Positions 1 through 64,000 of a DNA stretch of 64,000 nucleotides are shown piece by piece. A model generated the notes under the pieces. That model was not told the DNA's origin. It saw nothing but the letters and a program-made list of their open reading frames with translations, and did no database searches. The position numbers and the translations under genes are program-made. Where the stretch lies: NCBI GenBank assembly GCA_048938105.1, contig JBHLMN010000010.1, positions 152,937-216,936 on the forward strand, read 5' to 3'. Each line of letters begins with the position of its first letter. Positions within the stretch are counted from its first letter, which is position 1. Source of the DNA: Promethearchaeota archaeon (GTDB taxonomy: Archaea; Asgardarchaeota; Heimdallarchaeia; Hodarchaeales; Hodarchaeaceae).

Positions 1-143
1 CTTGAAACTTCCCCCAAATTCGGAATAATCAATCCAATTTCACAGGTTTTGAGTGAATGATTCTCAACATGCTCTAAATTATAAATAACTTTAATTCAGG
101 GCATAGATGGATCAATGAAAAATGTATTTCCAGGAAAGGCAAA

Positions 144-695
144 ATGATGATAGATGATTTAGTTTTAAGGCAGAAAGAGCAGGAGACATTAAAAATCGAT
201 AATTTAATTATTAAACTTGACCATATAGCCTATAGAGTAAACAGAGGAGAGAGAAGGAGATTTATTGACGAATTATCAAATGTGGTACCATATCAAGAGT
301 TTAAAAACTTCAAAGTACTCAATGCAAATGCAGTTACTACCTGTATAAAACTTCATAGCACTTTACCTGTCATTGTTGTTTCCGAGGGGGTTACTGATGA
401 CTCCATTGTCGAAAAATATTGTCAAAAATATGGTTCTAGAGTCCATCATTTGGCATATCTAGTAAAAGACATTCGAAAAGTAGTTGAGGTTCAAAAACAG
501 CGAGGAATTCAATTTACAACAGAAAAGATCATTGGCAGTGAAGCGGAGGGAATATTACAAATCTTTACAACCCCAACTGAGACAACTAACCATATTTTAG
601 AGTATATCCAACGATTTGGTGATTTTGATGGTTTTTTCACTCCATCTAATATTTCCAAGCTAATGAAATCTACTGAAAAATTAGGCGAAGCTTAG
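144..695 (+). CDS. VOC/glyoxalase superfamily protein, 4-hydroxyphenylpyruvate dioxygenase C-terminal-like
   Basis: LDHIAY, VHHLAY, GILQIFT and LEYIQRFG..GF motifs typical of the HPPD C-terminal domain. Confidence 0.7.
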   Translation: MMIDDLVLRQKEQETLKIDNLIIKLDHIAYRVNRGERRRFIDELSNVVPYQEFKNFKVLNANAVTTCIKLHSTLPVIVVSEGVTDDSIVEKYCQKYGSRVHHLAYLVKDIRKVVEVQKQRGIQFTTEKIIGSEAEGILQIFTTPTETTNHILEYIQRFGDFDGFFTPSNISKLMKSTEKLGEA

Positions 696-803
696 AGATT
701 ATGAGACTCCTTTTTTTAATTCCTAACTGTGAAAAAAAAGGCTTGGCAGCTTGTCGAATATCTCGTTTGCACAAACCAAAACTGTTTCCAAGACTAATAA
801 ACA

Positions 804-1403
804 TTGTATGGAGGAGGTTCAATAGAAGTGAAATTTGAAAGAAAACCCTTACCTTTACTAGTATGTCCAGTTGTTTTAGTTACTACACAAGATAAAAAGT
901 ATGATCGGGCAAATATAATAACGTTAACCCTTGTTGGTGGTTTTTGCTGGGAACCACCGATTATTGGAGTCGGGATTGGAAGAAGCCAATATTCTAAAGG
1001 ATTAATAGATCAAATTGGTGAATTTGTTGTCAATGTTCCTACAACTGAATTGATAGAAGACGTTGAATATTGTGGTCTTGTTTCTGGAAAAGACATTGAT
1101 AAATTTGCAAATACTAACTTTACTCCAGTCCCTTCTAAACATGTCAAACCACCAATGATCAAAGAATGTCCAATTAATCTGGAGTGTAAAGTAATAATGA
1201 GCATTCCACTTGGTTCAAATGTATTATTCCTTGGTAAAGTTGTATGTCTCCATGTTGATGAATCAATTCTTGATAGTAAGGGTGGAATGAATTTAATGAA
1301 AGCTAATCCTATTATGTTTAATTTAACGAATAGCTATTGGAGTGTGGGTGAAAAAATTGCCTCGTATGGATTCAGTAAATCTCAGAAAAATCTCATAGAT
1401 TAA
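804..1403 (+). CDS. Flavin reductase family protein (start probably GTG at 828)
   Basis: PVVLVTT, GEFVVNVP, CGLVSGKDIDKF and PPMIKECPINLEC motifs. Confidence 0.9.
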   Translation: MYGGGSIEVKFERKPLPLLVCPVVLVTTQDKKYDRANIITLTLVGGFCWEPPIIGVGIGRSQYSKGLIDQIGEFVVNVPTTELIEDVEYCGLVSGKDIDKFANTNFTPVPSKHVKPPMIKECPINLECKVIMSIPLGSNVLFLGKVVCLHVDESILDSKGGMNLMKANPIMFNLTNSYWSVGEKIASYGFSKSQKNLID

Positions 1404-2193
1404 AGAGGTCTTTAGCATTTTCAGTTAAAATTCTTTTTTTATTAGCATAAGAAATGGGGGCATATGTTACCTTGGTTTTTTCCCAAGTAATGTCACGAGC
1501 TCCCCATGGATAATCAGAACCAAATAATATCTTTTCAACACCCATAACATCCACAGCTTCAGCTAATCGGCGTGGATGGGGAATATAGGAACATTCAAGG
1601 AAGAGGTTGGGGTGATGAGCTGCCATTTCAATATGGGAGAAGCGATCGTTAAGACCATACTCTTCTTTCATGTGTAAACACACAAAAGTTCCATCCGAGT
1701 ATGTTTCTGCTAATGCTGCGATGTCCTTAACAGACCCTTCTGGCCCCCATCCGGAGTGGATCATAATAGGAAGCTCAAACTCAATTGCTTTTTCAACGAA
1801 AGGTTTCACAATAGGATCTGTGAGCTTGTACCCATCAAATACTGGATGTAGTTTTAACCCTCGAAAGTTTTTCTCTTCGATCAAATCTTGAAAATCGTCT
1901 GGAGAATCATACTTTGGATTAAGCCAAGCCACAAGTAGGAATCGTCGTTTCATTGGTTCAACTCGGGTGGCAAGTAACTCATTTTCTTGTCTCATTGACT
2001 CTTTTTTTGGCCCACAGAGTAAAACCGCTTCCGTTACATGAGCATTATTTAGAGCTGCCAAATACTCATCGAAGGAAGGAAGGTTTTTTGCATCTGAAAT
2101 GAAAAATGTAACGGGACTTAACGGAAAATGAGTATGTATATCAATTGTGGGAAGAAATTTTAACGATTCATCAGCCATTTGTCTCAATTCCAC
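1393..2193 (-). CDS. Amidohydrolase-2 family metal-dependent hydrolase
   Basis: IDIHTH, GLKLHP, IHSG and ILFGSDYP motifs. Confidence 0.9.
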   Translation of the reverse strand: MELRQMADESLKFLPTIDIHTHFPLSPVTFFISDAKNLPSFDEYLAALNNAHVTEAVLLCGPKKESMRQENELLATRVEPMKRRFLLVAWLNPKYDSPDDFQDLIEEKNFRGLKLHPVFDGYKLTDPIVKPFVEKAIEFELPIMIHSGWGPEGSVKDIAALAETYSDGTFVCLHMKEEYGLNDRFSHIEMAAHHPNLFLECSYIPHPRRLAEAVDVMGVEKILFGSDYPWGARDITWEKTKVTYAPISYANKKRILTENAKDLFNL

Positions 2194-2379
2194 TTAAAAA
2201 AAGCGACTTGATTTCTCTTCTTTTTTTAGTCAGACTAATTTATATATTTATACAATGTGTGGAAACAAACGATCTTATATTTCATAAAGGATATGAAGTA
2301 AAAATAGAAATAGTGACTTGTGAATACCTTGTATACAAAAGAAATTCTTCCTTCATTCTTCTCTTAGTAGGTAATTATC

Positions 2380-3492
2380 TTGAAAACCATGTCTGATCAT
2401 TGGGCTATCTTTGTTGAGGGAGCTGAGATCAGATGGACATTTGGTAATCCGAGTGCTGAATTCCAAAAAATTGTACTCAATTTTCTGTTGGGTCTTGGGA
2501 ATTTGGGAGAAGAAATATTTGGTGAAGGCATTGCAAGTATAACCTTTGATTTACAAAAGCATACTGGAATGAAAGCTTCTGAGATCTTCATCGTTTCTTT
2601 ACAGGATCAATTTCTTTTGATAATTAGTGACCCTGCCACAACACTCCTCTTAATCACGACTCAAGGAGGAATCCCCATCGATATCAAAGAAATAATGACC
2701 GCTGTACTAGTGGGTCAAGCTTCAATTCTTTATGCGAACACCATATCTGATTTAAATGTATTAGGAAAAAGAGCTGTTGAGAAGAAATATAGAGACATCA
2801 TTCTAGACATCAATAATGAATATCTCAAGGATGATTTAATATATACCATTGTAGGAAGATCAGGAAGTAATTTTTCCATCCTAACATTTGAAGAATGTTT
2901 ATTACTACATTTTTATCTTAGAAAGCAGATTGTGCCAACAGATTATCTCCCCTCATCTAGTTGGTGTTTAATCTCACAATTGGGTGGAGGAGCTATCCCT
3001 TTCTCATTTAATATTAGGGATGAGTTAGTCATGGGGGGATATTTCGCAGCTATAATCGAATTCATCTCTACTCTCTTTGGTACGAAACCCAAGTACATCT
3101 CATTTGGTTCCACTCAGATACGCAGAGTACGCTTTGTCTATGGTGGAGATTACTTTATGGCTATTGATGCATCTTTCATGATCGACCTATTGCTTAGGCG
3201 GCGGTTTCAGAAACAATTTTTTGAAACAAATTACTCGATAATAAAAGACATGTCCGTTGGGATTAAAGAATTGATCATTGAAGAGATCATTCAATTCAGT
3301 GAAAAAAAATTAACCGAATTATCTGTTGAAACCCTTTTACGTACTTACATAGGCGAAGGAAGTGAAGATTTAGAGCTATCATTCGGAACAAATGTGGAAA
3401 AGGGGAAAGAGAAAGAGCTTTTGGAGCTTTTACGGGAGGAACGTATGGATCAAGTATTACGTGTATGGGGACGATATTTAATTAATTTATAG
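2380..3492 (+). CDS. Hypothetical protein with two longin-like segments
   Basis: Two repeats of a beta-beta-helix pattern (NFLLGLGNLGEEIFGEGIASITF; GGYFAAIIEFISTLFGTKPKYISF) resembling Asgard longin domains. Confidence 0.45.
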   Translation: MKTMSDHWAIFVEGAEIRWTFGNPSAEFQKIVLNFLLGLGNLGEEIFGEGIASITFDLQKHTGMKASEIFIVSLQDQFLLIISDPATTLLLITTQGGIPIDIKEIMTAVLVGQASILYANTISDLNVLGKRAVEKKYRDIILDINNEYLKDDLIYTIVGRSGSNFSILTFEECLLLHFYLRKQIVPTDYLPSSSWCLISQLGGGAIPFSFNIRDELVMGGYFAAIIEFISTLFGTKPKYISFGSTQIRRVRFVYGGDYFMAIDASFMIDLLLRRRFQKQFFETNYSIIKDMSVGIKELIIEEIIQFSEKKLTELSVETLLRTYIGEGSEDLELSFGTNVEKGKEKELLELLREERMDQVLRVWGRYLINL

Positions 3493-3576
3493 AAATAAAA
3501 GGAAAAAGCAGATTATTTTCGATTAAGTAAAGAAGACACATGTCAATGAGATTTCTTACTACATAATATCCGTTGG

Positions 3577-4230
3577 GTGAGTTTTTCTATGCAACTGTAC
3601 ATTGTACGACATGGTCAAACTGAATTCAATGTTGGAGAACCACGTTTTCGTGGCCAACTAGACATACCGCTTTCAGAAATCGGTATTCAACAAGCTGAAG
3701 CAATTGCATTAGCACTGAAAACCATTCCTTTTAATACGATTTACTATAGTCGGTTACAACGTGCAAAGATAACTGCTGAAATGATCCACCATTTTCATAG
3801 TTCCTCGCGTTTTATTGAAGAACCACTACTAATAACAATGAATTTCGGTGATTGGCAAGGACAGTTCCATAAGGAAGTATTTAAAACAGTTGAAGAAAGG
3901 AAAGCATGGTTAACGAACCCTAACACTCTTGTCATTCCCAATGGAGAAACATTTTATGAAGTTTTAAACAGAGTTCACCGATTATTGACACGGTTACGCG
4001 CCCAACTGGAAGAAAACATCGCGTTAATTACACACAGGGTTGTTATTATCATTCTGTTACTGTATTTATTCAAATTAGATCCTTCTCACTTTTGGAATTT
4101 CCGTGTTGACACAGCTTCGATTACCCAAATTCAATATAACTCAAATAATACATTTCGGTTGATAAAACTCAACGAGACACATCATTTGACTAATTTAGCT
4201 CACTCTAATTCTAGGGAAACTACTTTTTAG
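3577..4230 (+). CDS. Histidine phosphatase (phosphoglycerate mutase-like) family protein
   Basis: LYIVRHGQT, SRLQRA, FGDWQG, PNGET and ITH motifs. Confidence 0.92.
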   Translation: MSFSMQLYIVRHGQTEFNVGEPRFRGQLDIPLSEIGIQQAEAIALALKTIPFNTIYYSRLQRAKITAEMIHHFHSSSRFIEEPLLITMNFGDWQGQFHKEVFKTVEERKAWLTNPNTLVIPNGETFYEVLNRVHRLLTRLRAQLEENIALITHRVVIIILLLYLFKLDPSHFWNFRVDTASITQIQYNSNNTFRLIKLNETHHLTNLAHSNSRETTF

Positions 4231-4379
4231 AAAGAAACTAATAATTGCACTTAAAAGAATAATTTAGATTTAACTGAATAGAGACAATCACCCGAGAGAC
4301 AGTATACACATCTTAAAACGCAAAAAAGAATCAAGACGAAGATTTATCAAAGCTTAAAATAATCAACTGGCGCCCAAAG

Positions 4380-6008
4380 ATGACAAATTCAATCAAAAAT
4401 ACCTTATTAAACAATTATCAGGTGTTGATTGTACTATCGATAATTACGCTTTTTACTATTATTTCTGGTGTAATTTATTATCTAAGCCTCATTGAAGAAA
4501 ATCAGGAAGAGGAGAATAATCCATCTGATGAAATAAACAGTCCTGTATTCGATGGTTATAACTTATTCGTTCTCGAGGATAAAAATCTGCTAACCTTGAA
4601 TAGAAGCTTGAAACTTCTTATCACTGATATGGAAGGAGAAGTAATTATTGAAAAGGATTATCTTAAAGAACCTCGGGGATTAGATGTTTATCCTGTAGAA
4701 TTATTTAATACTACAACTGTGTTATTAGGCGCTGATGATGGAGCTGTCCTTTGGAATTTTGTAACAAATACAACATATGATTTGGGTTTTGAGGGACATC
4801 ATGATCTTGAATACAACGTTAATTATAACACATTTTTTACAATGAGCTGGTATGCAACTGAAATTGATGGGATTCTCTACGGTTTTGATGTTATTAAAGA
4901 GTACGATTGGCAAGGAAATTTACAATGGTCCCTCGACACACGGGAATTCGTTTCCCCGACAATGTGGTGCCCTTTTCAAGATAGCTATGGAGAAATCAGA
5001 GATCTAACTCATGGTAATACAGTCTTTTATGACTCCGAAGAAGATATTATTTATTATAATTCCCGTAATTGTAATACATTTTGGAAGATTGATCACAAGA
5101 CAGGCAGAATACTTTGGGCATTAGGAGAATATGGTGATTTTCAACTTTTCGACAGACGTGGAAATCTTCGAGAACATCTATTTTTTCATGCCCACTCTGT
5201 TGAAAAAATAGACGCTAATACATTCATTTTATTTGACAATGATATGCATAACCAGACGGATCCAACGAACTTTCGATCTCGTATTTTAGAGATTGTTGTT
5301 AACGAGACCACCATGACTGCCAACGAATCATGGGTATGGGCAGCTCCTGTGGAGTATTACACTAACATTTGGGGTGATGCAGACCGTCTACCAAATGGTA
5401 ATCGTTTGGGGACATTTGGAACGGAAACTCATCCCAACACTGACATTGGACCAAGATTAGTAGAGGTTACCAATGAGGGAGAGATCGTATGGGAGTTGAC
5501 TTATAGGACAACTGAAGATTATATGTATGGGATTTATCGCATGGAGCGATTTCGCTTTACTCCAACTCTCAGTTCTCAACCAAATATAAAGATGGTATCA
5601 ACAGATAGTGTTAACGTTAGCTGGCAAACATGGTTTAATTTCAGAACAAAACAACAAATGAAAGGACTTTATGCGATCTTCTTTGACGGTACGCTGATTG
5701 ATAGCGGTTTATACACGTTTGAAAAGTGGTGGCTCCCCTCCAACTTGGATGTTTCCTTAAATAATTTGTCACCAAGAAAACATAACTTAACAGTTGTACT
5801 CTCAGACATGATGGGAGGCTCCACACGTAATAGTGTCATCATTCACGACACCACGAGCTCTACAACCACTCAACAGACTAACCTGGAAACAACGACATCT
5901 TCAATGGCAAAAACAAGTAGCTTCTCTGGATTATTAGCCATTATATTGTTCATTAGCAGCCTAGTAGTATTCATTCAAATACGAAAGAAGAGAATAGAAT
6001 TAGAATAG
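4380..6008 (+). CDS. Arylsulfotransferase-like beta-propeller surface protein with C-terminal anchor
   Basis: GHHD, THGN, HAHS, LFDN and ADRLPNGN motifs; N-terminal TM; Thr-rich linker, TM and basic tail. Confidence 0.75.
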   Translation: MTNSIKNTLLNNYQVLIVLSIITLFTIISGVIYYLSLIEENQEEENNPSDEINSPVFDGYNLFVLEDKNLLTLNRSLKLLITDMEGEVIIEKDYLKEPRGLDVYPVELFNTTTVLLGADDGAVLWNFVTNTTYDLGFEGHHDLEYNVNYNTFFTMSWYATEIDGILYGFDVIKEYDWQGNLQWSLDTREFVSPTMWCPFQDSYGEIRDLTHGNTVFYDSEEDIIYYNSRNCNTFWKIDHKTGRILWALGEYGDFQLFDRRGNLREHLFFHAHSVEKIDANTFILFDNDMHNQTDPTNFRSRILEIVVNETTMTANESWVWAAPVEYYTNIWGDADRLPNGNRLGTFGTETHPNTDIGPRLVEVTNEGEIVWELTYRTTEDYMYGIYRMERFRFTPTLSSQPNIKMVSTDSVNVSWQTWFNFRTKQQMKGLYAIFFDGTLIDSGLYTFEKWWLPSNLDVSLNNLSPRKHNLTVVLSDMMGGSTRNSVIIHDTTSSTTTQQTNLETTTSSMAKTSSFSGLLAIILFISSLVVFIQIRKKRIELE

Positions 6009-6061
6009 CCTAGAGTTACTAGCAGTTGTAAAAATTACTTTATGTATGAATAAGAACTTAA

Positions 6062-7054
6062 TTGTATCAAACCAAAATTAATTATATCCAAAACCAAGAA
6101 TCAAATTTCTCTAGAAATGGCTGTGTTGAATTAATAGTGGACGTAGTATTTGAGAAGAACATTTCAACAGGTAATATGTTTATTGTTAAACATTCACTTA
6201 TCGTGTACTTCCTACTAGCCTATATAATATCTTGGGCTGGTTGGATACCACTTATAATAATAACTGTTGCTTCTTCATCGATACAATGGATGACATTAAT
6301 GACTATAGGCATTATTGGTCCTCTTCTTGCTTCAATAATCACAATAAGTATAATTCATGGGAAAAAAGGTATAACAGAGTTTCTTGGCAGAATATTTGCA
6401 TGGAGAGTACCTTATATCTGGTATTTGGCTGCTTTTGCAATAGCGGTTATTATTTGGCTTTTACCAACAATTATCCATATTTGTTTAAGTGGAACCCCTC
6501 CAGTATTATTTAGTAAAACACCTTATATTCCCTCTTCTTGTACCTTTCTTCAGATTCACGATAACACCCTCCTGTGTATAATCCTTCAGTTTATCACGAT
6601 TTTTCTAATTAATGGTATTACGGAGGAACCAGGATGGAGAGGTACTGCATTACCCAAACTTCAAGAGAAGTATAATGCGGTATTCTCCAGTATAATCATT
6701 GGAATCATCCATGCATGCTGGCACTTACCACTATACTTCATTCCTGGGTCTACTAAATACTTTGCTAATACAGGAAAACTTCTTCTCCCCTTTATATCCT
6801 TCGTTATTGTTACAGTCTTATGTTCATTCATCTATACCTGGCTTTACAATTCAACAGAAAGTATTCTATTCCCCATGATCTTTCATACGATATGGAATTT
6901 ATCTATTGAGTTATTAAGACCTCCCACGGCAGGGTATCCTGTTGGATATGATGTGATTTTAATAGCAGTAGAATTTGTTTGGGTTCTGTTATTGATCCAC
7001 TTCTTTGGAAGTGAAAGACTAACAAGAAGATCAAGAGAAAGTGATCAGAATTGA
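6062..7054 (+). CDS. CPBP/Abi (CAAX protease) family intramembrane metalloprotease (true start probably later)
   Basis: EEPGWRG, HACWHLP and FHTIWN motifs; multiple TMs. Confidence 0.92.
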   Translation: MYQTKINYIQNQESNFSRNGCVELIVDVVFEKNISTGNMFIVKHSLIVYFLLAYIISWAGWIPLIIITVASSSIQWMTLMTIGIIGPLLASIITISIIHGKKGITEFLGRIFAWRVPYIWYLAAFAIAVIIWLLPTIIHICLSGTPPVLFSKTPYIPSSCTFLQIHDNTLLCIILQFITIFLINGITEEPGWRGTALPKLQEKYNAVFSSIIIGIIHACWHLPLYFIPGSTKYFANTGKLLLPFISFVIVTVLCSFIYTWLYNSTESILFPMIFHTIWNLSIELLRPPTAGYPVGYDVILIAVEFVWVLLLIHFFGSERLTRRSRESDQN

Positions 7055-7059
7055 AGAGA

Positions 7060-8367
7060 TTAATGGAGAAATGAAAACTCTAGAAACCACCCAATATTTT
7101 GAGTAAGATCATAGAGAGGATCAATGTTTTCAGGATGAGCTGGTGCTGTGATTGAAAGAGTCACAGTCCTTTGGTCAGAAATAACTTCCAAATTAGGACA
7201 AAAGTCTCCTATCAACCTATTAAAAGTTCTTGCTATCTCAGTTCTTTCTTTGAATGAGTTTAATAACTCTTTTGGTTCCGCTTTAACTTCTATCCCCTCA
7301 AACGCATTACTAAATCTGAATTCTTTTCTTTCCATTTGATAAGTCTTCATTGAAATCTTAAATGGGATCAGAGGCAATTCCTTACTCCCAATCACAGAAA
7401 TTATTTTAACATCCCAATTAAAGGTGACAGTCTTGAAATATCCTATATTGAATCTAATCTCTGCAGAAGTGTCAGAAATTTTATGATCACTAGCAAAATA
7501 ACATTTATCAGATATTTTTTCTTTAATCTGCTCCAGAAGTTTCGTTTCCTGCATTGATGTTGTAGTAATATCTTGTGTAATATCAACTACTTTTTCGGGC
7601 TTATAAGAAACTGATTTCCCATAGGAAACATCTCTTGGGAAATCTCTAAACTGCTGTTTCCTACTAGGGATTCTTTCGAAGATCCTTCTAGCTGAAGCTC
7701 TGTGTTGAACTGTAGATAATGAAGTTACATTTGCTAGAATAGATATCAGATCAAGAAGAGCACCTACATACCGTACATTAGTATGATCAGATCTAATAAT
7801 AACATCAATTGAATTTCCAGCTAGTTCTAATTTACATTCCTTTAAATCAGAAATAGCTGCGATTTTTGATGCAATCTGAAAATTATTATCACTTAAATAC
7901 GATTGTAAGAAAATTGGGTCAGAAGCCTGGATAAATAATCGTTTATCTAATAAGGAATGTCCAAGTTGAACATTTTCTCCTCCAAAAACTCTGTTAAAAA
8001 ATCCCTCTTTCTTGACTATTACTGAAAAATTACCCTTAATGGGCTTTTCAATAACAAGGTTTGAAGAAAGGATAAGATCCTGTTTATGATGTTTTCCACT
8101 TCTATACACCTTGTATTTCAACAACAGGTCACGAATAGGGTAATTATCGACTCTCGGAGAGGCATAAATCTCAGGGTTTGAAAAGAATCCACCTTCCGAA
8201 ACAATAGTCACTTGTAAATCAGGAAATTGGTTCTCAATCATTGCTTTCGCTGATTCTGAAAACTCTTTTTCTTTTACAGTGCTATAATAAATCAATATTA
8301 TGATAAAGATGAAGAAGAGTAAAAAAAAAGGGATAATAAACACAGAACCATCTGCCATTTTAACCAC
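7060..8367 (-). CDS. Hypothetical membrane-anchored protein
   Basis: 435 aa ORF with one N-terminal TM. Confidence 0.7.
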   Translation of the reverse strand: MVKMADGSVFIIPFFLLFFIFIIILIYYSTVKEKEFSESAKAMIENQFPDLQVTIVSEGGFFSNPEIYASPRVDNYPIRDLLLKYKVYRSGKHHKQDLILSSNLVIEKPIKGNFSVIVKKEGFFNRVFGGENVQLGHSLLDKRLFIQASDPIFLQSYLSDNNFQIASKIAAISDLKECKLELAGNSIDVIIRSDHTNVRYVGALLDLISILANVTSLSTVQHRASARRIFERIPSRKQQFRDFPRDVSYGKSVSYKPEKVVDITQDITTTSMQETKLLEQIKEKISDKCYFASDHKISDTSAEIRFNIGYFKTVTFNWDVKIISVIGSKELPLIPFKISMKTYQMERKEFRFSNAFEGIEVKAEPKELLNSFKERTEIARTFNRLIGDFCPNLEVISDQRTVTLSITAPAHPENIDPLYDLTQNIGWFLEFSFLH

Positions 8368-8681
8368 GACATCTATTCAAACCAGATGAAGTGTCTCTTC
8401 TTTATAACTTATTTGATTGCAGAACAAATAATATTTTCTGTTGTAACTCCAATAACTCATGGTAACAATGAGATCTTTAATTTTTTTGAACATGCATCAA
8501 TAACAAACGCCGCTTCAATTGAAATACTAAGTTATTCCTCTTTTCCGTGATCCTCAAAGACTCCTTAAGGAGTTTCATGTTATCTTGAAAAAATTTAGAG
8601 GAATATTCTCTTTAATAAATCATCAGATATTTAAAGAAGAATATGATCAGTCAGTTATCATAAGTAAAAAATGGTGGTTGA

Positions 8682-10505
8682 ATGAGTAAAAACAATACCA
8701 CAATTTTTAAGTTTGTTAATCTGCTTTCACTGATCGCAGCAATAGCTGGTACCGCAGCTCTATTAATAGGAATTGATTTACAGGTTATTGGAGGCTGGTT
8801 CCTTTTATTAGGAGCTGAGATTATTTTTTGGATAATGTTAGAGAGAGATATTAGGATTACTCGTTATTTTGGGGGGATAACTTCTTTTATTTTGGTAGCG
8901 TTAACCACTTTCGTAATAATAGGTGATTATACAATATTATTTTCTCGATATGACATCTTGTTTTTAGTTATCTATCTACCATTTCGGACTATCTATCTTG
9001 GGATACCTCATGAAAGATTGACATTTGCAATTTTATTTTCTTCTGTTGCAACTATTTTTTCTTCAATATTACTTGTTTTCACAGATGACTTTGCTTTCGT
9101 TTATTATACAGCAGCTATAATTTTCATTGGTGGTGAACTATTATATTTCTGGAAAAGAGATGAGGAGGAGCTATATCACCGGGTGTTTGGGATGTTCCCC
9201 ACTGTATTTGTCTTACTACTATTATTTCTCGTATTTGCACCTATTGAAAACACACCTGATATCCGCCTAGATTTGTTTATAATTCTCATATACTGCCCTT
9301 TTCGGATCATTGAAAGTAGTTTACCCAAAAGTGCCACAAAAGGCCGAACAGTGGCATTTCAAGTATTCTATAGCTTTTTAGGTTTAGGATTATTAGCTTT
9401 AACAATTACTTTGGAAGCTTTACTTGCTTTGGGAACATTTGAACCTCAAATACCAAGTTATGTTGACAAGTCTTGGTCTTTATTAGAATTCACTTTTGAC
9501 TTACTAGAACCTACTCCTTTGTGGTTATTAGGTGGATTTCTGTTTTTAACATTTCACTCGTTAGACATTGGTGTCCTTTTTCTGGGTGGTCTCGTTATCT
9601 TTATTATCAGTGAGATTATCTTTTTCTTTAAGCTAGGAGTTGATATACTCTCCAAAGAGAGAAGTATCACAAGAGATTCAATATACTTCAAATTACATGC
9701 CATATTATGGTATTTAGGAATTCTAGCAGCTGCCTATGGTCTCTATATAGCAATTTTTGTGCTAGGTGATAACGAAAAGTTTTTAGAAGCTTCCAATCTG
9801 ATAAAATTAATATCAATACTTTTGGTTGTTTATTTACTAATTAAATTACTTCTGAATTGTATCACAACAACATTTTGGGCTCCAACAACAATTACTCTTC
9901 TTAGTCAAATAAGTTTTATAGCTGGTACTTTAATTCCATATGCATTTACTGAACCAATAGTTGTAGAAAACATACAAATTGAACCTTTCATGCTAGGAGT
10001 CACACTTGGCGTTGCAGCGGTTATATCTTTGCTAATCGCGACCTATACTATTACAGAACGCCTGAAATCGTTTATATTATATCTTTGGGCCGGTTGGGCC
10101 GCGATTGAATTAATCGTATCCATTTTTGGCCTTCTAGAGCAAAATAATGATTTAATATTTGTTGCAGTACCGTTAACTATTTTGACCATGTTAATGACTA
10201 TTATTTCTTCAAGAGAACGATGGTGGGCGACTGGAAAAGGCCCAGTGAGCGCCCCTAGCCCTCCACCACCATCTACCCCACCTCCGATTTCTCCACCACC
10301 ATCTGGTTTGGAAAGCCCTCCATCAGCAACCAGACCACCTAGCCCTCCACCGACAACAGATCTACGAGGCCCTCCATCAGAAGCTAGTCCTCCAAGTCCT
10401 CCATCGGATGTTAGTCCGCTAGATCAGGAACTATCTGAATTAAAGAAAAAAGAGCGAAGCGATAAATTGAAAAAGATGATGCAAGAAGAACTTGAGAAGT
10501 ATTAG
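8682..10505 (+). CDS. Polytopic membrane protein with C-terminal polyproline tail and terminal coiled helix
   Basis: Many TM helices, then PSPPPPSTPPPISPPPS... and LKKMMQEELEKY. Confidence 0.75.
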   Translation: MSKNNTTIFKFVNLLSLIAAIAGTAALLIGIDLQVIGGWFLLLGAEIIFWIMLERDIRITRYFGGITSFILVALTTFVIIGDYTILFSRYDILFLVIYLPFRTIYLGIPHERLTFAILFSSVATIFSSILLVFTDDFAFVYYTAAIIFIGGELLYFWKRDEEELYHRVFGMFPTVFVLLLLFLVFAPIENTPDIRLDLFIILIYCPFRIIESSLPKSATKGRTVAFQVFYSFLGLGLLALTITLEALLALGTFEPQIPSYVDKSWSLLEFTFDLLEPTPLWLLGGFLFLTFHSLDIGVLFLGGLVIFIISEIIFFFKLGVDILSKERSITRDSIYFKLHAILWYLGILAAAYGLYIAIFVLGDNEKFLEASNLIKLISILLVVYLLIKLLLNCITTTFWAPTTITLLSQISFIAGTLIPYAFTEPIVVENIQIEPFMLGVTLGVAAVISLLIATYTITERLKSFILYLWAGWAAIELIVSIFGLLEQNNDLIFVAVPLTILTMLMTIISSRERWWATGKGPVSAPSPPPPSTPPPISPPPSGLESPPSATRPPSPPPTTDLRGPPSEASPPSPPSDVSPLDQELSELKKKERSDKLKKMMQEELEKY

Positions 10506-10780
10506 GGATTATTTTCCCTGGACGAGCACAACATCGAAAAATTTGATGTTAAAATATTGCAATTTCATTGGGGTAACTAATTTACCATTACCCGACAATA
10601 TAATAGATGTTTGCTGAAAATAAGAGAATTAATTGTAGATATGTTAATATAAAAATAGAGAAGTTAAGAGTTTTTAAGAGTATTTTAAAGGGAAAATCAT
10701 CCCGTACTACATTTGTGTACAAATTCTTTAGATAATAATTAATGTTTGAATAGGGGAGAGGAAAATAAGAGAGTGGGAAT

Positions 10781-11299
10781 ATGAATAGTGACAACTGGAT
10801 ACTAAAAATTAATTTAGTAGGAGTCCCTCATAGCTTAGCAATGGATTTAACTCATTTGGTTAATCCAAATAGAAACTCTATTTGCTCAGTGCTTGATACA
10901 ATTGGTGTAGATGTAAATACTGAGAATATACGTGTGGATAATGAAATCGTAAGGATGATCTTTTGTAATGTAAATGCTGACAATAAATATAGAGAACTAC
11001 GTCAAGCATATTACCAAGGGGCTTTTGCAGCGGTATTTTTCTTCTTGAAGGATGATTTGGAGGCACTAAATAAAATAAGAGATTTACATACAGAATTCAC
11101 ATTAAGTTCGTCTGAGGATTCCCAAAGAGCGTTAGTAGGAATAGTGGACGAAACAAATGGAAACAAAAAATCTCAAGCAGAAGATTTAGCCAAAATATTA
11201 GGAATACCTTATTATGAGATGAAAAACACTGATAACATTGGCTTTAATGAAATGATCACAGAATTAGTAAGCATTCATATAGATTCTTTAAAAAGTTGA
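10781..11299 (+). CDS. Degenerate Rab/Ras-like small GTPase (no canonical P-loop)
   Basis: TIGVD, RELRQAYYQGAFAAVF, ALVG and LAKILGIPYYEM retain the Rab layout; GxxxxGKS absent. Confidence 0.75.
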   Translation: MNSDNWILKINLVGVPHSLAMDLTHLVNPNRNSICSVLDTIGVDVNTENIRVDNEIVRMIFCNVNADNKYRELRQAYYQGAFAAVFFFLKDDLEALNKIRDLHTEFTLSSSEDSQRALVGIVDETNGNKKSQAEDLAKILGIPYYEMKNTDNIGFNEMITELVSIHIDSLKS

Positions 11300-11360
11300 A
11301 ATAAGGGGTAGGGGAATTTTCTTCAAGAGAATTCGCCCAACATCATTCCCGATTCATCTG

Positions 11361-12260
11361 TTATGAGACTCTATTCACCTTAGCAATTAAGAACATGGAT
11401 AATAATATGAATAAAACCCCAAAGTAAATCCAAATAGTATAGAACTGCTGTACAACAATAAATTCAAATAATAATGGAACAAGAACTTGAAGAATAAGGA
11501 AAAAAGAAGTATTAACTGACCCGAGTCTTGCAACGGCCCAAGAATTGAGACCGAAGGCAATAATTTGCGGAAGAACTCCTAGAAAAACAAGTAGTGGGAT
11601 TATTCTCCTAGGTATGAATCCAAACAAGTCAGAAGTGAAACAAGAAAAGATGATCAAGGGAAGGAGAGTATAAAAATTGATAGCATAAATAAAATTTAGA
11701 GGATTAATGTGATTATCTTCAGTTTTTGTGATATCAAGATATTTACTCGATAAAACAATGTAGAACGCCCACAGTATAGCAGCGAGGAGTGAGATGATTA
11801 TTCCAAGGTTTAATGCACTTGATTGGCTAGTCCAATCTCCATTATAACTAATAAGAAATATACCTACAAGAGAAATAAGTGCAGTACATATTATTTTAGT
11901 AGTTAGTATTTTTCCTTCAATTTTCCAAGCAATAAATGGAACAATGACAACGAAAGAGGAGGTTAACAAGGTAGAAAGCCCTGCAGTCGTAAGTTTCTGA
12001 CCAATCGTGGCTGCAGGATAAGCAAGGGCATTTAGAAACCCTATTAGGACACAAGTCTTAGAAGACAAAAGAGAAAATCCCTCCTGTCTATGAAACAAAA
12101 ACATAAACACTGTTAATATTACCACAGCTATTCCAAATCTTATCGTTAAAATGGTAATCGGATTCAGATAATTTAGAAGATCCTCAACAACTAAGGGTGT
12201 GATTCCCCATATAATGGTGGCAAATAGAAGATAAACATTTGCTTGCTGATGGGACTGCAC
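11361..12260 (-). CDS. DMT/EamA family transporter
   Basis: IIWG, RFGIA and LWAFYIVLS motifs; about 10 TMs. Confidence 0.9.
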   Translation of the reverse strand: MQSHQQANVYLLFATIIWGITPLVVEDLLNYLNPITILTIRFGIAVVILTVFMFLFHRQEGFSLLSSKTCVLIGFLNALAYPAATIGQKLTTAGLSTLLTSSFVVIVPFIAWKIEGKILTTKIICTALISLVGIFLISYNGDWTSQSSALNLGIIISLLAAILWAFYIVLSSKYLDITKTEDNHINPLNFIYAINFYTLLPLIIFSCFTSDLFGFIPRRIIPLLVFLGVLPQIIAFGLNSWAVARLGSVNTSFFLILQVLVPLLFEFIVVQQFYTIWIYFGVLFILLSMFLIAKVNRVS

Positions 12261-12384
12261 AATGAAGTAACGAAGTTAGAAAGAAATAAATCTTCACCCT
12301 CCATCTGGAGATCTAATTCAATGATAATATGACTTATCGGAAATATTTATTAATTCATGACCTCGAACCTATAACTGGATTCAT

Positions 12385-13056
12385 ATGTTGTACCACTTTC
12401 TGCTTGAGATTCAACATGATTGCCCGTTTTCAAACTTCTCTCGTGATCATAAGGAAGTAGAAATTCTACTATGGTGTAATCATTCTCACCATGATGTCTT
12501 AGAATTAAGAGGAGATAGTCCTGCTCTTGAAAATGCAATTAAAGATATTGAAGATAAATTAGGGACTATCATTAAGATATACCCAGAACATAACCAAGTT
12601 CAACTAGTTATCAAACTATGTGAATGTTCTAAACTTCCGCTTGCTTCAATCTATGAAAAGCATGATTGTGTTGAACTCCTTCCAGTGAAGTTCTTGGCTG
12701 GTCGAGAAGTAGTGAACTTAATAATCACTGCAGAGGATGCAGGATTAATTTTAGAAGACATTCATAAAGAAGATCCATTAACCAAAGTTAGCGTGATAAA
12801 GTTAGCACCGTTAAAGACATCATATAACCCTATTCCGATTCTTCTTTCTTTGGATGACCTGAAAAACAACCTTAGCCCACGTCAGTTTGAAGCAATAACT
12901 AATGCATACAATAGTGGATACTATGAATTACCCCGGAACGTTTTAATTGATTCACTTGCAGAGGAGATGCATATTCATAGAAGAACATATGAGGAGCATC
13001 TACGGAAAGCGGAAAGGAAAATCATGAATTTGTTAATCCCATCCCTAATCATTTAA
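12385..13056 (+). CDS. Bacterio-opsin activator-type (HTH_10) transcription regulator
   Basis: LSPRQ..A...AY..GYYELPR...LAEEM.I...TYEEHLRKAERKI. Confidence 0.9.
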   Translation: MLYHFLLEIQHDCPFSNFSRDHKEVEILLWCNHSHHDVLELRGDSPALENAIKDIEDKLGTIIKIYPEHNQVQLVIKLCECSKLPLASIYEKHDCVELLPVKFLAGREVVNLIITAEDAGLILEDIHKEDPLTKVSVIKLAPLKTSYNPIPILLSLDDLKNNLSPRQFEAITNAYNSGYYELPRNVLIDSLAEEMHIHRRTYEEHLRKAERKIMNLLIPSLII

Positions 13057-13124
13057 CACCGAGTGGGTTCACTACTCTCAATTTAGAGAATTATATTTAA
13101 TGAGGTCAAACTTATATTTTATCC

Positions 13125-14138
13125 CTAAATCACTGACTCTGTAGTGTATTCATTTTCACAGGGACTGCCCTCACACACTTCTACTTCATGTGCGCCCAAG
13201 GTTGCTACCCAAGACCAAAGGGTACTTTGCACATCGAAATGATCACATACACCATGTTTATGATCTCTCAAGATTGATTTTACCGCGTTAATAGTGATTG
13301 GTTTCGTATGGATAGCATACCAATTTTTGATCCCTTCAAGACGGGATAGAGTAGTATGCGCATTTGCTTCGGTGATTTTAAGCTCGAATTTTCTCATTTC
13401 TTCAGACTGAAAGTGATTTGTAGCAATAAGAAACTCATCTTGAGTGTATGTAGTACTAACTTTGTTGGGAGAAGCTTCTACGCGAGCAGCCGTCCCACTT
13501 TTATCAACAATTAGATAAAGATTGGCCTCACTAAGTGGAACCTGTTCTAAAAAATCGACTGCATCTTGTACGTCACGAAAACTGTCTAAAATCCATCGAA
13601 TCGTCATGTTTAACATGAGGGCGGGTTGGATCTTACCATTGTAATATGCAGCCGTTGTGCAACCACAAGCTAATCCTGCTTCATTGACACCACCAAAACC
13701 TCCAACGTAGTGGTCGGTAAATAGCACACTCCGCAATTTATTTGTGGGGTGTATGTGATGCACCGCAAAATACTCCTGAACTTCTGTTAACCAATCGTAA
13801 TTCCGTGCAATCAGTGGTTTTCCACTTTTTGTGTGCTTAGCTGGAATAGTAAAGACTGTACAGTGGTTTAGAGGGGAAGAAGTATAAAAACCTTTGATGT
13901 AGGAACAGTCATATAAAATCAAAGCATTTAACTGTTCTTTTTCTAGAGTAGATGCATCAGCTATTCCTTGAAGCTCCTCTACCAAACCAGGTGTGTGTTG
14001 TTCCATTACTTTTTCACAATTTGTGGCCCATTCCAATCTTTCATCACTTGCTTTTGGAAGAGTAAGTCTTCCTGTGATCATCTTACCAAGTTGGGTTCCC
14101 ATCTCATAATAAGAACCCTTTAATTTCATTCTTTCCAT
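13125..14138 (-). CDS. C45 family Ntn-hydrolase/peptidase
   Basis: GSYYEMG, HCT, ARNYD, GVNEAGL and ATNHF motifs. Confidence 0.88.
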   Translation of the reverse strand: MERMKLKGSYYEMGTQLGKMITGRLTLPKASDERLEWATNCEKVMEQHTPGLVEELQGIADASTLEKEQLNALILYDCSYIKGFYTSSPLNHCTVFTIPAKHTKSGKPLIARNYDWLTEVQEYFAVHHIHPTNKLRSVLFTDHYVGGFGGVNEAGLACGCTTAAYYNGKIQPALMLNMTIRWILDSFRDVQDAVDFLEQVPLSEANLYLIVDKSGTAARVEASPNKVSTTYTQDEFLIATNHFQSEEMRKFELKITEANAHTTLSRLEGIKNWYAIHTKPITINAVKSILRDHKHGVCDHFDVQSTLWSWVATLGAHEVEVCEGSPCENEYTTESVI

Positions 14139-14850
14139 GGTTTTATATCCTCATTCAATATAAGCAAATTTCCTTCACAAAAGTGACATTAAAGTTATTG
14201 ATTTTTTATATTCTTTTCCATTAGGGAGTTTAGAATCATTTACCACCATATAAGAGGAGATCTTATCTAACTTTATGTTTTAATAAATCGATAGGGTCAT
14301 CTCACCTTGTGAGGGTCATTAATCTCTAAATAACAATGATATTACTTGATAAATAGACTAATTACAATGGAAATTGAACCTAGTTAATAAGAATTTCGCT
14401 AGAGGCAACTAATTGGAAATTAAAGTAAAATTAAGGACTTTCTCGGAAACAGATTTAATATGGTGCTATTTAAAATCAGTAGTAGCACAAAGCATAATTT
14501 TAAGCTTTTAGGGAAAAGATAATATAATATGACTAGTATATGATGTCATTGGCTGCATTTTATAATTGCTTTGTATCTAATAAGAAAATCAATCCTTGAA
14601 AATACTTCATTAGATTCGTTTGATAAGAAAATAACAAGAATTATAATTTCCCTTATAAAAGAATGAGGAATAAAGAAGAGGAAAAAATGTTGTTAAATCC
14701 GAAATTCTCTTCCCCCCAAAGCTAATTCTTAAAAGAAACAATCAGGGAAAGCTGTAATCAATGTAAAACAATCGACTTCGTTTGAGGGTCTTGAATAAGA
14801 TCGTTTAGACGGGAGAAAAGTATTCAATTCTCAAGAAAGGAGAATTCAAC

Positions 14851-16131
14851 ATGAATAGTTATCCAGATAAGCAATACAGACCGACCAGTGACTTTGTAGT
14901 AAGAGCTGCTTACTCAAAAATTCGACGAGGAAAAATAATTGAGATAAGCATCTATCTTAGCTGCATATCAATTATAGGTTATGTGTGGGTGTGGCTTTTA
15001 GCGATCTGGTGGTTACTTTCTTTCAGAAGAGTAGATGAAGAATTTATCGCCGTATGGAAAAATGTTCCAGAATTTGAGGAACAATATCCATTTCAACGTA
15101 GGTATCACGAACTAATTACCAGTAATTGGTCTTATCAACAGAAACTTCGATCGAAAAACACAACAAAAATGCTTCTTATGGTAATCCTTGCTATCCCTTT
15201 CCTTGGTTACGCTCTTGTCCTTGTTGCAACAGCTCTGACACTTGGAATCATACTTCTTGTCTATTATTACCTATTACAAATCCCAAATAAATATTTATCA
15301 AAAATCATTAAACAGGAATCACAAATTTTTCGTAAGACCCAAGTTCGGCCTCAACCTTCGACTGAAAGGGGGATTTTTTGTGAGAGATGTGGGACAAATC
15401 TCCCAGAAAGAGCCCGTTTCTGTGATACCTGCGCTTATCCAGTTAGAATTCCAAAAGAAGAAAAAATAGCCTTTAAACAAGTCAGTTTTCGACAGGCAGT
15501 TGAGCTCTTAGATTCCGAGAGATACCACCGTGGAACACAAATGGACATCGAATTTGAATGCGTAGCCCTTCAACCTGCATCTCCGGAAAAATATGGTAGA
15601 CCAGCACCTTATAGAACAATTCGAGTAACAGACCCAGGTCAGTTAATGACTCGTACACTCCATGTATGGGGAGATCCAGGTCATAGATATAATATTGAGC
15701 TGGTTTCTTCAGTTGAACCAGGAGATAGACTGCTTATTATTGGCCCCAGAAGACCAAAAGACTCCCCGTATTATAAGGACGAAAATAATAGGGATGTTTT
15801 CTGGATAGAACGATGGGATGGAACGATTGCTGATTCAGGAACAAGGCTAGTAAAACTAGAAGACATCTCAACCATGAAAGTAGAAGAAGAAGTCCCTATA
15901 GAAAAACCACAGGATCTAATTGAAGTCGCTAAGGCTCCGCTTTCCACTAAACCAGAGATCATAACACCACCATTCTACTGTCAACTTTGTAGTATCAAGC
16001 ACAAGGCAGGCACACCACGAATGCAGTGTGATGCCTGTGGAAGACTCGTCTGTATCGAAGCGTTTGCAGAGATGGCACAAGTCGGACGAACCAATTGCCC
16101 TATGTGTGATGGAAAATTAAGCTCCATTTAA
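14851..16131 (+). CDS. Membrane protein with zinc ribbon, OB-fold-like segment and C-terminal RING-like finger
   Basis: TM segments; CERCG..FCDTC; IRVTD..LHVWG..VEPGDRLLI; CQLC..CDAC..C..CPMC. Confidence 0.6.
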   Translation: MNSYPDKQYRPTSDFVVRAAYSKIRRGKIIEISIYLSCISIIGYVWVWLLAIWWLLSFRRVDEEFIAVWKNVPEFEEQYPFQRRYHELITSNWSYQQKLRSKNTTKMLLMVILAIPFLGYALVLVATALTLGIILLVYYYLLQIPNKYLSKIIKQESQIFRKTQVRPQPSTERGIFCERCGTNLPERARFCDTCAYPVRIPKEEKIAFKQVSFRQAVELLDSERYHRGTQMDIEFECVALQPASPEKYGRPAPYRTIRVTDPGQLMTRTLHVWGDPGHRYNIELVSSVEPGDRLLIIGPRRPKDSPYYKDENNRDVFWIERWDGTIADSGTRLVKLEDISTMKVEEEVPIEKPQDLIEVAKAPLSTKPEIITPPFYCQLCSIKHKAGTPRMQCDACGRLVCIEAFAEMAQVGRTNCPMCDGKLSSI

Positions 16132-16543
16132 AGGGAATAAAATACTCGTGATTGCCTTATATTATACTAAAAAACTGTAAATTTTCGTTTAATATAGTAC
16201 CGTAGAGACCTGTGGGAGATTTTTTATCTCAATTCGATCAGAAAGGTTCCCCATAATAAATAGGGGTCTTTAACTGGAATAAAAGAAATTCTCGGAAATA
16301 TTTCGATTCCTCTGATCGAATTACCAATAAGGATTTCTTCATAAGAAATCTATATACTAGGTAATTGTGATGTGAAACAGTCGTTTAAGTGGCTTGAAGA
16401 CCATTTTCATTGATGATGGGGGAGTACTCAATGACAATAATCTTCGAACTCTTAAGTGGAAAGACCTTGTCAGTAAATTCTTTCCACCTCAAGCTTAGCG
16501 AGTAGGTTTAAGCCGATAAAAAATCCGTAAAAATCATCCATTT

Positions 16544-17296
16544 TTAGGGGAGGCCATTGAAGATATTTTTTAATGCCTTTTTTAAAGCCATGTGGAAAGG
16601 ATGTCCCGCTGAAAAGATCATTGCTTCATGGGCCATCTGATAGGATGTATCGCACGAACAGGAGATATACCCAGCGTATTTTATCCCCTTTTTCTGGAAT
16701 TGTTCTGCCCAGCGCTTTAAATCTGCACTCATTTCAATTTCTGGAACCTGATTGAAGAGTATAAATATCTCCCAATTGCTAATGGATTTTGCTCTTTTAT
16801 ATATTACTTCAATCATTTTCTTTGTCCCGCTCACTGCATAAGAGTTTGGTCGAAGGATAATTATTGCTTTATTGCATAACATGATCAGATTAATCAAGAT
16901 CATATGCCAACCAGGTGGAGAGTCAAAAATAACATAATCATACTGATCTTCGAGAGCTTCAAGATCCTGTATCATACCTTGGAGTGTAGAAATAAACCAT
17001 TTCTGATCTGATCCCATAATTTTCTCATTTGGATCAAAATCTTTATTTGTGAAAATTACATCTATGTTGAGTTGAGCATCATGGACGATAGTTTCCTTAA
17101 AATTGACATCCCCTTTCAGATAATCGTTAAAATGTAGATCAGGTTCACATTGAAAGATATAATGAAATGTAGGCATAAAAAAGTCGCTTTCAATTAATAA
17201 CACTTTATTCTCACTCGCTAACTGACTAGCCATGTTCAAAGCGACTGTGGTTTTTCCTGTTCCTCCCTTATAGCTATGGACAAGTATCCTCTCCAT
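16544..17296 (-). CDS. MinD/ParA family ATPase
   Basis: Deviant Walker A KGGTGKT; YDYVIFDSPPG; FNQ. Confidence 0.9.
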   Translation of the reverse strand: MERILVHSYKGGTGKTTVALNMASQLASENKVLLIESDFFMPTFHYIFQCEPDLHFNDYLKGDVNFKETIVHDAQLNIDVIFTNKDFDPNEKIMGSDQKWFISTLQGMIQDLEALEDQYDYVIFDSPPGWHMILINLIMLCNKAIIILRPNSYAVSGTKKMIEVIYKRAKSISNWEIFILFNQVPEIEMSADLKRWAEQFQKKGIKYAGYISCSCDTSYQMAHEAMIFSAGHPFHMALKKALKNIFNGLP

Positions 17297-17317
17297 AAAA
17301 ACACATCCTAAGAGTGT

Positions 17318-17851
17318 TCATCTAGCATAATAATAAATCTTACCTTCAGACTCTCTGAAGTCAAGTAATGCTTCGTTTACAAATTTTTCAATATGTTTTT
17401 TTATTGTGGTTTGGTCTTTTTTCATGTATTCCATCAAATCATCAATTGTTACACCTGGGACTTTTTTTAGTTGTAATTCCAGTAATGCTAAAGCAGTACT
17501 GTTTTCTTCTTGGGTCAAAGATTGTCGGGTACTCCAATTCTTTAAGCTCCATTCGTCTTTTAGAGATTCTAGGAAGTCGCTGATTGCCCTTTTAATAAAG
17601 TCATTAATATTAGTAATGGCATACTTAATCTTGATATGCCGACTAGCAATAATTTTTTGGATTTCTCTATAAACGTCCTCATCAATCTCTAATACCAACC
17701 CATGATAGACCTTATTTACACAAAATCGTAAAACATCTGCTTTACTTTTAAGTTTATTCTGTTCTTGAACCGAACGAAATTTCTCCTCATCTTCTTTATC
17801 TAGGTCTACTCGAACTGGATATTTTTTGCTCTCTGAATTAGCTTTTGACAT
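17318..17851 (-). CDS. DNA-binding protein (RHH-like repeats plus C-terminal winged helix), co-transcribed with the ParA/MinD gene
   Basis: VRVDL..KADVLRFCV and LEID..INDFIKRAI segments; VTIDDL..TIKKHIEKFV wHTH. Confidence 0.55.
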   Translation of the reverse strand: MSKANSESKKYPVRVDLDKEDEEKFRSVQEQNKLKSKADVLRFCVNKVYHGLVLEIDEDVYREIQKIIASRHIKIKYAITNINDFIKRAISDFLESLKDEWSLKNWSTRQSLTQEENSTALALLELQLKKVPGVTIDDLMEYMKKDQTTIKKHIEKFVNEALLDFRESEGKIYYYAR

Positions 17852-18011
17852 TCTTTTTACCCTAATTAAAATTAAGGAACTGCATTATATATTAACATTT
17901 CTATCCATATATCAATATTCTTGTTGGAAAACTTTATATATACCATTGATTTCTAATGGTAAATGTTATCCTGAGACGGATAACACACCATCATAAAAAG
18001 AGAGAAACAAC

Positions 18012-18602
18012 ATGAAACATAAAAGAACCATACAACTACTTGTATTCATTGGCTTTTTGAGTATTTCAACGATTTCACAGACAGCAGCGAATTACGGTGA
18101 AGTTAGGAGTATCGCAGTTATTCCAGGGATGGATCCAAATTGGTTTCCACCAGCTATTCATAATCCTAACCAACAAGCAGCTTTTCTACGAGTATTTGGT
18201 GATTATGGAGAAAGAATGATCACTTTTTGGACGGTACCAGGCCCTTTTGATTCTCAAGACGCCCTTGGTTTCAGTTTCGGTTGGTTTGTTACAGCAGAAA
18301 ATCAACAAGAAGCAGCAAAGGTTCGGGAAGAAATAGATTCGATTTTCTATTTGCAAAAAAATGGACAAACTTCTTGGAATCTCATCAGCGATGACAAAAC
18401 ACCTATTGTAAGGATGCCTGAATTAACTAAGTTTGTAAGAGAAGGTGGTTGGATTCCCCCTGACTGGGAAATCTATTCCTATCGAGAAGGAGGGGCTTTT
18501 AAGCCAAATACTCTTTCTCCTGGACAATACACAATTCGTATTGACTTTTACTACCTTGGTGAATATGATGGCTCTGAATATCTAGAATTTGAAATCTATT
18601 GA
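18012..18602 (+). CDS. Secreted hypothetical protein
   Basis: Signal peptide; L.PGQYTIRIDF Ig-like end. Confidence 0.7.
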   Translation: MKHKRTIQLLVFIGFLSISTISQTAANYGEVRSIAVIPGMDPNWFPPAIHNPNQQAAFLRVFGDYGERMITFWTVPGPFDSQDALGFSFGWFVTAENQQEAAKVREEIDSIFYLQKNGQTSWNLISDDKTPIVRMPELTKFVREGGWIPPDWEIYSYREGGAFKPNTLSPGQYTIRIDFYYLGEYDGSEYLEFEIY

Positions 18603-18621
18603 AGCCAAATGAATACTGCAG

Positions 18622-18661
18622 ACTTCGATGTTCCATAACATCGAAGTTCTTTCTTTTTTTT
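18622..18661 (+). terminator. Hairpin plus U-tract terminator
   Basis: Perfect 11-bp stem ACTTCGATGTT-ccat-AACATCGAAGT followed by a T run, 20 bp after the stop codon. Confidence 0.6.
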
Positions 18662-18720
18662 GGAGGTGAAACTTAATGAAGAATAGAAATGAGAAAATGA
18701 AAACAATAAGGTGAAAAAAA

Positions 18721-19845
18721 ATGATAAAAATAAAAACCACAAGAGGAATTGCTGGATTTGCTGGGTTGATATTAATAATAGCACTGGTAAGCGTTGGGGG
18801 TCTCCCAGCAAGTTGTGAAATTAATCCAATAACAGGTGATGGAGCAGGTCTTACAACAACTGTTTGGTCCGATGATTTTAATGACGGGAACTATGATGGC
18901 TGGATGGTGCAAAACGGTACCTTTTCCGCAAGTGATTATACACTACGAACTACAGCTAAACATATGTGGCATGTGGTAAACCACACTAGCACAATTGCAT
19001 ACGGAACATGGAGTTTTGATGTGTACATTAATACTACTAAGTTTATGAGCCTTGGTGAGCACCTGTATATCTTTTTCATGGGAGATTCTCTTGAAGTTGA
19101 TCAACAGGATTGTTATGATATCATGATCTGGATAAGTTCAGATGGAACTCCGGGATTTACTTTGTGGAAACGTGTGAATGGCAAGGTGACCGAGCTAGGT
19201 TCATATAGTTATCCTAGTGGTCTTTCTGGGTGGTATCACATCGATGTGACCCGTCATACAAGCGGCCAATTCTACCTCTTTGTGAACGGATCACTTAGGA
19301 TAGATGCAATGGACAAAACTCATACAACATCGAAATATTTCGGATTTGTAGCACTGGATGGGCATAAATTGGACAATATCAATGTTTTTGACGAGATCAA
19401 TGTCTTCCCAAAACCAAGTAACCTCAAATTCAGCGATGATTCCGTAACAGTCTCTTGTCAACAAAATAGCAGTAACACAGCTTGCATTTATGTGCAAAAT
19501 GAAGGAGAAATAGCAGGTTCTGCAACTATTGAAGTGGGAGAGACACCCGATGGTATCTCTTTAAGCCTTAGTGACACTAGTATAAGCACCTTAAAGTTCG
19601 GAAAGACAAAAACTGTGACTGCAACCGTTGAAACATCTGGAACCGTCACTCCAGGTGACTACACAGTCGACGTGGAATTATATAACGACTCAAATAAATT
19701 AGACACAGTGCAATTAGCCATAACTGTTACAGGTAAGGAAACAACATCAACAAAGACTGACAACGGTACCGCACCAGGAATCCCAATTTTGGGCGTGATC
19801 ATGATTCTGGGGATTATTACCGCTTTCCGACGCAAGCAACGTTAA
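18721..19845 (+). CDS. Surface protein (lectin/ConA-like plus Ig-like) with PGF-CTERM-like anchor
   Basis: WSDDFNDG, GWYHIDVTR and PGDYTV motifs; terminal APGIPILGVIMILG..RRKQR. Confidence 0.7.
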   Translation: MIKIKTTRGIAGFAGLILIIALVSVGGLPASCEINPITGDGAGLTTTVWSDDFNDGNYDGWMVQNGTFSASDYTLRTTAKHMWHVVNHTSTIAYGTWSFDVYINTTKFMSLGEHLYIFFMGDSLEVDQQDCYDIMIWISSDGTPGFTLWKRVNGKVTELGSYSYPSGLSGWYHIDVTRHTSGQFYLFVNGSLRIDAMDKTHTTSKYFGFVALDGHKLDNINVFDEINVFPKPSNLKFSDDSVTVSCQQNSSNTACIYVQNEGEIAGSATIEVGETPDGISLSLSDTSISTLKFGKTKTVTATVETSGTVTPGDYTVDVELYNDSNKLDTVQLAITVTGKETTSTKTDNGTAPGIPILGVIMILGIITAFRRKQR

Positions 19846-20113
19846 CATACTTTTACTCTGCTCTTATGGTCACGATAACCACTATCTGGGCCAACGGGGG
19901 GAATTTTCTCTTCTTTTTTACTCAAAAAAATTTAACAAAAACCTTGAATCTCCCTTTTTCTCTCTCGGATTCTATCACCCTATTAAGGTTTGATATTATA
20001 TAAAAGTAATTTAGTCTTAAAGACCTAAAATTAGAAAGATTAATTATAAGAATCAAAGAATTTTTATTCTTGAATACCAGTCTAGAGCTAAAGAGTCATA
20101 CCGGTGATCATAA

Positions 20114-20398
20114 TTGACTGAAAAAGTAAGCTTTTATACCGATAAAAAATCTTGGGAAAGGTTTAAAGACCAGGTATATCGTTCCAGTGGAACAATGAGA
20201 AATTTAAGCAGTGAACTGAACAAGATTATTGACGATAATACTCTAATCAACTTAGAAGTCAATTTAAAGAGATTAATTTCATCGAAAGAAAACCAATCAT
20301 TCTCTTTAGAAGAAATCAAGCAAGACCGACCGACCGTTCCTATACCTGCAGAAGAAATAATTCGTGAGATGAGAAACTCCCATGTTAATCTATCTTGA
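20114..20398 (+). CDS. Putative antitoxin of a VapBC pair
   Basis: Small ORF overlapping the PIN gene; C-terminal AEEIIREMR. Confidence 0.65.
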   Translation: MTEKVSFYTDKKSWERFKDQVYRSSGTMRNLSSELNKIIDDNTLINLEVNLKRLISSKENQSFSLEEIKQDRPTVPIPAEEIIREMRNSHVNLS

Positions 20399-20840
20399 CA
20401 GCTCTATGATTGTGAAGAGATATATCCAAGAAGCAGGAACATCTTTTGCAGACTTTCTCTATGATCAAATAGGGCAAGGATATCTAACATTAGCATTTAA
20501 TCTCCTGAATATTGTTGAAGTATTAGGCGTGTTTGATCAATATTTAAGAAGAAATTGGATTGATCAAGACACCCTCAACAAAATAATGTCAAAATTCATT
20601 GATGAAACATTAAGATTACTGAGAATCAATCAGTCGGAAATATTACCTACTTTAGTTTCAATACAAATGAATGCATGGACGTTTGCGTTACAAAACCGAT
20701 TATATATTGTAGATGCGGTCCAAGTAACAAATAGTAAACGATTTGAAGCGAACTATTTTAGTTCGGGAGATAAATACGTTACTAATGTTGCAAACGAGCT
20801 TGGATTTGAGGTTTATACCCAGAAGAGGAAAATACATTAA
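20382..20840 (+). CDS. vapC: PIN-domain toxin (VapC-like)
   Basis: IYLDSS..VKRY..E, VEV, DAVQ and SGD motifs. Confidence 0.85.
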   Translation: MLIYLDSSMIVKRYIQEAGTSFADFLYDQIGQGYLTLAFNLLNIVEVLGVFDQYLRRNWIDQDTLNKIMSKFIDETLRLLRINQSEILPTLVSIQMNAWTFALQNRLYIVDAVQVTNSKRFEANYFSSGDKYVTNVANELGFEVYTQKRKIH

Positions 20841-20982
20841 TAAAACGGATAAAAGAGGAAATCTCTAAAACATGTGAGAAAATTTACACCAATTACACTT
20901 TTCTATAAAGCTGAGATAATATTTTGTTACATTGACCCATTAGATCGATAAGCTCATAGGACCTCCAAGAATATTGGTCAAA

Positions 20983-22266
20983 TTACGCTCCTACTGCTGA
21001 ATAATCCATCTCACTAAAACTTTTAGCTTTTCTGGGCCGGAGTCTATATGTTAAAAATCCTGCAAATGCTAGAGTTGAAATCATTAGCAAGAGTTCTCCC
21101 AATAAAAGCCAATTTAATCCTTGAAAGATTGTCGTAAGAGCAGGAATGTCTTGTGATAAACGATTTCTCAGTGTTGTATTGATATTTATCCCAGTTAGAT
21201 ACTCTAGTCCAGTTGGAGTTACCCCAATAAGAACCCCCACAATAGCAATGATTCTAGCAATTCTAGAAGGTCGTGAAATACTCGGGATGTTAATTTGAGA
21301 AAGTACTTCGTGCTCTAATGTTCTGAATTCAATCTTTCCATCGATTTTACCCGTTATCAATGGTGTGATAATGAAACTCAGCTTTTGATTGGGCTTTGTA
21401 AGTTGTGCGACTCTAGAAGGGGGACTAACTAAACAACCAGGGCACAATGGAACTACCTGGATTACATCTATAGCAAACTCAAGTTGTTCTAGCTTTTGGG
21501 TTTTTCTTGTGCCAGTCACAAGATAAGATTTCCCTTTTTCTTCTTGTATCGCAAAATGAGAGAGCTCAACAGTTAAATCAAAATTTTTATACGGAATCAT
21601 TCGATCAAAGTATGAAATTCCAGTATAGATCGTTCTTTTATCTGGTCCTTTCTTTTTTAGTATCATTTTCGCCTCTTGGCTAATTGGTTCTGCTGCTAGG
21701 TCTTCAGAAGTTAATATTACACTTTTAGTGCCAAAATCAAGTCCTATAGTTGGTAAATAGTTTGTTGTGAAACCTTTTCCTACAAATGCCTCTTTTAATG
21801 AAGTTTTCCCTGTCCCCAATTCACCTAGAAGGATTATCTTTGCTATGATTGACTCTCCTTCTTCTTCTGGAGCTATACTCATACCCCTTCCTATATCGAT
21901 AGCGAGCTGCTTTAAGATAGACTCAGGATGAATTGAATCACTAGCTTGGGGAGATTTGAACCAGGTATCTCGAGCAGAAGTTTTTATAAATTCGATATCA
22001 CTGGCTAATTTTTCCTGCCATTCAGTTATTAATTCAAAAACTTCGTTATCACTCACTTTTCCCTCTAAATCAGCTTTAGTTCCAATTAAATAAATCTTAA
22101 TAAGTTGTAATTGGTCTGAAAACTCTATTATCTTCCTAAACCATTCAGTTATACTCTTAAATGTTTCTGGTTGTGATAGATCAAATAAAATTAGTACAAT
22201 ATGGGCTTCACGATAAAAACTGGCACGGTGGGTACTTTCAACGGTTGGAGGGTCAAGGAACATCAT
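20983..22266 (-). CDS. Circularly permuted Rab-like GTPase fused to a beta-rich domain and C-terminal TMs
   Basis: Motif order FLDPP (G3 position), GTKAD (G4), TSAR (G5), GELGTGKT (G1), YLPTIG (G2). Confidence 0.75.
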   Translation of the reverse strand: MMFLDPPTVESTHRASFYREAHIVLILFDLSQPETFKSITEWFRKIIEFSDQLQLIKIYLIGTKADLEGKVSDNEVFELITEWQEKLASDIEFIKTSARDTWFKSPQASDSIHPESILKQLAIDIGRGMSIAPEEEGESIIAKIILLGELGTGKTSLKEAFVGKGFTTNYLPTIGLDFGTKSVILTSEDLAAEPISQEAKMILKKKGPDKRTIYTGISYFDRMIPYKNFDLTVELSHFAIQEEKGKSYLVTGTRKTQKLEQLEFAIDVIQVVPLCPGCLVSPPSRVAQLTKPNQKLSFIITPLITGKIDGKIEFRTLEHEVLSQINIPSISRPSRIARIIAIVGVLIGVTPTGLEYLTGININTTLRNRLSQDIPALTTIFQGLNWLLLGELLLMISTLAFAGFLTYRLRPRKAKSFSEMDYSAVGA

Positions 22267-22551
22267 TTTAATTTCTATTGAAATTGCCTCCTAGGTCACT
22301 CAGTTGATTTTCTTATTGTACATTATTATTTTATAACACTTGTCTGTTAAGTCTAATAATTCACCAAATCCCCAGATTCCATGATTAGTCAATTGAATGG
22401 CTAGGGTTATCTCAACATTACCCTTATAAGGCATGGAAAATGGTTGATACCTGGCCTGCGCCTACTTTCGGGAGAGAAGCTAAATCACAGAGATCGATAT
22501 TGAGTAGATCACTCATTAGAATTAGCAGCCCTTTTTTTAATTAAATTTCAT

Positions 22552-23187
22552 TTAATCTTTTTCCCTACGCCGACGAAAAATAAGGATAATTATATTAAAA
22601 ATGCCAACACTAAAAAGAATTTCTAAAAAACTCACAGCAATAGTTTGTTTCTCTGTGTAGTAAGACACATTACTCCAGTGGGGAGGCCAATAAGTGGTTC
22701 CTAAGTAAATACCTGCATCAATTAAAATCTGGTCTGGATCGAACTCAAACCACTCTCCATCGGCTTCTAAGCTGATTTTTACTAGAGATTGACACTCAGA
22801 ACAGCTGAAATTATACGACCAGTACTTCTGAGGAGAGAGGATTAACGATAAATCCATGTTTAAAGTTAAATTTTCGGATTTCAAAAAACTCGGTACACCC
22901 CGTTCACCTATTTCCTCTATAGTAAGAATTAACTGATTTAGCGAGTGAATAGTCGTATCTAAATTAGCCACCCCTAATGTAATATGAGTTAAAGTAATTA
23001 CATCCCAGCAAGTAGTAGTTATGTTATCTCTAGAGAATTTACCAGAACACCAAGAAGTCTTTGAATCGAGAATTTGGACGTCGAATGGGCACTGTTGATT
23101 GGTTGCATATATCATATTACTTTGAATAAGAAGAGTCCCCAAAAAAAAGATAGAAAGGATTCCACTAGTTGTAAATTGCAACTTCAT
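22552..23187 (-). CDS. Secreted hypothetical protein with C-terminal TM and basic tail
   Basis: Signal peptide; terminal hydrophobic helix followed by RRRREKD. Confidence 0.7.
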   Translation of the reverse strand: MKLQFTTSGILSIFFLGTLLIQSNMIYATNQQCPFDVQILDSKTSWCSGKFSRDNITTTCWDVITLTHITLGVANLDTTIHSLNQLILTIEEIGERGVPSFLKSENLTLNMDLSLILSPQKYWSYNFSCSECQSLVKISLEADGEWFEFDPDQILIDAGIYLGTTYWPPHWSNVSYYTEKQTIAVSFLEILFSVGIFNIIILIFRRRREKD

Positions 23188-23461
23188 GACATTTCGAATC
23201 CTTTAATTTCTTTGGTAAATTTCCGTTGAATTTAATTTTTTGTTTCGAAATTAGATAGTATATCCTTTTTATAGATAACTTTTAATGAAGTTTCGTTGAT
23301 TTCGTTTAACTTGAGTATTTCTATTTTCATAAAAAAAATTCTCTCATTAAAACGAAAAGAGTTCTTATCCTTTAACTTATATATACGAATATCTTTCATA
23401 TTGAGAGCTCCTAGAACGAACTTCTTTGTGAGATCATCTAAAAGATTGGATTGGAATAAAC

Positions 23462-24580
23462 ATGGGAGATTCCTGTGAACAGTTTGATATTGTTATTATA
23501 GGCGCAGGTCCAGGTGGAACTAGCGCAGCAATCCATGCAGCACAGCATGGATTCTCAACGTGTCTATTGGAAAAAGAAATATTGGGTCGAACAGGGAGAT
23601 ACAAGGCCTGTGGTGGGGCATTAGATTGGAACCTCGTCCAACAACTTGATTATCCCGAAGAGAAGATTGAGCGAATTGTTGACTCCTTAGAGCTCCATCA
23701 TGTAGATGGGGAAATATATTTAAAAACAGGAAAAGGAGCGGTGGTGTGGCGGAGTCTATTTGATAAATATCTAACCGACATTGCGGTTGAAAATGGCTCA
23801 AAATTAAAGGAAAATGAACCACTAGTTGCAATAGAAAAAGAGGGGATGTATTACACTGTTTTCACAAAGAACAGAAAATACCAGACAAAATACGTTATTG
23901 CTGCAGATGGGGTCTCTTCACCAACTTTAAGGACGCTGAGATGGCCCCGTTTTGCGCGAGAAGATTTAATTTTAACTATCACACAAGAGATGAAGACAAC
24001 TAGGCAACACATGGAAGAAAACTTGGGGAGTAGTACATTACATTTGTTTTTTAGCATTAAACAGCTCAGTCATCTCGGCTATGCATGGTTATTTCCCAAA
24101 AAGCAGGTCGTTACTGTAGGTTGGGGAAACCAACTAATAAGAGTTAAACACCCCAGAGAAAAAATCAAACCATTCCTTGAGTTACCACTGGTCAAAGAAG
24201 TAATAAAAAATTCATCACTAGACCTATTTAAAGCCCACCTAATTCCAGTGGGGTTGAGATCACAGCTTTACAAGGAGAACGTGTTTGCTGTAGGTGATGC
24301 AGGAGGACTAGTGGATCCTATCAGCGGGAAAGGAATCCCTTATACCATAAGATCAGGCCAAATTGCCATTGAATCAATCAAAATGTGTGAAAACAAGGAT
24401 GTCCCAGAGCAACTAGGAATTCAGTATGAAAATACATTAGAAAAGCACTTTCTTCAGGTGTTAAAAGCAAAAAGACTAGCTCGAGATCGGATCTATCAAA
24501 ATGAGGAGACGTTAAAGCAGTTTTTAGCGCTCTGGGAAAAGCATCGGAGTTCAGAAATCGTCAGAAGAGGATTGATTTAA
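23462..24580 (+). CDS. Geranylgeranyl reductase family FAD oxidoreductase
   Basis: GAGPGG, KACGG, AADG, GYAWLFPK and GDAGGLVDPISGKGI motifs. Confidence 0.9.
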   Translation: MGDSCEQFDIVIIGAGPGGTSAAIHAAQHGFSTCLLEKEILGRTGRYKACGGALDWNLVQQLDYPEEKIERIVDSLELHHVDGEIYLKTGKGAVVWRSLFDKYLTDIAVENGSKLKENEPLVAIEKEGMYYTVFTKNRKYQTKYVIAADGVSSPTLRTLRWPRFAREDLILTITQEMKTTRQHMEENLGSSTLHLFFSIKQLSHLGYAWLFPKKQVVTVGWGNQLIRVKHPREKIKPFLELPLVKEVIKNSSLDLFKAHLIPVGLRSQLYKENVFAVGDAGGLVDPISGKGIPYTIRSGQIAIESIKMCENKDVPEQLGIQYENTLEKHFLQVLKAKRLARDRIYQNEETLKQFLALWEKHRSSEIVRRGLI

Positions 24581-24686
24581 CTTGAAAATATTTTATCTAG
24601 ATTAGGGAAGACAATCAGAAGAAAAAGAGTAATAAAGATCTCCCAATCTTGATGTTGAAAGTCAAGAATAAATTTACAGCCTATTC

Positions 24687-24950
24687 TTAACAACATACCT
24701 GTTTCAATTCTTGTCTTAGTAATTTTCTGATTTTAGTTTTCAAAACTCCACTTATACATCCACATCCAAGTGGATGTGTTAAGATTGCATTTGATGGACA
24801 TTGTAACTCGCAAGCACCACATTCTATACATTTATCTCCTTCTATGATTGTAGCTTTCTTATTTTCATCAAAAATAATTATTTGATGAGGACAAACATCG
24901 ATACACCATCCACACCCAATACACTGATCTTGGAATATTTGTGCTGTCAA
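24687..24950 (-). CDS. 2x[4Fe-4S] ferredoxin, HgcB-like
   Basis: CIGCGWCIDVCP and CIECGACELQCP, extra GCGC and terminal CC; directly downstream of the hgcA-like gene. Confidence 0.8.
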   Translation of the reverse strand: MTAQIFQDQCIGCGWCIDVCPHQIIIFDENKKATIIEGDKCIECGACELQCPSNAILTHPLGCGCISGVLKTKIRKLLRQELKQVCC

Positions 24951-24966
24951 ACTAATTTCTCCTTGT

Positions 24967-26631
24967 TTAAAATAAATACATTATTGGAGGAAATAACGCT
25001 GGTACTATTAATGCAATCACACTTAAAACAATAGCAGGAATAGAAAAGAGAACTAAATCACTCTCTACATCCAAATGATTTGTATAAGGTGTATTGCCAG
25101 CAAAATCTAAACCTATGAACATACTAACAAGTAATGTTAATGCAATCCAGAAAATTAAATTTGGCAACGATATACCTGGATCTTGCACCACCATATAGAT
25201 AATTACGGTGATTACACTTCCTAAACCAAAAATAACTCCTTTAGTAAAGAAGGAATTGGTGAAATTAAAAAGCGGGTATATCCATGCAAAAAGCATTGAT
25301 AAGACTATTCCGAGGGCCATGAGGCGAAGGATAACATTAAACCAAAAAACTGCCCCTATAACTTGAAAAAACATTAGTATTGCTGCTAAAAGCATTAGTG
25401 GGAAGAAAAAAGTTACCAAAATAAAGAAAGAATGCTGTAAACCCATCAAAGTCCTAAAGGAGAATTGAAATTTTACCTTGGCATGATTTTTTTCCTTTTT
25501 CTGCGACCTAAGAAATGAATTTAAATCATCAATATATACAGGACCGAATCTTGGTTTCCATCCCTGTTTCTTTAGCTCTTTATGATCTACTCCTGTAGCT
25601 GAAAGCTGAGGTAGTGTTATCTCCTTATGATTCACATGTTCATCTACATCAAAAAGCCTCAGGGCGTCGGAAATCTGAGAATGAGTGAAATGCTTCCCTC
25701 CAGCGGCACACCATACATTAATCCCACTAGAATCAACTATTAAAACATAACATGTAATGTTCTGTTTAACTAGCGATCGCCAAACTGCCCATACAGTCCA
25801 GTAATAATTCCCTGTAATTAGAAGTGGTGATTGAGGAGAAGGTGTTCCAACGGTGTACAATCCTGGTGAAATTGATTTTCGGGTAAATATTCCATTGAGA
25901 ATGCACCAAGCCACTTTTAATCCCTTAAAGTGTTTTCCTAATACTGTTTCAAATGAAGATATTGGCTTAATTCGAATTTCTGTGGCTAGCTTTGGCTGAC
26001 ATTCAAAAAATTTTATGGGACTCTTTTCATAGAGTAGTTTGAATGAAAAAAACGGGGTAAGTAACGATTCGAAATCTTTAATCGGGTGTGTGGAGACGAT
26101 ATTCTTCATTATGCTTAATTGCGAATTCATAAAATGCTTGAATGAGAAGACGAGTTTTTTGAAAGAAGATGTAGGATAACTGTCAGCTGCAATAAACATT
26201 GTCCCCGATTCTTTTAATAATTGAGCTGTTTGCTTCAGAAAAAGTTTTTGCCTAAGAGGTGAAAATTCGGAAAGCGCAAAAGTTGATATTATCACGTCAA
26301 ATTTACCAATATTCTTTAACTTATTAAATATCTGATATGATACAAAATCACCCTGAATAAAGTCAATATCAACGTTTTCTGTAATTGATTTTTCCTTTGC
26401 ATAGGCTATCATTTCTGCTGAAATATCCACTGCAGTTAATTTTAATCCTCTTTTTCGAAGGTAAACTGCTAACTGGCCAGTCCCACAACCAATTTCAAGA
26501 ATGTGGCCTTGGACTCCTATTCTCTCTTTAATCATTTCATAAATTAGTTGTGATTCGGGAAAGAGTTTATGAAATTCCTCATCATAACTTTCAGGTTTTT
26601 TTTCAAGGATTTTCATATAAATAAGACTCAT
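24967..26631 (-). CDS. Class I SAM methyltransferase fused to an HgcA/CdhE-like corrinoid domain and TM domain
   Basis: LEIGCGTG and VDIS..M; PGLY.VG.P...P.L.TGNY; GINVWCAAGG; LPQLSATGV; FGPV; C-terminal TMs. Confidence 0.85.
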   Translation of the reverse strand: MSLIYMKILEKKPESYDEEFHKLFPESQLIYEMIKERIGVQGHILEIGCGTGQLAVYLRKRGLKLTAVDISAEMIAYAKEKSITENVDIDFIQGDFVSYQIFNKLKNIGKFDVIISTFALSEFSPLRQKLFLKQTAQLLKESGTMFIAADSYPTSSFKKLVFSFKHFMNSQLSIMKNIVSTHPIKDFESLLTPFFSFKLLYEKSPIKFFECQPKLATEIRIKPISSFETVLGKHFKGLKVAWCILNGIFTRKSISPGLYTVGTPSPQSPLLITGNYYWTVWAVWRSLVKQNITCYVLIVDSSGINVWCAAGGKHFTHSQISDALRLFDVDEHVNHKEITLPQLSATGVDHKELKKQGWKPRFGPVYIDDLNSFLRSQKKEKNHAKVKFQFSFRTLMGLQHSFFILVTFFFPLMLLAAILMFFQVIGAVFWFNVILRLMALGIVLSMLFAWIYPLFNFTNSFFTKGVIFGLGSVITVIIYMVVQDPGISLPNLIFWIALTLLVSMFIGLDFAGNTPYTNHLDVESDLVLFSIPAIVLSVIALIVPALFPPIMYLF

Positions 26632-26821
26632 TCTTATTCAATTCCACTAGGTCTCTTATAAAATTGAATCAGCTTTAAAATGAATACTACTCTTCTAAAC
26701 TTCTTTCAGCTATAAATTAGTTCCTGCCCGAAACTCGAAAGCATGATTTTTATGTTCTTCATAAAGAAGTTCTATGTTTTCAAAGCCTTCATTAATGAAT
26801 AGCTCTATTTTTAAGAATTGT

Positions 26822-27817
26822 TTAAAGTATAAATGAGATATTTAAGCCCACAAAGAGAAAGAAAATTATAAAAAAGAGGACTCCTGTTGATGTGGACATA
26901 TTCTTCCTAATGAGATTAAAAACGAGTAATATCAAGATAATGAAACAGAGTATTGAGCTAAAGACCATAATTGCCTCAAATTCAAATTGAATGATAATTA
27001 GCCCACAGATCCCAAAAATGAGTGTAGTATTCCATAAAATCTTTCCAATCTGGGCACTTATTCCGAGTTCAGTTTGACCTTTTTGAATCGATTTGACGAT
27101 TAACCAAAATTCTTCGACATTAGTGACAAACGCCATAATGATGAGGCCAAAAAAGGTTTCAGATAACCCTGTGAAAAGGACTAGTTGCTCCGCGCTCGTC
27201 ACTAAAGTCTCACCACCAAGAAAAATAACTACAAGAGAGAAAAGAATTTTAAAAGCAATCATGAGCCTGTGATCTTCTTCTCCCTCGTCATCATCTGCAG
27301 GTCTACTTGCGTTAACTTGATCTTTTGCCTCCTGTGTTGATAAGAATTCACGATACTTGTTCTGAACTTTAACGCTGTTAATAACATAAGTACCAAAAAT
27401 AGCCAAATTTATTAGCGCAAATAGGAGAAGAAAATGGGGGAGTATCATAGAAATTGTAATTGAGATGCCTCCAATGAGTAAAAGACTATAATAGAACAAA
27501 GGGATTTGCTGGAAGTCAAATTTGAGAAATAATGCAGGAAGCCCAAAAGCGATCGCCACAGCTATTATCGTGTTACCAATTAAATTTCCCAGAGAAAGAT
27601 AGGGAAACCCACTAGAAGCAGCGATCAATGACACAATACTCTCTTCTAGATCAACCCCCAAAATAAACATGCCTACAATAACAGGGGAGATAGTATATAC
27701 TTCACTAAAATCTTCTAACAGATCGATAATATAATCTGCAAAGAAATATATCACTACATAACCAATGAGAAACAAAATAACCCAGAATAAGAGTTCTAGA
27801 TTCATAACCCATAACAA
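26822..27817 (-). CDS. Na+/Ca2+ exchanger (CaCA) family antiporter
   Basis: GNLIGN alpha repeat; GLSETFFGL...TNVEE; two TM halves with an acidic loop. Confidence 0.85.
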   Translation of the reverse strand: MLWVMNLELLFWVILFLIGYVVIYFFADYIIDLLEDFSEVYTISPVIVGMFILGVDLEESIVSLIAASSGFPYLSLGNLIGNTIIAVAIAFGLPALFLKFDFQQIPLFYYSLLLIGGISITISMILPHFLLLFALINLAIFGTYVINSVKVQNKYREFLSTQEAKDQVNASRPADDDEGEEDHRLMIAFKILFSLVVIFLGGETLVTSAEQLVLFTGLSETFFGLIIMAFVTNVEEFWLIVKSIQKGQTELGISAQIGKILWNTTLIFGICGLIIIQFEFEAIMVFSSILCFIILILLVFNLIRKNMSTSTGVLFFIIFFLFVGLNISFIL

Positions 27818-27910
27818 TTAACCTATTGCTTTATTCTTTTTGCCTTAAAAGTTATGTAATTAATAGGGTAAAGTCTCCAAGACTTTACGACTGCTTGTTC
27901 TTGGAGTTCA

Positions 27911-28180
27911 GTGTGGTCATTTCAGATTAATATGACCTCAACATCAACTACAATCCCAAAAACAACTACGAGTGAAGAAATAATTTCCCCCACTACCACA
28001 TGGACTCGTGAAACAACCCCAGCAACTTCTCCTGCAACAACTCGTGAAACTTCTGAAAAAAAATCGGCCCCGCAAATTGCTGCACTAGACCCAGGTATTA
28101 TTCCACTTGCGGTTAGTGGAATGATCCATGGTGGTAGTATAGCAATAGGAGTGTATGCTATCAAAAGAAAAGTACGTTAA
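27911..28180 (+). pseudogene. Orphan C-terminus of a surface protein (Thr-rich linker, TM and basic tail)
   Basis: Only linker and anchor are present; no signal peptide or ectodomain. Confidence 0.45.
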
Positions 28181-28422
28181 AAGATTATAAGCTCATGGGA
28201 TCTCCAAGAACATTAGTCATATTACACTCCTACTGCTTTATAATCCATTTCACTTAACCTTTTGGTTTACGAATAACCTGAGGTAACATAACAGTCAACC
28301 AAAACCGCAGATTGCTACTAATATAAGCTCTGACTTACGATTTACTCAAAAATATCTTTTTTTAACTAGAAAAAATGAATTGTACCATAGTAGAAAGAGT
28401 CTAAAGGAAGAGTATATTAACA

Positions 28423-29286
28423 ATGGATAATTTATCTGATGTACAAATTAAAAACATTCTTCTTCCAGTGGATAGATATCATCCCTCTCTTCACGCAATC
28501 GAATTTTGTGTGCTTCTAGCAAAAAAATATGATTCGAAAGTGAAAGTTCTGCATGTTGTTCCAGAAAATATGATTCGATCGCTTTCTGATTCAGATTTGC
28601 AGCATAGATTGAAGGATGAACTTAAAGGTCACTTAGAACAAAGTGGAAGAATAGCGATTAGCAATGCAAAAGCTATTTTCACTGAAGAAGGCATCCCAGT
28701 TGAAACAACCCTTATTGAATTTGGAAATCCCACAAAAACAATTCTTAATATGTCTAGTAACTATGATTTAATTGTAATAGGTGTAAATGGTGAAGTGGGA
28801 TATAATATAGGTTCAGTGCTAAAAGAGGTTCTTAATAATAGTCACAGTAATGTTTTAGCAATTAAAGGAAAGAAACCTTGTAATAATGTTCTTGTAGGTT
28901 ATGATGGTTCTGAAGATTCAAAAATGGCCTTAAAATATGCCAGTGATATTTGTCAGAAATTTAGTGCTTCATTATTAATTGCTAATGCAACAAAATCAAT
29001 CTTACCAGTGATAAGAACAGGTGTAACCAAAAAAAGGTCTGAAGCTCTTTTAAACGAAGCAAAAAGATTAATAGAGAATGTTGATATAGACATTAAATTG
29101 CAGACAATAGCTCAAAAACCAGCTCAGGGATTAAAGAAAATCGCAGAGAAAGAAAATGTAGATTTAATTGTAATTGGAAACAAGGGGAGAAGTATGATTA
29201 ATAGACTTGTTATGGGATCAGTAAGTAAGAAAATAAATAAAAATGCAAAGATATCAGTGCTTACTGTAGGCACATTTGGAAACTAA
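28423..29286 (+). CDS. Tandem universal stress protein (UspA x2)
   Basis: ILLPVD, VLVGYDGSEDS and DLIVIG..G.S...VMGSVS motifs. Confidence 0.92.
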   Translation: MDNLSDVQIKNILLPVDRYHPSLHAIEFCVLLAKKYDSKVKVLHVVPENMIRSLSDSDLQHRLKDELKGHLEQSGRIAISNAKAIFTEEGIPVETTLIEFGNPTKTILNMSSNYDLIVIGVNGEVGYNIGSVLKEVLNNSHSNVLAIKGKKPCNNVLVGYDGSEDSKMALKYASDICQKFSASLLIANATKSILPVIRTGVTKKRSEALLNEAKRLIENVDIDIKLQTIAQKPAQGLKKIAEKENVDLIVIGNKGRSMINRLVMGSVSKKINKNAKISVLTVGTFGN

Positions 29287-29430
29287 GGAACTCTTTAATG
29301 TTTCACATTGACCAAGTTTTGAGATCGAAGGAGGTAGCTCTATGTTTATACATCCTTACTTATTCACTAAATCCTTTAGATTAACCTCAAGAAACAAAGA
29401 TAGAAAGTTTAAACAAGGAAGACATGCAGA

Positions 29431-30948
29431 ATGCTGACCACACACAAAATGTTTGAAGAGATATTCAAAATAGCTGATGATGGGATCCCAGAGTTTAAAA
29501 CTTATTTCAACGGGACATGGGCTTTTGATGACAGATTTCTGGATATAAAAAGTCCTATAGATGGGAAAATCATTGCACGTATACCCCAACTATCTGAAGA
29601 TAAAATTACCACGGCAATTGAAGCAGCGTATACGAAAGGAAAAGAAGAGATTCGAAGTTACCCAGGGGAAAAGAGAGTCAGCAATTTCTTGAAAGCAGCA
29701 GAACTAATGAAAGAAGCTTTTGAAGATTTTGTGAATGTCCTCATTTTAGATACGGGTAAACCTCGGCAGAAGAATGCTGAAGGGGAAGTCAAAGCAACAA
29801 TTGAACGCCTAGAAAGGACAACTATGGAAAGCACACGGTTAATTGGAGAATTTATCCCCGGAGATTGGAGTGATGAAACACTTGAGACTCAAGGAATAGT
29901 TAAAAGGGAACCATTCGGTGTGGTTTTAACAATTGGTCCGTTTAATTATCCTCTATTCATCCCTGCCACTAAAATTATCCCTGCTCTGCTTGTCGGTAAT
30001 GCAATAATATTAAAACCAGCTTCAGTAGCTCCACTAGCACCATTGATGTTTACAAGGATATTAGAGCTGGCTGGCTTTCCCAAACATAGCTTTACTACCT
30101 TAACACTTAGGGGTAGCGATACTAATATGTTAGTACAAAGTGGTAAAATCTGTGCGATCAGTTTTACTGGTAGTACCCAAATCGGAGCAGAAATTATCAG
30201 AAATGCTGGTATTAAAGCATTTCACCTGGAACTGGGAGGTAAGGATCCAGCAATCGTTCTAAATGATTCTGATCTTGGAACTACGGTTAACAAACTAGTA
30301 AAAGGAATAGTGAGTTACTCTGGACAACGGTGTGACGCAATACGATTGATACTGGTCGAAAAGCAGGTACATGATCAAGTAAAGAGTATGTTAATTGACC
30401 AATTAATGAATATATCCCCTAAGAATCCCCTTGAAGATACTTCAGCCATTATGGGGCCAGTAATTGATGAAAAAAGTGCTCTGTTCATTGAGGAAGTCTA
30501 TAATGATGCCATTGATAAAGGCGCCAAACCATTACTTAAACTCAAACGTACGAGGAATTATGTCTGGCCTCTCCTATTAGAGGTTACAAAAAGTATACTT
30601 CCTACCCTTAAGGCGTTTCAAGAAGATGTTTTTGGTCCATTAACTCTGATGCTTAAAGTTCAGGATGAAGATGAAGCAATTGAAATCGCCAACTCCTCTA
30701 AATTTGGCTTAGATGCTTCAATCTTTGGGCAAGATGGATCTCGAATAAGAAAAATTGCTCGGAAACTCCAGGTTGGTGCAGTGTTCATTAATGAGTATCC
30801 TCGTCATGGAATTGGCTATTATCCGTTTGGAGGTATGAAGCAGAGTGGGATTGGCAGAGAGGGAATCGGCTATTCCACCTGGCAATTGACTACAACCAAA
30901 ACAATAGTCCACAATTTCAAAGGCTATGGTGTGTGGGAGTACCTTTGA
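29431..30948 (+). CDS. gapN: Non-phosphorylating NADP-dependent glyceraldehyde-3-phosphate dehydrogenase (ALDH family)
   Basis: PFNYPL, FTGST, ELGGKD and SGQRCDA; IPGDWS and PRHGIGYYPFGG as in archaeal GAPN. Confidence 0.85.
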   Translation: MLTTHKMFEEIFKIADDGIPEFKTYFNGTWAFDDRFLDIKSPIDGKIIARIPQLSEDKITTAIEAAYTKGKEEIRSYPGEKRVSNFLKAAELMKEAFEDFVNVLILDTGKPRQKNAEGEVKATIERLERTTMESTRLIGEFIPGDWSDETLETQGIVKREPFGVVLTIGPFNYPLFIPATKIIPALLVGNAIILKPASVAPLAPLMFTRILELAGFPKHSFTTLTLRGSDTNMLVQSGKICAISFTGSTQIGAEIIRNAGIKAFHLELGGKDPAIVLNDSDLGTTVNKLVKGIVSYSGQRCDAIRLILVEKQVHDQVKSMLIDQLMNISPKNPLEDTSAIMGPVIDEKSALFIEEVYNDAIDKGAKPLLKLKRTRNYVWPLLLEVTKSILPTLKAFQEDVFGPLTLMLKVQDEDEAIEIANSSKFGLDASIFGQDGSRIRKIARKLQVGAVFINEYPRHGIGYYPFGGMKQSGIGREGIGYSTWQLTTTKTIVHNFKGYGVWEYL

Positions 30949-31259
30949 AAATCTAATACGTGAATTCAATAATTACGACAAAACAAAGAGTAAATATTCG
31001 AATTTGACTCTACGAGGAGGTAAATCTGGATTCGGAGGAGGAAGATCCACCATCATCTCATGATCAACCTATGAGTCGTTTTCTAATCCTAGAATTATTT
31101 TTGTTTGCCACAGATAAATTATATCAAATGCAATGTCCAAGTCAAAGGTGTTTTGAAAAACGGGGGTGTTGGGAAATTAGAAATAGAGAACGAAATAAAT
31201 TTAAGCCTTTTTTTCTAATCAATCCATTTTCATCGAAGGTATCTGTTGCGAATGTGAAT

Positions 31260-31739
31260 CTAACTTGTTAGTTTTTTAGTGATATGGAAATAGAATTGTA
31301 TCACTAGTACCATTGTGACAACCAAGCTTAATAATCCAATAATTGCAGCATGACCAGGCATGTTCATTATTAGAAGAATTAATATCGAAAAAAGATTCAA
31401 AGTTAGAAAAGAAAGCAAGATAAACACATTTGGTACAGCTTTTCCCCGAATAAAATAATGATCCAGCATTATAGAGATAGGGATTTTTTTGATCGTAGAA
31501 TAAGGTTCAGTGATTTTATACTTACTACCTACTAATTGTTCAATAATGTTATGCTGTATCAGTTTATTAAGATGCCAGTGAACACTACTGGGGCTAGAAA
31601 ACTCTAATGCTCTCTGAATTTCTCGGACACCGAGGGGTTTATCCTTAAGGCGCAGATAGATGAACACTCGAGCTGTAGTTGTGTTAGAAAAAAGATTGTC
31701 TAATATTTTTGTTTCTACTAAGGTCATATTACTTTTCAC
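31260..31739 (-). CDS. Winged-helix regulator with two C-terminal TMs
   Basis: PLGVREIQRAL.FSSPSSVHWHLNKL. Confidence 0.8.
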   Translation of the reverse strand: MKSNMTLVETKILDNLFSNTTTARVFIYLRLKDKPLGVREIQRALEFSSPSSVHWHLNKLIQHNIIEQLVGSKYKITEPYSTIKKIPISIMLDHYFIRGKAVPNVFILLSFLTLNLFSILILLIMNMPGHAAIIGLLSLVVTMVLVIQFYFHITKKLTS

Positions 31740-31781
31740 CTAGTTAATATTGTAAGACAATAGGTTGGCTAGGTGACTTCT

Positions 31782-32612
31782 TCAGGCTAGATATTGCCGT
31801 AAAGTACTATTTAATGTAATGAAATAAGGTTGAGCGAACACTTGTTCAAGATTATCTAATTTTAAAAAATAGTACCTCTCAGTTTTGATATTACCCCATG
31901 TCACATTATAAGTAGCAACTCCAGCCATCCAATTCCAGGAAGGTATAGAATGATGTATTATTCCATTTTCATTCTCATATTCAATTGATAATTTACCTTT
32001 ATAGTGACGAACGCTCATAATGATACCCTCATTAAAATACCCTATGTAAATGTAGACGTTTTGCATTCCATAATAGACGGTGTAGATGCTTGGAATCCGA
32101 GAAACAAAAGAATTTGTGTCAAGTTCAATTTCTTCAACAAGGTATTCTTCTAAAGTGATCGGAATACCATTAGTGATGATTATATCTACTGTTTCCCGAA
32201 ATGATTGGCATAATTCCTCGAGATCAGTTTGACTTATATCAAATTGAGTTTGATTTGAGTCCAATCTATCATTATCAGTTAAATTGATGAATTTTATCTT
32301 ATCAAAATGACGATTAAAAGTAGTCCACTTTTCAGTTGTTGAGTTATACAATGTTCTAACAGCTGTAATATTATCATACCACACAGTAGTATTAAACCAC
32401 CTAGTCATCATATTTCCATCATGATAGTCATAGTAACAGATTTTATTTCCCATGTAATATGGTAATTCATCTTGATTAATCCATTTTTGAAGATCAACTG
32501 GAGTGTCGATTAACCTTGGAGCAAATAAAATATTACTAAATCCAAGTCCGGCAATTAATACGATAATAAATAAAACAAAACCTACTGCCACAGATTTTAC
32601 AATGGTCTTCAT
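31782..32612 (-). CDS. Hypothetical membrane-anchored protein
   Basis: 276 aa ORF with N-terminal TM. Confidence 0.7.
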   Translation of the reverse strand: MKTIVKSVAVGFVLFIIVLIAGLGFSNILFAPRLIDTPVDLQKWINQDELPYYMGNKICYYDYHDGNMMTRWFNTTVWYDNITAVRTLYNSTTEKWTTFNRHFDKIKFINLTDNDRLDSNQTQFDISQTDLEELCQSFRETVDIIITNGIPITLEEYLVEEIELDTNSFVSRIPSIYTVYYGMQNVYIYIGYFNEGIIMSVRHYKGKLSIEYENENGIIHHSIPSWNWMAGVATYNVTWGNIKTERYYFLKLDNLEQVFAQPYFITLNSTLRQYLA

Positions 32613-32694
32613 ATTAAATTTCCTCTTAATTGAAAAGTAAAGACTTCTTCAGACTGTGTTACTCAATAATCAAGATGTATATAAATACACACAT

Positions 32695-32742
32695 TGAACA
32701 CTCGTGTACATGGCTTGAACATTAATGTACACTCCCTGAACA
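32695..32742. promoter_or_regulatory. Five helically phased TGWACA hexamers (putative operator array)
   Basis: Hexamers at 32695, 32705, 32716, 32726 and 32737. Confidence 0.5.
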
Positions 32743-32822
32743 GTATCTAAAAGATGATCTTAAATCAGATTTACTGGGTATAAACCATTAGGAAATAATA
32801 TTAGGCATAGGGAAGAATAGAA

Positions 32823-33008
32823 ATGAGTTCTAGATCTTCGTATTATCACACTCCCAAAGGTAAAGAAATTATGAGAGAAGCTCAGAAGCGATATGACCAA
32901 ACATCTAAAGGAAAAGCAGCTAGGAAAAGAGCTTCAGAAAAGCAAAGGAAAAAACTCAAAGAAGATCCTGAATATAGAGAAAAAAGAAGGGAATACAATA
33001 AACAATAG
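32823..33008 (+). CDS. Small basic helical protein
   Basis: Repeated Y..T.KGK motif; K/R-rich. Confidence 0.5.
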   Translation: MSSRSSYYHTPKGKEIMREAQKRYDQTSKGKAARKRASEKQRKKLKEDPEYREKRREYNKQ

Positions 33009-33542
33009 AACTCAACAGTTTATATCCCCCTGAGTCTTAAATATCCGAAAAAAACTTCTTTGTCAAAATGAATTCTTGTATATTTTTTTCCTTATACCAA
33101 TCATATTGAGTACATGGGAGGCCTTGTAGGAATCATTTTAGGCACAGCTCAAACATCCAGCAGGTACTCCACGAATGCAATGTAATGCCTATGGACTATA
33201 TGTTTGTAAAGAAGCCATGGCACGATTGCTTGCCCGTGGGATTAAACCTAATCCTACAAACACTGCTCGAGAGGGTCGCTTCTCTAAAAAGCTGATTTAT
33301 GAGCGAGAAGACCTACGTGCCTTATTTGAGGATGACAAAGAGGAAAACGAAATATGAGGTATATTCCCCCTTTTATCTTCCCCTTCCCTCTTTTTTTCAA
33401 TTTTTTTATATAATTTAAATTAAATTTTAGTACTATGAATTTAGATTTTAGGATATATAAAAAATAAAATCCCTCTCCACTAGATTTTTTTTATTTTCTT
33501 TAATATAGATTCTGAATTTCAAGTAATTAGTTCTAGCTTGGT

Positions 33543-34535
33543 TTATACAGTAATCTCGATGCTAAGTTTCCGTACTAGCTCTTTGTAGCGGTTTCGGACA
33601 GTTACCTCCGTAACATGGGCTACTTCACTGATTTCCCGTTGTGTTCGTCGTTCTCCATTGATTATTCCCGAGATGTAGATTGCTGCTGCCGCAAGTCCCG
33701 TTGGGTCTTTTCCTGCTGTCAGTCCTGCCGCTTTTGCCCGTTTTAGGATAGAGGCGGCTTTTCGTTGACACACGCCTGACAGTCGTAGTTCTGTTCCGAA
33801 TCGCACTAGGTAGTCTATGGGTGACGCTAGTGGGATGTTCAGGTACAGTTCGCGGAGGAGCAGTCGATAACATCTGCCTAGTTCTTTTTTGGTGATCCGT
33901 GATTCTTTTGCGATTTCGTCCAATGTTCGGGGTACACGTCGTACTCGTGCGGATGCGTAGATGGTCGCCGCGACCATAGCTTCGATCGATCGTCCCCGTA
34001 CTAGGCGTTTTTCGATTGCTTTCCGGTAGATGATTGCTGCGGTTTCCTTTACATTTCGTGGGATTCCCAGCTGGCTTGCTAACCTGTCCATTTCGGACAT
34101 TGCGAATGCCAGGTTTCTGTCCATGGACGAGTGGACTCGGGTCCGTATCTGCCATTTTCTGAGTCGGTAGATTTGTGCTCGCCGTGATGCTGACAGTTTA
34201 TTGCCGAATGTGTCCCGATTTTCGTATCCTATGATGGTTGAGAGTCCTTTGTCGTGTACTGAGAATGTTGATGGTGATCCCACCCGACTTCGTTTATCTC
34301 GTTCTTCTGAGTTAAATGCCCGCCATTCGGGTCCTTCATCGATCAGTCGTGTTTCCAGTACGTACCCGCATTTTTCGCAGATCAGTTCTCCCCGGTTTTC
34401 ATCTGCTACGATATCGGTTGACCCGCAATTTTTGCATTCGAGGATTTCTTCTTCGTCTTCTGCCGCTGCCTTTTTTTGGGGTTTCTCCTTGTCCCCTTTT
34501 ATGAGTGCCATTCTCTGTGGGCTCCTTTTAATCAT
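33543..34535 (-). CDS. tfb: Transcription initiation factor IIB
   Basis: Zn ribbon CKNC..CEKC, GPEWRAF, HDKGLST, LVRGRSIE, GKDPTGLAAAAIY and TEVTVRNRYKEL. Confidence 0.98.
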   Translation of the reverse strand: MIKRSPQRMALIKGDKEKPQKKAAAEDEEEILECKNCGSTDIVADENRGELICEKCGYVLETRLIDEGPEWRAFNSEERDKRSRVGSPSTFSVHDKGLSTIIGYENRDTFGNKLSASRRAQIYRLRKWQIRTRVHSSMDRNLAFAMSEMDRLASQLGIPRNVKETAAIIYRKAIEKRLVRGRSIEAMVAATIYASARVRRVPRTLDEIAKESRITKKELGRCYRLLLRELYLNIPLASPIDYLVRFGTELRLSGVCQRKAASILKRAKAAGLTAGKDPTGLAAAAIYISGIINGERRTQREISEVAHVTEVTVRNRYKELVRKLSIEITV

Positions 34536-35015
34536 TATGGTGAGTAGTTTTTTCTTGCGTGTGGTCTTCTTCTCTTTCTTTTTCTATGTTGTAGAGTGTG
34601 GTGTCTCCCATTTTCTTCTTCGAGAGTGTTCTTTTAATCACACTCAACATCGGAAAAAGTAGTACGCCATTCTGGAGTTATAATACTCTCTTATTCCTTT
34701 ATTAGATCTCAGAAAATTATAATTTATAAACCTTTACATAGATTTTTATACTACATAGTAGTTATCTTGCGGTCACGCCTTGCTTGAGCTCTAGTGGGCG
34801 TTATGGGGGATTTTCCTTTGGTATTTCTTTCGTTGGGGCTCGTCTTTTCGCTCTCTCTCGACTTGATGTCTATTCTGTTCTTTTGTCGGGACTGTTTTTG
34901 TTGTTCTCGGTTTTGTTTGCCTTTCTTTCTCTGGAAGGGGATTTTGTTGTCTCTGTTTCCAGTCTCTTCATCGATCCTTTGGATTTGTTCACCCAGTATG
35001 TGTTTAAGAATTTAC

Positions 35016-35151
35016 CCTTACGATGATAGTAATATGTTTTTCTCGACCGATTTCTCCGTGTTTTCTTTGGTCAGGTGCGCTGGGACTTTTCCCTATTTTC
35101 TCTTTTCTTTTTTGACCTGTCTTGATGATGTTTGATGTCGTATAACGTTGG
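35016..35151 (+). repeat. Dispersed repeat copy 1 (136 bp) ending in dif-like site A
   Basis: Highly similar to 36176-36311; 3' part also at 47734-47810. Confidence 0.9.
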
Positions 35152-35162
35152 ATAATGGAATA
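35135..35162 (+). other. dif-like site A: ATGTCGTATAA-CGTTGG-ATAATGGAATA
   Basis: 11-6-11 layout; left arm 10/11 identical to the XerC-type arm ATTTCGTATAA. Confidence 0.7.
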
Positions 35163-35296
35163 AACGTTCCGAACACATGTTAAGATGAATATCAAACTTT
35201 TGAGTCGCATCCATAATTCAGGGAGGGATAGCTATTTTGGACCATATTTTTATTGAGTAATGGCCAGAGTAGTCCTGACGCGAGTAAAAATTCAAA

Positions 35297-35324
35297 ATGC
35301 TCTTGAACCTTGGTACTATACCAA
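35297..35324 (+). other. dif-like site B: ATGCTCTTGAA-CCTTGG-TACTATACCAA
   Basis: Left arm resembles that of site G (TCTTGAA); 13 bp from the vapC stop. Confidence 0.5.
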
Positions 35325-35337
35325 TCTACATCTAGAT

Positions 35338-35760
35338 TTATTCCATTACTCGCGTGAGATTAAAAGTATCGAAATGCTTGTCAAAACTATAGATTTCAGT
35401 GAGATTCAAGCGGTCCATCAAAATTTTGGCTAACGAGTCATTAATCCCTACTTTATATCGTTGAGCGAGAACAGTGGCCCCTTGATAGTCACTATGGGGC
35501 ACATCGAGGACTGTAATCGATTCCTTTGTTAATAGATCATAAATGAATTGAGACGATTCACTATAACTCTTACGAGATTCTAAGATGTTTGCTACTTCTG
35601 ATAAATGTACAACACTAGTGACGACGTTTTCTCCATTATCCACTCGTGTGATAATCTCCCTCGCGACAGTTTTTATTCTTTCGAGATGTTTTGGGAGCTC
35701 TTGGATGGGCTCCAGAACCGCATATAAAAATATCGAAGCATCAATAAAACGAAGTTTCAT
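35338..35760 (-). CDS. vapC: PIN-domain toxin (VapC-like)
   Basis: FIDASIFLY, SEV, INDS and IYSFDKHFD motifs. Confidence 0.9.
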   Translation of the reverse strand: MKLRFIDASIFLYAVLEPIQELPKHLERIKTVAREIITRVDNGENVVTSVVHLSEVANILESRKSYSESSQFIYDLLTKESITVLDVPHSDYQGATVLAQRYKVGINDSLAKILMDRLNLTEIYSFDKHFDTFNLTRVME

Positions 35761-35996
35761 GCTTTGTCTCCACTAAGTAAATACTCCTTTAATTTATGGT
35801 AATCCGAATAGACTTCGGGGGGTATTTCAACCTTAAGGAATTGAAAATACTTTTGTAAATTGGGGTCATCTTTAGGGATGACTAAGAGAAGATCACCATC
35901 TTCAACTAGAAAAACTTCGTTTGATTGGATCTTTTTACGCCATTCAGGAGGTAAAACAACTCGCCCTTGAGAATCGATACGTTTAAGCTCAATCAT
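35757..35996 (-). CDS. AbrB/MazE-type antitoxin (start reassigned to MIELK)
   Basis: KRIDSQGRVVLPPEWRK motif; overlaps the PIN gene start. Confidence 0.85.
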   Translation of the reverse strand: MIELKRIDSQGRVVLPPEWRKKIQSNEVFLVEDGDLLLVIPKDDPNLQKYFQFLKVEIPPEVYSDYHKLKEYLLSGDKA

Positions 35997-36175
35997 AATG
36001 AACCCATATTCTAATGTCATTCCCCACTTTATAAAGCTGATCCCCAATTGTTCTTCGTGATTACCATGTAACTTTATATGAAATATTAATCTAAATCGAT
36101 ATTGAATTGGTGGGTTTCGTATCTTCATTCCAGTCATCTTAACTATCACTTTGATGCTCTTTCAACAAAAAAAAG

Positions 36176-36311
36176 CCTTACGATGATAGTAGTATGTTTT
36201 TCTCGACGAGCTCTCCTTGTTTTCCTTGGTCTTGTACGCTGGGCCTTTTCCCCTGTTTTCTCTTTTCTTGTTTGACCTGTCTTGATGATGTTTGATGTCG
36301 TATAGCGTTGG
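36176..36311 (+). repeat. Dispersed repeat copy 2 ending in dif-like site C
   Basis: Direct repeat of 35016-35151. Confidence 0.9.
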
Positions 36312-36322
36312 TCAAATACATT
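36295..36322 (+). other. dif-like site C: ATGTCGTATAG-CGTTGG-TCAAATACATT
   Basis: Repeat homology stops exactly after the CGTTGG spacer. Confidence 0.65.
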
Positions 36323-36474
36323 AAGGTTATTATAGAAAAAATATATCTTTGAATTTAATTTTAGAATTAATTCTGAAAAATCCCATTAATTCTCTTTATT
36401 TTGATTGAGCCAGTGAATTCTATTTTGTGCTTTGGATAAATGGTTTTAATTTTTCAATAAAAGTTAAAGAACAG

Positions 36475-36502
36475 TTCTGAAGAAACGTTGGGTAGGTCTA
36501 TT
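36475..36502 (+). other. dif-like site D: TTCTGAAGAAA-CGTTGG-GTAGGTCTATT
   Basis: About 38 bp ending in this spacer are duplicated at ~39967-40005; abuts the MFS stop codon. Confidence 0.55.
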
Positions 36503-37805
36503 TTCTAAGAATGACAAAAATTATAGAGAGAAAACTCGCACCAATTAGACAAAATCCTCCAATATTTGTTACAAAAGATAAAGATTGGCCATTGATAAGG
36601 AGTAATGAGCCAAAAAATGATCCAATTCCGAAAGACATAATTCCAATCGTTTGTAATGTACTAATAATGGTTTCTTGTTGCATATTATGCTCGTGTGGGT
36701 GATCATGAATTCCTATAACGATGGAAGCACTTCCACTAAAGCCTAAATCAAGATGTTTATGAGAATGAGAATAACCTTGAGTTACTTCTATTTCTAATAC
36801 AGCTTTATTTCGTGCTGGTTCTAAAAAACCTTCTGCAAGCCCTGCTAAGAATAAGATTAAAAACAAGTAGAGAATAATACTGATTTCTGGATAAAAGAAA
36901 ACCACGATCCCTTTTGCTAACAGACTAAAGATTAATGGTAATGATGATCCAACCTTGTCAACCAAGCGTCCTGTAAATATTTGGCTAATCCCCCATGTTA
37001 TATCTCCCACTAAATATCCTAAACTAATACCAACCTCAGATATTCCTCCTTGCTGATTCAATAAGATAGAAAGATTAGGTGTATAAATTCCATGTGCAAA
37101 ATCATAAATAATGTAAATTAGTATTACCAATAAAATAGAAGGACCCATAAGGAGAGTTCGTATTCCCTGTTTGATGTGGAAATGTTGCCATTTCCATCCA
37201 TTTAAAGACTTGGATTTTGATTGATTTTCCCTGACTCTAATTAAATTAAGGATAATAATCAAAATGAATGTTATTATAAACATTAAACCAGAAACTATCT
37301 GTATTGACTGATCTGCTGGTATTTGATATTCTAAAAGTATTGCCCAAAATATTCCTGCAACCCCTTGCCCTAAAGCCAGTCCACTAAGTACCGCAGCAAA
37401 AAGATTTCCAAGAACTTCGCCCTCTCTTTTTTCAAAGTTTGAAGCGAGAGCTATAATTCCTAAAAAGATGAACCCATACCCTAGTCCATCGAAAATCCTG
37501 ATAAGAGTAAGGATATAAGGGTCACTCAAGATAGTCATTGAACCCGTTATAAGAAGAACTGATAATCCTCCTAACAGGAAGCGATGAGTATTTGATATAA
37601 TAATTTTACAAAGTACCATAAAACTGATAATCTGGCCGATTGAGAAGAGTGTACTTGCTATTGAGATTAGAGAAACATCCCCTCCAATATTAATAACCTG
37701 AAAAGGGAATAAAAATCGAAAACACCCCAAACTTAATGAAATCCCAAAAAGCAGTAAAAAATATTTCTGTATGTTTTTATCAGTCAAGATCAACCAAGAA
37801 GACAA
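36498..37805 (-). CDS. MFS transporter with His-rich loop
   Basis: GRLVDKVG motif A; HSHKH...HDHPHEH insert. Confidence 0.85.
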   Translation of the reverse strand: MSSWLILTDKNIQKYFLLLFGISLSLGCFRFLFPFQVINIGGDVSLISIASTLFSIGQIISFMVLCKIIISNTHRFLLGGLSVLLITGSMTILSDPYILTLIRIFDGLGYGFIFLGIIALASNFEKREGEVLGNLFAAVLSGLALGQGVAGIFWAILLEYQIPADQSIQIVSGLMFIITFILIIILNLIRVRENQSKSKSLNGWKWQHFHIKQGIRTLLMGPSILLVILIYIIYDFAHGIYTPNLSILLNQQGGISEVGISLGYLVGDITWGISQIFTGRLVDKVGSSLPLIFSLLAKGIVVFFYPEISIILYLFLILFLAGLAEGFLEPARNKAVLEIEVTQGYSHSHKHLDLGFSGSASIVIGIHDHPHEHNMQQETIISTLQTIGIMSFGIGSFFGSLLLINGQSLSFVTNIGGFCLIGASFLSIIFVILRK

Positions 37806-38009
37806 AATAGCTAGTTCCTATCAATTTTAAATGATAAATAATATTATAATGAGGACATTTATCCTTTGATTATATATTGTATATCTGGAACAGGAGGAAG
37901 ATCTGGTTTTCAGGGCTGATATAGAATTCTTTAATCTTCAAAAAACTTTTTGTCTTCTTTTTTTAAGTTTCTATGATCAATTCTACAAGAAAATCATCAC
38001 AAGAAGGAA

Positions 38010-38534
38010 GTGATTCTCATGATTTGGGTAACAAGAAATTATGTCCATGTAGACAGAGTTGCATGTCCTTGGTTGATTCAACGATTTGTAGATAAGGATG
38101 CAGAATTCCTGTTTGTTCCTGCGAATGAGGTAGAGACAGTGGCAAATGCGGTCGGAGGAGTTCCATTTGATATTCCAGGGGTAGAATTAACCCATAGGGG
38201 AAAGGAATGCTCCTTCGATGCAATTATTCAAAAATATAAGTTAATAGAATCCGCTCTACTAGATCTCGCAGAAGTTGTTAGAATTGCAGATACAGGTGGA
38301 GAAGATCCTAATCTGATTGCTGCAGGTTTGGACGCCATCGCTACTGGCGTCCCTCTGATCACTACAAATGATCATGCTGCCCTTCAACAACAGATGGTTG
38401 TCTATGATGCTCTATTAGCCTTCTTCCGATACAAAAGATTGATGGCACAATATGTGGATGAAACGAAGAATATGACCCGAGCAGAACGAAAAGCCTTCTA
38501 TCAGAAGCATTATGGAACCAATGTTGATACTTAA
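38010..38534 (+). CDS. ChrB-domain (chromate resistance) protein
   Basis: WVTR..HVDRVACPWLI.RFVD.DAEF; THRG..CSFDAI; RIADT. Confidence 0.88.
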   Translation: MILMIWVTRNYVHVDRVACPWLIQRFVDKDAEFLFVPANEVETVANAVGGVPFDIPGVELTHRGKECSFDAIIQKYKLIESALLDLAEVVRIADTGGEDPNLIAAGLDAIATGVPLITTNDHAALQQQMVVYDALLAFFRYKRLMAQYVDETKNMTRAERKAFYQKHYGTNVDT

Positions 38535-38614
38535 GAAAGGGATAACCAGAAATTGTGAAGTATGCATAACATAATTGTTAAGGTTAGTCAGGGTCACCAA
38601 AACGGACATGGTTA

Positions 38615-39832
38615 GTGATGGGGTCAAAGCAAGTTCATTCCACCTTTTCTCAGCGTTCATTTTATGTTATTTGCATCATGGGAACGATTGCCATTCTTAG
38701 TAGTACCATGGCAAAAAATCCCACTCTTCCCCTCTTTGCTGGTCAATTGGGCGCAACAGAATGGCAACTTGGGATCATCGCGGCAATTGGGCCAATTCCT
38801 GGCATACTCTTGAGTGCACCTGCCGGAGTATTCGCCGACCGCTGGGGACGGATTCAAATGATACAACTATCACTATTCTTTTTTGCTACTGCTCCCCTTT
38901 TTTATCTATTTGTGACAGAACCTTGGCAACTCGTCCCAGTACGATTCTTTCACGGGCTAGCGACTGCTATTTTCGGCCCAGTAATCTTATCACTTATTGC
39001 TTCGTACTATCCGTTCGAACGAGCAAGTCGAATGAGTCTGTATTCATCCGTGACCATGATAGGCCGAGTAATGGCCCCCCTATTTGCGGGGTTTTTAATT
39101 TCTATAGGGTCAATTTTTGTAGTCTACTTAGTTTGTGGTATTTCTGGGGGTTTAGCCCTGTTCCTAGGACTGACCTTACCTCGCCAGCTCCTAGACCAAC
39201 CAAACCAAGCTGATTCTCTAAGGACAAGTCCTGTGGCTAGTTTATGGAGTACAATCCGTAATCATAACATTTTGGTAACTAGTTCTATGGAAGCAGTGCA
39301 ATTCTTTGCTATAGGGGCATTTGAAACCTTTTTGCCTAAACGAATGGAATCTTTTGAATGGGATCCAATGTTCATAGGTATTGTTATGGCTTGTCAAATT
39401 AGCGCGATGATTCTTTTTAAGCCCCTTATGGGAATGGTATCCGATAAGTGGCAGAGAAAACCTCTCATTGTCATTGGCCTATTGATCTGCGCAAGTTCTT
39501 TTCTACTCCTCGGATCTTTTCAAAATTTCGTGATCATCAGTGTAGGTTCACTTGGTTTTGGAGCGGGAGTTGCCATAGCAACTGCATCGACTACAGCTCT
39601 GGTTTCAGATTTCAGTAAAGAACGGGAATATGGTTCAGCAATTGGAACCCTATCATCAATTATGGATGTGGGTCATTCACTTGGGCCTTTTGTATGTGGA
39701 TTTGCTATCAGTAGCATGGGCTTTTCCACAACATGTGTGGGCGTAGCCCTACTTATCGTCATTGGTACAATTATTTTTACCATTTTAGTTCAATCCCCCT
39801 CTGTTCAAACTTCCCCTCAACCCCTCACCTAA
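38615..39832 (+). CDS. MFS transporter
   Basis: GVFADRWGR and GMVSDKWQRK motif A; about 12 TMs. Confidence 0.92.
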   Translation: MMGSKQVHSTFSQRSFYVICIMGTIAILSSTMAKNPTLPLFAGQLGATEWQLGIIAAIGPIPGILLSAPAGVFADRWGRIQMIQLSLFFFATAPLFYLFVTEPWQLVPVRFFHGLATAIFGPVILSLIASYYPFERASRMSLYSSVTMIGRVMAPLFAGFLISIGSIFVVYLVCGISGGLALFLGLTLPRQLLDQPNQADSLRTSPVASLWSTIRNHNILVTSSMEAVQFFAIGAFETFLPKRMESFEWDPMFIGIVMACQISAMILFKPLMGMVSDKWQRKPLIVIGLLICASSFLLLGSFQNFVIISVGSLGFGAGVAIATASTTALVSDFSKEREYGSAIGTLSSIMDVGHSLGPFVCGFAISSMGFSTTCVGVALLIVIGTIIFTILVQSPSVQTSPQPLT

Positions 39833-39990
39833 AAAATTCGAAAAATATGTGTAGAGTGATTCAAGCAGAAGAAGTCCAACAATATTCATGATATCCCAAT
39901 TAATGTGCCAGAAACCAACTGCTACAAAATTATCCCCAAAGGTTAGAACAATGTAGTTACAAAAAATTTTCAATAAAAGTTAAAGAACAG

Positions 39991-40018
39991 TTCTGAAGAT
40001 ACGTTAGATAATGAAATC
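39991..40018 (+). other. dif-like site E: TTCTGAAGATA-CGTTAG-ATAATGAAATC
   Basis: Left flank shared with site D; right arm resembles that of site A. Confidence 0.6.
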
Positions 40019-40072
40019 AATGTTAAGACTAATGGTCAAACATCTATTACTGTGTCTAGTATTTATCTGGTA

Positions 40073-40921
40073 CTAATCCCGTCTAGCACTTGATAACATT
40101 TTCACCCATTCAGGGTCTCTATGATTAAAAAAGGCACTCTTTTTCTGATCTAGAGATGTAATTTTACTCATATCTTCCTTGTTCAATTCAAAATTAAAAA
40201 CGTTGAAATTCTCAATTATCCTCTCCTTGTGAACTGATTTGGGAATTGCAATTACGTCTCTCTGGATAAGCCATCGCAAAGTCACCTGGGCATTTGATTT
40301 ATTATACTTTTCACCAATTGAAGCTAGTACCTCATTTTGGAACAAGTTGTTTCTTCCCTCAGCGAATGGACCCCAGGACTCAATCTGAACATTATATTCC
40401 TGCATTATTTTCTCACTCTCTATCTGTTGGTTAAAAGGATGAGTCTCGACCTGGTTAACTGCAGGAGTTATATTATTGTGAAGTATAAAATCAATTAAAC
40501 GATTAGGATAAAAATTGCTAACACCAATAACTCTGATTTTTCCTTCCTCGTATAGTTCTTCCATTGCACGCCAGGATCCATACACATCACCAAAAGGTTG
40601 ATGAATAAGATAGAGATCAACATAATCCATTTCTAACCTGTTTAATGATTTTTCAAACTGTTGTTTGGTATTATTATAATTCGCATATGGACTCCAGAGT
40701 TTAGTAGTTATGAATAGTTCATCTCGGGGAATTGAGCTTGACTGAACGGCTTTTCCAACCGCGTTTTCATTTCCATATGCAAAAGCGGTATCAATTAATC
40801 GGTATCCAGTATCAATCGCTGTTCTAACGCTCTGTTCACATAATTTAAGGTCTTTTATCTGGTAGACCCCAAATCCCAATATGGGCATTTTAATTCCGTT
40901 GTTAAGTGTTATAAATTTCAA
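40073..40921 (-). CDS. Aldo/keto reductase (2,5-diketo-D-gluconate reductase-like)
   Basis: GYRLIDTA..Y, TTKLW, DLYLIH, IGVSNF and IPKS motifs. Confidence 0.95.
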   Translation of the reverse strand: MKFITLNNGIKMPILGFGVYQIKDLKLCEQSVRTAIDTGYRLIDTAFAYGNENAVGKAVQSSSIPRDELFITTKLWSPYANYNNTKQQFEKSLNRLEMDYVDLYLIHQPFGDVYGSWRAMEELYEEGKIRVIGVSNFYPNRLIDFILHNNITPAVNQVETHPFNQQIESEKIMQEYNVQIESWGPFAEGRNNLFQNEVLASIGEKYNKSNAQVTLRWLIQRDVIAIPKSVHKERIIENFNVFNFELNKEDMSKITSLDQKKSAFFNHRDPEWVKMLSSARRD

Positions 40922-40997
40922 TGGATATTCCTTCTAACTTCGTTCTTATTAGTTATTCTAGTAATCACATATAAATTTTAAGTACGAGATTATAATA

Positions 40998-41025
40998 AAC
41001 ATATAATACAATGGCTATCATGTCC
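40998..41025 (+). other. Possible dif-like site F: AACATATATAA-CAATGG-CTATCATGTCC
   Basis: TATAA followed by a spacer one mismatch from CATTGG; weak right arm. Confidence 0.3.
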
Positions 41026-41095
41026 AACCTTCTTGTAGCGAGAAGTATCTCTTTTCGAGACCAACCATAAGTTCTCAGATTAAGACTAGGTTATT

Positions 41096-41123
41096 CATGT
41101 CTTGAACATTGGTTATACGACAT
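41096..41123 (+). other. dif-like site G: CATGTCTTGAA-CATTGG-TTATACGACAT
   Basis: Right arm is the exact reverse complement of the site A left arm. Confidence 0.7.
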
Positions 41124-41247
41124 TCTACTCAAATAGAAGTAATTTTCCATCATCCAGCTTAGCTACTTTATTCACAATATACAGATAAGACTTTAATAAA
41201 AAGAATTGTAAAATCTGCACTAAAAAAAACAGCCATTCCCTCCTCAA

Positions 41248-41430
41248 CTAATACAGGACATTCTTTGACTTATGAAGAACCAGTGTGACGTAGTATATCT
41301 GATAATTTCGCATTGGGATGGTAATACTTTTTCTCATAAGCCACAATCTCACCGTGGATAACCCTCTCAGACACCACTGAAAACAGGCGATACAATTTTC
41401 GCAGTGGTGCAGCCACACGGGTTTATGCAT
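41248..41430 (-). pseudogene. Remnant of an EFR1-type ferredoxin C-terminus
   Basis: KPVWLHHCENCIACFQWC, then loss of similarity; no N-terminal flavodoxin part. Confidence 0.5.
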
Positions 41431-41647
41431 GATTTTAACCTACATATAATTAAGTTATTTGATAATTGATACAATAGATCACTTCAAAGTCGTTTAACAA
41501 GTGACTTAAGTAATATGAAGAATTAGATGGATGTTTTTATTTAAATTATTTCATAAGATCGGTTTCTTTAAATAGGAAAAGACACAAAACCAAACTTGAG
41601 AAAATTTAATAATAATCGATATGGAAGATTGAAGGGGTCATTTCTAG

Positions 41648-42358
41648 ATGAAAACTATACAAAAAATGACTCTTAAAAGAGGATGGCCTCTAATTATTTT
41701 CGCAATTATTTTACTTTCTGGATGTGTGGGGCCTGCAGCACCAGAACGAAAACCACTGGAGAAAGTTATTAACAGGGAAGCAGAGAATGAGGAGGGATAT
41801 GAGGTTATTGCATTCGTAGAGAGAGCTGATGTTTTAGATTTCCTTATTGTTGAAGCTAATGACACAACAATGACAAGTATTAACAATTCTCAATATGATA
41901 AATTATTCATACAAAATATTTCTCAAACATTGTTAGATATTGAACAAAGTTATTTTCATTCCTCACATTATCAAGGATTCCTTAATTATTCAATAATCGC
42001 CAAATTTATTTCAATAAAAAATTACACTGAGATTAGTACACTTATAATGAAACAACTACGTAACTTTTTAGTTCCTAATACAAGCGGTTGTGTGGGTTAT
42101 ATTCCTAAAAAACTAGGAATAAATAATACTCAGATTGAAGAACTTTCATTAGAAAATGACTTGATTAACGTTTTAAGCAAAACAAATCTATCTAAGAGTC
42201 TTTGGTTAGTTACCGTAGGGATTCATTTTTGGTATCTTGATGCAGCATATAGAATGGGCCGATGGGAAACTTCTGTTTATTGTTCAGAAATTTGCTTATT
42301 AGATCCTGCTTTAAATTTCGCCGCTATTTTTACCATAAGATCGTCTAATTCCCTTTGA
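41648..42358 (+). CDS. Hypothetical lipoprotein
   Basis: Lipobox-like LLSGC after a signal peptide. Confidence 0.7.
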   Translation: MKTIQKMTLKRGWPLIIFAIILLSGCVGPAAPERKPLEKVINREAENEEGYEVIAFVERADVLDFLIVEANDTTMTSINNSQYDKLFIQNISQTLLDIEQSYFHSSHYQGFLNYSIIAKFISIKNYTEISTLIMKQLRNFLVPNTSGCVGYIPKKLGINNTQIEELSLENDLINVLSKTNLSKSLWLVTVGIHFWYLDAAYRMGRWETSVYCSEICLLDPALNFAAIFTIRSSNSL

Positions 42359-42447
42359 GGCTCTTGGGCAAATTTTAATTAATGGATTGATCATATTCAT
42401 CTAGAAAGAAAAGATAAAAATAGTAACCGAAATGTCATTCTTTGTTG

Positions 42448-42528
42448 TTGTTAAGAAACGTTGGTTTTATTCATTCTTTAATTAAAAGTTAATTAATAAG
42501 ATGTCAAAAAGTGTTGGAAATTCACACT
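42448..42528 (+). other. Pair of degenerate dif-like sites H (TTGTTAAGAAA-CGTTGG) and H2 (ATGTCAAAAAG-TGTTGG), 53 bp apart
   Basis: Left arms resemble those of sites D and A; spacing matches the 52-bp units. Confidence 0.45.
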
Positions 42529-42603
42529 AACCTCCGTAAATTCCAATTAACTTGTAAAAAATTCATATAACTAGCAGAAGACTACCTCATTTAGAGCTGT
42601 TTA

Positions 42604-44520
42604 TTACTTTGACGGAATTTGTTCCCCCTGTCCTTTTGTAGATGAACTTGGGGTTGTGTCTTTTCCCCCTACACTTGCAACAAGACTGATCGCTTCCTCG
42701 AGGTAGGTTTTTATGCGAGCTTGTTCAATACGATCTACAAGCGGAGATTTATTTTTCGTAATTGATATCCACTTATCAACTTCTGCTTTGAGAGAATTCT
42801 GTTCGTTTACAACTTGGTTAGAAAGTGATTTAAGTCCTTTCTCCTGAGTAATATTCGCTGCTTGATCAAGGAGGTTGAAAGCTTGTTCAATGTCCAGATC
42901 GAGGAGAGACAACTTGGATTGAAGGATTAAAGTATGCGCCAATAAGAATTTTGAGTTCTGTTGTCTTGCGATTTCATTCAGCATGCTAACATATTCACGT
43001 AGGTTTTGGAGAGATTCTGGTTTCTCAATAAACTTGAGCTCTATTAATAGTAATTCACATGCATTGAGTAGAGCGAGTTGTTTTAGATCCTGAGGAAGAT
43101 ACTCTTCTGTAACCAGTTCCTGAACTGTTCTCAGAGATAGGGCGATCTCGAGCATGTCCTTGTTATGTTTTTGAATCATAGCTTCTCCTAATTTAGCTCT
43201 AAATTTCATCACATTGTGTCCCATCCTCCCACTCAACTCCTTCAATTCCTCTAGGTAATCATTTGCTACCTGGATTTGCTTCATTTCAAGGGTCAGGATA
43301 ATCAGCTGAAAAAGAACTATCGCTGTTTGATAGTTATTTTTACTTTCTCTAAACAATTGAAGTGCTAGAACAAATTGCTTGAGGGCGTTTTTACGATCTC
43401 CAGTCATTTGGAAGTTTCTACCGAGCGTGAACCTTGTATACCCAATGTTTAAATTTTCACCAATGTCTTCAGCTAAAGCTAGTGCCTTTTTATGATGCCT
43501 GATAGCAACCATTGGTTCTCCTTTGAGATTGGCACATAATCCCATGCCAATCATTGTTGAGACGACTCCTCGTTTGTTATCGAGTTCCTGAAAGATGTCA
43601 AGGCTTTTGTTGAAGTATTCTAGTGCAATTTCCAGTTCACCAACTTCACGATATTCAATTCCAATCCAGCGAAATAGTTCAGCAATGTGAGACTGTTCAC
43701 CAAGCTCCTCAGCTGCCTTCAAGCTCCTGTTAAAATAATCGTGAGCTAATTCCTGACTCCCCTTTTGAAGATGTATAGACCCAACCGAAGTAGCCCACCA
43801 AGATAGTTCACGTTTAATGTCTAAGTCTTCAGCGATTTCTAGACTTCGTTGGTAAAAATCAAGTGCAAGATCAAGGTCTCCTTTCAAATCATGAATGGTA
43901 CCTATTTTATGGAGGAGATAGTGTAAAATCCATTTGTACTCCAGCTCCTCTGAGATGTCTAAGCCCCTGACCAGAAGTTTCATTGCCTCTTTGAATTTCC
44001 CAAGGTCTCTATAATGAATTGCGGCATTGTTCAAGAGTGGTGGGAGAAACCATCTCTCATCACTTTCCTCAAGAATTTGTATACCTTCTAATTCACTCTC
44101 CAAAGCCAAGGTGATTTCCCCTCTCTCACTGAAAAGTAATCCTCTAGCCACGAAAAGCATAGCTTCCCAAAGCCTAGCATCCAGACGTTCTTCCTTGTTC
44201 ATCAATCCCAGAAGTTCTTCTGCCCGATCAAGATCTTTGTGTCCTCTTTCAGTATCCCAATCCCCCCACCAGAAATAAACCAACTTTGTAGCTATCGCAG
44301 CTACCTCGAGGATCTTTGTTTCTTTTTCTCGGCATTCCTTTTGGACGTGCTCTAGAAACTCAATCCCTTGTTCCCGAGTTCTTTGGCCGCTTAGTAGCCA
44401 AAAAAAAGCCTTTAAAACCTCCCCTTCTAGTTTATCTTCAGCATTGAGCTTGTTGATCTTGTTCAAAGCTTCAGAAAACTTTCCTTTAGCCCAAAGATCT
44501 TTGATTTCTGGGATTCTCAC
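42604..44520 (-). CDS. Tetratricopeptide repeat protein (Asgard-expanded type)
   Basis: Multiple G....G....AL.Y...SL.I TPR repeats. Confidence 0.9.
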   Translation of the reverse strand: MRIPEIKDLWAKGKFSEALNKINKLNAEDKLEGEVLKAFFWLLSGQRTREQGIEFLEHVQKECREKETKILEVAAIATKLVYFWWGDWDTERGHKDLDRAEELLGLMNKEERLDARLWEAMLFVARGLLFSERGEITLALESELEGIQILEESDERWFLPPLLNNAAIHYRDLGKFKEAMKLLVRGLDISEELEYKWILHYLLHKIGTIHDLKGDLDLALDFYQRSLEIAEDLDIKRELSWWATSVGSIHLQKGSQELAHDYFNRSLKAAEELGEQSHIAELFRWIGIEYREVGELEIALEYFNKSLDIFQELDNKRGVVSTMIGMGLCANLKGEPMVAIRHHKKALALAEDIGENLNIGYTRFTLGRNFQMTGDRKNALKQFVLALQLFRESKNNYQTAIVLFQLIILTLEMKQIQVANDYLEELKELSGRMGHNVMKFRAKLGEAMIQKHNKDMLEIALSLRTVQELVTEEYLPQDLKQLALLNACELLLIELKFIEKPESLQNLREYVSMLNEIARQQNSKFLLAHTLILQSKLSLLDLDIEQAFNLLDQAANITQEKGLKSLSNQVVNEQNSLKAEVDKWISITKNKSPLVDRIEQARIKTYLEEAISLVASVGGKDTTPSSSTKGQGEQIPSK

Positions 44521-44791
44521 TCTCTAAAACACCCTCATTTCTCTCAATCCTATTTACTGAATTCTTGGTAAATTAATGAATTCATGCCCTTTGAAAATTA
44601 TAAGTTAAGCTATAATTATAAATTGATTTTATTACAATCTGGGAACACTTAACCTAGTAGTTTCCTTCATAATCCCCAGCGAAAATCCCTCCAGTTTTAT
44701 CCTCCAGTTTTATAGTGTTCTAACCTCTATATGAGATTCGATATACTTTTCATTGCGTTTCATAATGGGATTGAATCTTGATAAGGATTGG

Positions 44792-44871
44792 GAAAGTAGT
44801 AACATTGGATATGTTAGCAAAAATACGTATATTGATATGTATAATGTACTATAACGTTGGATATATCAATG
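44792..44871 (+). other. dif-like sites I (GAAAGTAGTAA-CATTGG-ATATGTTAGCA) and J (ATGTACTATAA-CGTTGG-ATATATCAATG) enclosing a 52-bp unit
   Basis: Unit 44803-44854 is 48/52 identical to 63762-63813. Confidence 0.7.
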
Positions 44872-44890
44872 AACTTATGTAAAAAGGAAA

Positions 44891-47290
44891 TCACTCAAAT
44901 TCCTTTAACACTTCATTAAGAATTTCTCTAGTATTTTCAATAATCATTTTCGAAGTGGCATTCTTTATGGCTTTTGCCATTAATCTATAGGATCCCGTGA
45001 CAGTGATTTTTATTTCAATAAAAACACCAATACCTGAATCTATATCTTCAAAACTTATCGTATAAAAAATCTCACCAGGAGCAGGAGTAACTTCGAATTT
45101 TGTAAAGCGATCGGTTCTTGGACCTATTTCAATGTTTGAAAACTCTCTTCCCTGAGCTACAGTAGTATGTTGTGCAATCGCATCATAGAACTTATTTGTT
45201 ATTTTTCCTAAATCAATTGGTTTTTCTTTTAATTCATATAGTAATTGCTTATCTTCAGGTTTTTGTTTTTCTTTACCACTTACTACAACCCTGACACGAC
45301 TGATATTCTGGATTCGTGTATAGGGAGTTTGAGAGTCGCCTTGCCTCTGCGAGATTACACGAACAGCCGGAAAGTATGTACCGCTCTTGGAGAAGGTATA
45401 AGTAGTCTTCACCTTAACTTTCTTCTTGGCTTTGATCCGCTCGCTAACTGGATAGTCGCCAGCGCCTTCAAAATCCCATTCCACACCAACAATCGAACCA
45501 GTATCCGGTGGTGTTTCGATGACTGCGGAAAATTTGACCTTCTTCCCGACTTTAACATCTGCGCGCTCGGCTCCGTTTACTGTAAGATTGACAACTGGTT
45601 GTATTCCCTTACGCTCCACAGCGGATGCTGGTACTTGTATTTGACCATCCACCACTTTATATGTTGTACTCGCGGGGGGTGCTACGCCTTTTTCAACCCA
45701 TGTACTCATGTCACGCAGTGCTTGTTGCAATATACCTCCAAAGTTGATGACCCGTGTGGTTATTACTGGTGGAGAGTCAAACTGCGTGACCACAGGTGGG
45801 GTATGCAGTGCACGATCAATGAACCAGAGTCGGTAGTTATCTTCGAACTGTTCTCCTAGTGCAGCTTTCACCTTCGACCGATACCAATCTGCCTGCCAGG
45901 CATAGGCGATTTCGTCCATTATACACTCTATTACAATCATCTTGCCTTTAAACTCACCAGTTTGGATTGAACCAGCGCCTCCGAATGCATAGCGGGGGCC
46001 TACAAGCTCAGCTCGTTGTGGATACAGAGGTTTACCATCAGTGTCTCGAAAGTAGTCATAAACGTAATATTCAGGTGGTGGAATCTGATGGCGATGATAA
46101 GTTTGGATAGCGAGATAGTTAGAGTTATCGATTAACACCTTATCGCCCACCTTGACCTTAGCTAGATCTTGATAATATTTCTCACCATAAGCAAGTATTA
46201 TCATGTCATCAAACGCTCCAATAATGTAAGCTACACAACCCTCTGCCTCACCGCTTTTCAAGAAGATTGAAGCTCCCTGGAGGTCACCTTCTGGTACACT
46301 TTCGAATTTAAAGCCTGCTGGAACAATTATGTTACCAGCTTGGCCAGCTGAAATCGACAATGAGCCACCCATTTTCCTGATGTCATCAGGCATAATTAGC
46401 TTACTTATAGTTGTTTCGTGCTTGATTCGAGCGTCTAAGAATGATTGGGGTGGATTTACACCAAAGTAGCCTTGTTCCTTCCAAAAATCTTCGAAATATG
46501 TGGGATCCCATTCGATTGTTTGGTCAAGGAGGGTGGTTAATACCCCTGTGTAGCCGAATGCTATCCTCTGATAATTAAACCAAGCCTGTGGCGGAAATCC
46601 CATCCGAGTCACTTCAGTAAGTGCTTCTCGTTCCTCTTCATTGAGACCAGCATACATGTCACCGCTACCACCAGGTTCTATCGCGTCAACGATGGTAGGC
46701 ATATTATCTTTTAACACACGCATCGCATGAGCCTGAATTGTAAAATTATTGAGCATACTCATTGGTGTTCCATGAATAAATGGCACCACGCCGTCCCAGA
46801 TACCGTCTGTGTTTTCTATACAGCTGATGGTTTTATATGCCCCTCCGCTGCCACCCCACGTATATCCATAAGGGCGGTGGGGGCCATACATTTCAGCAGC
46901 TAAAACACGTGAATACTTTGCTACTGCCGCACTGGTCCGATAACCGACAACGGTAGGATCATCCCCTGGGAACATATCCATCCTCCCTAGGTTTGATTCT
47001 ACAAAATAAGCACCACTCTCGAAGACAAAACTTAACGAGTAGCTAGGATTAGGGTAATCTGGAGCCTGTGCAAGATTTTCATTTCCAGATATTGGCATGA
47101 TATACTGGAAGAACCGATTTTCGTATTGCTCTTTTGGTGGAAAGTAGAACGAGAATCGAGCTTGGGTGCCTTTAAAACCACCATGAACATAACGATGGCG
47201 TACGGGCTTTTCCCGCCACTCATCAATATCTACATATGGTTGAGTGAAAAGTGGATCATCGCTTGGTCCAGTAGACTCACTTGTTTTCAA
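44891..47290 (-). CDS. Tannase-like alpha/beta hydrolase-related protein with PKD-like domain and AT-rich C-terminal extension
   Basis: YTWGGSGG nucleophile elbow; EWDFEG..TYTFSKSGTYFPAVRV PKD-like; higher GC than flanks. Confidence 0.65.
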   Translation of the reverse strand: MKTSESTGPSDDPLFTQPYVDIDEWREKPVRHRYVHGGFKGTQARFSFYFPPKEQYENRFFQYIMPISGNENLAQAPDYPNPSYSLSFVFESGAYFVESNLGRMDMFPGDDPTVVGYRTSAAVAKYSRVLAAEMYGPHRPYGYTWGGSGGAYKTISCIENTDGIWDGVVPFIHGTPMSMLNNFTIQAHAMRVLKDNMPTIVDAIEPGGSGDMYAGLNEEEREALTEVTRMGFPPQAWFNYQRIAFGYTGVLTTLLDQTIEWDPTYFEDFWKEQGYFGVNPPQSFLDARIKHETTISKLIMPDDIRKMGGSLSISAGQAGNIIVPAGFKFESVPEGDLQGASIFLKSGEAEGCVAYIIGAFDDMIILAYGEKYYQDLAKVKVGDKVLIDNSNYLAIQTYHRHQIPPPEYYVYDYFRDTDGKPLYPQRAELVGPRYAFGGAGSIQTGEFKGKMIVIECIMDEIAYAWQADWYRSKVKAALGEQFEDNYRLWFIDRALHTPPVVTQFDSPPVITTRVINFGGILQQALRDMSTWVEKGVAPPASTTYKVVDGQIQVPASAVERKGIQPVVNLTVNGAERADVKVGKKVKFSAVIETPPDTGSIVGVEWDFEGAGDYPVSERIKAKKKVKVKTTYTFSKSGTYFPAVRVISQRQGDSQTPYTRIQNISRVRVVVSGKEKQKPEDKQLLYELKEKPIDLGKITNKFYDAIAQHTTVAQGREFSNIEIGPRTDRFTKFEVTPAPGEIFYTISFEDIDSGIGVFIEIKITVTGSYRLMAKAIKNATSKMIIENTREILNEVLKEFE

Positions 47291-47733
47291 TATAATGCAC
47301 CAAATTTTGTTATAAATAGACTTTAAATTAATATTTTAAGTAATTCTTTTTCTAGTGTTAGTTCCTGTTTCTTTCAAGCTAATTCTGCTACCCAATAAAA
47401 ACATAAGGAATCTATCTTCACTGAATAGTTTGAAACATTCTAAATCTAAGTCCCATCCTTCCTCAGGAGCTCACTCAGCATTTTCAAAAAAATCCAAATA
47501 TTTTGGTATCATAGAGTCTTTGACATAATCGCAAAATTTTTCGTAAGGTTTCAGATCTAAAACAGGAGTGTTATCCATAGTGTCTAAGTTCTGGAGGGTG
47601 ACAATTCCGAAAAAATAATTCAAATCTATAGCCTTTTACAGTATTGGTTCCAAATTTTATTCTATCTAAACAATCCATCCTATTGAAGCTTCGGAACCAT
47701 TTATTAGATTCAGTGTTAGCTGTTGCACAACTG

Positions 47734-47810
47734 TGGGACTTTTCCCCTGTTTTCTCTTTTCTTTTTTGACCTGTCTTGATGATGTTTGATGTCGTATAGC
47801 GTTGGATAAT
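47734..47810 (+). repeat. Dispersed repeat copy 3 (truncated) ending in dif-like site K
   Basis: Near-identical to 35081-35156. Confidence 0.9.
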
Positions 47811-47816
47811 ACACAT
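47789..47816 (+). other. dif-like site K (attL of the integrative element): ATGTCGTATAG-CGTTGG-ATAATACACAT
   Basis: About 55 bp upstream of the RHH-recombinase operon. Confidence 0.75.
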
Positions 47817-47872
47817 TTATTATAGCAAAATTATATAAGCAGTTATATTATCTCTATTCTTAGTGAAATTGA

Positions 47873-48343
47873 GTGGCACCTAGAAAGGCAAAGAGTTCTA
47901 AATCTAAAAAAATGATTACTTTTATGTTAGATGAAGAAATAAGATTAAGGATTGACGAGTATTGTAAGAATAGTCAATTGAGTTTAGCCCAATTTATACG
48001 ATTAGCTATAATTGAGAAATTGGAAGGGAAAGTGATTGATAAAAGTGATCAAGTCGAGATAATTGATACTTCTAATATTGATCATGCTTTAACACAACTT
48101 CAACAAGAACAAACAAAGATTTCACAAATGCTAGAGTTCCTGATAGATCAACAACAAAAAGAAAATGCAACACAATCAAAGATAGTTATTGAAGCAAAGC
48201 AATTATTATTGGAAAAACAACCAACAACCTATGAAGAAGCTAATGAGTTCATTCCTGATATTAACACAATGAATGAAGCAATTAATCAACTTCTCCAAGA
48301 AAATAAAGTCATTTATAAAAGGAGTAAGCTTAATTGGCTTTAA
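47873..48343 (+). CDS. Ribbon-helix-helix (CopG-like) DNA-binding protein with coiled coil
   Basis: MITFMLDEE...IDEYC....SLAQFIRLAIIEKL. Confidence 0.75.
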   Translation: MAPRKAKSSKSKKMITFMLDEEIRLRIDEYCKNSQLSLAQFIRLAIIEKLEGKVIDKSDQVEIIDTSNIDHALTQLQQEQTKISQMLEFLIDQQQKENATQSKIVIEAKQLLLEKQPTTYEEANEFIPDINTMNEAINQLLQENKVIYKRSKLNWL

Positions 48344-49203
48344 CCACTTCCTCATCTTCAGACCAAATGATTGAAGATTTTATCCTCTCACAAAATTTAA
48401 GTGAAAACACAGTAAAAAGTTATAGAAGTTTACTTAATAATTTTTTTAGATATTTAAATGATAGAGAATTGACTAGAAAAGATGTTGCTATATTCGTTAA
48501 AAAGGAAAAACAAAAAGGATTAGCAGATGGAACAATAAAAGCAAAATTAACAGTAATACGATGTTACGCGAAATGGTTATGGGAAGAAGATTTACTTTTG
48601 AGTAAAGAATATAAGAAAATTTTAGGATTGAAAATTAAGTTAGATTATGGAGAAGATGGGAGGAGAGCATTAACAGAAGAAGAGATTGAATTAGGTTATA
48701 ATAAACTTGTAAATCCAATATTAAGAATGCTATTCTGGACTGGATTGAATTACGGACTAAGAAGAAGTGAATACATTAACTTAAAGATGGATGACATCGA
48801 CCTATTGAACAGGATTGTAACGATCAGGCATTCTAAGGGGAATAAAACTCGAAGAATCAAAATTCTCAAAACTCACGTCCCAGTTTGGAGAGATTGGTTT
48901 GTTACGAGAGATTCATATCAGTTAGATCATGATTTTGTGTTTTTTACAGATCGAGGGAGAGCTGGAACGCGAAGTATTGAACGGTATTTCAACAAAATCA
49001 GTGAAATTTTACTAGGAAATAAGGAAATTACAAGTCATACACTACGCTACACTTTTGCAGTCAGATGTTGGCGTTCTGAAATGGATTTATTAGTATTGAG
49101 TAAAATTTTGGGTCATTCTAATTTACGAACTACTCAAACTTACCTAAGGGTTATTGAACATGAGATTTTAGAAAAATATGAAGAGCAAGCATCGAGAATC
49201 TAA
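48334..49203 (+). CDS. XerC/D/XerA-like tyrosine recombinase
   Basis: LSENTVKSY N-domain; GLRRSE, KGNKTR, HTLRYTFA and LGHSNLRTTQTY catalytic motifs. Confidence 0.95.
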   Translation: MALTTSSSSDQMIEDFILSQNLSENTVKSYRSLLNNFFRYLNDRELTRKDVAIFVKKEKQKGLADGTIKAKLTVIRCYAKWLWEEDLLLSKEYKKILGLKIKLDYGEDGRRALTEEEIELGYNKLVNPILRMLFWTGLNYGLRRSEYINLKMDDIDLLNRIVTIRHSKGNKTRRIKILKTHVPVWRDWFVTRDSYQLDHDFVFFTDRGRAGTRSIERYFNKISEILLGNKEITSHTLRYTFAVRCWRSEMDLLVLSKILGHSNLRTTQTYLRVIEHEILEKYEEQASRI

Positions 49204-49281
49204 TTTATAACTAATAAGAGATCTTTAGATTTAATTCAACCATAAAGGTCGCTTATAAGGAACATCTGGATAATTTTCTTT

Positions 49282-50325
49282 TTACCTTAGATATAATTTC
49301 CTTCTTTCTTTGAGTTTGGCATAATGAAGTTTTCTATGGCAGTTTGGACAAATCACTAGTATGTTTTCTTGTGAATCATCATGCGAAATATTATAAGGTA
49401 TAATATGGTGAACCTCAGAATATAATTCATCATTTCTTTTGATAAAATGTCTTTTATCGCATATTTGACAATTTTGATACTTCTTTTTCAATAAAGAGAA
49501 CAGATTTACTGATCTTTGATACTCAATTTTCGTTCTTTCCTTCCTAATCCGCATTCGTGGCTTAAATTTTTTCATTTTTTCATTCTCTTGAAGAATTAAT
49601 TTATTTAGTTCTTCAATAGAGTATTTAATGTCAGTTTCCTCTACCTCACGATAAATTTCGGGTATTTTTAATCGTTCTAAAGGATATTGATACAATTCCA
49701 AAATGAAAACATATACTAATCTAATATTTCCATCTTTATCTGGTTGTTGAGAAGTATAGAAATCGTTAAATCCCATTTGACCCATAAATTCCCATTTCCC
49801 CCCTTCGTTATGCTTTTTGAATAAGAAAATTAATTTTCCTGACTGTTTAGATTCATAGATTGCTTTATTTCCTTTTGTTAAGGATTGATTCCCAGCTTGT
49901 CCCTCTCCTGTACAATGAAAATTTCCTGTTTCATCAAAATGATCAATGTATATTGTTTCCGCTTTTGGTTTAACACATATAACAATGTGACCATTTGGGT
50001 GGTATTTTGGGGAAGTAGAAACACGGATCCCTCCTTGTGGAGATACTTTCATTAAATTATGAATCTCATCATTAAGATAAAATTTCCCGATAATTGGTAC
50101 TGAATTATTTTTCTTTGTTTTATTTACAAATTTTGTTTTCTTACATTTAAAACATTTTCTTTCATCGCGATAGATGTCTTTCATATCAAATAGATCATGG
50201 CATATTTTGTTTATCTGCTGTCGTGGTTTTATAAAAAGTATTGTGGATAGGCAGTCATCACAATAGTATTCTTGTGTAATCCTTAGATAATTCAAAACTA
50301 TTTCTCTGTTATTCAATTTAATCAT
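49282..50325 (-). CDS. SRA-like plus HNH endonuclease (McrA-like, probably modification-dependent)
   Basis: QGGIR..YIDH..TGEGQ.G.Q..GNKAI; CQIC..EVHHIIP..N...ICPNCHRKLH; N-terminal CDDC domain. Confidence 0.8.
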   Translation of the reverse strand: MIKLNNREIVLNYLRITQEYYCDDCLSTILFIKPRQQINKICHDLFDMKDIYRDERKCFKCKKTKFVNKTKKNNSVPIIGKFYLNDEIHNLMKVSPQGGIRVSTSPKYHPNGHIVICVKPKAETIYIDHFDETGNFHCTGEGQAGNQSLTKGNKAIYESKQSGKLIFLFKKHNEGGKWEFMGQMGFNDFYTSQQPDKDGNIRLVYVFILELYQYPLERLKIPEIYREVEETDIKYSIEELNKLILQENEKMKKFKPRMRIRKERTKIEYQRSVNLFSLLKKKYQNCQICDKRHFIKRNDELYSEVHHIIPYNISHDDSQENILVICPNCHRKLHYAKLKERRKLYLR

Positions 50326-50460
50326 CTCTATATATTTACATTCTACTTTTATGAATCTTCAGGATCTATTTAATTACCTAAAGTAAGCCCATAAATTATA
50401 AAGGATTGAACTTTTTTCTTTCCAGTAATAATGGAAAAATGTCATTTCAAAAAACTTCAC

Positions 50461-50537
50461 TGAGATTAATGTGAGAAACTAGTGAGAAGTGTATGAAAAA
50501 GATATGAGAATGATGTGAGAATGTTATGAGTGAGAAG
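50461..50537. repeat. Iteron-like TGAGA repeats with exact 11-bp period
   Basis: Cores at 50461, 50472, 50483, 50494, 50505, 50516 and 50527. Confidence 0.7.
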
Positions 50538-50596
50538 GTTTAATAGATAATATTGAGATTATTTCTCACTCATCTTAAGATGGTTAAGACTCTTTT

Positions 50597-51019
50597 CTAA
50601 AACCTTTTTTCTTCTGATTTGTAAATCATTATCGCAATAAAAACTATAAGACCATACGTAGTCAAGAAATAAAGGGGACTAAGGGTTAAAAAACTAATAA
50701 TGTCTCTTGCATTTGAAACTCCAAGAGTTTCCAAAGCTAGTACTCCAAAACTCGATAATAACCAACCAACAAAAATCGGGAGAAGAAGAATAATCCCTGC
50801 TGTAAAGAGCTTCAATAGAATATCAGAGTATTCACTCATAGAATCTAATATACCCGTATTCTGCGTTTTATCTAGGATAAATATTATAGCTGTTATCCCT
50901 CCTCCTATAATAACAATTAATAAGATTAAACTTACAATATTACTGACGAAATTCAAAATATTTTCTAAAAATAGAGTCGGACTAACTAATACTGCCAAGA
51001 GAATTAATAAAACAATCAT
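50597..51019 (-). CDS. Small hypothetical membrane protein
   Basis: About 4 hydrophobic helices. Confidence 0.6.
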   Translation of the reverse strand: MIVLLILLAVLVSPTLFLENILNFVSNIVSLILLIVIIGGGITAIIFILDKTQNTGILDSMSEYSDILLKLFTAGIILLLPIFVGWLLSSFGVLALETLGVSNARDIISFLTLSPLYFLTTYGLIVFIAIMIYKSEEKRF

Positions 51020-51298
51020 TTCTTGAATACTTAGTTCTTCTCGTTTGCTCAGAATGAAACCCTCCTCTTTGTGGAGATATTCATATGACCTAATACTTTC
51101 TTCTATAAATAGTTTTACACGTACTCAATTATAATTAACTAATTAGAACGTTGTTGTAACTTACTTTTTCCCAAAAAGGACATCTAGTATTTGGGGAGAA
51201 TAAACATTTCTTAAGTGATCATCAAAATCGTCACTTGTTTTTCGCTTGAAATTTAGCTATAAAATCTTTCAGAAGTTCTAACAGCACAAATTGATTCT

Positions 51299-52288
51299 TT
51301 ACCTAATATTTTTTGGCTTTCTGGGGTTATTATTTATGTTTCCTTCAATGAGTTGTGTTTTCTGGTGATTTTCAAATAAATCAGGAAAATATATTTTTAA
51401 TTTCTGGAATTTGTTTCTAATAAACTTTCGTTGGCGCTCTGAATTTTTGTCTGATTGTGATAGGGTATTGAAGTTATCATCACTCTCTTCAAAATCACTA
51501 ATTTGTGTTCCTTTCCGTAGTACTTCAGAATCCGTTCTTTTTTGCATTAATTTACGGAAAGATTTAGCTCTATGAATATTCTTGTTAATTTGTGCTCCTT
51601 GCTTTGAGATATCGAATCCTGATTCCATTACTAGTTCAAACTTCTTCTTCAGGACTTTTTCTGTGAGTTCTTGCTCTGTTGTCTTTTGATCTCTCCTATA
51701 TCCAATTCTAGGGGAAATACCTCGATAAACTGAAAACACGGATTCATCAATATCTTTCTCTGTATGCAACCCTTTTATGTACCAGTATCCAGTTTGTCTT
51801 AGTTTTTTATTGGGAAGAATACCGAACATACCCGGTCCCAATATTCCACGAGAGAAAATTCCTACTCTTTCAAGTATATGAATTACTGAATAGATTTTTA
51901 CTTTCAATCTTGCTTTTTCTTCAGGACTGGCTGGTGCAAGTGTATGTAAGAGTGTGAAAACTGTAAATGGTTCAAGACACATTAGATCGAGTATTTCTAT
52001 TAACTCGGATAATTCTCTAGTACGCTTCATATGAATATTCAGTTTTTTTAATCCCTTTAGAATGTTAGAATAATTAGTAAATTGTATCTTTTCAATTCTT
52101 TCAGGATTACCTATAATCTTACTAAGCTTATTTGCAATATCATTAATAATGTATTCTTTCATTTCATCTGGTAAGTTCAATAAGAGAGGAAATCGATTAA
52201 TTAGGAGCTTTTCAGTCTCATCCCTAAAACTACTACTACTATTACTACTAGTAGAGCTATTTTGCATTACGAGGTCATTTCCTTTCAT
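51299..52288 (-). CDS. Hypothetical protein with central winged-helix-like segment (possible replication or DNA-binding protein)
   Basis: PFTVFTLL..KIYSVIHILERVGIF pattern. Confidence 0.5.
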   Translation of the reverse strand: MKGNDLVMQNSSTSSNSSSSFRDETEKLLINRFPLLLNLPDEMKEYIINDIANKLSKIIGNPERIEKIQFTNYSNILKGLKKLNIHMKRTRELSELIEILDLMCLEPFTVFTLLHTLAPASPEEKARLKVKIYSVIHILERVGIFSRGILGPGMFGILPNKKLRQTGYWYIKGLHTEKDIDESVFSVYRGISPRIGYRRDQKTTEQELTEKVLKKKFELVMESGFDISKQGAQINKNIHRAKSFRKLMQKRTDSEVLRKGTQISDFEESDDNFNTLSQSDKNSERQRKFIRNKFQKLKIYFPDLFENHQKTQLIEGNINNNPRKPKNIR

Positions 52289-52433
52289 TAAGATTGTTAT
52301 TTTCTTCTAACTTTTCGACCCTATTCTTAATTTGATTAATTTCTATGCGTATTAGATCATTGAATTTTTGTTGAAATTTAAAGAAATTTTTGATTAGTCG
52401 GTTTTCGATGTTTCTCGAATAAATCTTATTCAT
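52275..52433 (-). CDS. Small coiled-coil protein (52 aa, not in the ORF track)
   Basis: MNKIYSRNIENRLIK...INQIKNRVEKLEE..; fills the operon gap and overlaps the next start. Confidence 0.45.
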   Translation of the reverse strand: MNKIYSRNIENRLIKNFFKFQQKFNDLIRIEINQIKNRVEKLEENNNLNERK

Positions 52434-52474
52434 AATTCATTGTTCCTTGATTTGTTAAGGTGATCAAAAGATCT

Positions 52475-52867
52475 TTATTTAATTTTATCAGTTTCAGGTG
52501 TCCTTTCTCCATCTGCATTCTTGGGTAGTGCTTCTGCAGCTTTACAGAATGCGATCCTCTCATCCCATGCTTGTTTAAAAGATAGACTTAATTCCTCATT
52601 TGTAACGTTGTTATAACCTTGAAACTTTTTCTCAACTATTTCTGAAGCTCTTTTTCCAACCCAGCGACGATCTTCGACGAATGAGCGTCCACTTTCCTGA
52701 AAACAATTTAATGTTAGTTCTGTTGGAGGATCAAAAAGCGTTTTCAATTCACTATAGGGATTTGAAGGTTCGATTTGATAGGTAGATGATAAGGAAGCCT
52801 TTTTAAGTCCTTTAATATGTGTTTTCTCCTTAATTTCATTCTTTTTTTTATCATTCAAATGTATCAC
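52475..52867 (-). CDS. Hypothetical protein
   Basis: 130 aa ORF with GTG start in AGGTG context. Confidence 0.6.
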   Translation of the reverse strand: MIHLNDKKKNEIKEKTHIKGLKKASLSSTYQIEPSNPYSELKTLFDPPTELTLNCFQESGRSFVEDRRWVGKRASEIVEKKFQGYNNVTNEELSLSFKQAWDERIAFCKAAEALPKNADGERTPETDKIK

Positions 52868-52930
52868 CTATTTAATGCCTTAATAATTAGATATATATAC
52901 TCCTATTGATCATTCGGGATTAATTTTCAA

Positions 52931-52955
52931 TTCCGAATTATTCGGAAGTTCCGAA
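52931..52955. promoter_or_regulatory. Overlapping palindromes TTCCGAAT-T-ATTCGGAA-G-TTCCGAA between divergent genes (putative operator)
   Basis: Three alternating TTCCGAA half-sites. Confidence 0.55.
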
Positions 52956-52990
52956 GTTATAATTTTCAAACTGTTGGAATTGGTAAGATA

Positions 52991-53779
52991 ATGGTAATTA
53001 ATTTAACAAAAATCTTTAAAACTAAACGAAAAGGTAAGAGTAGCTATATTCCGTCTATTGAAGTTATCACAGCGATTTTAGGTAACTGTTGGCGTTCAGA
53101 ATGCAGTAATGTAGATATAGTTAATTACATGAAAAAGAAAAATCTAAAAGGACACTCATCAGGCAATATTTCTGAAGCTTTAAGTTATCTGGATAATTCT
53201 GTAGAAGGAGCAGGAATTATTATAAGTAAAAGAGGCTGGGGAAGAAAAAGAACGAATACTATTGACTTTCATGCTATTTTAGATTATATTTTTAGCTATT
53301 TAGTATCATTCTCTCAAGATGAAGAGACAAAGAAGCAGAAAAAATATCTTTTAGATTTAGTAAAGAGAAAAAGGAAAAGGACTGGTGAAATGTTTCTTTC
53401 AATGTTTTCAAATAAAGGAGTTCTCGAATATTTTAATTGGAAAAAAATTTTTATGATATGTCCAGAAATTATGCTCTATTTGATTCTTGTAAGTGATTTA
53501 TCCTCAATGATGAATAGCTATCAAAAAGATTCGAGAGAAAATGATGAATTAACTCAAGAAAGAATATTTGAAATCCAACAAGAATGGCTAAATAAGTATT
53601 TACAAGGAAAAAAAGAATATAATAATGAAATAGAAGCACCAAAGGATGAGTCTTTTTACAGCGCTCTAATGCGTTCATTTGAAGCTAAAATAGTTACAAA
53701 TTACGAAAAAAGGCATAAAGATATTAGAATTGCCTTTTCAGCGATAAAAGGGGTAAGAGAAAACATCATAATTTTTTAA
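52991..53779 (+). CDS. Putative winged-helix regulator
   Basis: SNVDIV..SSGNISEALSYL..GIIISKRGWGRKR. Confidence 0.55.
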   Translation: MVINLTKIFKTKRKGKSSYIPSIEVITAILGNCWRSECSNVDIVNYMKKKNLKGHSSGNISEALSYLDNSVEGAGIIISKRGWGRKRTNTIDFHAILDYIFSYLVSFSQDEETKKQKKYLLDLVKRKRKRTGEMFLSMFSNKGVLEYFNWKKIFMICPEIMLYLILVSDLSSMMNSYQKDSRENDELTQERIFEIQQEWLNKYLQGKKEYNNEIEAPKDESFYSALMRSFEAKIVTNYEKRHKDIRIAFSAIKGVRENIIIF

Positions 53780-53985
53780 ACAAGAGAACAGAAAGAGAGA
53801 ATCATCACACAAGTATTTGTTGTATCATTATCAATTTTCTTGATAATTAGTTTAAAATACAATTTTCATTAAATGAGTTCTTTTATAAAGTTAAATGTCT
53901 TAACTCATTGGAGCAATGAATATAGAACAGGGAGAAAGAAAAAAGGTATAGGGATTCTTTTTAAAAATACAAAAGGGAAATTCAA

Positions 53986-55149
53986 ATGTGGTTTATGAGA
54001 ATTTCAATTATTGCTTATCCTGATACGCTAGGGGTGGATCTAACAAGTCTATTCACAGGGAAAAAAATAAAAACAGATCCTAAGAAGCAAATAGATATAA
54101 TAAATACGACACAAAAAGTAACTGTTGAGAACAGTAAGATAGAGCTTACATTTTTGAATTTAATTTTGAAAGACGGTTTTCTTGGTTTTCGGAAGTCAGT
54201 AATCAACATTGAAACAAAAATCCAAGCGATATTAAATATTATGAAAAAGCAACAAAAAACAGAATCCTTGATCTCTATTGGGAAAGAAATATGTAGGCTA
54301 ATTGAAGACGAGAAAAAGAAAGACATTTTGGACATTTCACCCTCACTCTTATTGGGAATCTATGCTCATGAGATGCTTGAAAGCACGAGAAAAGGTAAAT
54401 TCAATTCTGATATGATAAATAGGATGAAAGAAATTAAGAGTGACATTGATGACCTATTGAAATTAAAAAATGAGCAGACAAGTGTATATCAAAGCAACGG
54501 TGGGATTGTTGCTTTTAATACAAACAAACGAAATTCTTTCGTTTATGCACAAAAATTTGTAACTGAATATTTGCAATACAGGCAAAATCAGAATCTGATA
54601 ATTATCGGATTTAAAGACGAGGAGAGAGAAATAACAACAGAAGAGGGTGAATCATTTGCTAATACTGTGGGAATACCTTATATTGAGATGTTAAATAATG
54701 AAAAACCTGTTATTAATAAAATAATTCGTGATTTAATAATAAATTTTATCAGTTCTGTTACAAGACCACACGAACCTAGTATTGATTTAACCTCACCAAA
54801 GCGAGAAAAAAAGAAAGAAAAATCAAAGGAATGTCTAACTATAATTAAAAATCACTCTAAGGAGTTACTAGATCTATTAGGAAGTTTAGAGGAACATCCT
54901 GAAAACACACCACTTTTTATTTTGTGTAATCAAATCTCTTCTTTCAGTACTGCTCTGCTAAAGCAATATAATATCATGAGAATGACGATCGTTCCAATTA
55001 TGCATTTATGTGTACAAAGAATGACAAAGATAGTAAATATTGATTCATTTTCCTCTGAAATTATTAATCAGATAGATGTAATTAAGAGTAATCTTGAAGA
55101 GCTAAGTAAGCGAATCAGTGCTGAATTTAAACCAGATTATCCAAAATAA
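53986..55149 (+). CDS. Degenerate Rab-like GTPase split by a helical insertion
   Basis: N-half ISIIAYPDTLGVDLT..KVTVENSKIELTFLNL; C-half GGIVAF..RNSF..LIIIG..REITTEEGESFANTVGIPYIEM. Confidence 0.65.
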   Translation: MWFMRISIIAYPDTLGVDLTSLFTGKKIKTDPKKQIDIINTTQKVTVENSKIELTFLNLILKDGFLGFRKSVINIETKIQAILNIMKKQQKTESLISIGKEICRLIEDEKKKDILDISPSLLLGIYAHEMLESTRKGKFNSDMINRMKEIKSDIDDLLKLKNEQTSVYQSNGGIVAFNTNKRNSFVYAQKFVTEYLQYRQNQNLIIIGFKDEEREITTEEGESFANTVGIPYIEMLNNEKPVINKIIRDLIINFISSVTRPHEPSIDLTSPKREKKKEKSKECLTIIKNHSKELLDLLGSLEEHPENTPLFILCNQISSFSTALLKQYNIMRMTIVPIMHLCVQRMTKIVNIDSFSSEIINQIDVIKSNLEELSKRISAEFKPDYPK

Positions 55150-55173
55150 GCGATTGAAAAAGAAAACACAATT

Positions 55174-55735
55174 TTCTTTGGATGTAGATAAAATGTCAAA
55201 TAATTACTGTCAAGAAATTGAAAAAGAAGCAAAAAAACTGGTAGAAATAGCAACTACCATTAAAGATCCCTCAAACTCTTATCAAAAGGAATTAGAACAT
55301 GTAAAAAGTCTTGGGGAATCAATAATTCGAATTTGTAATTGGAATACAGACCCAGAAAAGCAAAAGGAGTTTAAAATGATGCAAGGATTAATGGATGTTT
55401 TTAAAAATCCTGATAAGAAAAACGCTGGAATCAAAATGAAGAATATTTTTGAGGAGTTTGAAGGAAAATCGATTAATGACGAAGAACTTGCAGAAATCGA
55501 AGATCAGTTGCAAATACTTGAAGGTATTTCAATTCCTGAAAATAGTCCAGTTTTTACAGGTGCACAAACGGGTAAACCTGTAGAACAAGCAGAAAGTATC
55601 CTAGATGAACTCATGAAGTTTTCAAAAATTATGATCCATTTGCCTGAAGTTCAAAACATCATTATAAAAATAGATAAATTGGCAGAAAACTGGTATAACT
55701 CTGAAAAACCAGATGATAAGATTATTAGGCTTTAA
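55174..55735 (+). CDS. Hypothetical helical protein (ATG at 55174 assumed)
   Basis: ORF co-oriented within the element. Confidence 0.6.
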
Positions 55736-55803
55736 GACATCCGAATTTTACGAATTATTAATGATTATTCTTAATACTGCTATTTAAAAAATGAAAAAAG
55801 GGG

Positions 55804-58800
55804 ATGATTATTGTTTTGACAACCTCTCAATTATTAGAGGGAATAACTGATGCAGGAAAATTTGAGTTACTTGCATCTGATATTTTGCGTTATAAATATC
55901 CAGAACTCGAAGGTTTAATACATATTGGAGTAACAACTTCAGGTAGAACCAGAAGATCACCCTTAGATGGATTTTTGAAGATTCCATATTCCGAACCACC
56001 CCATTACGCGTTGATTCAACACACCACAGTTGATTTGGTCTCATTAAAAGAAAAATGGATTGACGATCTAGAAAAAGCACATAAAATAAGTTTAACAATA
56101 CAGGAAGAAAATGCTGTTTTTACAATTTATTTAACTTCTAACAAGATCATTAATGACGAGATATGTAAAAAAATATACCAAAGAGCCAGCGAACTTGCTT
56201 TAGCGCCAATTTTAATCGAAAATACAATTATCTCAGCTTTTTTAGATAATGATGAAAATGGACAATGGCTTAGAAAAAAATATTTCGGTGTTATTGATGA
56301 GAAACTATCTAAAAACCGCTTCACGAAATTATGTCAAGAAAGTTTGGAGAGATATGAACATAACTTATTTGAGTGCAAAGTAGAATCATTGATAGATAGA
56401 GAGATTGAAACCACTTTAATAAGAAAGATAAAAACTAATAAAAAGTCAATTTTTTTTATTGTAGGAGAATCAGGATACGGTAAATCATCAATTGCATATA
56501 AAACACTAGTAAATCTCAAAAATAGCGATTTTACACTTTGGTTTCCACCAGAAATAATCAATAATAACTATTCATTGCAAGATTCTCTATCTGATTGGTT
56601 CAAACAGCTTTATCCATATATCGAATCTAAATCAGGAGAACAAGCTGTAAGGAATGTGAATGTTACTGAAAAGAATTTAGTGATTGTAATTGACGATATT
56701 AATAGAACAAATAATCCAGTAAATATTTTGGATAAAATTATTAGATGGTTAAAAAGTAAAGAGGAAAAATCCTTTAGCTCTAATATAAAATTTATAATCC
56801 CCTTATGGCCGCAAATTTTTAGGCAAATAAAAACTAAAATCGAAAGATTACACTTTATTGACTCATTATTTCTAGATAGATATTCTTTAGATGAGGCTAA
56901 AACTGTATTGTTAAACGGATTAAAACATATGGAACATTCTCATACTATCGTTGAAATTGAATCCTTTGTGAAGAACTTAGGACTTGATCCTTTCTTAATT
57001 GGATTATTCCTTGAAAATCTAGATTTCAATAGAGGTTTAATAACCGTAGAACCTCACGATATTATTTATTCGTTCATTAATAGATGTATTCAGGAATTAG
57101 GCAGCCAATTCATGGATTATTACCAAATACTCTTTGAGTTGTCATCAAAAATGATTTTGGAGAATAATCATTATCCGTCTTGGAACTATATTACTAAATG
57201 GTTTGATAACCAGAATAAACTTGTAGCATTAAAGGATCTGGTTAATCAGGGAAAAATTTGCAGAACTGACGAATTATTTCATTTGCATTTTCGCCACGAT
57301 CGTTTAAAAGATTATTTCATGGTGGAAAATTTTAAACATTATATAAAGAGTAATGATGATGAATTTGATGAATTATTTTTCGATCCTTTTTATGCACCCC
57401 TAGTAGCAAAGGCTATCTTGTTCAGGTATCTTTCTAATGGTTTTCTTAAAAAAATCCAACATTCATCACCATTGATACTTTTCGAATGTTTGAAGATTAT
57501 TAAACCTCCCGATACGACACTCGCTAATCAGATTGTAAAAAATATAAACGATTGGATCAAAGTAAGCAATATAAAAAACAATTTGGATGATCCACCTAAT
57601 TGGGAAGTTTACCATTCGTTCGCTTGGTTGTTAGCTGAGACAGATTCTCCATTCGTTTTAGATATAACTGATGACTTGCCTCATTATTCAAATATTGCTT
57701 TAGCAAGATTAAGGAATGGTTCTATAGATAGTGGTATTCGTTATTGTTCAAGAGATGGAGCAGAAATTTTGCGAGTGAATGATCCTCAAAGAGATAAAAT
57801 CTTAAAACATGCTTTGATGAGATATAAAGATAAAATTATTGAGGATTTAAGAAATATTTTGGAAAATCCTTCTGATTTTAAAACCGAGTATATTAGAGGG
57901 GCTCTTTTCATTATCGGCCAACTTAGACTATATGAACTTGAACATGATTTATCAAATTTTTGGGATTTAGTTCAAAATAAAGCGGAATTACTTTCATTGA
58001 TGCTTTGGGCTACAATGAGATGCTGTAAATCCTCAATAAATGTAATTATGGAGGAATTGATTGACTTTTGGCTAACATTACCAGATGAAGGAGAAAATTC
58101 AATTAAACAAGTTTCCTCAGAGATTGAATTTGGTCTAAAGAAAAAAATAAATCCTATTGCCCTGAATATATTAATTGAGAAAGCAAATGCACATGAAAAA
58201 TTGAAATGGCCGGTCTCTTATCTTCTAAGAGGTGTAGATAACCGTAGTGCTCTTGAATTTGTAATAAAGGAAGCTTCAGAAATCAAAAAATCTCTTGAAG
58301 GTACTGACAAATTTTCTGTTTGGTTGAATAGAATTGACGATGAGTGGAATCCAAGACTTCATAGATCAAGAAAAATGTCTAAAGATTCAGTAGATTTCTT
58401 ACGATCCTTATGGGAGGATGACCTGAATGACAAATACATAAGGACAATCTCTTTTCAATTATGGTTACATAGTTTAAATCAGGATGATCTTGATTTTCTT
58501 AAAGAAGTTCAAAATGAAAAGCTTTTCTTTAATTTGGCTCTCTATAAAAGGGTTGGGCTTGGTGATTTATCCTGCATATATGAATATTGCAATAAATTAA
58601 GAACAAAGCCTTATTGGGTACATATGGCTTATAAAATCTGGAGTAATCCAATTATTAAAGAAATAATTCATATAATTAATTCTGACGAATTTGTTTCAGA
58701 TAGCCCGAATTATAAAAAGGATAGTTTTTTTTGGGATTTAGCAGAAGTATTAACAAAAATTCCTACATACAAAGCTGATATATTTATTGTTGAAAATTGG

Positions 58801-59448
58801 GACGATTTAAAATCAAACTATAAAATTATACAAGCTGCACTATATGTAGGTACTGAAAAATGTCTAAAGTTGGCTAAACAAGCAATTATAAATTTAAAAG
58901 ATCGCGACAGTATATTCAAGTATATTTCATCCCTTTTTGGGTGTAACACATTAGGAAAACGTGAATACTTAACATTAGAAAAAATGAAAAACCTAATTCC
59001 GTACTTAAATCATATTCCTCCTAACGAACTTGGGTATTTTGGGCAACATTGTCAAAAAATAGGTGAGGTTGAATGGAGTAAGATGTATCTCTACGAACGG
59101 ATGGATCCATTATATAAGAAGACCTTACATCCGACAAATGATCAACTATATTCCGAAATTGAGAGCATTTTAAAACTTGATGACATTTTTGGCCGCACAT
59201 ATTTTTGGGTAGAGCGATTTGATGAGAGAAAAGATACTAAAGAAAGGCTTTTAGGATTATTATCCCAATTACTAGATAAAAGTCCTTCATATAAATCCGC
59301 TGAATTTGTTTCTATTTGTTTGAAGCTAAAAGGTGAAAGGAGAGATCTAAATATCTTAGATCATGAATTTCCAGAGGAAATCTCTTATAAAATAAAAAGA
59401 TTAAAGGAAGCGACAAGATTCAGGATATATAGAAGAACCCTAATGTAA
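55804..59448 (+). CDS. STAND/NACHT-like NTPase with N-terminal REase-like domain and helical C-terminus (Avs-like defence protein)
   Basis: FELLA..SPLDG N-terminus; Walker A GESGYGKS; Walker B VIVIDD; FRHDRLKDYF. Confidence 0.75.
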   Translation: MIIVLTTSQLLEGITDAGKFELLASDILRYKYPELEGLIHIGVTTSGRTRRSPLDGFLKIPYSEPPHYALIQHTTVDLVSLKEKWIDDLEKAHKISLTIQEENAVFTIYLTSNKIINDEICKKIYQRASELALAPILIENTIISAFLDNDENGQWLRKKYFGVIDEKLSKNRFTKLCQESLERYEHNLFECKVESLIDREIETTLIRKIKTNKKSIFFIVGESGYGKSSIAYKTLVNLKNSDFTLWFPPEIINNNYSLQDSLSDWFKQLYPYIESKSGEQAVRNVNVTEKNLVIVIDDINRTNNPVNILDKIIRWLKSKEEKSFSSNIKFIIPLWPQIFRQIKTKIERLHFIDSLFLDRYSLDEAKTVLLNGLKHMEHSHTIVEIESFVKNLGLDPFLIGLFLENLDFNRGLITVEPHDIIYSFINRCIQELGSQFMDYYQILFELSSKMILENNHYPSWNYITKWFDNQNKLVALKDLVNQGKICRTDELFHLHFRHDRLKDYFMVENFKHYIKSNDDEFDELFFDPFYAPLVAKAILFRYLSNGFLKKIQHSSPLILFECLKIIKPPDTTLANQIVKNINDWIKVSNIKNNLDDPPNWEVYHSFAWLLAETDSPFVLDITDDLPHYSNIALARLRNGSIDSGIRYCSRDGAEILRVNDPQRDKILKHALMRYKDKIIEDLRNILENPSDFKTEYIRGALFIIGQLRLYELEHDLSNFWDLVQNKAELLSLMLWATMRCCKSSINVIMEELIDFWLTLPDEGENSIKQVSSEIEFGLKKKINPIALNILIEKANAHEKLKWPVSYLLRGVDNRSALEFVIKEASEIKKSLEGTDKFSVWLNRIDDEWNPRLHRSRKMSKDSVDFLRSLWEDDLNDKYIRTISFQLWLHSLNQDDLDFLKEVQNEKLFFNLALYKRVGLGDLSCIYEYCNKLRTKPYWVHMAYKIWSNPIIKEIIHIINSDEFVSDSPNYKKDSFFWDLAEVLTKIPTYKADIFIVENWDDLKSNYKIIQAALYVGTEKCLKLAKQAIINLKDRDSIFKYISSLFGCNTLGKREYLTLEKMKNLIPYLNHIPPNELGYFGQHCQKIGEVEWSKMYLYERMDPLYKKTLHPTNDQLYSEIESILKLDDIFGRTYFWVERFDERKDTKERLLGLLSQLLDKSPSYKSAEFVSICLKLKGERRDLNILDHEFPEEISYKIKRLKEATRFRIYRRTLM

Positions 59449-59974
59449 TAGAATGTGGTTAACAACCTTATTGGCGAAAAAGTCATAAACATCTGTTAAA
59501 TGGCTATTTTATGCCAAAGACGGAAAAATGTCTTCAATGTCCAGAAACTGAGACTATTCTACAATGTTTTTCCTTCTTTCTCATATTAAAGATAGGAAAA
59601 AATCATAAAGCATATCTCAAAGAAAAACAGAGTATACAAGAATGATAAATCCTTTCACAACCCAATTTTTTTAGTCTCATATAATTCGGAAGAACAAAAT
59701 TGAGATTTAAAACAGTCAAATTTCAAAATCAGTTATCGCAAGAAAATTCCATAATGATTTCACCTAAAATTAGGAATGAGAAATAGTTCCTATAAAAAAA
59801 GATTTTAGAGACAAAGAAAATAACACCATAGACGTACTTGATACAACAATAGGGGAGTTTAATGCCATTCTATAAATTTAGATTTAAATTCCTAAAATAG
59901 TATATTATAGGAATATTTTTTATAATAGTGGGATATTCTAATATTTCATTTTAAACCAATCAGAGGGAAAATTT

Positions 59975-60853
59975 TTGACTAAGGATCAAATATTGAATGA
60001 CGTTCTTGAATATTGGAAAGAACAACGAGAACAAATTATCAGTAAATCGAAAGAAGTTATGAAAGGAGATCTACAGACACTCAAGGGAACACATCGAGAA
60101 TTAATAATAGAAGATTTTTTTAGAAAATTTTTTCCAAAACGATTTGATTATGGTAATGGTTACATTATTGATTCTGAATTAAACAAAAGTAATCAATCTG
60201 ATGTAGTTATCTATGACGCAGAGAACCATCCTATAATTCCATTAAGAAATTATAACTACTTTTTTGCTGAGTCAGTGAATTTTGTTTTCGAAATTAAAAG
60301 TTATCATAACAAAGAAGAACTCGAAAAAGTTATTGAAGGAACAAAAAAAATTAATCAATTAAAACCTCATTTAAAACCTAATTTCGATTTATATAAGAAA
60401 TCAATTGAAACAAGGTTTTTAAACATAGAGAAAAGATTGATTTATCATACTAACAGCATGGACGACCCCACAGAATTTTCTAAATCAGTTTTAAACACCG
60501 ATGAGCTAATACCACTTGCTTTTCCAAATCCTATATTAACTGGTGCTATTTTCCTAAAAACTCAAAAGAAATTTGATCTTGAGGAAGCGCTAAATGAGCA
60601 AGGAATACAAAGTATCCATAAAGAGTGGCCAAACCTTATGGTATGGCTTGAAGAGGGGATTGTATGCCTGAAGTATTTAGGGAGGATCACAATCTTTGAA
60701 CCTAAGGAATATTGTTTATTTCTAGTTTTTATAATAACTATTTCACTGTTACAAGAATTAATCGGTGATACTGAGAGAAAAGACATATACCCAATTTATA
60801 CTTGGGGTCAAAAATTCAAACCTATTCATAGTAGGTCATATGACTGGAAATAA
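59975..60853 (+). CDS. PD-(D/E)xK nuclease-fold protein (DUF6602-like)
   Basis: G..RE..I..F....P......G.IID....SNQSDVVIYD...AESV...EIKS. Confidence 0.75.
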   Translation: MTKDQILNDVLEYWKEQREQIISKSKEVMKGDLQTLKGTHRELIIEDFFRKFFPKRFDYGNGYIIDSELNKSNQSDVVIYDAENHPIIPLRNYNYFFAESVNFVFEIKSYHNKEELEKVIEGTKKINQLKPHLKPNFDLYKKSIETRFLNIEKRLIYHTNSMDDPTEFSKSVLNTDELIPLAFPNPILTGAIFLKTQKKFDLEEALNEQGIQSIHKEWPNLMVWLEEGIVCLKYLGRITIFEPKEYCLFLVFIITISLLQELIGDTERKDIYPIYTWGQKFKPIHSRSYDWK

Positions 60854-60914
60854 TCTAGAAAAGTGGGTTAAAAAGTCCACTAATTTGTTATCTTACATAT
60901 TTTTTATATAATAG

Positions 60915-60942
60915 ATGTGCAATATCGTTGGATATATCCCAG
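60915..60942 (+). other. dif-like site L (attR): ATGTGCAATAT-CGTTGG-ATATATCCCAG
   Basis: Left arm is 9/11 inverse of the site K right arm; right flank ATATATC...GAACTT shared with site J. Confidence 0.7.
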
Positions 60943-61023
60943 AACTTGGGTATTGTTGATGTATGATATCGCACGAACCTTTGTATAGTATTTAGCAATT
61001 AAGAATAAGGGAAAAAATTTCCC

Positions 61024-61971
61024 TTATTGCCTATAGATCCAATGTTTAGCCCCTTGCTCTTCACTTATATTAAAACCGATTTTCTTATAGAATTCAAATG
61101 CTGGATTGTTAAGTACTATACTTCCCACCATTTCTTTTGCTTTTTGTTTGGTGAAATAATCCTTGGCTCCTTGTATCATTGCCTTTCGAAGACTTACTCC
61201 ATCTGGAAATTCTTGATCCACGACCATCCCCCCAAAATTACCATACACCGTGGTGTCTTTTTGTCCTCTATCTGCGGGTGAATGTGTTCCAACATGTATG
61301 TATCCCTTTAAATCTCCTTTCCAGTAGACGAGGAAAGAATCTTCTGATGACATCTCTCCGTTATCAAATCTCTCTGTAAGATTCTCAACCGTAATTTCTT
61401 CGCCTACAATACTTTCCTTGGATTTACGGTAGGTCACCAACGTTGAAAAATCATCTTTTGTTAATGGTTTGATTTCAAAATCCGACGATATCTCAAAATT
61501 AATTTCGTTAATCGGAAGACGCATCTCACGAGCTTCTTGAACTTCCACCACCTTTGCTATTGTCTGACTTTCGAAATACTCATGAGCTTTCTTGAAATCA
61601 TACGCGTAGTGGGATTCGATCGTTCCTGGATTTTTTTTGCTATCTTCTTTAGCAAATTCATAGATTGCTTTGAACAGTCGATCCAATGTTTCTTTCGATC
61701 GGTATTCCTTTAAAATTATAGGGTAGAAAATGCCGTGGAAGCCGCCATGAATCCGACATTCAGTATACCCCACAATCTGTTGATCTTGAGTTACTAGATA
61801 TTGAACTTGCTTTGGATTAAAATTTGGTTCTTCGTGACGTTTCCGAACTTTTTCTGCTGTAATTAGTTCAGGTTCTGGTATCATTTCTACAATTACTGTG
61901 TTGAATATTTCTGCCTGGGCTTCTTCATCCCCTTTTTCATAACTACGTATAGTTAAACTTTCTTGGACCAT
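61024..61971 (-). CDS. Tandem GNAT acetyltransferase
   Basis: TIRSYEKGD; IVGY; N.PAFEFYKKIGF. Confidence 0.8.
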   Translation of the reverse strand: MVQESLTIRSYEKGDEEAQAEIFNTVIVEMIPEPELITAEKVRKRHEEPNFNPKQVQYLVTQDQQIVGYTECRIHGGFHGIFYPIILKEYRSKETLDRLFKAIYEFAKEDSKKNPGTIESHYAYDFKKAHEYFESQTIAKVVEVQEAREMRLPINEINFEISSDFEIKPLTKDDFSTLVTYRKSKESIVGEEITVENLTERFDNGEMSSEDSFLVYWKGDLKGYIHVGTHSPADRGQKDTTVYGNFGGMVVDQEFPDGVSLRKAMIQGAKDYFTKQKAKEMVGSIVLNNPAFEFYKKIGFNISEEQGAKHWIYRQ

Positions 61972-62175
61972 TTTTATTCTTTCCTTATTCTTTGAATTAT
62001 TTGGATTTCTTGTTTAAATGATCATTCCATTTATAATGGAATTATTCAGTTATATATTGAATGATTCAATAAGAATTTTATTCATTCAAAAGGTATTTAA
62101 TCTTTACTATTCTGGCATAATATACAATTCAAACCCCGTACAGGCATTTCACACTATTCTTGTGACGAGATTACA

Positions 62176-62877
62176 ATGGATGAAAAACGAGAAATATTAT
62201 ACAGTTTTTGGGAATCTCTTCCTCCACTGAAGATTATTTCGAGACCAGAAGAAGAGGTTTACGGTCACAAAGTGCGATTACATATTATTCAAATATTACG
62301 TAAAGGAATTTTAGATCGATTAGATAACAGTAGAAGGCGTAGGGCGTTAAACGCGAGAGAAATATTATCTATTCTAAAGGAGATGCAAACAGAGGAGGAC
62401 AAAGACGAAGAAGAAGCCCCAAAAGCTAAAGATATCAGCTTACAAAGTCTATACTTTCATTTACAGAAACTAGAAGAAGCTGAATTAATACAGACTGTTA
62501 CTATTTTACGGAAAGGAAGTCATAACACAGCCTACTATGGCAGAACAGCACGAATCTTTCTTCACACTGATCTTGTAAAACATGAACAAAAGATCTCTCG
62601 GGCTTTTACAGCAATTAAACAATTTGTCAAAGTAAAAAATCCAGATTTAAATGTAGAAAAACTCGATAATTTTCGTCAGAGGTATCTTACTCATGAAAAA
62701 CAGAGAAGTGAAAGAATCTCCAAATGGTTTATCCAATATGAATCCCTGATTGTAGAGAACAATATTGATCTGACCTCATTTTTCAAATTTATGGAAATTA
62801 TCGACACTATTAATCCTGAAAATATTCAAATCCTCAAGGAATTGCAAGAAACTTTAAAATTTGAATCATTACCATGA
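62176..62877 (+). CDS. ArsR-like winged-helix regulator
   Basis: H.VRL.IIQIL; SLQSLYFHLQKLEEAELI; YYGRTAR. Confidence 0.85.
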   Translation: MDEKREILYSFWESLPPLKIISRPEEEVYGHKVRLHIIQILRKGILDRLDNSRRRRALNAREILSILKEMQTEEDKDEEEAPKAKDISLQSLYFHLQKLEEAELIQTVTILRKGSHNTAYYGRTARIFLHTDLVKHEQKISRAFTAIKQFVKVKNPDLNVEKLDNFRQRYLTHEKQRSERISKWFIQYESLIVENNIDLTSFFKFMEIIDTINPENIQILKELQETLKFESLP

Positions 62878-63047
62878 GAAGATCAGAGATGACACCATTT
62901 TTGGTATCGCTGCTCTCTATATTTTATCGCAACCCGAAGTTGAACAACTCTATACTAGATAGAGGTAAGTTCGTGTGAGGAGGGAGTTCTTTCACTCTTT
63001 TTCCCTTCTTGATATCTTTTTATTATATCATGCACAGCTACACATGA

Positions 63048-63293
63048 GTGTTATCAATGGGTTATAAAACTATATCATTATCTGAAGAAGCCTATAAACG
63101 ATTATTAGAAAGAAAAAAGGGAAATGAAAGTTTTAGTGATGTTGTAATGCGATTAACGACCAATAGTACATTAAATGATTTTGTTGGGCTTCTCTCTCGA
63201 GATTCTTGCGATAAAATTGAGAAAGCTGTTGCAAAATTTCGTGAGTCTCGTGAAAAAATCTTTAGAAAAGAAATTGAAACTTTAGTGGATTAA
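63048..63293 (+). CDS. vapB: VapB-like antitoxin (DUF217-type)
   Basis: KTISLSEEAYKRL..K..NESFSDVVMRL. Confidence 0.88.
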   Translation: MLSMGYKTISLSEEAYKRLLERKKGNESFSDVVMRLTTNSTLNDFVGLLSRDSCDKIEKAVAKFRESREKIFRKEIETLVD

Positions 63294-63706
63294 TGCTGAG
63301 AGGAACGACATTAATGATTGCTGATACGTCCTTTCTTATTGATTTGATGAGAGAGCATAAGGGTGTACTTGCCAAGCTGTCTGAAATTGAAAGAGAAAGT
63401 CGTCGTCAATTTCTAGCAAGTCCTTCGGTGTTTGAACTGGCTGTAGGAGTCGCTATGAGTGACCTTCCCGAGAAAGAAAAGACTAAAATTTTTGGAGTCA
63501 TTGAAAGTTTCTCGATCATTCCGTTAACGTTCGAAAGTACCTGGCGAGTAGGACTTGAATTAGGAGAACTTTATAATAAAGGTAAATCTGTTGATCCAAT
63601 TGATGGACAAATAGCAGGAATTGCATTAGAGTATAATGAACCGATTGTGACAAGAAATGTTACTCATTTCAACCGTTTTCCCAGGTTAAAAGTCGAATCT
63701 TATTAG
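63293..63706 (+). CDS. vapC: PIN-domain toxin
   Basis: IADTSFLIDL, FEL, DGQIAG and VTRN..HF motifs. Confidence 0.92.
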   Translation: MLRGTTLMIADTSFLIDLMREHKGVLAKLSEIERESRRQFLASPSVFELAVGVAMSDLPEKEKTKIFGVIESFSIIPLTFESTWRVGLELGELYNKGKSVDPIDGQIAGIALEYNEPIVTRNVTHFNRFPRLKVESY

Positions 63707-63750
63707 CTTATTATTTTTTACGTTAATTTTTCTTTTTTTTGACATGACAG

Positions 63751-63830
63751 ATGTCATATAACATTGGATAGGTTACCAAAAATACGTATATTGATACGTA
63801 TAATTTACTATAACATTGATTAAGACTCTT
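63751..63830 (+). other. dif-like sites M (ATGTCATATAA-CATTGG-ATAGGTTACCA) and N (ATTTACTATAA-CATTGA-TTAAGACTCTT) enclosing the second 52-bp unit
   Basis: Left arm of M is 10/11 identical to that of site A; unit duplicated at 44803-44854. Confidence 0.7.
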
Positions 63831-64000
63831 TTTTTTAATTTTACATCGAATTAACGAAAATTACTTATTATTAAAAAAAAAGGATGGTAATTTTCCTTCC
63901 TTAAGATGGTTATCCCCTTTGCACGATCACAAAGATTCAGGTTTCTTTAAGGCTTAATCTGCTTCCAATAAGAAATAGCAAAAAGAAGATGATCATGACT

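Follow-up and report, generated by a model that had tools for sequence, protein, structure and literature searches.

What accounts for a long series of short, Xer/dif-like sites, all in one orientation, among accessory genes in an Asgard chromosome? The question is raised by a locus of a Promethearchaeota archaeon (Hodarchaeales, Hodarchaeaceae; GCA_048938105.1, contig JBHLMN010000010.1, positions 152,937 to 216,936, forward strand). This whole 64,000-nt stretch is here called the window, and coordinates without a contig prefix are window positions. We compared it with 20 other genomes of the genus (labelled G001, G009, G011, G012, G014, G018 and so on; C-numbers are contigs) and with assembled contigs of public environmental runs, X2 and X5 among them. 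The array of co-oriented Xer/dif-like sites noticed in a preliminary description is real, and we consider it rather probable, jointly with the explanation developed below, that the window from 35.1 to 64 kb represents the left-hand portion of a chromosomal island 46 kb or more in length.

Position and contents of the island

Synteny shows the array to be an insertion of at least 46 kb, relative to eight relatives, with a TFB gene on one side and conserved genes of contig C11 on the other. It continues beyond the window and the contig end; from synteny in six relatives, the next part lies on C11, in reverse complement, from C11:161770 to approximately 144700. In eight genomes of the genus the TFB gene is 78-83% identical, and the 12 kb upstream of it are in every case free of CGTTGG sites. 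Directly repeated sites divide the island into modules of one to three accessory genes, a small number of units that lack genes, and a single 13-kb integrative element:

33543-34535, - strand: TFB (TFIIB) gene, conserved chromosomal flank left of the array (Pfam)
35135-35162, + strand: site A, leftmost of the array, ATGTCGTATAA-CGTTGG-ATAATGGAATA, 0 mismatches to the 17-mer given below
35152-36311: module 1, vapBC, ending in D1 copy 2 and core 36306
35338-35760, - strand: vapC (PIN; Pfam)
35757-36149, - strand: vapB-like AbrB/MazE antitoxin (Pfam MazE_antitoxin)
36312-36491, + strand: gene-free 180-bp unit, D4/L2-type site at its end (core 36486-36491)
36492-40007: MFS-ChrB_C-MFS module (Pfam), ending in L2-type site CGTTAG at 40002
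36498-37805, - strand: MFS (Pfam)
38010-38534, + strand: ChrB_C (Pfam)
38615-39832, + strand: second MFS (Pfam)
40008-41123: aldo/keto reductase (AKR) module, two-armed site ATGTCTTGAA-CATTGG-TTATACGACAT at core 41107
40010-40067: PadR-like gene remnant, 58 nt
40073-40921, - strand: AKR (Pfam)
41113-42464: module with a 236-aa ORF, ending at core 42459
41648-42358, + strand: 236-aa ORF, no Pfam match
42465-42517, + strand: 53-bp gene-free unit (site doublet), end ATGTCAAAAAG-TGTTGG
42518-44808: TPR module, ending in site ...GGGAAAGTAGTAA-CATTGG (core 44803)
42604-44520, - strand: TPR protein gene
44809-44860, + strand: 52-bp gene-free unit D3, end ATGTACTATAA-CGTTGG
44861-47805: 799-aa protein module with truncated D1 copy 3 (47741-47805), core 47800
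44891-47290, - strand: 799-aa protein gene, weak PKD match
47806-60931, + strand: integrated element, 13.1 kb; attL core 47800, attR core 60926
47873-48343: RHH/NikA-like (element annotation by Pfam, PADLOC and PHROGs)
48334-49203: Xer-like integrase
49282-50325, - strand: type-IV-restriction-like HNH
53986-55149: Ras-like GTPase
55804-59448: STAND NTPase
59975-60853: NucC/PD-DExK-like DUF6602 protein
60932-63767: GNAT-HTH-vapBC module(s) (Pfam), ending in ATGTCATATAA-CATTGG (core 63762)
61024-61971, - strand: GNAT (Pfam)
62176-62877, + strand: HTH_20 (Pfam)
63048-63293, + strand: VapB (Pfam)
63293-63706, + strand: PIN VapC (Pfam)
63768-63819, + strand: 52-bp D3 unit, end CATTGA

The 15 cores of the preliminary description all occur where it placed them, and 13 of them stand as sites, all on one strand (+) and between genes as it had said; those at 42459, 42512, 44803, 60926 and 63814 are backed by shared flanks or breakpoints in relatives. 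The cores at 35308 (CCTTGG) and 41009 (CAATGG) are not supported, because they have no arm and lie inside homology blocks that are uninterrupted in relatives. Among the module contents, Pfam agreed on vapBC, MFS-ChrB_C-MFS, AKR, TPR, the integrase element, GNAT, HTH and the second vapBC, but not on a supposed lipoprotein (41648-42358) or hydrolase (44891-47290).

The 13-kb element has a GC content of approximately 0.30, against 0.36-0.40 in its surroundings, and is absent from the 20 genus genomes, save for one 67% match to its RHH-integrase pair. It is integrated at a CGTTGG site and bounded at both ends by array sites. Its rebuilt attP, ATGTGCAATAT-CGTTGG-ATAATACACAT, is palindromic with arms unlike that of the array; because the arm type of the element is its own, the sites may be served by more than one enzyme.

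The repeated site and the recombinases

In the consensus site, ATGTCGTWTAA-CGTTGG-(T/A)TA, an arm of 11 bp (ATGTCGTWTAA) is followed by an overlap of 6 bp (CGTTGG) and by a second arm. The latter is frequently degenerate, and most sites have one good arm only. The inner bases TAA-N6-TTA are conserved across sites, which bears out the proposed 11-6-11 geometry, the layout of tyrosine-recombinase sites. Fully palindromic examples exist (e.g. C53:230098, ATGTCGTTAAA-CGTTGG-TTATACGACAT), and in the window core 41107 is indeed followed by the exact inverse arm. Some sites form doublets spaced 50-53 bp.

With the strong arm and core as query (17-mer ATGTC[GA]T[TA]TAAC[GA]TTGG, at most 2 mismatches) we found 28 matches genome-wide and one in a reversed-genome control; those in the window start at 35135, 36295, 44844, 47789 and 63751. 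A PWM scan gave 11 intergenic + strand matches in C56:188-217 kb; the first 35 kb of the window yielded none, and the preliminary description had seen no convincing sites there either. Genome-wide, 82 of 144 PWM matches lie between genes, although intergenic DNA makes up 15% of the genome, and neighbouring matches no more than 10 kb apart are co-oriented in 48 pairs and opposed in 2. The sites are not confined to this locus: at least 12 co-oriented arrays, many of them at the ends of contigs, hold about 80 or more of them in this genome, and there is a second spacer class, GGCTGG. At no more than 1 mismatch, the 17-mer occurs in 19 of the 20 genus genomes (about 80 matches versus 2 in the control), whereas 61 further genomes of the class show background levels. 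Sites vary in position relative to gene starts and stops, and their orientation is independent of that of the genes. RHH-integrase operons begin 44-73 nt from a site.

The genome contains only three PF00589 genes: a XerA on C14, with 283 bits against the XerA equivalog cut-off of 220, and two genes for Xer-like integrases, of which one rides on the 13-kb element. In G014 and G001, XerA alone was found. Searches for IntI and for attC-like hairpins returned neither, as earlier stated; the genome has no Y1 transposase, and its one intact serine recombinase lies away from the arrays. A perfect palindrome, ATGTCGYAAAA-N6-TTTTRCGACAT, present roughly once per genome in 14 of 21 genus genomes, is a candidate dif; its arm is identical to the array arm at 9-10 of 11 positions and its spacer differs. 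XerA recombines dif in vitro with no partner needed (PMC2958812), and Xer excises DNA when sites are directly repeated and their central regions are identical (PMC11705084).

Exchange at the core and cargo among species

Flank conservation begins or ends exactly at CGTTGG. The three dispersed repeats said to end at the core all do so, namely D1 (35016-35151, 36176-36311, 47741-47805 and C3:7321-7457), D4 (36448-36491, 39964-40007 and five copies elsewhere) and D3 (44800-44859 and 63759-63818). Site A sits at the end of the first D1 copy, whose identity stops at the core, and its right flank (35146-35199) recurs in three other species, beginning at the core. Left families L2 (7 copies), L3 (4) and L6/D1 (4) are each joined to different right flanks, and right families R1 (9), R2 (6) and R3 (6) to different left flanks, some combinations being shared (e.g. 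L2-R18 and L6-R18). Core variation is restricted to positions 5-6 in same-left families and falls mostly at positions 1-2 in same-right families, a pattern that fits exchange inside the core.

Single junctions can also be followed. The left 65 nt of the 180-bp unit recur at C3:11749 behind a different (L2) left flank, which makes the junction at the core a recombinant one. In the L2 alignment identity is lost directly past the core of this unit, a contig of run X5 diverges exactly after 36491 and contigs of run X2 diverge within the core, at 40005; other right flanks thus begin at cores 36486 and 40002 in environmental contigs. No circle or deletion junction appeared among the assembled contigs. 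The left flank of the 53-bp unit is identical (28/28) to C61:206449-206476, which precedes a CGTTGG site, the 52-bp D3 unit has a second copy at 63768-63819 (92%) and more than 15 copies in other genus genomes, and 41113-41246 is an inverted copy of a left-arm flank found in G014. Taken together, the alignments show that left and right DNA has been re-assorted at the core many times, and flanks swapped in this way point to what would be a so far undescribed archaeal gene-shuffling system in this genome and genus. The earlier interpretation, an Xer-type platform that accretes and shuffles cassettes, is partly supported: flanks are exchanged at the core, but the locus is no single platform, the genome having at least 12 arrays and spacers of more than one class.

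The cargo recurs in other species: vapBC (35257-36122) shares 98% identity with G014:C344, though not its flanks; AKR (40067-41088) 96% with G011:C31; TPR (42582-44811) 92% with G018:C110 and G011:C16; the 799-aa gene (44881-47306) 88-93% with G012, G009 and G014; and GNAT-HTH (60990-62895) 86-95% with counterparts in four species, in unrelated contexts. The adjacent core region in those genomes matches at no more than 80% or not at all. Neighbours differ, and in some cases the cargo is again flanked by co-oriented sites; the AKR of G011 also lies between two co-oriented CGTTGG sites, but its site-proximal ends and its neighbour differ. The array of G009, a complete genome, is a mosaic with homologues on more than 10 contigs of the genome under study (G000). 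The site family and many cargo genes are shown to circulate among species of this Hodarchaeales genus.

Breakpoints in relatives had been expected at the cores. Some do fall there, with the same cargo in other contexts, but between-species homology often ends 20-190 nt before the cores, near gene ends. This holds for both ends of AKR and of vapBC, for GNAT-HTH, which in two of its four contexts has no CGTTGG site within about 200 nt, and, on the left side only, for TPR, where homology stops 22 nt beyond the stop codon with no core there, the right end lying exactly at the core. The 799-aa gene of G012 is opposite in orientation to the neighbouring sites, and the RHH-integrase pair of G009 is inverted relative to them. 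Because homology stops short of the cores and cargo occurs in either orientation, the cassettes are not clean core-to-core units.

Competing explanations and known systems

We hold it to be fairly probable that these are tyrosine-recombinase sites of the Xer/dif type and that the islands are shuffled by Xer-type recombination. A recombinase of this type would pair two same-spacer sites and exchange strands within CGTTGG; direct repeats would permit excision of a circle, which could re-insert at any same-spacer site, in the same array, in another array or, after transfer, in another genome. The acting enzyme would most likely be host XerA, or alternatively one of the Xer-like integrases riding on array elements, and the spacer classes (CGTTGG, GGCTGG and others) may represent compatibility groups.

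The locus could also be a hot spot at which separate integrative elements entered one att sequence in succession and decayed. Each would once have had an integrase of its own or have relied on Xer in the manner of bacterial IMEXs (integrative elements exploiting Xer; CTX/TLC at the Vibrio dif site is an example), leaving old attL/attR scars and no working shuffling platform. The 13-kb element, which brings a Xer-like integrase of its own, is precisely an integration of this kind, and gene remnants (the PadR and D1 fragments), arms degenerate on one side and cargo homology that is not core-to-core are in keeping with it. We nevertheless find this account unlikely, because the majority of units lack a mobility gene and consist of 1-3 ordinary accessory genes or of 52-180 bp, unrelated cargo carries the same few short end types (L2, L3, R1-R3) in at least 12 arrays and in different species, cargo is shared gene by gene in new order, and three tyrosine recombinase genes face about 80 or more sites.

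Much less probable is a family of small non-autonomous transposons or MITEs, inserted in one orientation beside CGTTGG by a non-tyrosine enzyme (e.g. HUH/Y1 or a serine recombinase). Short conserved end families (20-60 nt) abutting the core, recurrent 52-bp units and strict co-orientation would suit it, but the lack of a Y1 transposase, the distance of the sole intact serine recombinase from the arrays, the independent occurrence of left and right end families and the tyrosine-recombinase layout (inverted 11-bp arms, 6-bp spacer, full palindromes) argue against it. About as improbable is a regulatory motif (operator, promoter or terminator) of variable-island genes, kept for protein binding and with no role in recombination: the sites are intergenic and AT-rich with TATA-like arms and operator-like palindromes, and RHH-integrase operons start close to them, yet their position and orientation relative to genes are inconsistent, long flank families are interrupted precisely at the core and are joined in varying combinations, and an integrated element is bounded by sites.

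Under the favoured Xer-type reading, the arrays resemble IMEXs in carrying integrase-less DNA between dif-like sites with one good and one degenerate arm, accreted in tandem; they differ in lying away from the candidate dif, with another spacer, in having single genes rather than phage or plasmid genomes as units, and in their dozens of sites per genome. XerA/dif dimer resolution (PMC2958812) shares the 11-6-11 site, the XerA equivalog and a similar arm, but dif is unique per chromosome, whereas these sites number about 80 or more, with cargo between them.

The pdif/xrs modules of Acinetobacter plasmids, served by XerC/XerD, are 28-bp 11-6-11 sites around adaptive genes (PMC6449649, PMC11705084). 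Both systems have dif-like sites with conserved inner palindromic bases bracketing adaptive genes, including toxin-antitoxin pairs, the same modules in different contexts, and site compatibility that the central region sets in pdif and may set here (PMC6449649, PMC11705084). In contrast to pdif, the Asgard arrays belong to an archaeal chromosome, number at least 12 and are long (at least 46 kb), with one XerA instead of XerC/XerD; their direct orientation and one shared spacer, set against the description in PMC11705084, uphold the distinction drawn earlier.

Archaeal integrons and attC clusters have been reported as enriched in Asgard archaea (PMC9668308). In common with integrons, the arrays form co-oriented series of small units of accessory genes whose end sequences recur; their cargo includes toxin-antitoxin, GNAT and transporter genes and is exchanged between species. 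Unlike them, they have neither IntI nor attC hairpins, their sites are double-strand inverted arms around a 6-bp spacer, their genes face both ways and depend on promoters of their own, and there are many arrays instead of a single platform beside an integrase. Functionally the system resembles an integron or a series of dif modules, yet it belongs to neither.

Recombination sites at the module boundaries

In the studied Hodarchaeales genome, G000 (5.85 Mb in 65 contigs, here C plus a number), the window spans C56:152937-216936 and stops at the end of that contig. All 15 of the 6-bp cores listed in the preliminary description are present where it had placed them; as sites, those at 35308 and 41009 had to be dropped, since they have no arm and fall within blocks that run on unbroken in relatives, while the remaining cores stand. 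A repeat search bore out the claim that three families of dispersed repeats terminate at the core.

Dispersed repeats ending at the core (window coordinates unless a contig is named)
D1: 35016-35151, 36176-36311 and 47741-47805; also C3:7321-7457
D4: 36448-36491 and 39964-40007; copies also on C61, C3 (two), C14 and C53
D3: 44800-44859 and 63759-63818

D1 is the 3' end of a 113-aa ORF adjoining the first site. The same ORF, which has no family match, contains a 199-bp repeat (34829-35027, just left of that site) that is 89% identical to C11:160811-161009, near a contig end to which synteny assigns the far portion of this array.

The aligned sites give the consensus (G)ATGTCnTnTAA-CGTTGG-(T/A)TA, with a mostly good left arm and a mostly weak right arm. 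Two-armed full sites exist, as at C53:230098 (ATGTCGTTAAA-CGTTGG-TTATACGACAT), and the exact inverse of the arm does follow directly after core 41107. The geometry is the 11-6-11 Xer/dif layout already described in archaea (PMC2958812). A position weight matrix (PWM) built from the sites found 11 intergenic matches on the + strand in C56:188-217 kb, while the window's first 35 kb gave no match, as expected from the preliminary description. The 17-mer ATGTC[GA]T[TA]TAAC[GA]TTGG, with up to two mismatches, matched G000 28 times versus once in the reversed genome, and five of the 28 matches fall in the 29-kb stretch of the array. Scoring of full sites at a threshold of 18/22 was discarded as mostly noise (60 matches vs 46 in the control). 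As for the cargo, Pfam supports most of the earlier calls; the 'lipoprotein' and the 'hydrolase' were not confirmed.

For all intergenic core-like hexamers of G000, the 30 nt to the left and the 30 nt to the right were grouped independently. The left families L2 (7 copies), L3 (4) and L6, which is D1 (4), are each joined to differing right flanks, and the right families R1 (9), R2 (6) and R3 (6) are each joined to differing left flanks, with shared combinations such as L2-R18 at C3:11749 and L6-R18 at window 36306. In the alignments, conservation ends (L2, L3, L6) or begins (R1-R3) precisely at CGTTGG. Because it spans only 20-25 nt in the right families, these behave like a few types of extended half-sites and not like the ends of long repeats. 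Within the core, families sharing a left flank vary only at positions 5-6 and those sharing a right flank mostly at positions 1-2 (a small sample), a position dependence that fits exchange within the hexamer. Contigs from other samples diverge right after 36491 in public run X5 and inside the core at 40005 in run X2; these runs were examined as Logan contigs, where module-wise gaps in coverage are not evidence. There is solid evidence both for recombination at the sites and for mobility of the cargo. An odd joint from 35113 to 53133 was seen in contigs of X5 and of a further run, X3. The flank analysis also brought up a repeat, ...CAGACCGAACGCCCTCA-CATTGA-AGATAATTGAAAT..., with at least 8 copies (C8:5-52 kb, C18:144935), which is unrelated to the site family.

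Arrays across the genome and the genus

The locus had been described as a platform; it is not the only one, and G000 has at least 12 site arrays. At a PWM score of 13 or more we counted 144 matches, 82 of them intergenic, where intergenic DNA makes up 15% of the genome, and among neighbour pairs within 10 kb 48 were co-oriented and 2 opposed, figures that are descriptive because the matrix was trained on a subset of the sites counted and neighbours are not independent. The clusters of matches lie on C3, C7, C9 (two), C11, C34, C37, C52, C53, C56, C61 and C63, many of them at contig ends. A second class of sites, ..GTCGYAAAA-GGCTGG-ATTAACAC, makes up separate arrays, likewise co-oriented and intergenic, on C39 (217-271 kb), C43 and C63 and occurs also on C5; 20 of 24 copies of AAGGCTGGATT, which belongs to this class, are intergenic.

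Sites often occur as doublets or triplets 50-53 bp, about five helical turns, apart; in G000 this holds for 8 of 17 close pairs, and relatives have further examples.

Site doublets and triplets with 50-53 bp spacing
Window: 42459/42512, 44803/44855 and 63762/63814
Elsewhere in G000: C7:5665/5717, C9:7694/7746, C9:96790/96840/96893, C53:221986/222038 and C63:108181/108231

The 46 nt within doublets resemble a right half-site followed by a left half-site, without cargo, and such 52-bp units are not plausible as circles, for which they are too small.

With at most one mismatch, the 17-mer is present in 19 of 20 genomes of the genus (about 80 matches vs 2 in the control), whereas 61 further genomes from the class show it no more often than background. 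Several modules of the window have close counterparts in these relatives (G plus a number).

Cargo shared with relatives (window coordinates)
35257-36122: vapBC, 98% identical in G014
40067-41088: aldo/keto reductase (AKR), 96% identical in G011
42582-44811: TPR protein, 92% identical in G018 and G011
44881-47306: 799-aa gene, 88-93% identical in G012, G009 and G014
60990-62895: GNAT-HTH, 86-95% identical in G011, G014, G020 and G017

The core region beside the array (26000-34600) is only 79-80% identical over 1 kb to G011 and G018, with hardly any match to G009, G014 and G012, and the conserved chromosomal TFB gene left of the array (33543-34535, - strand) is 78-83% identical in 8 other genomes. 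The cargo is more alike than either, which means that it moved recently between species. In the closed genome G009, all sites of an array at 3.074-3.090 Mb are on the + strand, and the G000 homologues of its genes lie on more than 10 contigs.

No site was found upstream of TFB in 8 relatives, which rules out a conserved platform adjoining this gene. In 6 of the 8, the genes after TFB are syntenic with G000 C11 from 144.5 to 125 kb, and the end of C11 (150-161.8 kb) bears sites in matching orientation; this synteny and the site-free relatives identify the G000 array as an insertion, at least 46 kb long, which the assembly has broken in two.

The comparison of related genomes, which the preliminary description had expected to place breakpoints at the cores, gave a mixed answer: co-oriented CGTTGG sites again enclose the cargo, which has other units as neighbours, but homology often ends short of the cores. 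Between species it ends near the gene at both ends of the AKR and of vapBC, at the left end of the TPR module and in GNAT-HTH; the right end of the TPR module is the only clean end at a core. A 58-nt remnant of a PadR-like regulator gene (40010-40067; 88% identical to C39:257740-257797) separates a site from the 3' end of the AKR gene, and the 799-aa gene in G012, like an RHH-integrase pair in G009, is oriented opposite to its own sites. Homology ends, remnant, inverted cargo and doublets show that cargo and site ends are partly separable; the arrays owe part of their shape to decay or to other recombination.

The integrated element and the candidate recombinase

Three genes of G000 belong to PF00589.

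PF00589 genes of G000
C14: XerA, 283 bits to NF040815 (passes the cut-off of 220)
Window 48334-49203: Xer-like integrase, 289 aa, 27% identical to XerA, below all cut-offs
C45: third gene, interrupted by a stop

The second of these is carried, as part of an RHH-integrase pair, by a 13-kb element (47806-60931). The test for an integrative element with its own tyrosine integrase, applied to this span only, was positive, with low GC, the integrase near one end and direct repeats at both. It is absent from 20 relatives, bar one 67% match to the RHH-integrase pair. At 49282-60853 it bears a defence-like set (an HNH protein resembling type IV methyl-directed restriction enzymes, a Ras-like GTPase, a 1214-aa STAND NTPase and a NucC/PD-DExK-like DUF6602 nuclease) and five ORFs without family match. 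The rebuilt attP, ATGTGCAATAT-CGTTGG-ATAATACACAT, is a palindrome whose arms are unlike the array arm and whose spacer is that of the array. The element is an ordinary integrative element for which an array site served as attB. G009 has a comparable RHH-integrase unit between two sites. In the same genome, a 1.7-kb unit flanked by two co-oriented sites (G009:C1:736000-744000, local 1210-2884) consists of a 135-aa ORF and a 290-aa Xer-like integrase, which is thus itself arranged like a cassette.

A perfect palindrome, ATGTCGYAAAA-N6-TTTTRCGACAT, occurs roughly once per genome in 14 of 21 genomes of the genus, with a species-specific spacer and no matches in the control. Such near single-copy palindromes look as would be expected of the chromosomal dif of the genus, for which they are candidates; the G000 copy (C14:250384-250411, spacer TCATCA) lies outside the arrays. 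That copy was rejected as a conserved dif 28-mer, the exact 28-mer being absent from 20 relatives; the arm-only search led to the species-specific spacers. The arm of the candidate dif is 9-10/11 identical to the array arm, and XerA is the sole recombinase of this type seen in G014 and G001, whose genomes are 94-95% complete. Together, these two observations favour, rather than prove, XerA as the acting recombinase. It is possible, though on balance unlikely, that host XerA, which resolves chromosome dimers, also drives a genus-wide Hodarchaeales gene-cassette system without a dedicated integrase, in which many co-oriented chromosomal arrays would share dif-like double-strand sites with few standard end types and fall into compatibility classes set by the spacer (CGTTGG, GGCTGG and others).

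Of the archaea known, the Hodarchaeales count among the nearest relatives of eukaryotes, and it is an open question by what route genes enter their large, flexible genomes. Active arrays would offer a concrete, testable mechanism of gene-by-gene exchange among Asgard species, by Xer-type recombination between short sites whose spacers set their compatibility, and would mean that dif/Xer machinery can become a chromosomal capture system resembling integrons. For bacteria, to our knowledge, Xer-based capture has been proposed only in the case of pdif modules on plasmids, and no excision was found there. If the XerA reading is true, archaea would have in these arrays a native equivalent of integrons, built on another recombinase and on sites of another logic. 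The sites are practical markers of the accessory genome and account for assembly breaks in these metagenome-assembled genomes.

Comparison with known systems

Integrons have IntI, a tyrosine recombinase with an IntI-specific insertion, adjoining the array. This feature is lacking in G000, where the best match to TIGR02249 is XerA (90 bits vs a cut-off of 265; in a separate scoring on this model, XerA reached 173 and the window integrase 64 bits). Their attC sites are imperfect inverted repeats of 57-141 bp that form stable single-stranded hairpins with R'' RYYYAAC and R' GTTRRRY, whereas the array cores are direct repeats, and folding of ten site regions as ssDNA yielded no stable hairpin (-2.8 to -9.5 kcal/mol, z-scores +1.0 to -2.5). 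The earlier view that IntI and attC hairpins are absent is thereby upheld. Integron cassettes are moreover co-oriented, mostly promoterless and read from Pc, while here genes occur on both strands of one array; the integrons that have been reported from Asgard archaea rely on attC and IntI (PMC9668308).

With pdif/xrs modules the array shares 28-bp 11-6-11 Xer-type sites flanking adaptive genes. Those modules are plasmid-borne and use a XerC/XerD pair, and most of their flanking sites are inverted, differ in the central region, or both (PMC11705084). The distinction drawn from them in the preliminary description is sound: the array is chromosomal (from TFB to conserved genes), 48 of 50 neighbour pairs agree in orientation and spacer, and XerA is the only equivalog. 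Xer excises between direct repeats sharing one central region (PMC11705084), and such repeats make up the array, unlike Acinetobacter plasmids. IMEX elements use host Xer at the chromosomal dif without an integrase of their own; most array units have no integrase, and the candidate dif at C14:250384 lies elsewhere. The array site is not a Xer/dif dimer-resolution site, which is single-copy per chromosome, given some 80 intergenic PWM and 28 strict matches. For the Y1 HUH transposases of IS200/IS605-type peel-and-paste elements, PF01797 had no match in G000 and matched the control genomes; the one intact serine recombinase of G000 is far from the arrays. Heimdallarchaeum aloposons, tRNA-targeting elements with giant genes, are unrelated and were ruled out (PMC8813620).

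We found no description in the literature of Xer/dif cassette arrays in Asgard or other archaea. In its working the array resembles an integron or pdif modules, yet is without the defining features of both, and we rate it as of a kind already known, that of gene modules bounded by Xer sites.

Follow-up and report, generated by a model that had tools for sequence, protein, structure and literature searches.

In the established XerA/dif architecture, two 11-bp arms flank a 6-bp spacer and the recombinase cleaves at the spacer borders (PMC2958812, PMC3646895, PMC8371274). Purified Pyrococcus XerA has been assayed on synthetic full sites as well as on half-sites (PMC3646895). Elements that exploit Xer recombination (IMEX) include the CTX and TLC phages and the gonococcal genetic island (reviewed in PMC5357621), and in Acinetobacter the dif (pdif) modules of plasmids and chromosomes are thought to be moved by XerC and XerD (PMC6449649, PMC13141974, PMC12907356). 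No account of Xer-type cassette arrays in archaea turned up in the literature searched.

Here we describe a probable array of this kind in a 64,000-nucleotide stretch (the window) from a probable Hodarchaeales archaeon. Two mirror-image 11-mers, at the junctions termed site A and site G (Table 1), are probably high-affinity half-sites of an Xer/dif-type site that joins mobile gene cassettes, and not the remains of one split site. The complete site would consist of an 11-bp arm, the asymmetric 6-bp overlap CGTTGG and a second 11-bp arm, and would be used throughout the genus by mobile gene cassettes and small integrative elements.

Table 1. Sites, modules and cassettes of the array (window positions)
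Feature	Position	Strand	Basis or remark
tfb (TFIIB-type transcription factor), conserved gene left of array	33543..34535	-	Pfam
Leftmost recognisable junction (core CGTTGG 34831-34836) and 190-bp gene-less segment	34831..35027	+	repeated near C11 end
136-bp module bearing left arm of A, copy 1	35016..35151	+	
Site A left arm ATGTCGTATAA	35135-35145	+	consensus left arm
Site A core (overlap) CGTTGG	35146..35151	+	homology of module copies ends exactly there
Weak right arm of site A, ATAATGGAATA, and flank; portable right-hand module starting at core	35152..35199	+	
PIN (VapC-like) and MazE/AbrB-like toxin-antitoxin cassette	35338..36149	-	Pfam
A module copy 2, then site B ATGTCGTATAG-CGTTGG-TCAAATACATT (36295-36322)	36176..36322	+	
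Site C TTCTGAAGAAA-CGTTGG-GTAGGTCTATT	36475..36502	+	weak arms both sides
Cassette: MFS (-), ChrB_C (+), MFS (+)	36498..39832	.	Pfam
Site D, core CGTTAG 40002-40007	39991..40018	+	decayed junction
Aldo/keto-reductase (AKR) cassette	40067..41088	-	Pfam
Site G: decayed left arm, CATTGG, TTATACGACAT	41096..41123	+	
133-bp portable module bearing right arm of G	41113..41246	+	
Next junction right of G, core CGTTGG 42459-42464	42448..42475	+	
TPR-protein cassette	42582..44811	-	ends at core CATTGG (44803-44808)
Junction ATGTACTATAA-CGTTGG-ATATATCAATG	44844..44871	+	
A module copy 3, then junction ATGTCGTATAG-CGTTGG-ATAATACACAT	47736..47816	+	right of G
Xer-like tyrosine recombinase of neighbouring 13-kb element	48334..49203	+	Pfam; candidate enzyme

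At site A the 11-mer ATGTCGTATAA is followed directly by its core, and at site G the core (41107-41112) is followed directly by TTATACGACAT (41113-41123). The two 11-mers are exact reverse complements, as the first-pass annotation had reported, and the two cores share (+) polarity with one another and with every strong site of the window. The cores themselves differ (CGTTGG versus CATTGG), a mismatch that the notation CRTTGG conceals. As a word the 11-mer is not enriched, with five copies on both strands of the 5.85-Mb genome and about 7.8 expected from composition. In four of these five copies the 11-mer lies directly against a CRTTGG core with the right geometry, where 0.003 would be expected, and a chance origin of this adjacency is excluded. 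When up to one mismatch was allowed, seven copies were found in the window against 1.3 expected, a number reached in none of 100 shuffles. The 42 unique junctions gave a consensus left arm of ATGTC(A/G)T(T/A)TAA, a pattern that the right arms echo weakly, their inner TTA being strong; on average 5.7 positions matched the arm on the left and 4.8 on the right, compared with 3.0 in the background. Five left arms of the window would pair about equally well with G. The full 28-mer rebuilt from A and G is absent from the window, and the metagenome and species-genome collections gave no match to the exact 28-mer. Excised circles, empty sites and A-by-G recombinants were likewise not observed.

A near-perfect intact site, ATGTCGTTAAA-CGTTGG-TTATACGACAT, lies on the minus strand of another contig (C53:230098-230125), and no other site in the genome is fully intact. 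Like the rebuilt 28-mer it is an 11-6-11 imperfect palindrome. It sits within another co-oriented array of unrelated accessory genes, and its flanks are portable modules. CGTTGG sites with two recognisable arms are also present in three sister species (G002, G012 and G014). The arm palindrome was detected in 13 of 20 same-genus genomes, with no match to a reversed-pattern control in any genome that had a match, and in none of 19 genomes outside the genus; in the relatives the palindromes occupy unrelated contexts.

The left arm of A is carried on a module of 70-136 bp which is present in four copies, at 35016-35151, 36176-36311, ~47736-47805 and C3:7321-7457, and homology between the 136-bp copies stops at the core. 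To the right of the core, window positions 35146-35199 are matched at 91-94% by sequences in G020:C182, G020:C106 and G011:C28, in each case from the core onward, and homology between the 34831 segment and C11:160811-161009 likewise starts at the core. At window 36306 and at C3:11749 the same right arm, TCAAATACATT, follows left modules that are unrelated to each other. The 45-bp left module of site C recurs within its own genome and in other genomes, and the MFS/ChrB_C cassette is flanked by 45-bp repeats (36448-36494 and 39964-40010). Genome-wide, about 45 breakpoint junctions have one homologous and one non-homologous flank, including 45-bp left modules and several right-flank families. The approximately 45 junctions sharing the same core are dispersed over many arrays, and four of them have both arms matching at 8 or more of 11 positions.

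Crossover takes place at the core, and cassettes move between species. The PIN-MazE cassette has a 98%-identical copy in another context (G014:C344:88-953), the AKR cassette a 96%-identical copy with different junctions around it (G011:C31:8443-9464), and the TPR cassette is shared by three species at 92% identity (copies in G018 and G011), where its homology ends each time at C(G/A)TTGG and the DNA beyond differs. Identities of 92-98% between cassette copies compare with 65-86% for ordinary chromosomal DNA of these species. The PIN-MazE, MFS/ChrB, AKR and TPR modules all lie between 28-bp Xer-type sites and have no recombinase of their own. Recombination within the 6-bp core or at its edges would allow left and right flanks to reassort. 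High-identity cassette bodies often stop, at one of their ends, 20-120 bp before the core is reached, which implies an additional route by which terminal modules are exchanged. Furthermore, both arms are poor at junctions C, D and 42459, indicating that not every junction can be put down to arm binding alone; these junctions may have decayed, or other determinants may exist.

The module bearing the right arm of G is also found in two other species. At G020:C190 it follows, on the right, a CGTTGG core whose left arm is another one, and at G014:C344:955-1087 it is inverted, at the end of the PIN-MazE cassette. Relative to the core, the module has one polarity in G000 and G020 and the other in G014; these opposite polarities are not predicted by simple recombination at an asymmetric core.

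Site A supplies a left arm, and site G a right arm, that match the consensus, and both travel on portable modules of their own (70-136 bp). Since the arms ride on separate modules, their mirror symmetry would reflect selection for binding by one homomeric recombinase and not shared descent. We infer that a tyrosine recombinase binds the arms as a homodimer. The genome contains only three PF00589 genes, and comparison of two of these with the PDB (the third lies on C45) gave XerA or XerD as best match, with IntI4 weaker. The host XerA gene (C14:173949-174839) is canonical and scores 205 bits against PDB 4A8E. The Xer-like integrase of the window scores 79 bits against PDB XerA and is 27% identical to host XerA. 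Matches to the window-type integrase at 33% identity or more were found in 6 of 21 genomes and XerA-like genes in 20 of 21, and cassettes are present in genomes where the search turned up no close homologue of this integrase. The acting enzyme would be either host XerA or element-encoded Xer-like integrases working in trans, and both are candidates. Tentatively, the symmetric 28-mer (ATGTCGT-W-W-AA, CGTTGG, TT-W-W-ACGACAT) could be the optimal substrate of host XerA, the genus-wide integrase-less cassettes could be the archaeal counterpart of Xer-exploiting dif modules, and the rare two-armed sites (C53:230098 and the decayed G) could be active capture points.

An alternative takes G to be the present or past two-armed insertion point of the array, mobile or internal to the array and distinct from dif, at which the cassettes from A to D would have been added serially, each addition leaving behind a good left arm paired with a poor right arm and regenerating the insertion point. 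Sites A and B have the predicted arms, and the left arm of G, read as ATGTC-TTGAA if a one-base gap is allowed, would be a one-base-deleted member of a recurrent arm type (ATGTCNNTGAA, at C9:96840, C53:226147 and C61:206438). However, the left arms of junctions C and D are poor, and beyond G, on its right, there are again junctions whose left arms are good (44844, 47789 and 63751). The G module also turns up in different surroundings in two further species. The sole fully intact site is, moreover, on another contig, in an array whose arm pattern fits no such insertion point. We therefore consider serial addition at G unlikely.

The first-pass annotation had gone further, proposing that one chromosomal site next to tfb, perhaps dif, had the sequence ATGTCGTATAA-CRTTGG-TTATACGACAT and that the 6 kb between A and G represented successive insertions into it, each leaving hybrid junctions. 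The exact mirror arms and the 11-6-11 layout of archaeal dif (PMC2958812) speak for this proposal, and the interval does comprise a row of separately mobile modules. A and G are nevertheless not the two parts of one site, as the arms belong to portable modules: copies of the A module lie both between A and G and beyond G, and the G module recurs in two other species. Nor can A and G be paired as attL and attR, as cassettes lie on both outer sides and the cores differ. The array starts at 34831 and extends to the contig end, at least 23 kb beyond G, with window junctions right of G running from 42459 to 63751.

The tfb locus of relatives gives the same picture. Orthologues of tfb with 95-97% amino-acid identity are present in eight relatives, and the palindrome is absent within about 15 kb upstream of tfb in all eight, including G001, where the gap is almost empty (475 bp). 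The relatives thus lack an intact palindromic site beside tfb, where one had been anticipated, but not at other places. The genes that neighbour tfb in six relatives are conserved here on another contig, C11, where 17 kb more of variable DNA precede them; between tfb and these neighbours the chromosome would have been filled with co-oriented cassettes, with hybrid junctions between them. Unlike a dif site, which is single-copy per chromosome and has a conserved locus and flanks, this site type is represented by about 45 same-core junctions in many arrays and has neither locus nor flanks in common among relatives. The expectation of a single-copy motif across Heimdallarchaeia likewise failed, the motif being multi-copy in its own genome and confined to the genus among the genomes searched. 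GC skew is flat and noisy with no turn over the window and the 217-kb contig, and because the assembly is in 65 contigs a terminus is not placeable on skew. A split chromosomal site beside tfb is very improbable. What stands of the proposed target for a homomeric recombinase is the 28-mer as a plausible substrate, in keeping with the intact copy on C53 and the two-armed sites of sister species; its identity as dif was not supported.

Least probable of all is that the palindrome serves as a protein operator (for example, a transcription-factor site within portable promoter modules) and stands next to CGTTGG only incidentally: arm-bearing modules do lie upstream of cassette genes, right-flank families have a TATA-like TTTATATAA about 15-20 bp from the core, and in both G000 and G012 the same SRPBCC-like gene is preceded, at a distance of about 145 bp, by a related palindrome whose spacer differs, but the genomic 11-mers abut the core in fixed register in all but one case, homology breaks at the core and not at the arms, and 11-6-11 is the spacing of tyrosine-recombinase sites.

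As a probable cassette-joining Xer-type site, the Asgard site resembles pdif. In both systems small accessory modules (toxin-antitoxin, metal or efflux) are bounded by 28-bp 11-6-11 Xer-type sites with one arm better conserved, have no recombinase of their own, and are shuffled among replicons and species. The archaeal host differs in having a single homomeric XerA in place of XerC and XerD. The Asgard sites are co-oriented, whereas pdif sites alternate (XerC-XerD, then XerD-XerC), and the Asgard arrays are chromosomal, span tens of kb and have 45-136-bp flanking modules that are themselves portable. With archaeal dif (PMC2958812, PMC3646895, PMC8371274) the site shares 11-bp inverted arms ending ..TAA and TTA.. 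around a 6-bp spacer, a canonical XerA gene in the genome and the expectation of a homomeric recombinase. Archaeal dif is, however, single-copy at the terminus with conserved flanks, whereas the Asgard site has tens of copies without synteny and its best intact copy is inside a cassette array. As with IMEX, integrase-less DNA is found at Xer-type sites, in tandem arrays whose hybrid junctions have one good and one degenerate arm. IMEX accumulate at a single chromosomal dif, whereas the Asgard arrays are many, and some neighbouring elements encode an Xer-like integrase (window 48334-49203; G009:C1:737951).

Integrons, including archaeal integrons and CALINs (PMC9668308), share with these arrays co-orientation, promoter-poor or single-gene cassettes, crossover at a short conserved core, and related terminal repeats on unrelated cassettes, as in VCRs. 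Unlike in integrons, no IntI-type integrase next to an attI was found among the two recombinases compared with the PDB, and cassette genes lie on both strands. No attC-like hairpin was found, as junction-region DNA folds no better than shuffles (z-scores -1.2 to +0.6), and Rfam gave no match.

The inference of dif from the mirror arms was attractive but most probably wrong: the tfb locus is very unlikely to be a chromosome-resolution site, and junctions A and G are not siblings. What the finding contributes is the ideal site together with the evidence for modules crossing species. At single-base resolution the mirror pair specifies the likely ideal substrate of a recombination system by which an Asgard genus exchanges accessory genes, both inside and across its species; toxin-antitoxin, efflux or metal, reductase and TPR genes are among those moved. 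If the 28-mer is indeed the optimal substrate of XerA, it would provide a defined, synthesisable DNA with which Xer-driven gene capture could be tested for the first time in the archaea most closely related to eukaryotes.

At site A, the 11-mer ATGTCGTATAA (35135-35145) is followed by CGTTGG, and at site G the core CATTGG (41107-41112) is followed by TTATACGACAT (41113-41123). The first-pass annotation had described these arms as mirror images around CRTTGG, and this was confirmed: the two 11-mers are exact reverse complements. The cores nonetheless differ, a difference that is masked by the R in CRTTGG. Allowing one mismatch, seven copies of the 11-mer were found in the window, compared with 1.3 expected. 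The exact 11-mer occurs five times in the 5.85-Mb assembly (65 contigs), and four of these copies adjoin CRTTGG in the correct register, where 0.003 would be expected in the whole assembly. On these figures, the pairing of the 11-mers is real and not a product of chance. The full symmetric site rebuilt from the A left arm and the G right arm, a 28-mer, has no complete copy within the window, and the exact 28-mer, with W at the variable arm positions, gave no matches in the metagenome and species-genome collections. A scan of these collections with the 17-mer of arm plus core gave 85 loci, close to a rough estimate of what chance would yield in collections of this size; just a few of these, on low-GC contigs, look related, and the mirror arm is present in none.

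Sites A and G belong to an array of cassettes that starts at 34831 at the latest and extends to the end of the contig. The window corresponds to C56:152937-216936, and contig C56 stops where the window does. No tRNA or ncRNA target was found for the array, and no attC-like folding of its junctions.

Features of the array to the right of tfb, the joints that recombination between sites A and G would give, and positions of the second palindrome
Feature	Position	Description
tfb (TFIIB-type gene)	33543-34535	minus strand
Units to the right of tfb, in order		PIN/MazE pair; MFS; ChrB_C and second MFS; aldo/keto reductase
Next units rightward		236-aa ORF of no known type; TPR protein; PKD-domain protein
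RHH-like gene		follows the PKD-domain protein
Xer-like tyrosine recombinase	48334-49203	289 aa; follows the RHH-like gene
C(G/A)TTGG core starts, first half	34831, 35146, 36306, 36486, 40002, 41107	one polarity; 40002 decayed to CGTTAG
C(G/A)TTGG core starts, second half	42459, 44803, 44855, 47800, 60926, 63762	one polarity
A-by-G joint, if formed		ATGTCGTATAA-CRTTGG-TTATACGACAT
Reciprocal circle, if formed		5.96 kb; G left arm, core, ATAATGGAATA
Second palindrome, source genome	C14:250384, C14:86371, C52:447500	relatives: loci L002-L013

Comparison of 42 distinct left arms gave the consensus ATGTC(A/G)T(T/A)TAA, which is the arm of site A. The right arms form a weaker mirror of this consensus, in which the inner TTA is strong. 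Xer-type sites on mobile DNA usually pair one good arm with one degenerate arm. The best two-armed site in the source genome, the near-perfect ATGTCGTTAAA-CGTTGG-TTATACGACAT, lies on the minus strand at C53:230098-230125, among unrelated accessory genes and in a second co-oriented array, and its left flank is a widely repeated module. Two-armed CGTTGG sites are also present in three other genomes (G002, G012 and G014), and 13 of the 20 same-genus genomes carry the arm palindrome with any spacer, against none of 19 genomes from outside the genus. For these reasons the rebuilt 28-mer could credibly serve a homomeric recombinase as its ideal substrate. A 13-kb integrase-bearing element in the window has arms of a slightly different type. 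Its attP, rebuilt from the outer arms of 47789-47816 and 60915-60942, reads ATGTGCAATAT-CGTTGG-ATAATACACAT, and the two arms are mirror images at 9 of 11 positions, slightly unlike the A/G arm. Elsewhere in the genome, seven right flanks of the type TTATTGCACAT or TTATTGCACATCT mirror the attP arm of this element. There is therefore a second arm 'dialect' with a common core.

The repeated sequences of the array show where DNA has been exchanged. Site A is preceded on its left by 136 bp that are repeated at 36176-36311. The last 70 bp are found again at approximately 47736-47805 and on contig C3, and in each copy of this module similarity stops where CGTTGG ends. The 190-bp segment 34837-35027 has a second copy near the end of contig C11, with similarity beginning at the core. 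This segment is T/G-rich and contains no ORF, and its counterpart (C11:160811-161009, 89% identity) starts exactly at the core; one copy adjoins tfb, and the other lies near the end of the contig bearing the conserved neighbours of tfb. A genome-wide census gave about 45 junctions with one flank from a repeat family and the other flank unrelated, and two left modules with no relation to each other share the right arm TCAAATACATT. The same pattern is seen between species. Two other species carry the TPR cassette at 92% identity, and in these three genomes homology stops at the core and the DNA beyond it differs. Identity reaches 96% for the reductase cassette in G011 and 98% for the PIN/MazE cassette in G014, both of which stand in other contexts there, against a background of 65-86% identity to the window for ordinary chromosomal DNA of the same species. 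Judged from these comparisons, the cassettes are mobile and recently exchanged between species. Families of right flanks at many junctions carry a TATA-box-like sequence, TTTATATAA, approximately 15-20 bp past the core (for example C7:5665, C9:7746, C61:204591 and 47806-47840 in the window), and many cassettes therefore appear to start with an arm and a promoter that form one portable unit.

It had been proposed that sites A and G are the two halves of one ancestral site beside tfb, separated by successive insertions. The tfb locus was recovered in eight relatives, and the regions upstream of tfb were fetched and scanned in each. None of the eight has an intact site next to tfb, or the palindrome within approximately 15 kb upstream of it, including G001, in which the gap is nearly empty (475 bp). 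The insertion breakpoints upstream of tfb in the relatives follow ACTAGAGAAA and have no CRTTGG core. With no such palindrome upstream in these relatives and breakpoints lacking the core, a split site beside tfb was rejected. In six relatives a conserved gene block follows tfb after 0.5-4 kb; in the source genome the orthologues of this block are on contig C11, behind a further 17 kb of variable DNA. The end of C11 (161770) is not a strain variant of the tfb locus, as its terminal ORF encodes a membrane protein and not TFB.

Two further features of the tfb region were observed. The last 50-70 bp of tfb (33543-33614 in the window) are repeated two to four times within a few kb downstream in several relatives, and each repeated end precedes a small unrelated ORF (L035:800-870 and 1490-1560 on G004:C135; also G019:C137, G020:C101, G017:C184 and G001:C11). 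This arrangement resembles another tandem-insertion array, with the 3′ end of tfb as target; the source genome has no extra copies of the tfb end. The 475-bp gap between tfb and the conserved neighbour on G001:C11 (L047 reverse strand, 1024-1499, tfb leftmost) is G/A-rich with several inverted stretches, and may encode a small structured RNA.

The arms of sites A and G are themselves parts of portable modules. The module bearing the A arm has three copies in the array, one of them to the right of G, and five left arms of the window would pair with the G right arm at no more than two mismatches. A 133-bp module (41113-41246) has the G arm as its first 11 bases. G020 carries this module on the right-hand side of a CGTTGG core whose left arm is entirely different; G014 carries it in inverted form where the PIN/MazE cassette ends, at the position where the source genome has the 136-bp module. 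Alignment of the G014 locus (L061:955-1110, contig C344) with 41096-41246 of the window showed that the inverted module is joined to the opposite end of the core, where two A's are added (ATGTCGTATAA-AA-CGTTGG). Simple recombination at an asymmetric core would not place the same module in both polarities, and cassette flipping or an 8-bp spacer variant may lie behind the inverted copy. Because its left arm reads ATGTC-TTGAA, one base being counted as deleted, site G may be an independent two-armed site that has decayed. We also considered a hub, a single active two-armed insertion point to which cassettes would be added successively, but the arm patterns around G and C53:230098 do not fit this geometry. 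The symmetric 28-mer is retained as a credible substrate for a homomeric recombinase, but sites A and G, with both arms in portable modules, are not one split site adjacent to tfb.

The suggestion that the rebuilt site is a chromosomal dif was not supported. The CRTTGG sites are multi-copy, dispersed and without synteny in relatives, so that copy number and conservation both argue against a dif. GC skew is flat with no turn at the locus, in an assembly too fragmented (65 contigs) for a real terminus test. A second palindrome, ATGTCGTAAAA-N6-TTTTACGACAT, is present at one or two copies per genome in approximately 11 genomes of the genus. Its spacer is different in every copy, it has no synteny, and one copy in the source genome and one in G012 precede the same SRPBCC-like gene by approximately 145 bp. 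Variable spacers, lack of synteny and the copy tied to the SRPBCC-like gene speak against a true dif here too; candidate roles for this palindrome are those of an operator, a recombination site of another class, or a dif.

Three PF00589 genes are present in the source genome. The gene on C14 (C14:173949-174839) encodes a canonical XerA, scoring 205 bits to Pyrococcus XerA (PDB 4A8E); the window gene encodes a divergent Xer-like integrase with 27% identity to this host XerA; and the third, on C45, has an internal TAG stop. Matches to the window integrase at 33% identity or more were found in 6 of 21 genus genomes, and an XerA-like gene in 20 of 21. Since G011, G014 and G018 carry near-identical cassettes without a close match to the window integrase, we lean towards host XerA as the enzyme. 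This co-occurrence is suggestive, not decisive, because other Xer-like integrases adjoin arrays in G009 and G011. In the single-contig genome G009 (4.9 Mb), a small ORF and a 277-aa Xer-like recombinase (C1:737263-738530; L083:4263-5530), resembling the RHH-plus-recombinase pair of the window, are separated by 3 kb from a pair of adjacent CGTTGG sites and mini-cassette copies (L083:8379-8458).

Among known systems, the Acinetobacter dif (pdif) modules (PMC6449649, PMC13141974, PMC12907356) come closest. IMEX and integrons resemble the array less, and the array differs from integrons in integrase type and attC folding. The literature searched contained no paper on archaeal cassette arrays of the Xer type. 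On the comparisons made here, the pair of 11-mers gives what would be the ideal half-sites of a recombination site that shuffles cassettes.

Follow-up and report, generated by a model that had tools for sequence, protein, structure and literature searches.

A 13.1-kb site-specific integrative element encoding a Xer-like recombinase in a probable Hodarchaeales archaeon

Introduction

Elements of the IMEX type, such as CTXphi, TLCphi, VGJphi and the gonococcal genetic island (reviewed in PMC5357621), integrate without a recombinase of their own. No archaeal case is given in that review or in PMC8371274, and the latter never mentions IMEX. The window analysed here, 64,000 nucleotides of DNA from a host that is probably a Hodarchaeales (Asgard) archaeon, contains a 13.1-kb block that resembles these elements in three respects: its attP is a 28-bp Xer-type site with an 11-6-11 layout, its target is dif-like, and the units pile up in tandem, each regenerating a usable site. 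It differs in that the host is archaeal, the block encodes both a recombinase and an RHH partner, and the target belongs to a multi-copy site family rather than being a demonstrated single dif. Because the element encodes its own recombinase, it falls outside the strict definition of an IMEX, and the label ‘IMEX-like’, given to it in the original prediction, lacks support in that wording.

ICESt1 and ICESt3 of Streptococcus thermophilus are reportedly found in tandem arrays in which an integrase-bearing element stands together with integrase-less, att-flanked elements (CIMEs). The present locus likewise has one integrase-bearing element amid att-bounded, integrase-less blocks that share the same core. 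Here, however, conjugation genes are absent, short Xer-type palindromes serve as sites in place of the 3′ end of a gene, and the arrays occur in most genomes of the genus without this integrase.

Two Asgard systems are also relevant. Yucahu-i of Atabeyarchaeia is a 10.9-kb element with a tyrosine integrase as its first gene and an 11-bp att motif (PMC11529989). It shares with our element the Asgard host, a size of about 11–13 kb, an integrase at one end, a short repeated att and presence/absence within populations. Its att motif is unlike the 11-6-11 sites, and it has an SF3 helicase and an observed circle, whereas neither a replication gene nor a circle was found here. The aloposons of Heimdallarchaeum (PMC8813620) likewise transport cargo genes in the Heimdall group of Asgard archaea. 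They use tRNA genes as integration targets, and they contain giant genes (3,000–6,000 aa) in tandem as well as a ParA-like gene. As all three traits are absent here, identity with the aloposons was rejected.

Results

Ends of the element and attachment sites

Bases 47800–60925 constitute a site-specific integrative element of 13,126 bp, with exact ends and a Xer-like recombinase gene of its own. The ends lie in two co-oriented sites, K and L, of 28 bp each, both with the 11-6-11 layout and the 6-bp centre CGTTGG. Identity between K and L reaches 9 bp (CGTTGGATA). A loose version of the site pattern occurs in seven co-oriented copies in the window, compared to 0.18 expected, and none of 100 shuffles reached seven. 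The sites and their conserved flanks are as follows.

47789–47816, plus strand: attL (site K); genus-wide arm type on the left, spacer CGTTGG, element-side arm on the right; joint 47799/60926
47817–47841, plus strand: left subterminal flank, conserved, with a palindromic TATA-like box
60895–60914, plus strand: right subterminal flank, conserved
60915–60942, plus strand: attR (site L); left arm element-side, spacer CGTTGG, right arm formed by neighbouring array DNA

Joining the two ends of the element gives the attP ATGTGCAATAT-CGTTGG-ATAATACACAT, as first proposed. Its 11-bp arms around a 6-bp spacer are symmetric at 9 of 11 positions, with outward symmetry at 16 of 21 (direct reading), so that the rebuilt site is dif-like; a contiguous counterpart exists in a relative (L045, below). 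In relatives L005, L006, L007, L044 and L045, the left flank motif is likewise found 29 nt from where the site begins; it is probably the promoter of the RHH–integrase operon and/or a site for an accessory protein. The 20-nt right flank recurs in near-identical form in L010, where it precedes the relative's right-end site, and in L045, where the centre site follows it.

GC content is 0.28–0.32 over 48–61 kb, compared to 0.34–0.45 in the immediate surroundings and a genome value of 0.351. The locus thus combines terminal direct repeats, an integrase at one end, deviant composition and an empty site elsewhere (see below), the traits of a site-specific integrative element or genomic island. It is single-copy, with no further copies or spacer-like matches in the genome. 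No tRNA gene is present in the whole window, and the int gene is unsplit; an SSV-type or pNOB8-type element was rejected on these grounds.

The element is present in some strains and absent from others

One contig of run X2, a mangrove metagenome from a different study, joins 47799 directly to 60926. It skips 13,126 bases, with nine letters fitting either side, and is exactly the predicted empty site, albeit represented by a single contig of depth 3.15 whose shorter side comprises 46 letters, at a 90% likeness threshold. X2 also holds 200-bp pieces that show no differences from the element. In run X3, from a sister sample, the flanks are covered to depths of up to 57 and 20, and the element to 0.27 at most. 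In the source run, the contig containing the element (47776–61174) has a depth of 15.7 versus 17 for the identical left-flank contig. The empty-site search and the coverage comparison, both proposed beforehand, thus bear out the original prediction of an integrative element lying between two array sites.

A second joint in X2, from 44950 to 60344, was dismissed as spurious, as one side has 21 letters and 12 foreign letters lie between. The 20 genomes that represent species of the genus yielded no assembled empty site, and the 30-nt right flank is unmatched in them. The attP circle junction was not seen in contigs, which cannot show rare forms, and the only raw-read run (X10) yielded no element reads at about 1% sampling.

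An RHH–recombinase operon at the left end

The operon expected about 55 bp after site K begins with an RHH ORF 56 nt past the site, which overlaps the recombinase ORF by 10 nt. The recombinase gene begins 518 nt inside attL.

47873–48343, plus strand: RHH-domain protein, 156 aa (NikA-like/RHH, E 7e-5), conserved partner of the integrase
48334–49203, plus strand: integrase of the element, a Xer-like tyrosine recombinase of 289 aa (PF00589, 1.7e-26; SAM-like N-domain)

With 93.4 bits against PF00589 (Pfam cut-off 27.1), the protein is a tyrosine recombinase, and R143, K168/K171, H235, R238, H261 and Y270 of the catalytic set are invariant in 11 aligned sequences. It shares its fold with archaeal XerA, whose structures are its nearest solved ones (E 4e-21), and its sites have the architecture of the XerA/dif system (PMC2958812). 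It is nevertheless not the host XerA: it scores 119.3 bits against the XerA model NF040815, under the cut-off of 220, whereas a separate XerA encoded on contig C14 scores 282.9 bits; its gene resides on a strain-variable mobile block; and a tree separates its clade from the XerA clade of the genus at 99/99. This phylogeny was another of the checks proposed. The only match for the integrase in a single-protein search of the genome contigs was distant, to Bacillota.

An IntI-type integron integrase was also rejected (TIGR02249, 64 bits versus a cut-off of 265). Unlike in an integron, the gene is placed inside a single 13-kb unit instead of heading the array. The array junctions are simple 28-bp sites.

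Structure prediction weakly suggests a contact between the RHH protein and the integrase. The ipSAE value is 0.48, compared to 0.00 for the best of three controls; 58 of 80 solved complexes passed the mark used, as did 2 of 110 mismatched pairs, and with a value of 0.60 or under only seven of those 80 complexes passed it, along with both mismatches. Model runs agreed in at least 93% of contacts, with partner pLDDT of at least 78.

A small family with a shared module

The element belongs to a small, undescribed family found only in assemblies labelled Hodarchaeales or Hermodarchaeota. About 15 relatives (47–73% identity) were found, and those with names carry one of these two labels. In every relative, an RHH gene (homologues 50–61% identical) lies upstream of the integrase gene and overlaps it, and a 28-bp site stands at the same offset before the conserved motif; the conserved subterminal flanks are present as well. 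Gene content common to the closest relatives is confined to RHH and integrase.

Both ends are on a contig in only one relative, the L005/L010 element. It is ∼12,953 bp long, has the spacer GACTAA at both ends and shows the same subterminal flanks and end architecture; reconstruction of its attB gives a 10/11 palindrome. For the element in L044, the right end could not be placed. In L045, the two flanks enclose a 28-bp centre without interruption, which is the arrangement of the rebuilt attP. Since the same contig also encodes a bona fide xerA (286 bits), L045 may represent chromosomal DNA and not a free element. These counterparts, together with the X2 join, support attP and attB in the form in which they were originally written.

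Site sequence follows the integrase, in that the element-side arms track integrase relatedness. The integrase of G012, from the same genus and 70% identical, is at a site with another spacer (TTATGG) and different inner arms, and for two nearly identical integrases from a single assembly the element-side arms agree at 10 of 11 positions.

Cargo genes and possible replication functions

The remainder of the element comprises the following features.

49282–50325, minus strand: HNH endonuclease, type IV methyl-directed restriction-like, cargo (PF01844, 2.5e-8; PADLOC mREase_IV, 8e-12)
50461–50572, strand not assigned: TGAGA-core repeats at ∼11-bp spacing in a non-coding gap, iteron- or operator-like
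52475–53779: divergent gene pair, 130 aa (minus strand) and 262 aa (plus strand), with homologues on G017:C244
53986–59448, plus strand: Ras-like GTPase (387 aa; Ras, 5e-8), 205-aa protein and STAND NTPase (1214 aa; nSTAND3, 1.3e-5)
59975–60853, plus strand: DUF6602/NucC-like PD-(D/E)xK nuclease, cargo (PF20247, 1e-21; PADLOC PD_DExK, 1.7e-27, and NucC, 1.7e-16)

The three genes at 53986–59448 form one co-directional cluster, in which the first two ORFs overlap, and would represent defence-type cargo. The divergent pair has very few relatives anywhere. At E ≤ 0.001, the 262-aa ORF groups with a total of seven proteins, itself included, among 1.8 billion representatives, and its single-sequence fold has a pLDDT of only 36. 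Besides RHH and integrase, this pair is all that the element has in common with another element of the wider family: homologues 45% and 37% identical lie on G017:C244, adjoining a 37% identical integrase. The Atlas yielded nothing usable for the 329-aa ORF.

Capsid, terminase, conjugation (relaxase/T4SS) and replication families were all absent from matches to Pfam, PHROGs, NCBIfam and PADLOC. Absence of capsid and conjugation genes had been noted from the outset, and with the hallmark genes not found in the four libraries, assignment to the conjugative elements, plasmids or viruses was rejected. Five ORFs are unassigned, and the unassigned ORFs had no match in loose Pfam searches.

A rather unlikely, if still serious, possibility is that the element additionally replicates on its own, as an integrated plasmid or virus-like entity whose 130-, 140-, 262- and 329-aa ORFs and 11-bp-phased TGAGA repeats make up a replication/partition module. 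The repeats do lie in a non-coding gap, and the 130/262-aa pair is also conserved in the wider-family element on G017:C244. However, the four libraries revealed no Rep, primase, helicase or ParA/B, depth in the source run equals that of the chromosome, and the closest relatives share no genes beyond the mobility operon. The description ‘plasmid-like’, also part of the original prediction, accordingly finds no support, with no replication gene recognised and depth about chromosomal. Replicon status would add to, and is compatible with, integration by the element's own recombinase.

Discussion

We consider it probable that the integrative element is served by its own recombinase. On this reading, the mobility module consists of the 28-bp Xer-type site, the ∼20-bp conserved flanks on each side and the overlapping RHH/recombinase operon. 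In a free circle, the two element ends would form attP. The recombinase would bind the four arms present in attP and in a chromosomal site that shares its spacer, and strand exchange at the edges of CGTTGG would generate the hybrid attL and attR. The target in this case would have been the junction of two cassettes in a pre-existing array. The RHH protein is probably a regulator and/or an accessory (directionality) factor acting on the conserved flanks. Genes outside the module would be exchangeable cargo, here mostly nucleases and NTPases of an anti-virus defence type.

The chemistry could instead be performed by the host XerA, as in a true IMEX, with the element recombinase serving another purpose such as resolution of circle multimers at the site beside its gene, in the manner of large plasmids. 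We consider this distinctly improbable. The site does have the 11-6-11 dif architecture described for archaeal XerA (PMC8371274, PMC2958812), and plasmid recombinases usually adjoin their own site (PMC5357621). Moreover, of 20 genomes of the genus, 17 have the chromosome-side arm type and 16 the 25-nt cassette end, and in G001 and G014 (94–95% complete) such sites are present with XerA as the sole detectable tyrosine recombinase. Given this abundance of sites in genomes without the integrase, host XerA could act on the array sites and perhaps on the element too. On the other hand, the site family is multi-copy, at several loci per genome, unlike a single-copy dif, and both the different spacer and inner arms at the G012 integrase and the covariation of element-side arms with integrase relatedness point to the element's own enzyme.

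It is very improbable that the locus is a dead island, a strain-variable block that has lost its mobility since insertion or whose gain and loss reflect homologous recombination between repeated array flanks, as the module ORFs are all intact with an invariant catalytic set, the join falls within a 9-bp core rather than long repeats, and X2 contains both the empty site and element pieces, despite the single genomic copy and the unseen circle junction.

Mobilisation of the surrounding cassettes by this enzyme in trans had been suggested from the outset and is doubtful. Junctions of integrase-less cassettes lie, for instance, at 35135, 36295 and 44844, and contigs C56, C53 and C61 each terminate in an array. 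Same-core sites occur in arrays in 17 of the 20 genomes, only one of which has a close integrase homologue (≥60% identity), so the proposal lacks support, and the element is probably not the enzyme source for its integrase-less neighbours. A broader idea, that RHH/Xer-like integrase elements and the genus-wide integrase-less cassettes form one system, strikes us as unlikely. If it were true, cassette arrays at dif-like sites would be assembled, shuffled and mobilised by visiting integrase elements, with the integrase acting alone or in mixed complexes with host XerA on the two arm types. Such a system would represent a Xer-derived counterpart to integrons or accretion-mobilisation among archaea of the lineage that is labelled closest to eukaryotes.

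Few Asgard mobile elements have been delimited with single-base precision, and here attL, attR, attB and attP are exact. The portable module is recognisable in relatives that carry different cargo. For Hodarchaeales-type genomes, it provides a concrete recombination system open to testing, and also a marker for finding more such islands, in this instance with defence-type genes, and the element bears on how the genus-wide integrase-less arrays with the same core are built.

A minor observation concerns the DNA to the right of the element. Orthologues of the right-hand GNAT gene, up to 93% identical, have no site, their similarity ending ∼50 bp before it, and what L011 has in common with the window is the GNAT/HTH pair only.

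A 13-kb element between two sites of an array

The window forms the terminal 64 kb of its contig (C56) in a host genome (G000) of 5.85 Mb, 65 contigs and 35.1% GC; it encodes a TFIIB-type factor, which marks the host as archaeal. No tRNA gene lies within these 64 kb. Co-oriented sites occur at 35135, 36295, 41096, 42501 (weak), 44844, 47789, 60915 and 63751, and a loose form of the site pattern is found 7 times in the window versus 0.18 expected, a count that no shuffle attained. Sites K and L of this series delimit the element:

47789–47816, site K (attL), ATGTCGTATAG-CGTTGG-ATAATACACAT
47873–48343, RHH-domain protein, 156 aa
48334–49203, Xer-like tyrosine recombinase (the integrase), 289 aa
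60915–60942, site L (attR), co-oriented with K, ATGTGCAATAT-CGTTGG-ATATATCCCAG

The original observation of an element bounded by K and L is confirmed, and the central part of its reading, an integrative element with a recombinase of its own, is supported. GC is 0.28–0.32 within the interval versus 0.34–0.45 outside. The operon noted about 55 bp past K is also in place, with the RHH ORF beginning 56 nt beyond the site and overlapping the recombinase ORF by 10 nt.

Public sequencing runs were aligned to window positions 44500–62500. In X1, the source run, a single contig of 13,399 bases crosses 47776–61174 at a depth of 15.7, an identical left-flank contig has a depth of 17, and further strains raise the depth at the flanks only. 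In X3, a sister sample of X1, depth is 14–57 on the left flank and 6–20 on the right, and at most 0.27 over the element. The empty attB that had been predicted is present in X2, a mangrove run from a different study, where one contig connects 47799 to 60926, omitting 13,126 bases, with nine letters at the join (CGTTGGATA) compatible with either side. On this evidence, the element is integrated, occurs as a single copy and is specific to the strain. X2 also contains 200-base pieces with zero differences from the element, and hence occupied and empty states may exist side by side there. No circle junction was seen in the run contigs, which cannot reveal rare forms, and the sole raw-read run, sampled at ∼1%, gave 0 reads.

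The integrase and its relatives

The integrase consists of a SAM-like N-domain and a tyrosine-recombinase catalytic domain, and its closest solved structures are Thermoplasma and Pyrococcus XerA, in support of the earlier reading that the element carries its own Xer-like recombinase. An identity with XerA itself can be rejected. Scores on the XerA and XerC models (119–122 bits) are far below the cut-offs, and in the phylogeny that had been proposed, the integrase family, including in-genus members of 33–42% identity, stands apart from the genus XerA clade with support of 99/99. An integron is likewise rejected, as the integron-integrase model gives only 64 bits. Across the family, the catalytic residues (Arg, Lys, His-x-x-Arg, His and Tyr) do not vary. 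G000 has only three tyrosine-recombinase genes: the integrase, a true XerA on C14 that scores 283 bits, and one at C45:95–979 (L003) that is broken by a single TAG.

About 15 public proteins are related to the integrase (47–73% identity), those with names being labelled Hodarchaeales, Hodarchaeota or Hermodarchaeota. Going by these names, the host is probably an Asgard archaeon of Hodarchaeales type. In every context examined, an RHH gene (∼150 aa, 50–61% identical) overlaps the integrase start; 5′ of it is a 28-bp site, always 29 nt ahead of a conserved motif with a palindromic TATA-like box. The closest relatives have nothing in common but this RHH–integrase pair; the more distant in-genus element of G017 additionally shares the 130/262-aa gene pair with the window's element. 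Contig 27 of GCA_054389935.1 includes both ends of the relative that it carries: attL and attR have the spacer GACTAA in common and are separated by about 12,953 bp, the right-end site follows 20 nt that are nearly identical to window 60895–60914, and the chromosomal site, when rebuilt, is palindromic at 10/11 positions. At L045, a Hermodarchaeota-labelled locus, right-type flank, 28-bp centre and left-type flank are contiguous, the layout obtained by joining the ends of the window's element. There, the operon and the uninterrupted attP-like site occupy 2447–5611, and a bona fide xerA (286 bits) lies 0.9 kb beyond the integrase. In view of this xerA, L045 may be part of a chromosome or else a free element. 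On a 151-kb Hodarchaeales contig (L011:10001–10651), an integrase copy shortened to 216 aa, with no RHH gene, is probably a decayed element.

Which recombinase acts on the sites

Several observations favor the integrase as the enzyme acting on the ends of its own element. All relatives have its gene at a constant position next to the site. In G012, of the same genus, a 70% identical integrase adjoins a site with spacer TTATGG and other inner arms, and CGTTGG sites are present in that genome too. In one assembly, the element-side arms of two near-identical integrases agree at 10/11 positions. The site thus tracks the integrase rather than the host, and the element is most likely moved by the integrase it encodes. 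Near-identical integrases at L006:8881 and L044:245 (both GCA_048886445.1) have sites with the same element-side arm and different spacers and chromosome-side arms, which hints that spacer differences are tolerated or that retargeting is quick.

The original prediction also had the integrase possibly mobilizing other cassettes in trans. This is unsupported: 17 of 20 genus genomes have the chromosome-side arm with CGTTGG spacer, which hardly occurs outside the genus, and only one of the genomes with the sites has a close integrase homologue. A 25-nt cassette end (spacer, arm and 8 nt) nearly matches the right end of the 13-kb element when that end is inverted; its sequence is almost unchanged among 16/20 genomes, with up to 11 copies per genome, and reversed-pattern controls gave one chance match. 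In G001 and G014 (94–95% complete), the tyrosine-recombinase search found XerA alone. Cassettes in other arrays hold ordinary cargo (an ABC transporter, a ferredoxin, an EutA-like protein), and none of those examined has a recombinase gene. The arrays overall are independent of the integrase. All of these observations speak for a role of XerA, as does the 11-6-11 layout, the one known from archaeal dif (PMC8371274, PMC2958812).

Further co-oriented CGTTGG-spacer sites in G000 lie at C53:221997–233061, C61:194649–206454, C63:109413–116472, C9:96829–100418 and C37:104132, and on C3, C7 and C30. Several arrays, the window's included, sit at contig ends; the assembly therefore probably breaks at these arrays, which may be portions of larger ones. 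Many sites, among them some adjoining related integrases in two further genomes of the genus, have a pyrimidine-rich flank 5′ of the chromosome-side arm (window 35016–35151, 36176–36311 and 47734–47810; C3:7441, C37:104132 and C61:204607; L007:9025–9054; L047, minus strand, near 15560–15620). An ORF with a low-complexity product (34794–35135) stops exactly at the first site. At 36295–36350, the unit that begins with site B (36295) opens with a left-end motif resembling the one of the 13-kb element but displaced by 4 nt; this unit lacks an integrase and may be the remnant of a related element.

Comparison with known systems

The element operates like a classical integrative element, but its att site is of a minimal Xer type. 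Aloposons, which in Asgard archaea integrate at tRNA (PMC8813620), SSV-type and pNOB8-type elements were each rejected as its identity. Placement within an array recalls an IMEX pile-up; the element encodes its own recombinase and so falls outside the IMEX definition, and no replication gene is recognized, leaving the earlier label 'IMEX-like or plasmid-like' without support. IMEX are not mentioned in a review of archaeal recombinases (PMC8371274). Atabeyarchaeia elements have an att of 11 bp (PMC11529989), and the RHH–integrase–site module is absent from both accounts of Asgard mobile elements (PMC8813620, PMC11529989).

The RHH partner and cargo

Since gene overlap and co-occurrence are conserved, RHH and integrase are likely a functional pair. 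A predicted complex of the two scored 0.48 versus 0.00 for the best control; the mark used is attained by 58/80 solved complexes and 2/110 mismatched pairs, and at scores of ≤0.60 by only 7/80 solved complexes and both mismatches. Runs agree in at least 93% of contacts, with partner pLDDT of at least 78. The model thus lends weak support to contact between the proteins. RHH could act as a regulator or directionality factor at the conserved flanks.

As originally noted, no capsid or transfer genes are recognized in the element, nor are replication or partition genes, and five ORFs have no family assignment. The cargo comprises:

HNH enzyme, type IV methyl-directed restriction-like
NucC-like PD-(D/E)xK nuclease (DUF6602)
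STAND NTPase, 1214 aa, following a Ras-like GTPase and a 205-aa protein

Within the element, a non-coding gap (50461–50572) contains six or seven TGAGA-core repeats spaced by ∼11 bp, plus one inverted copy.
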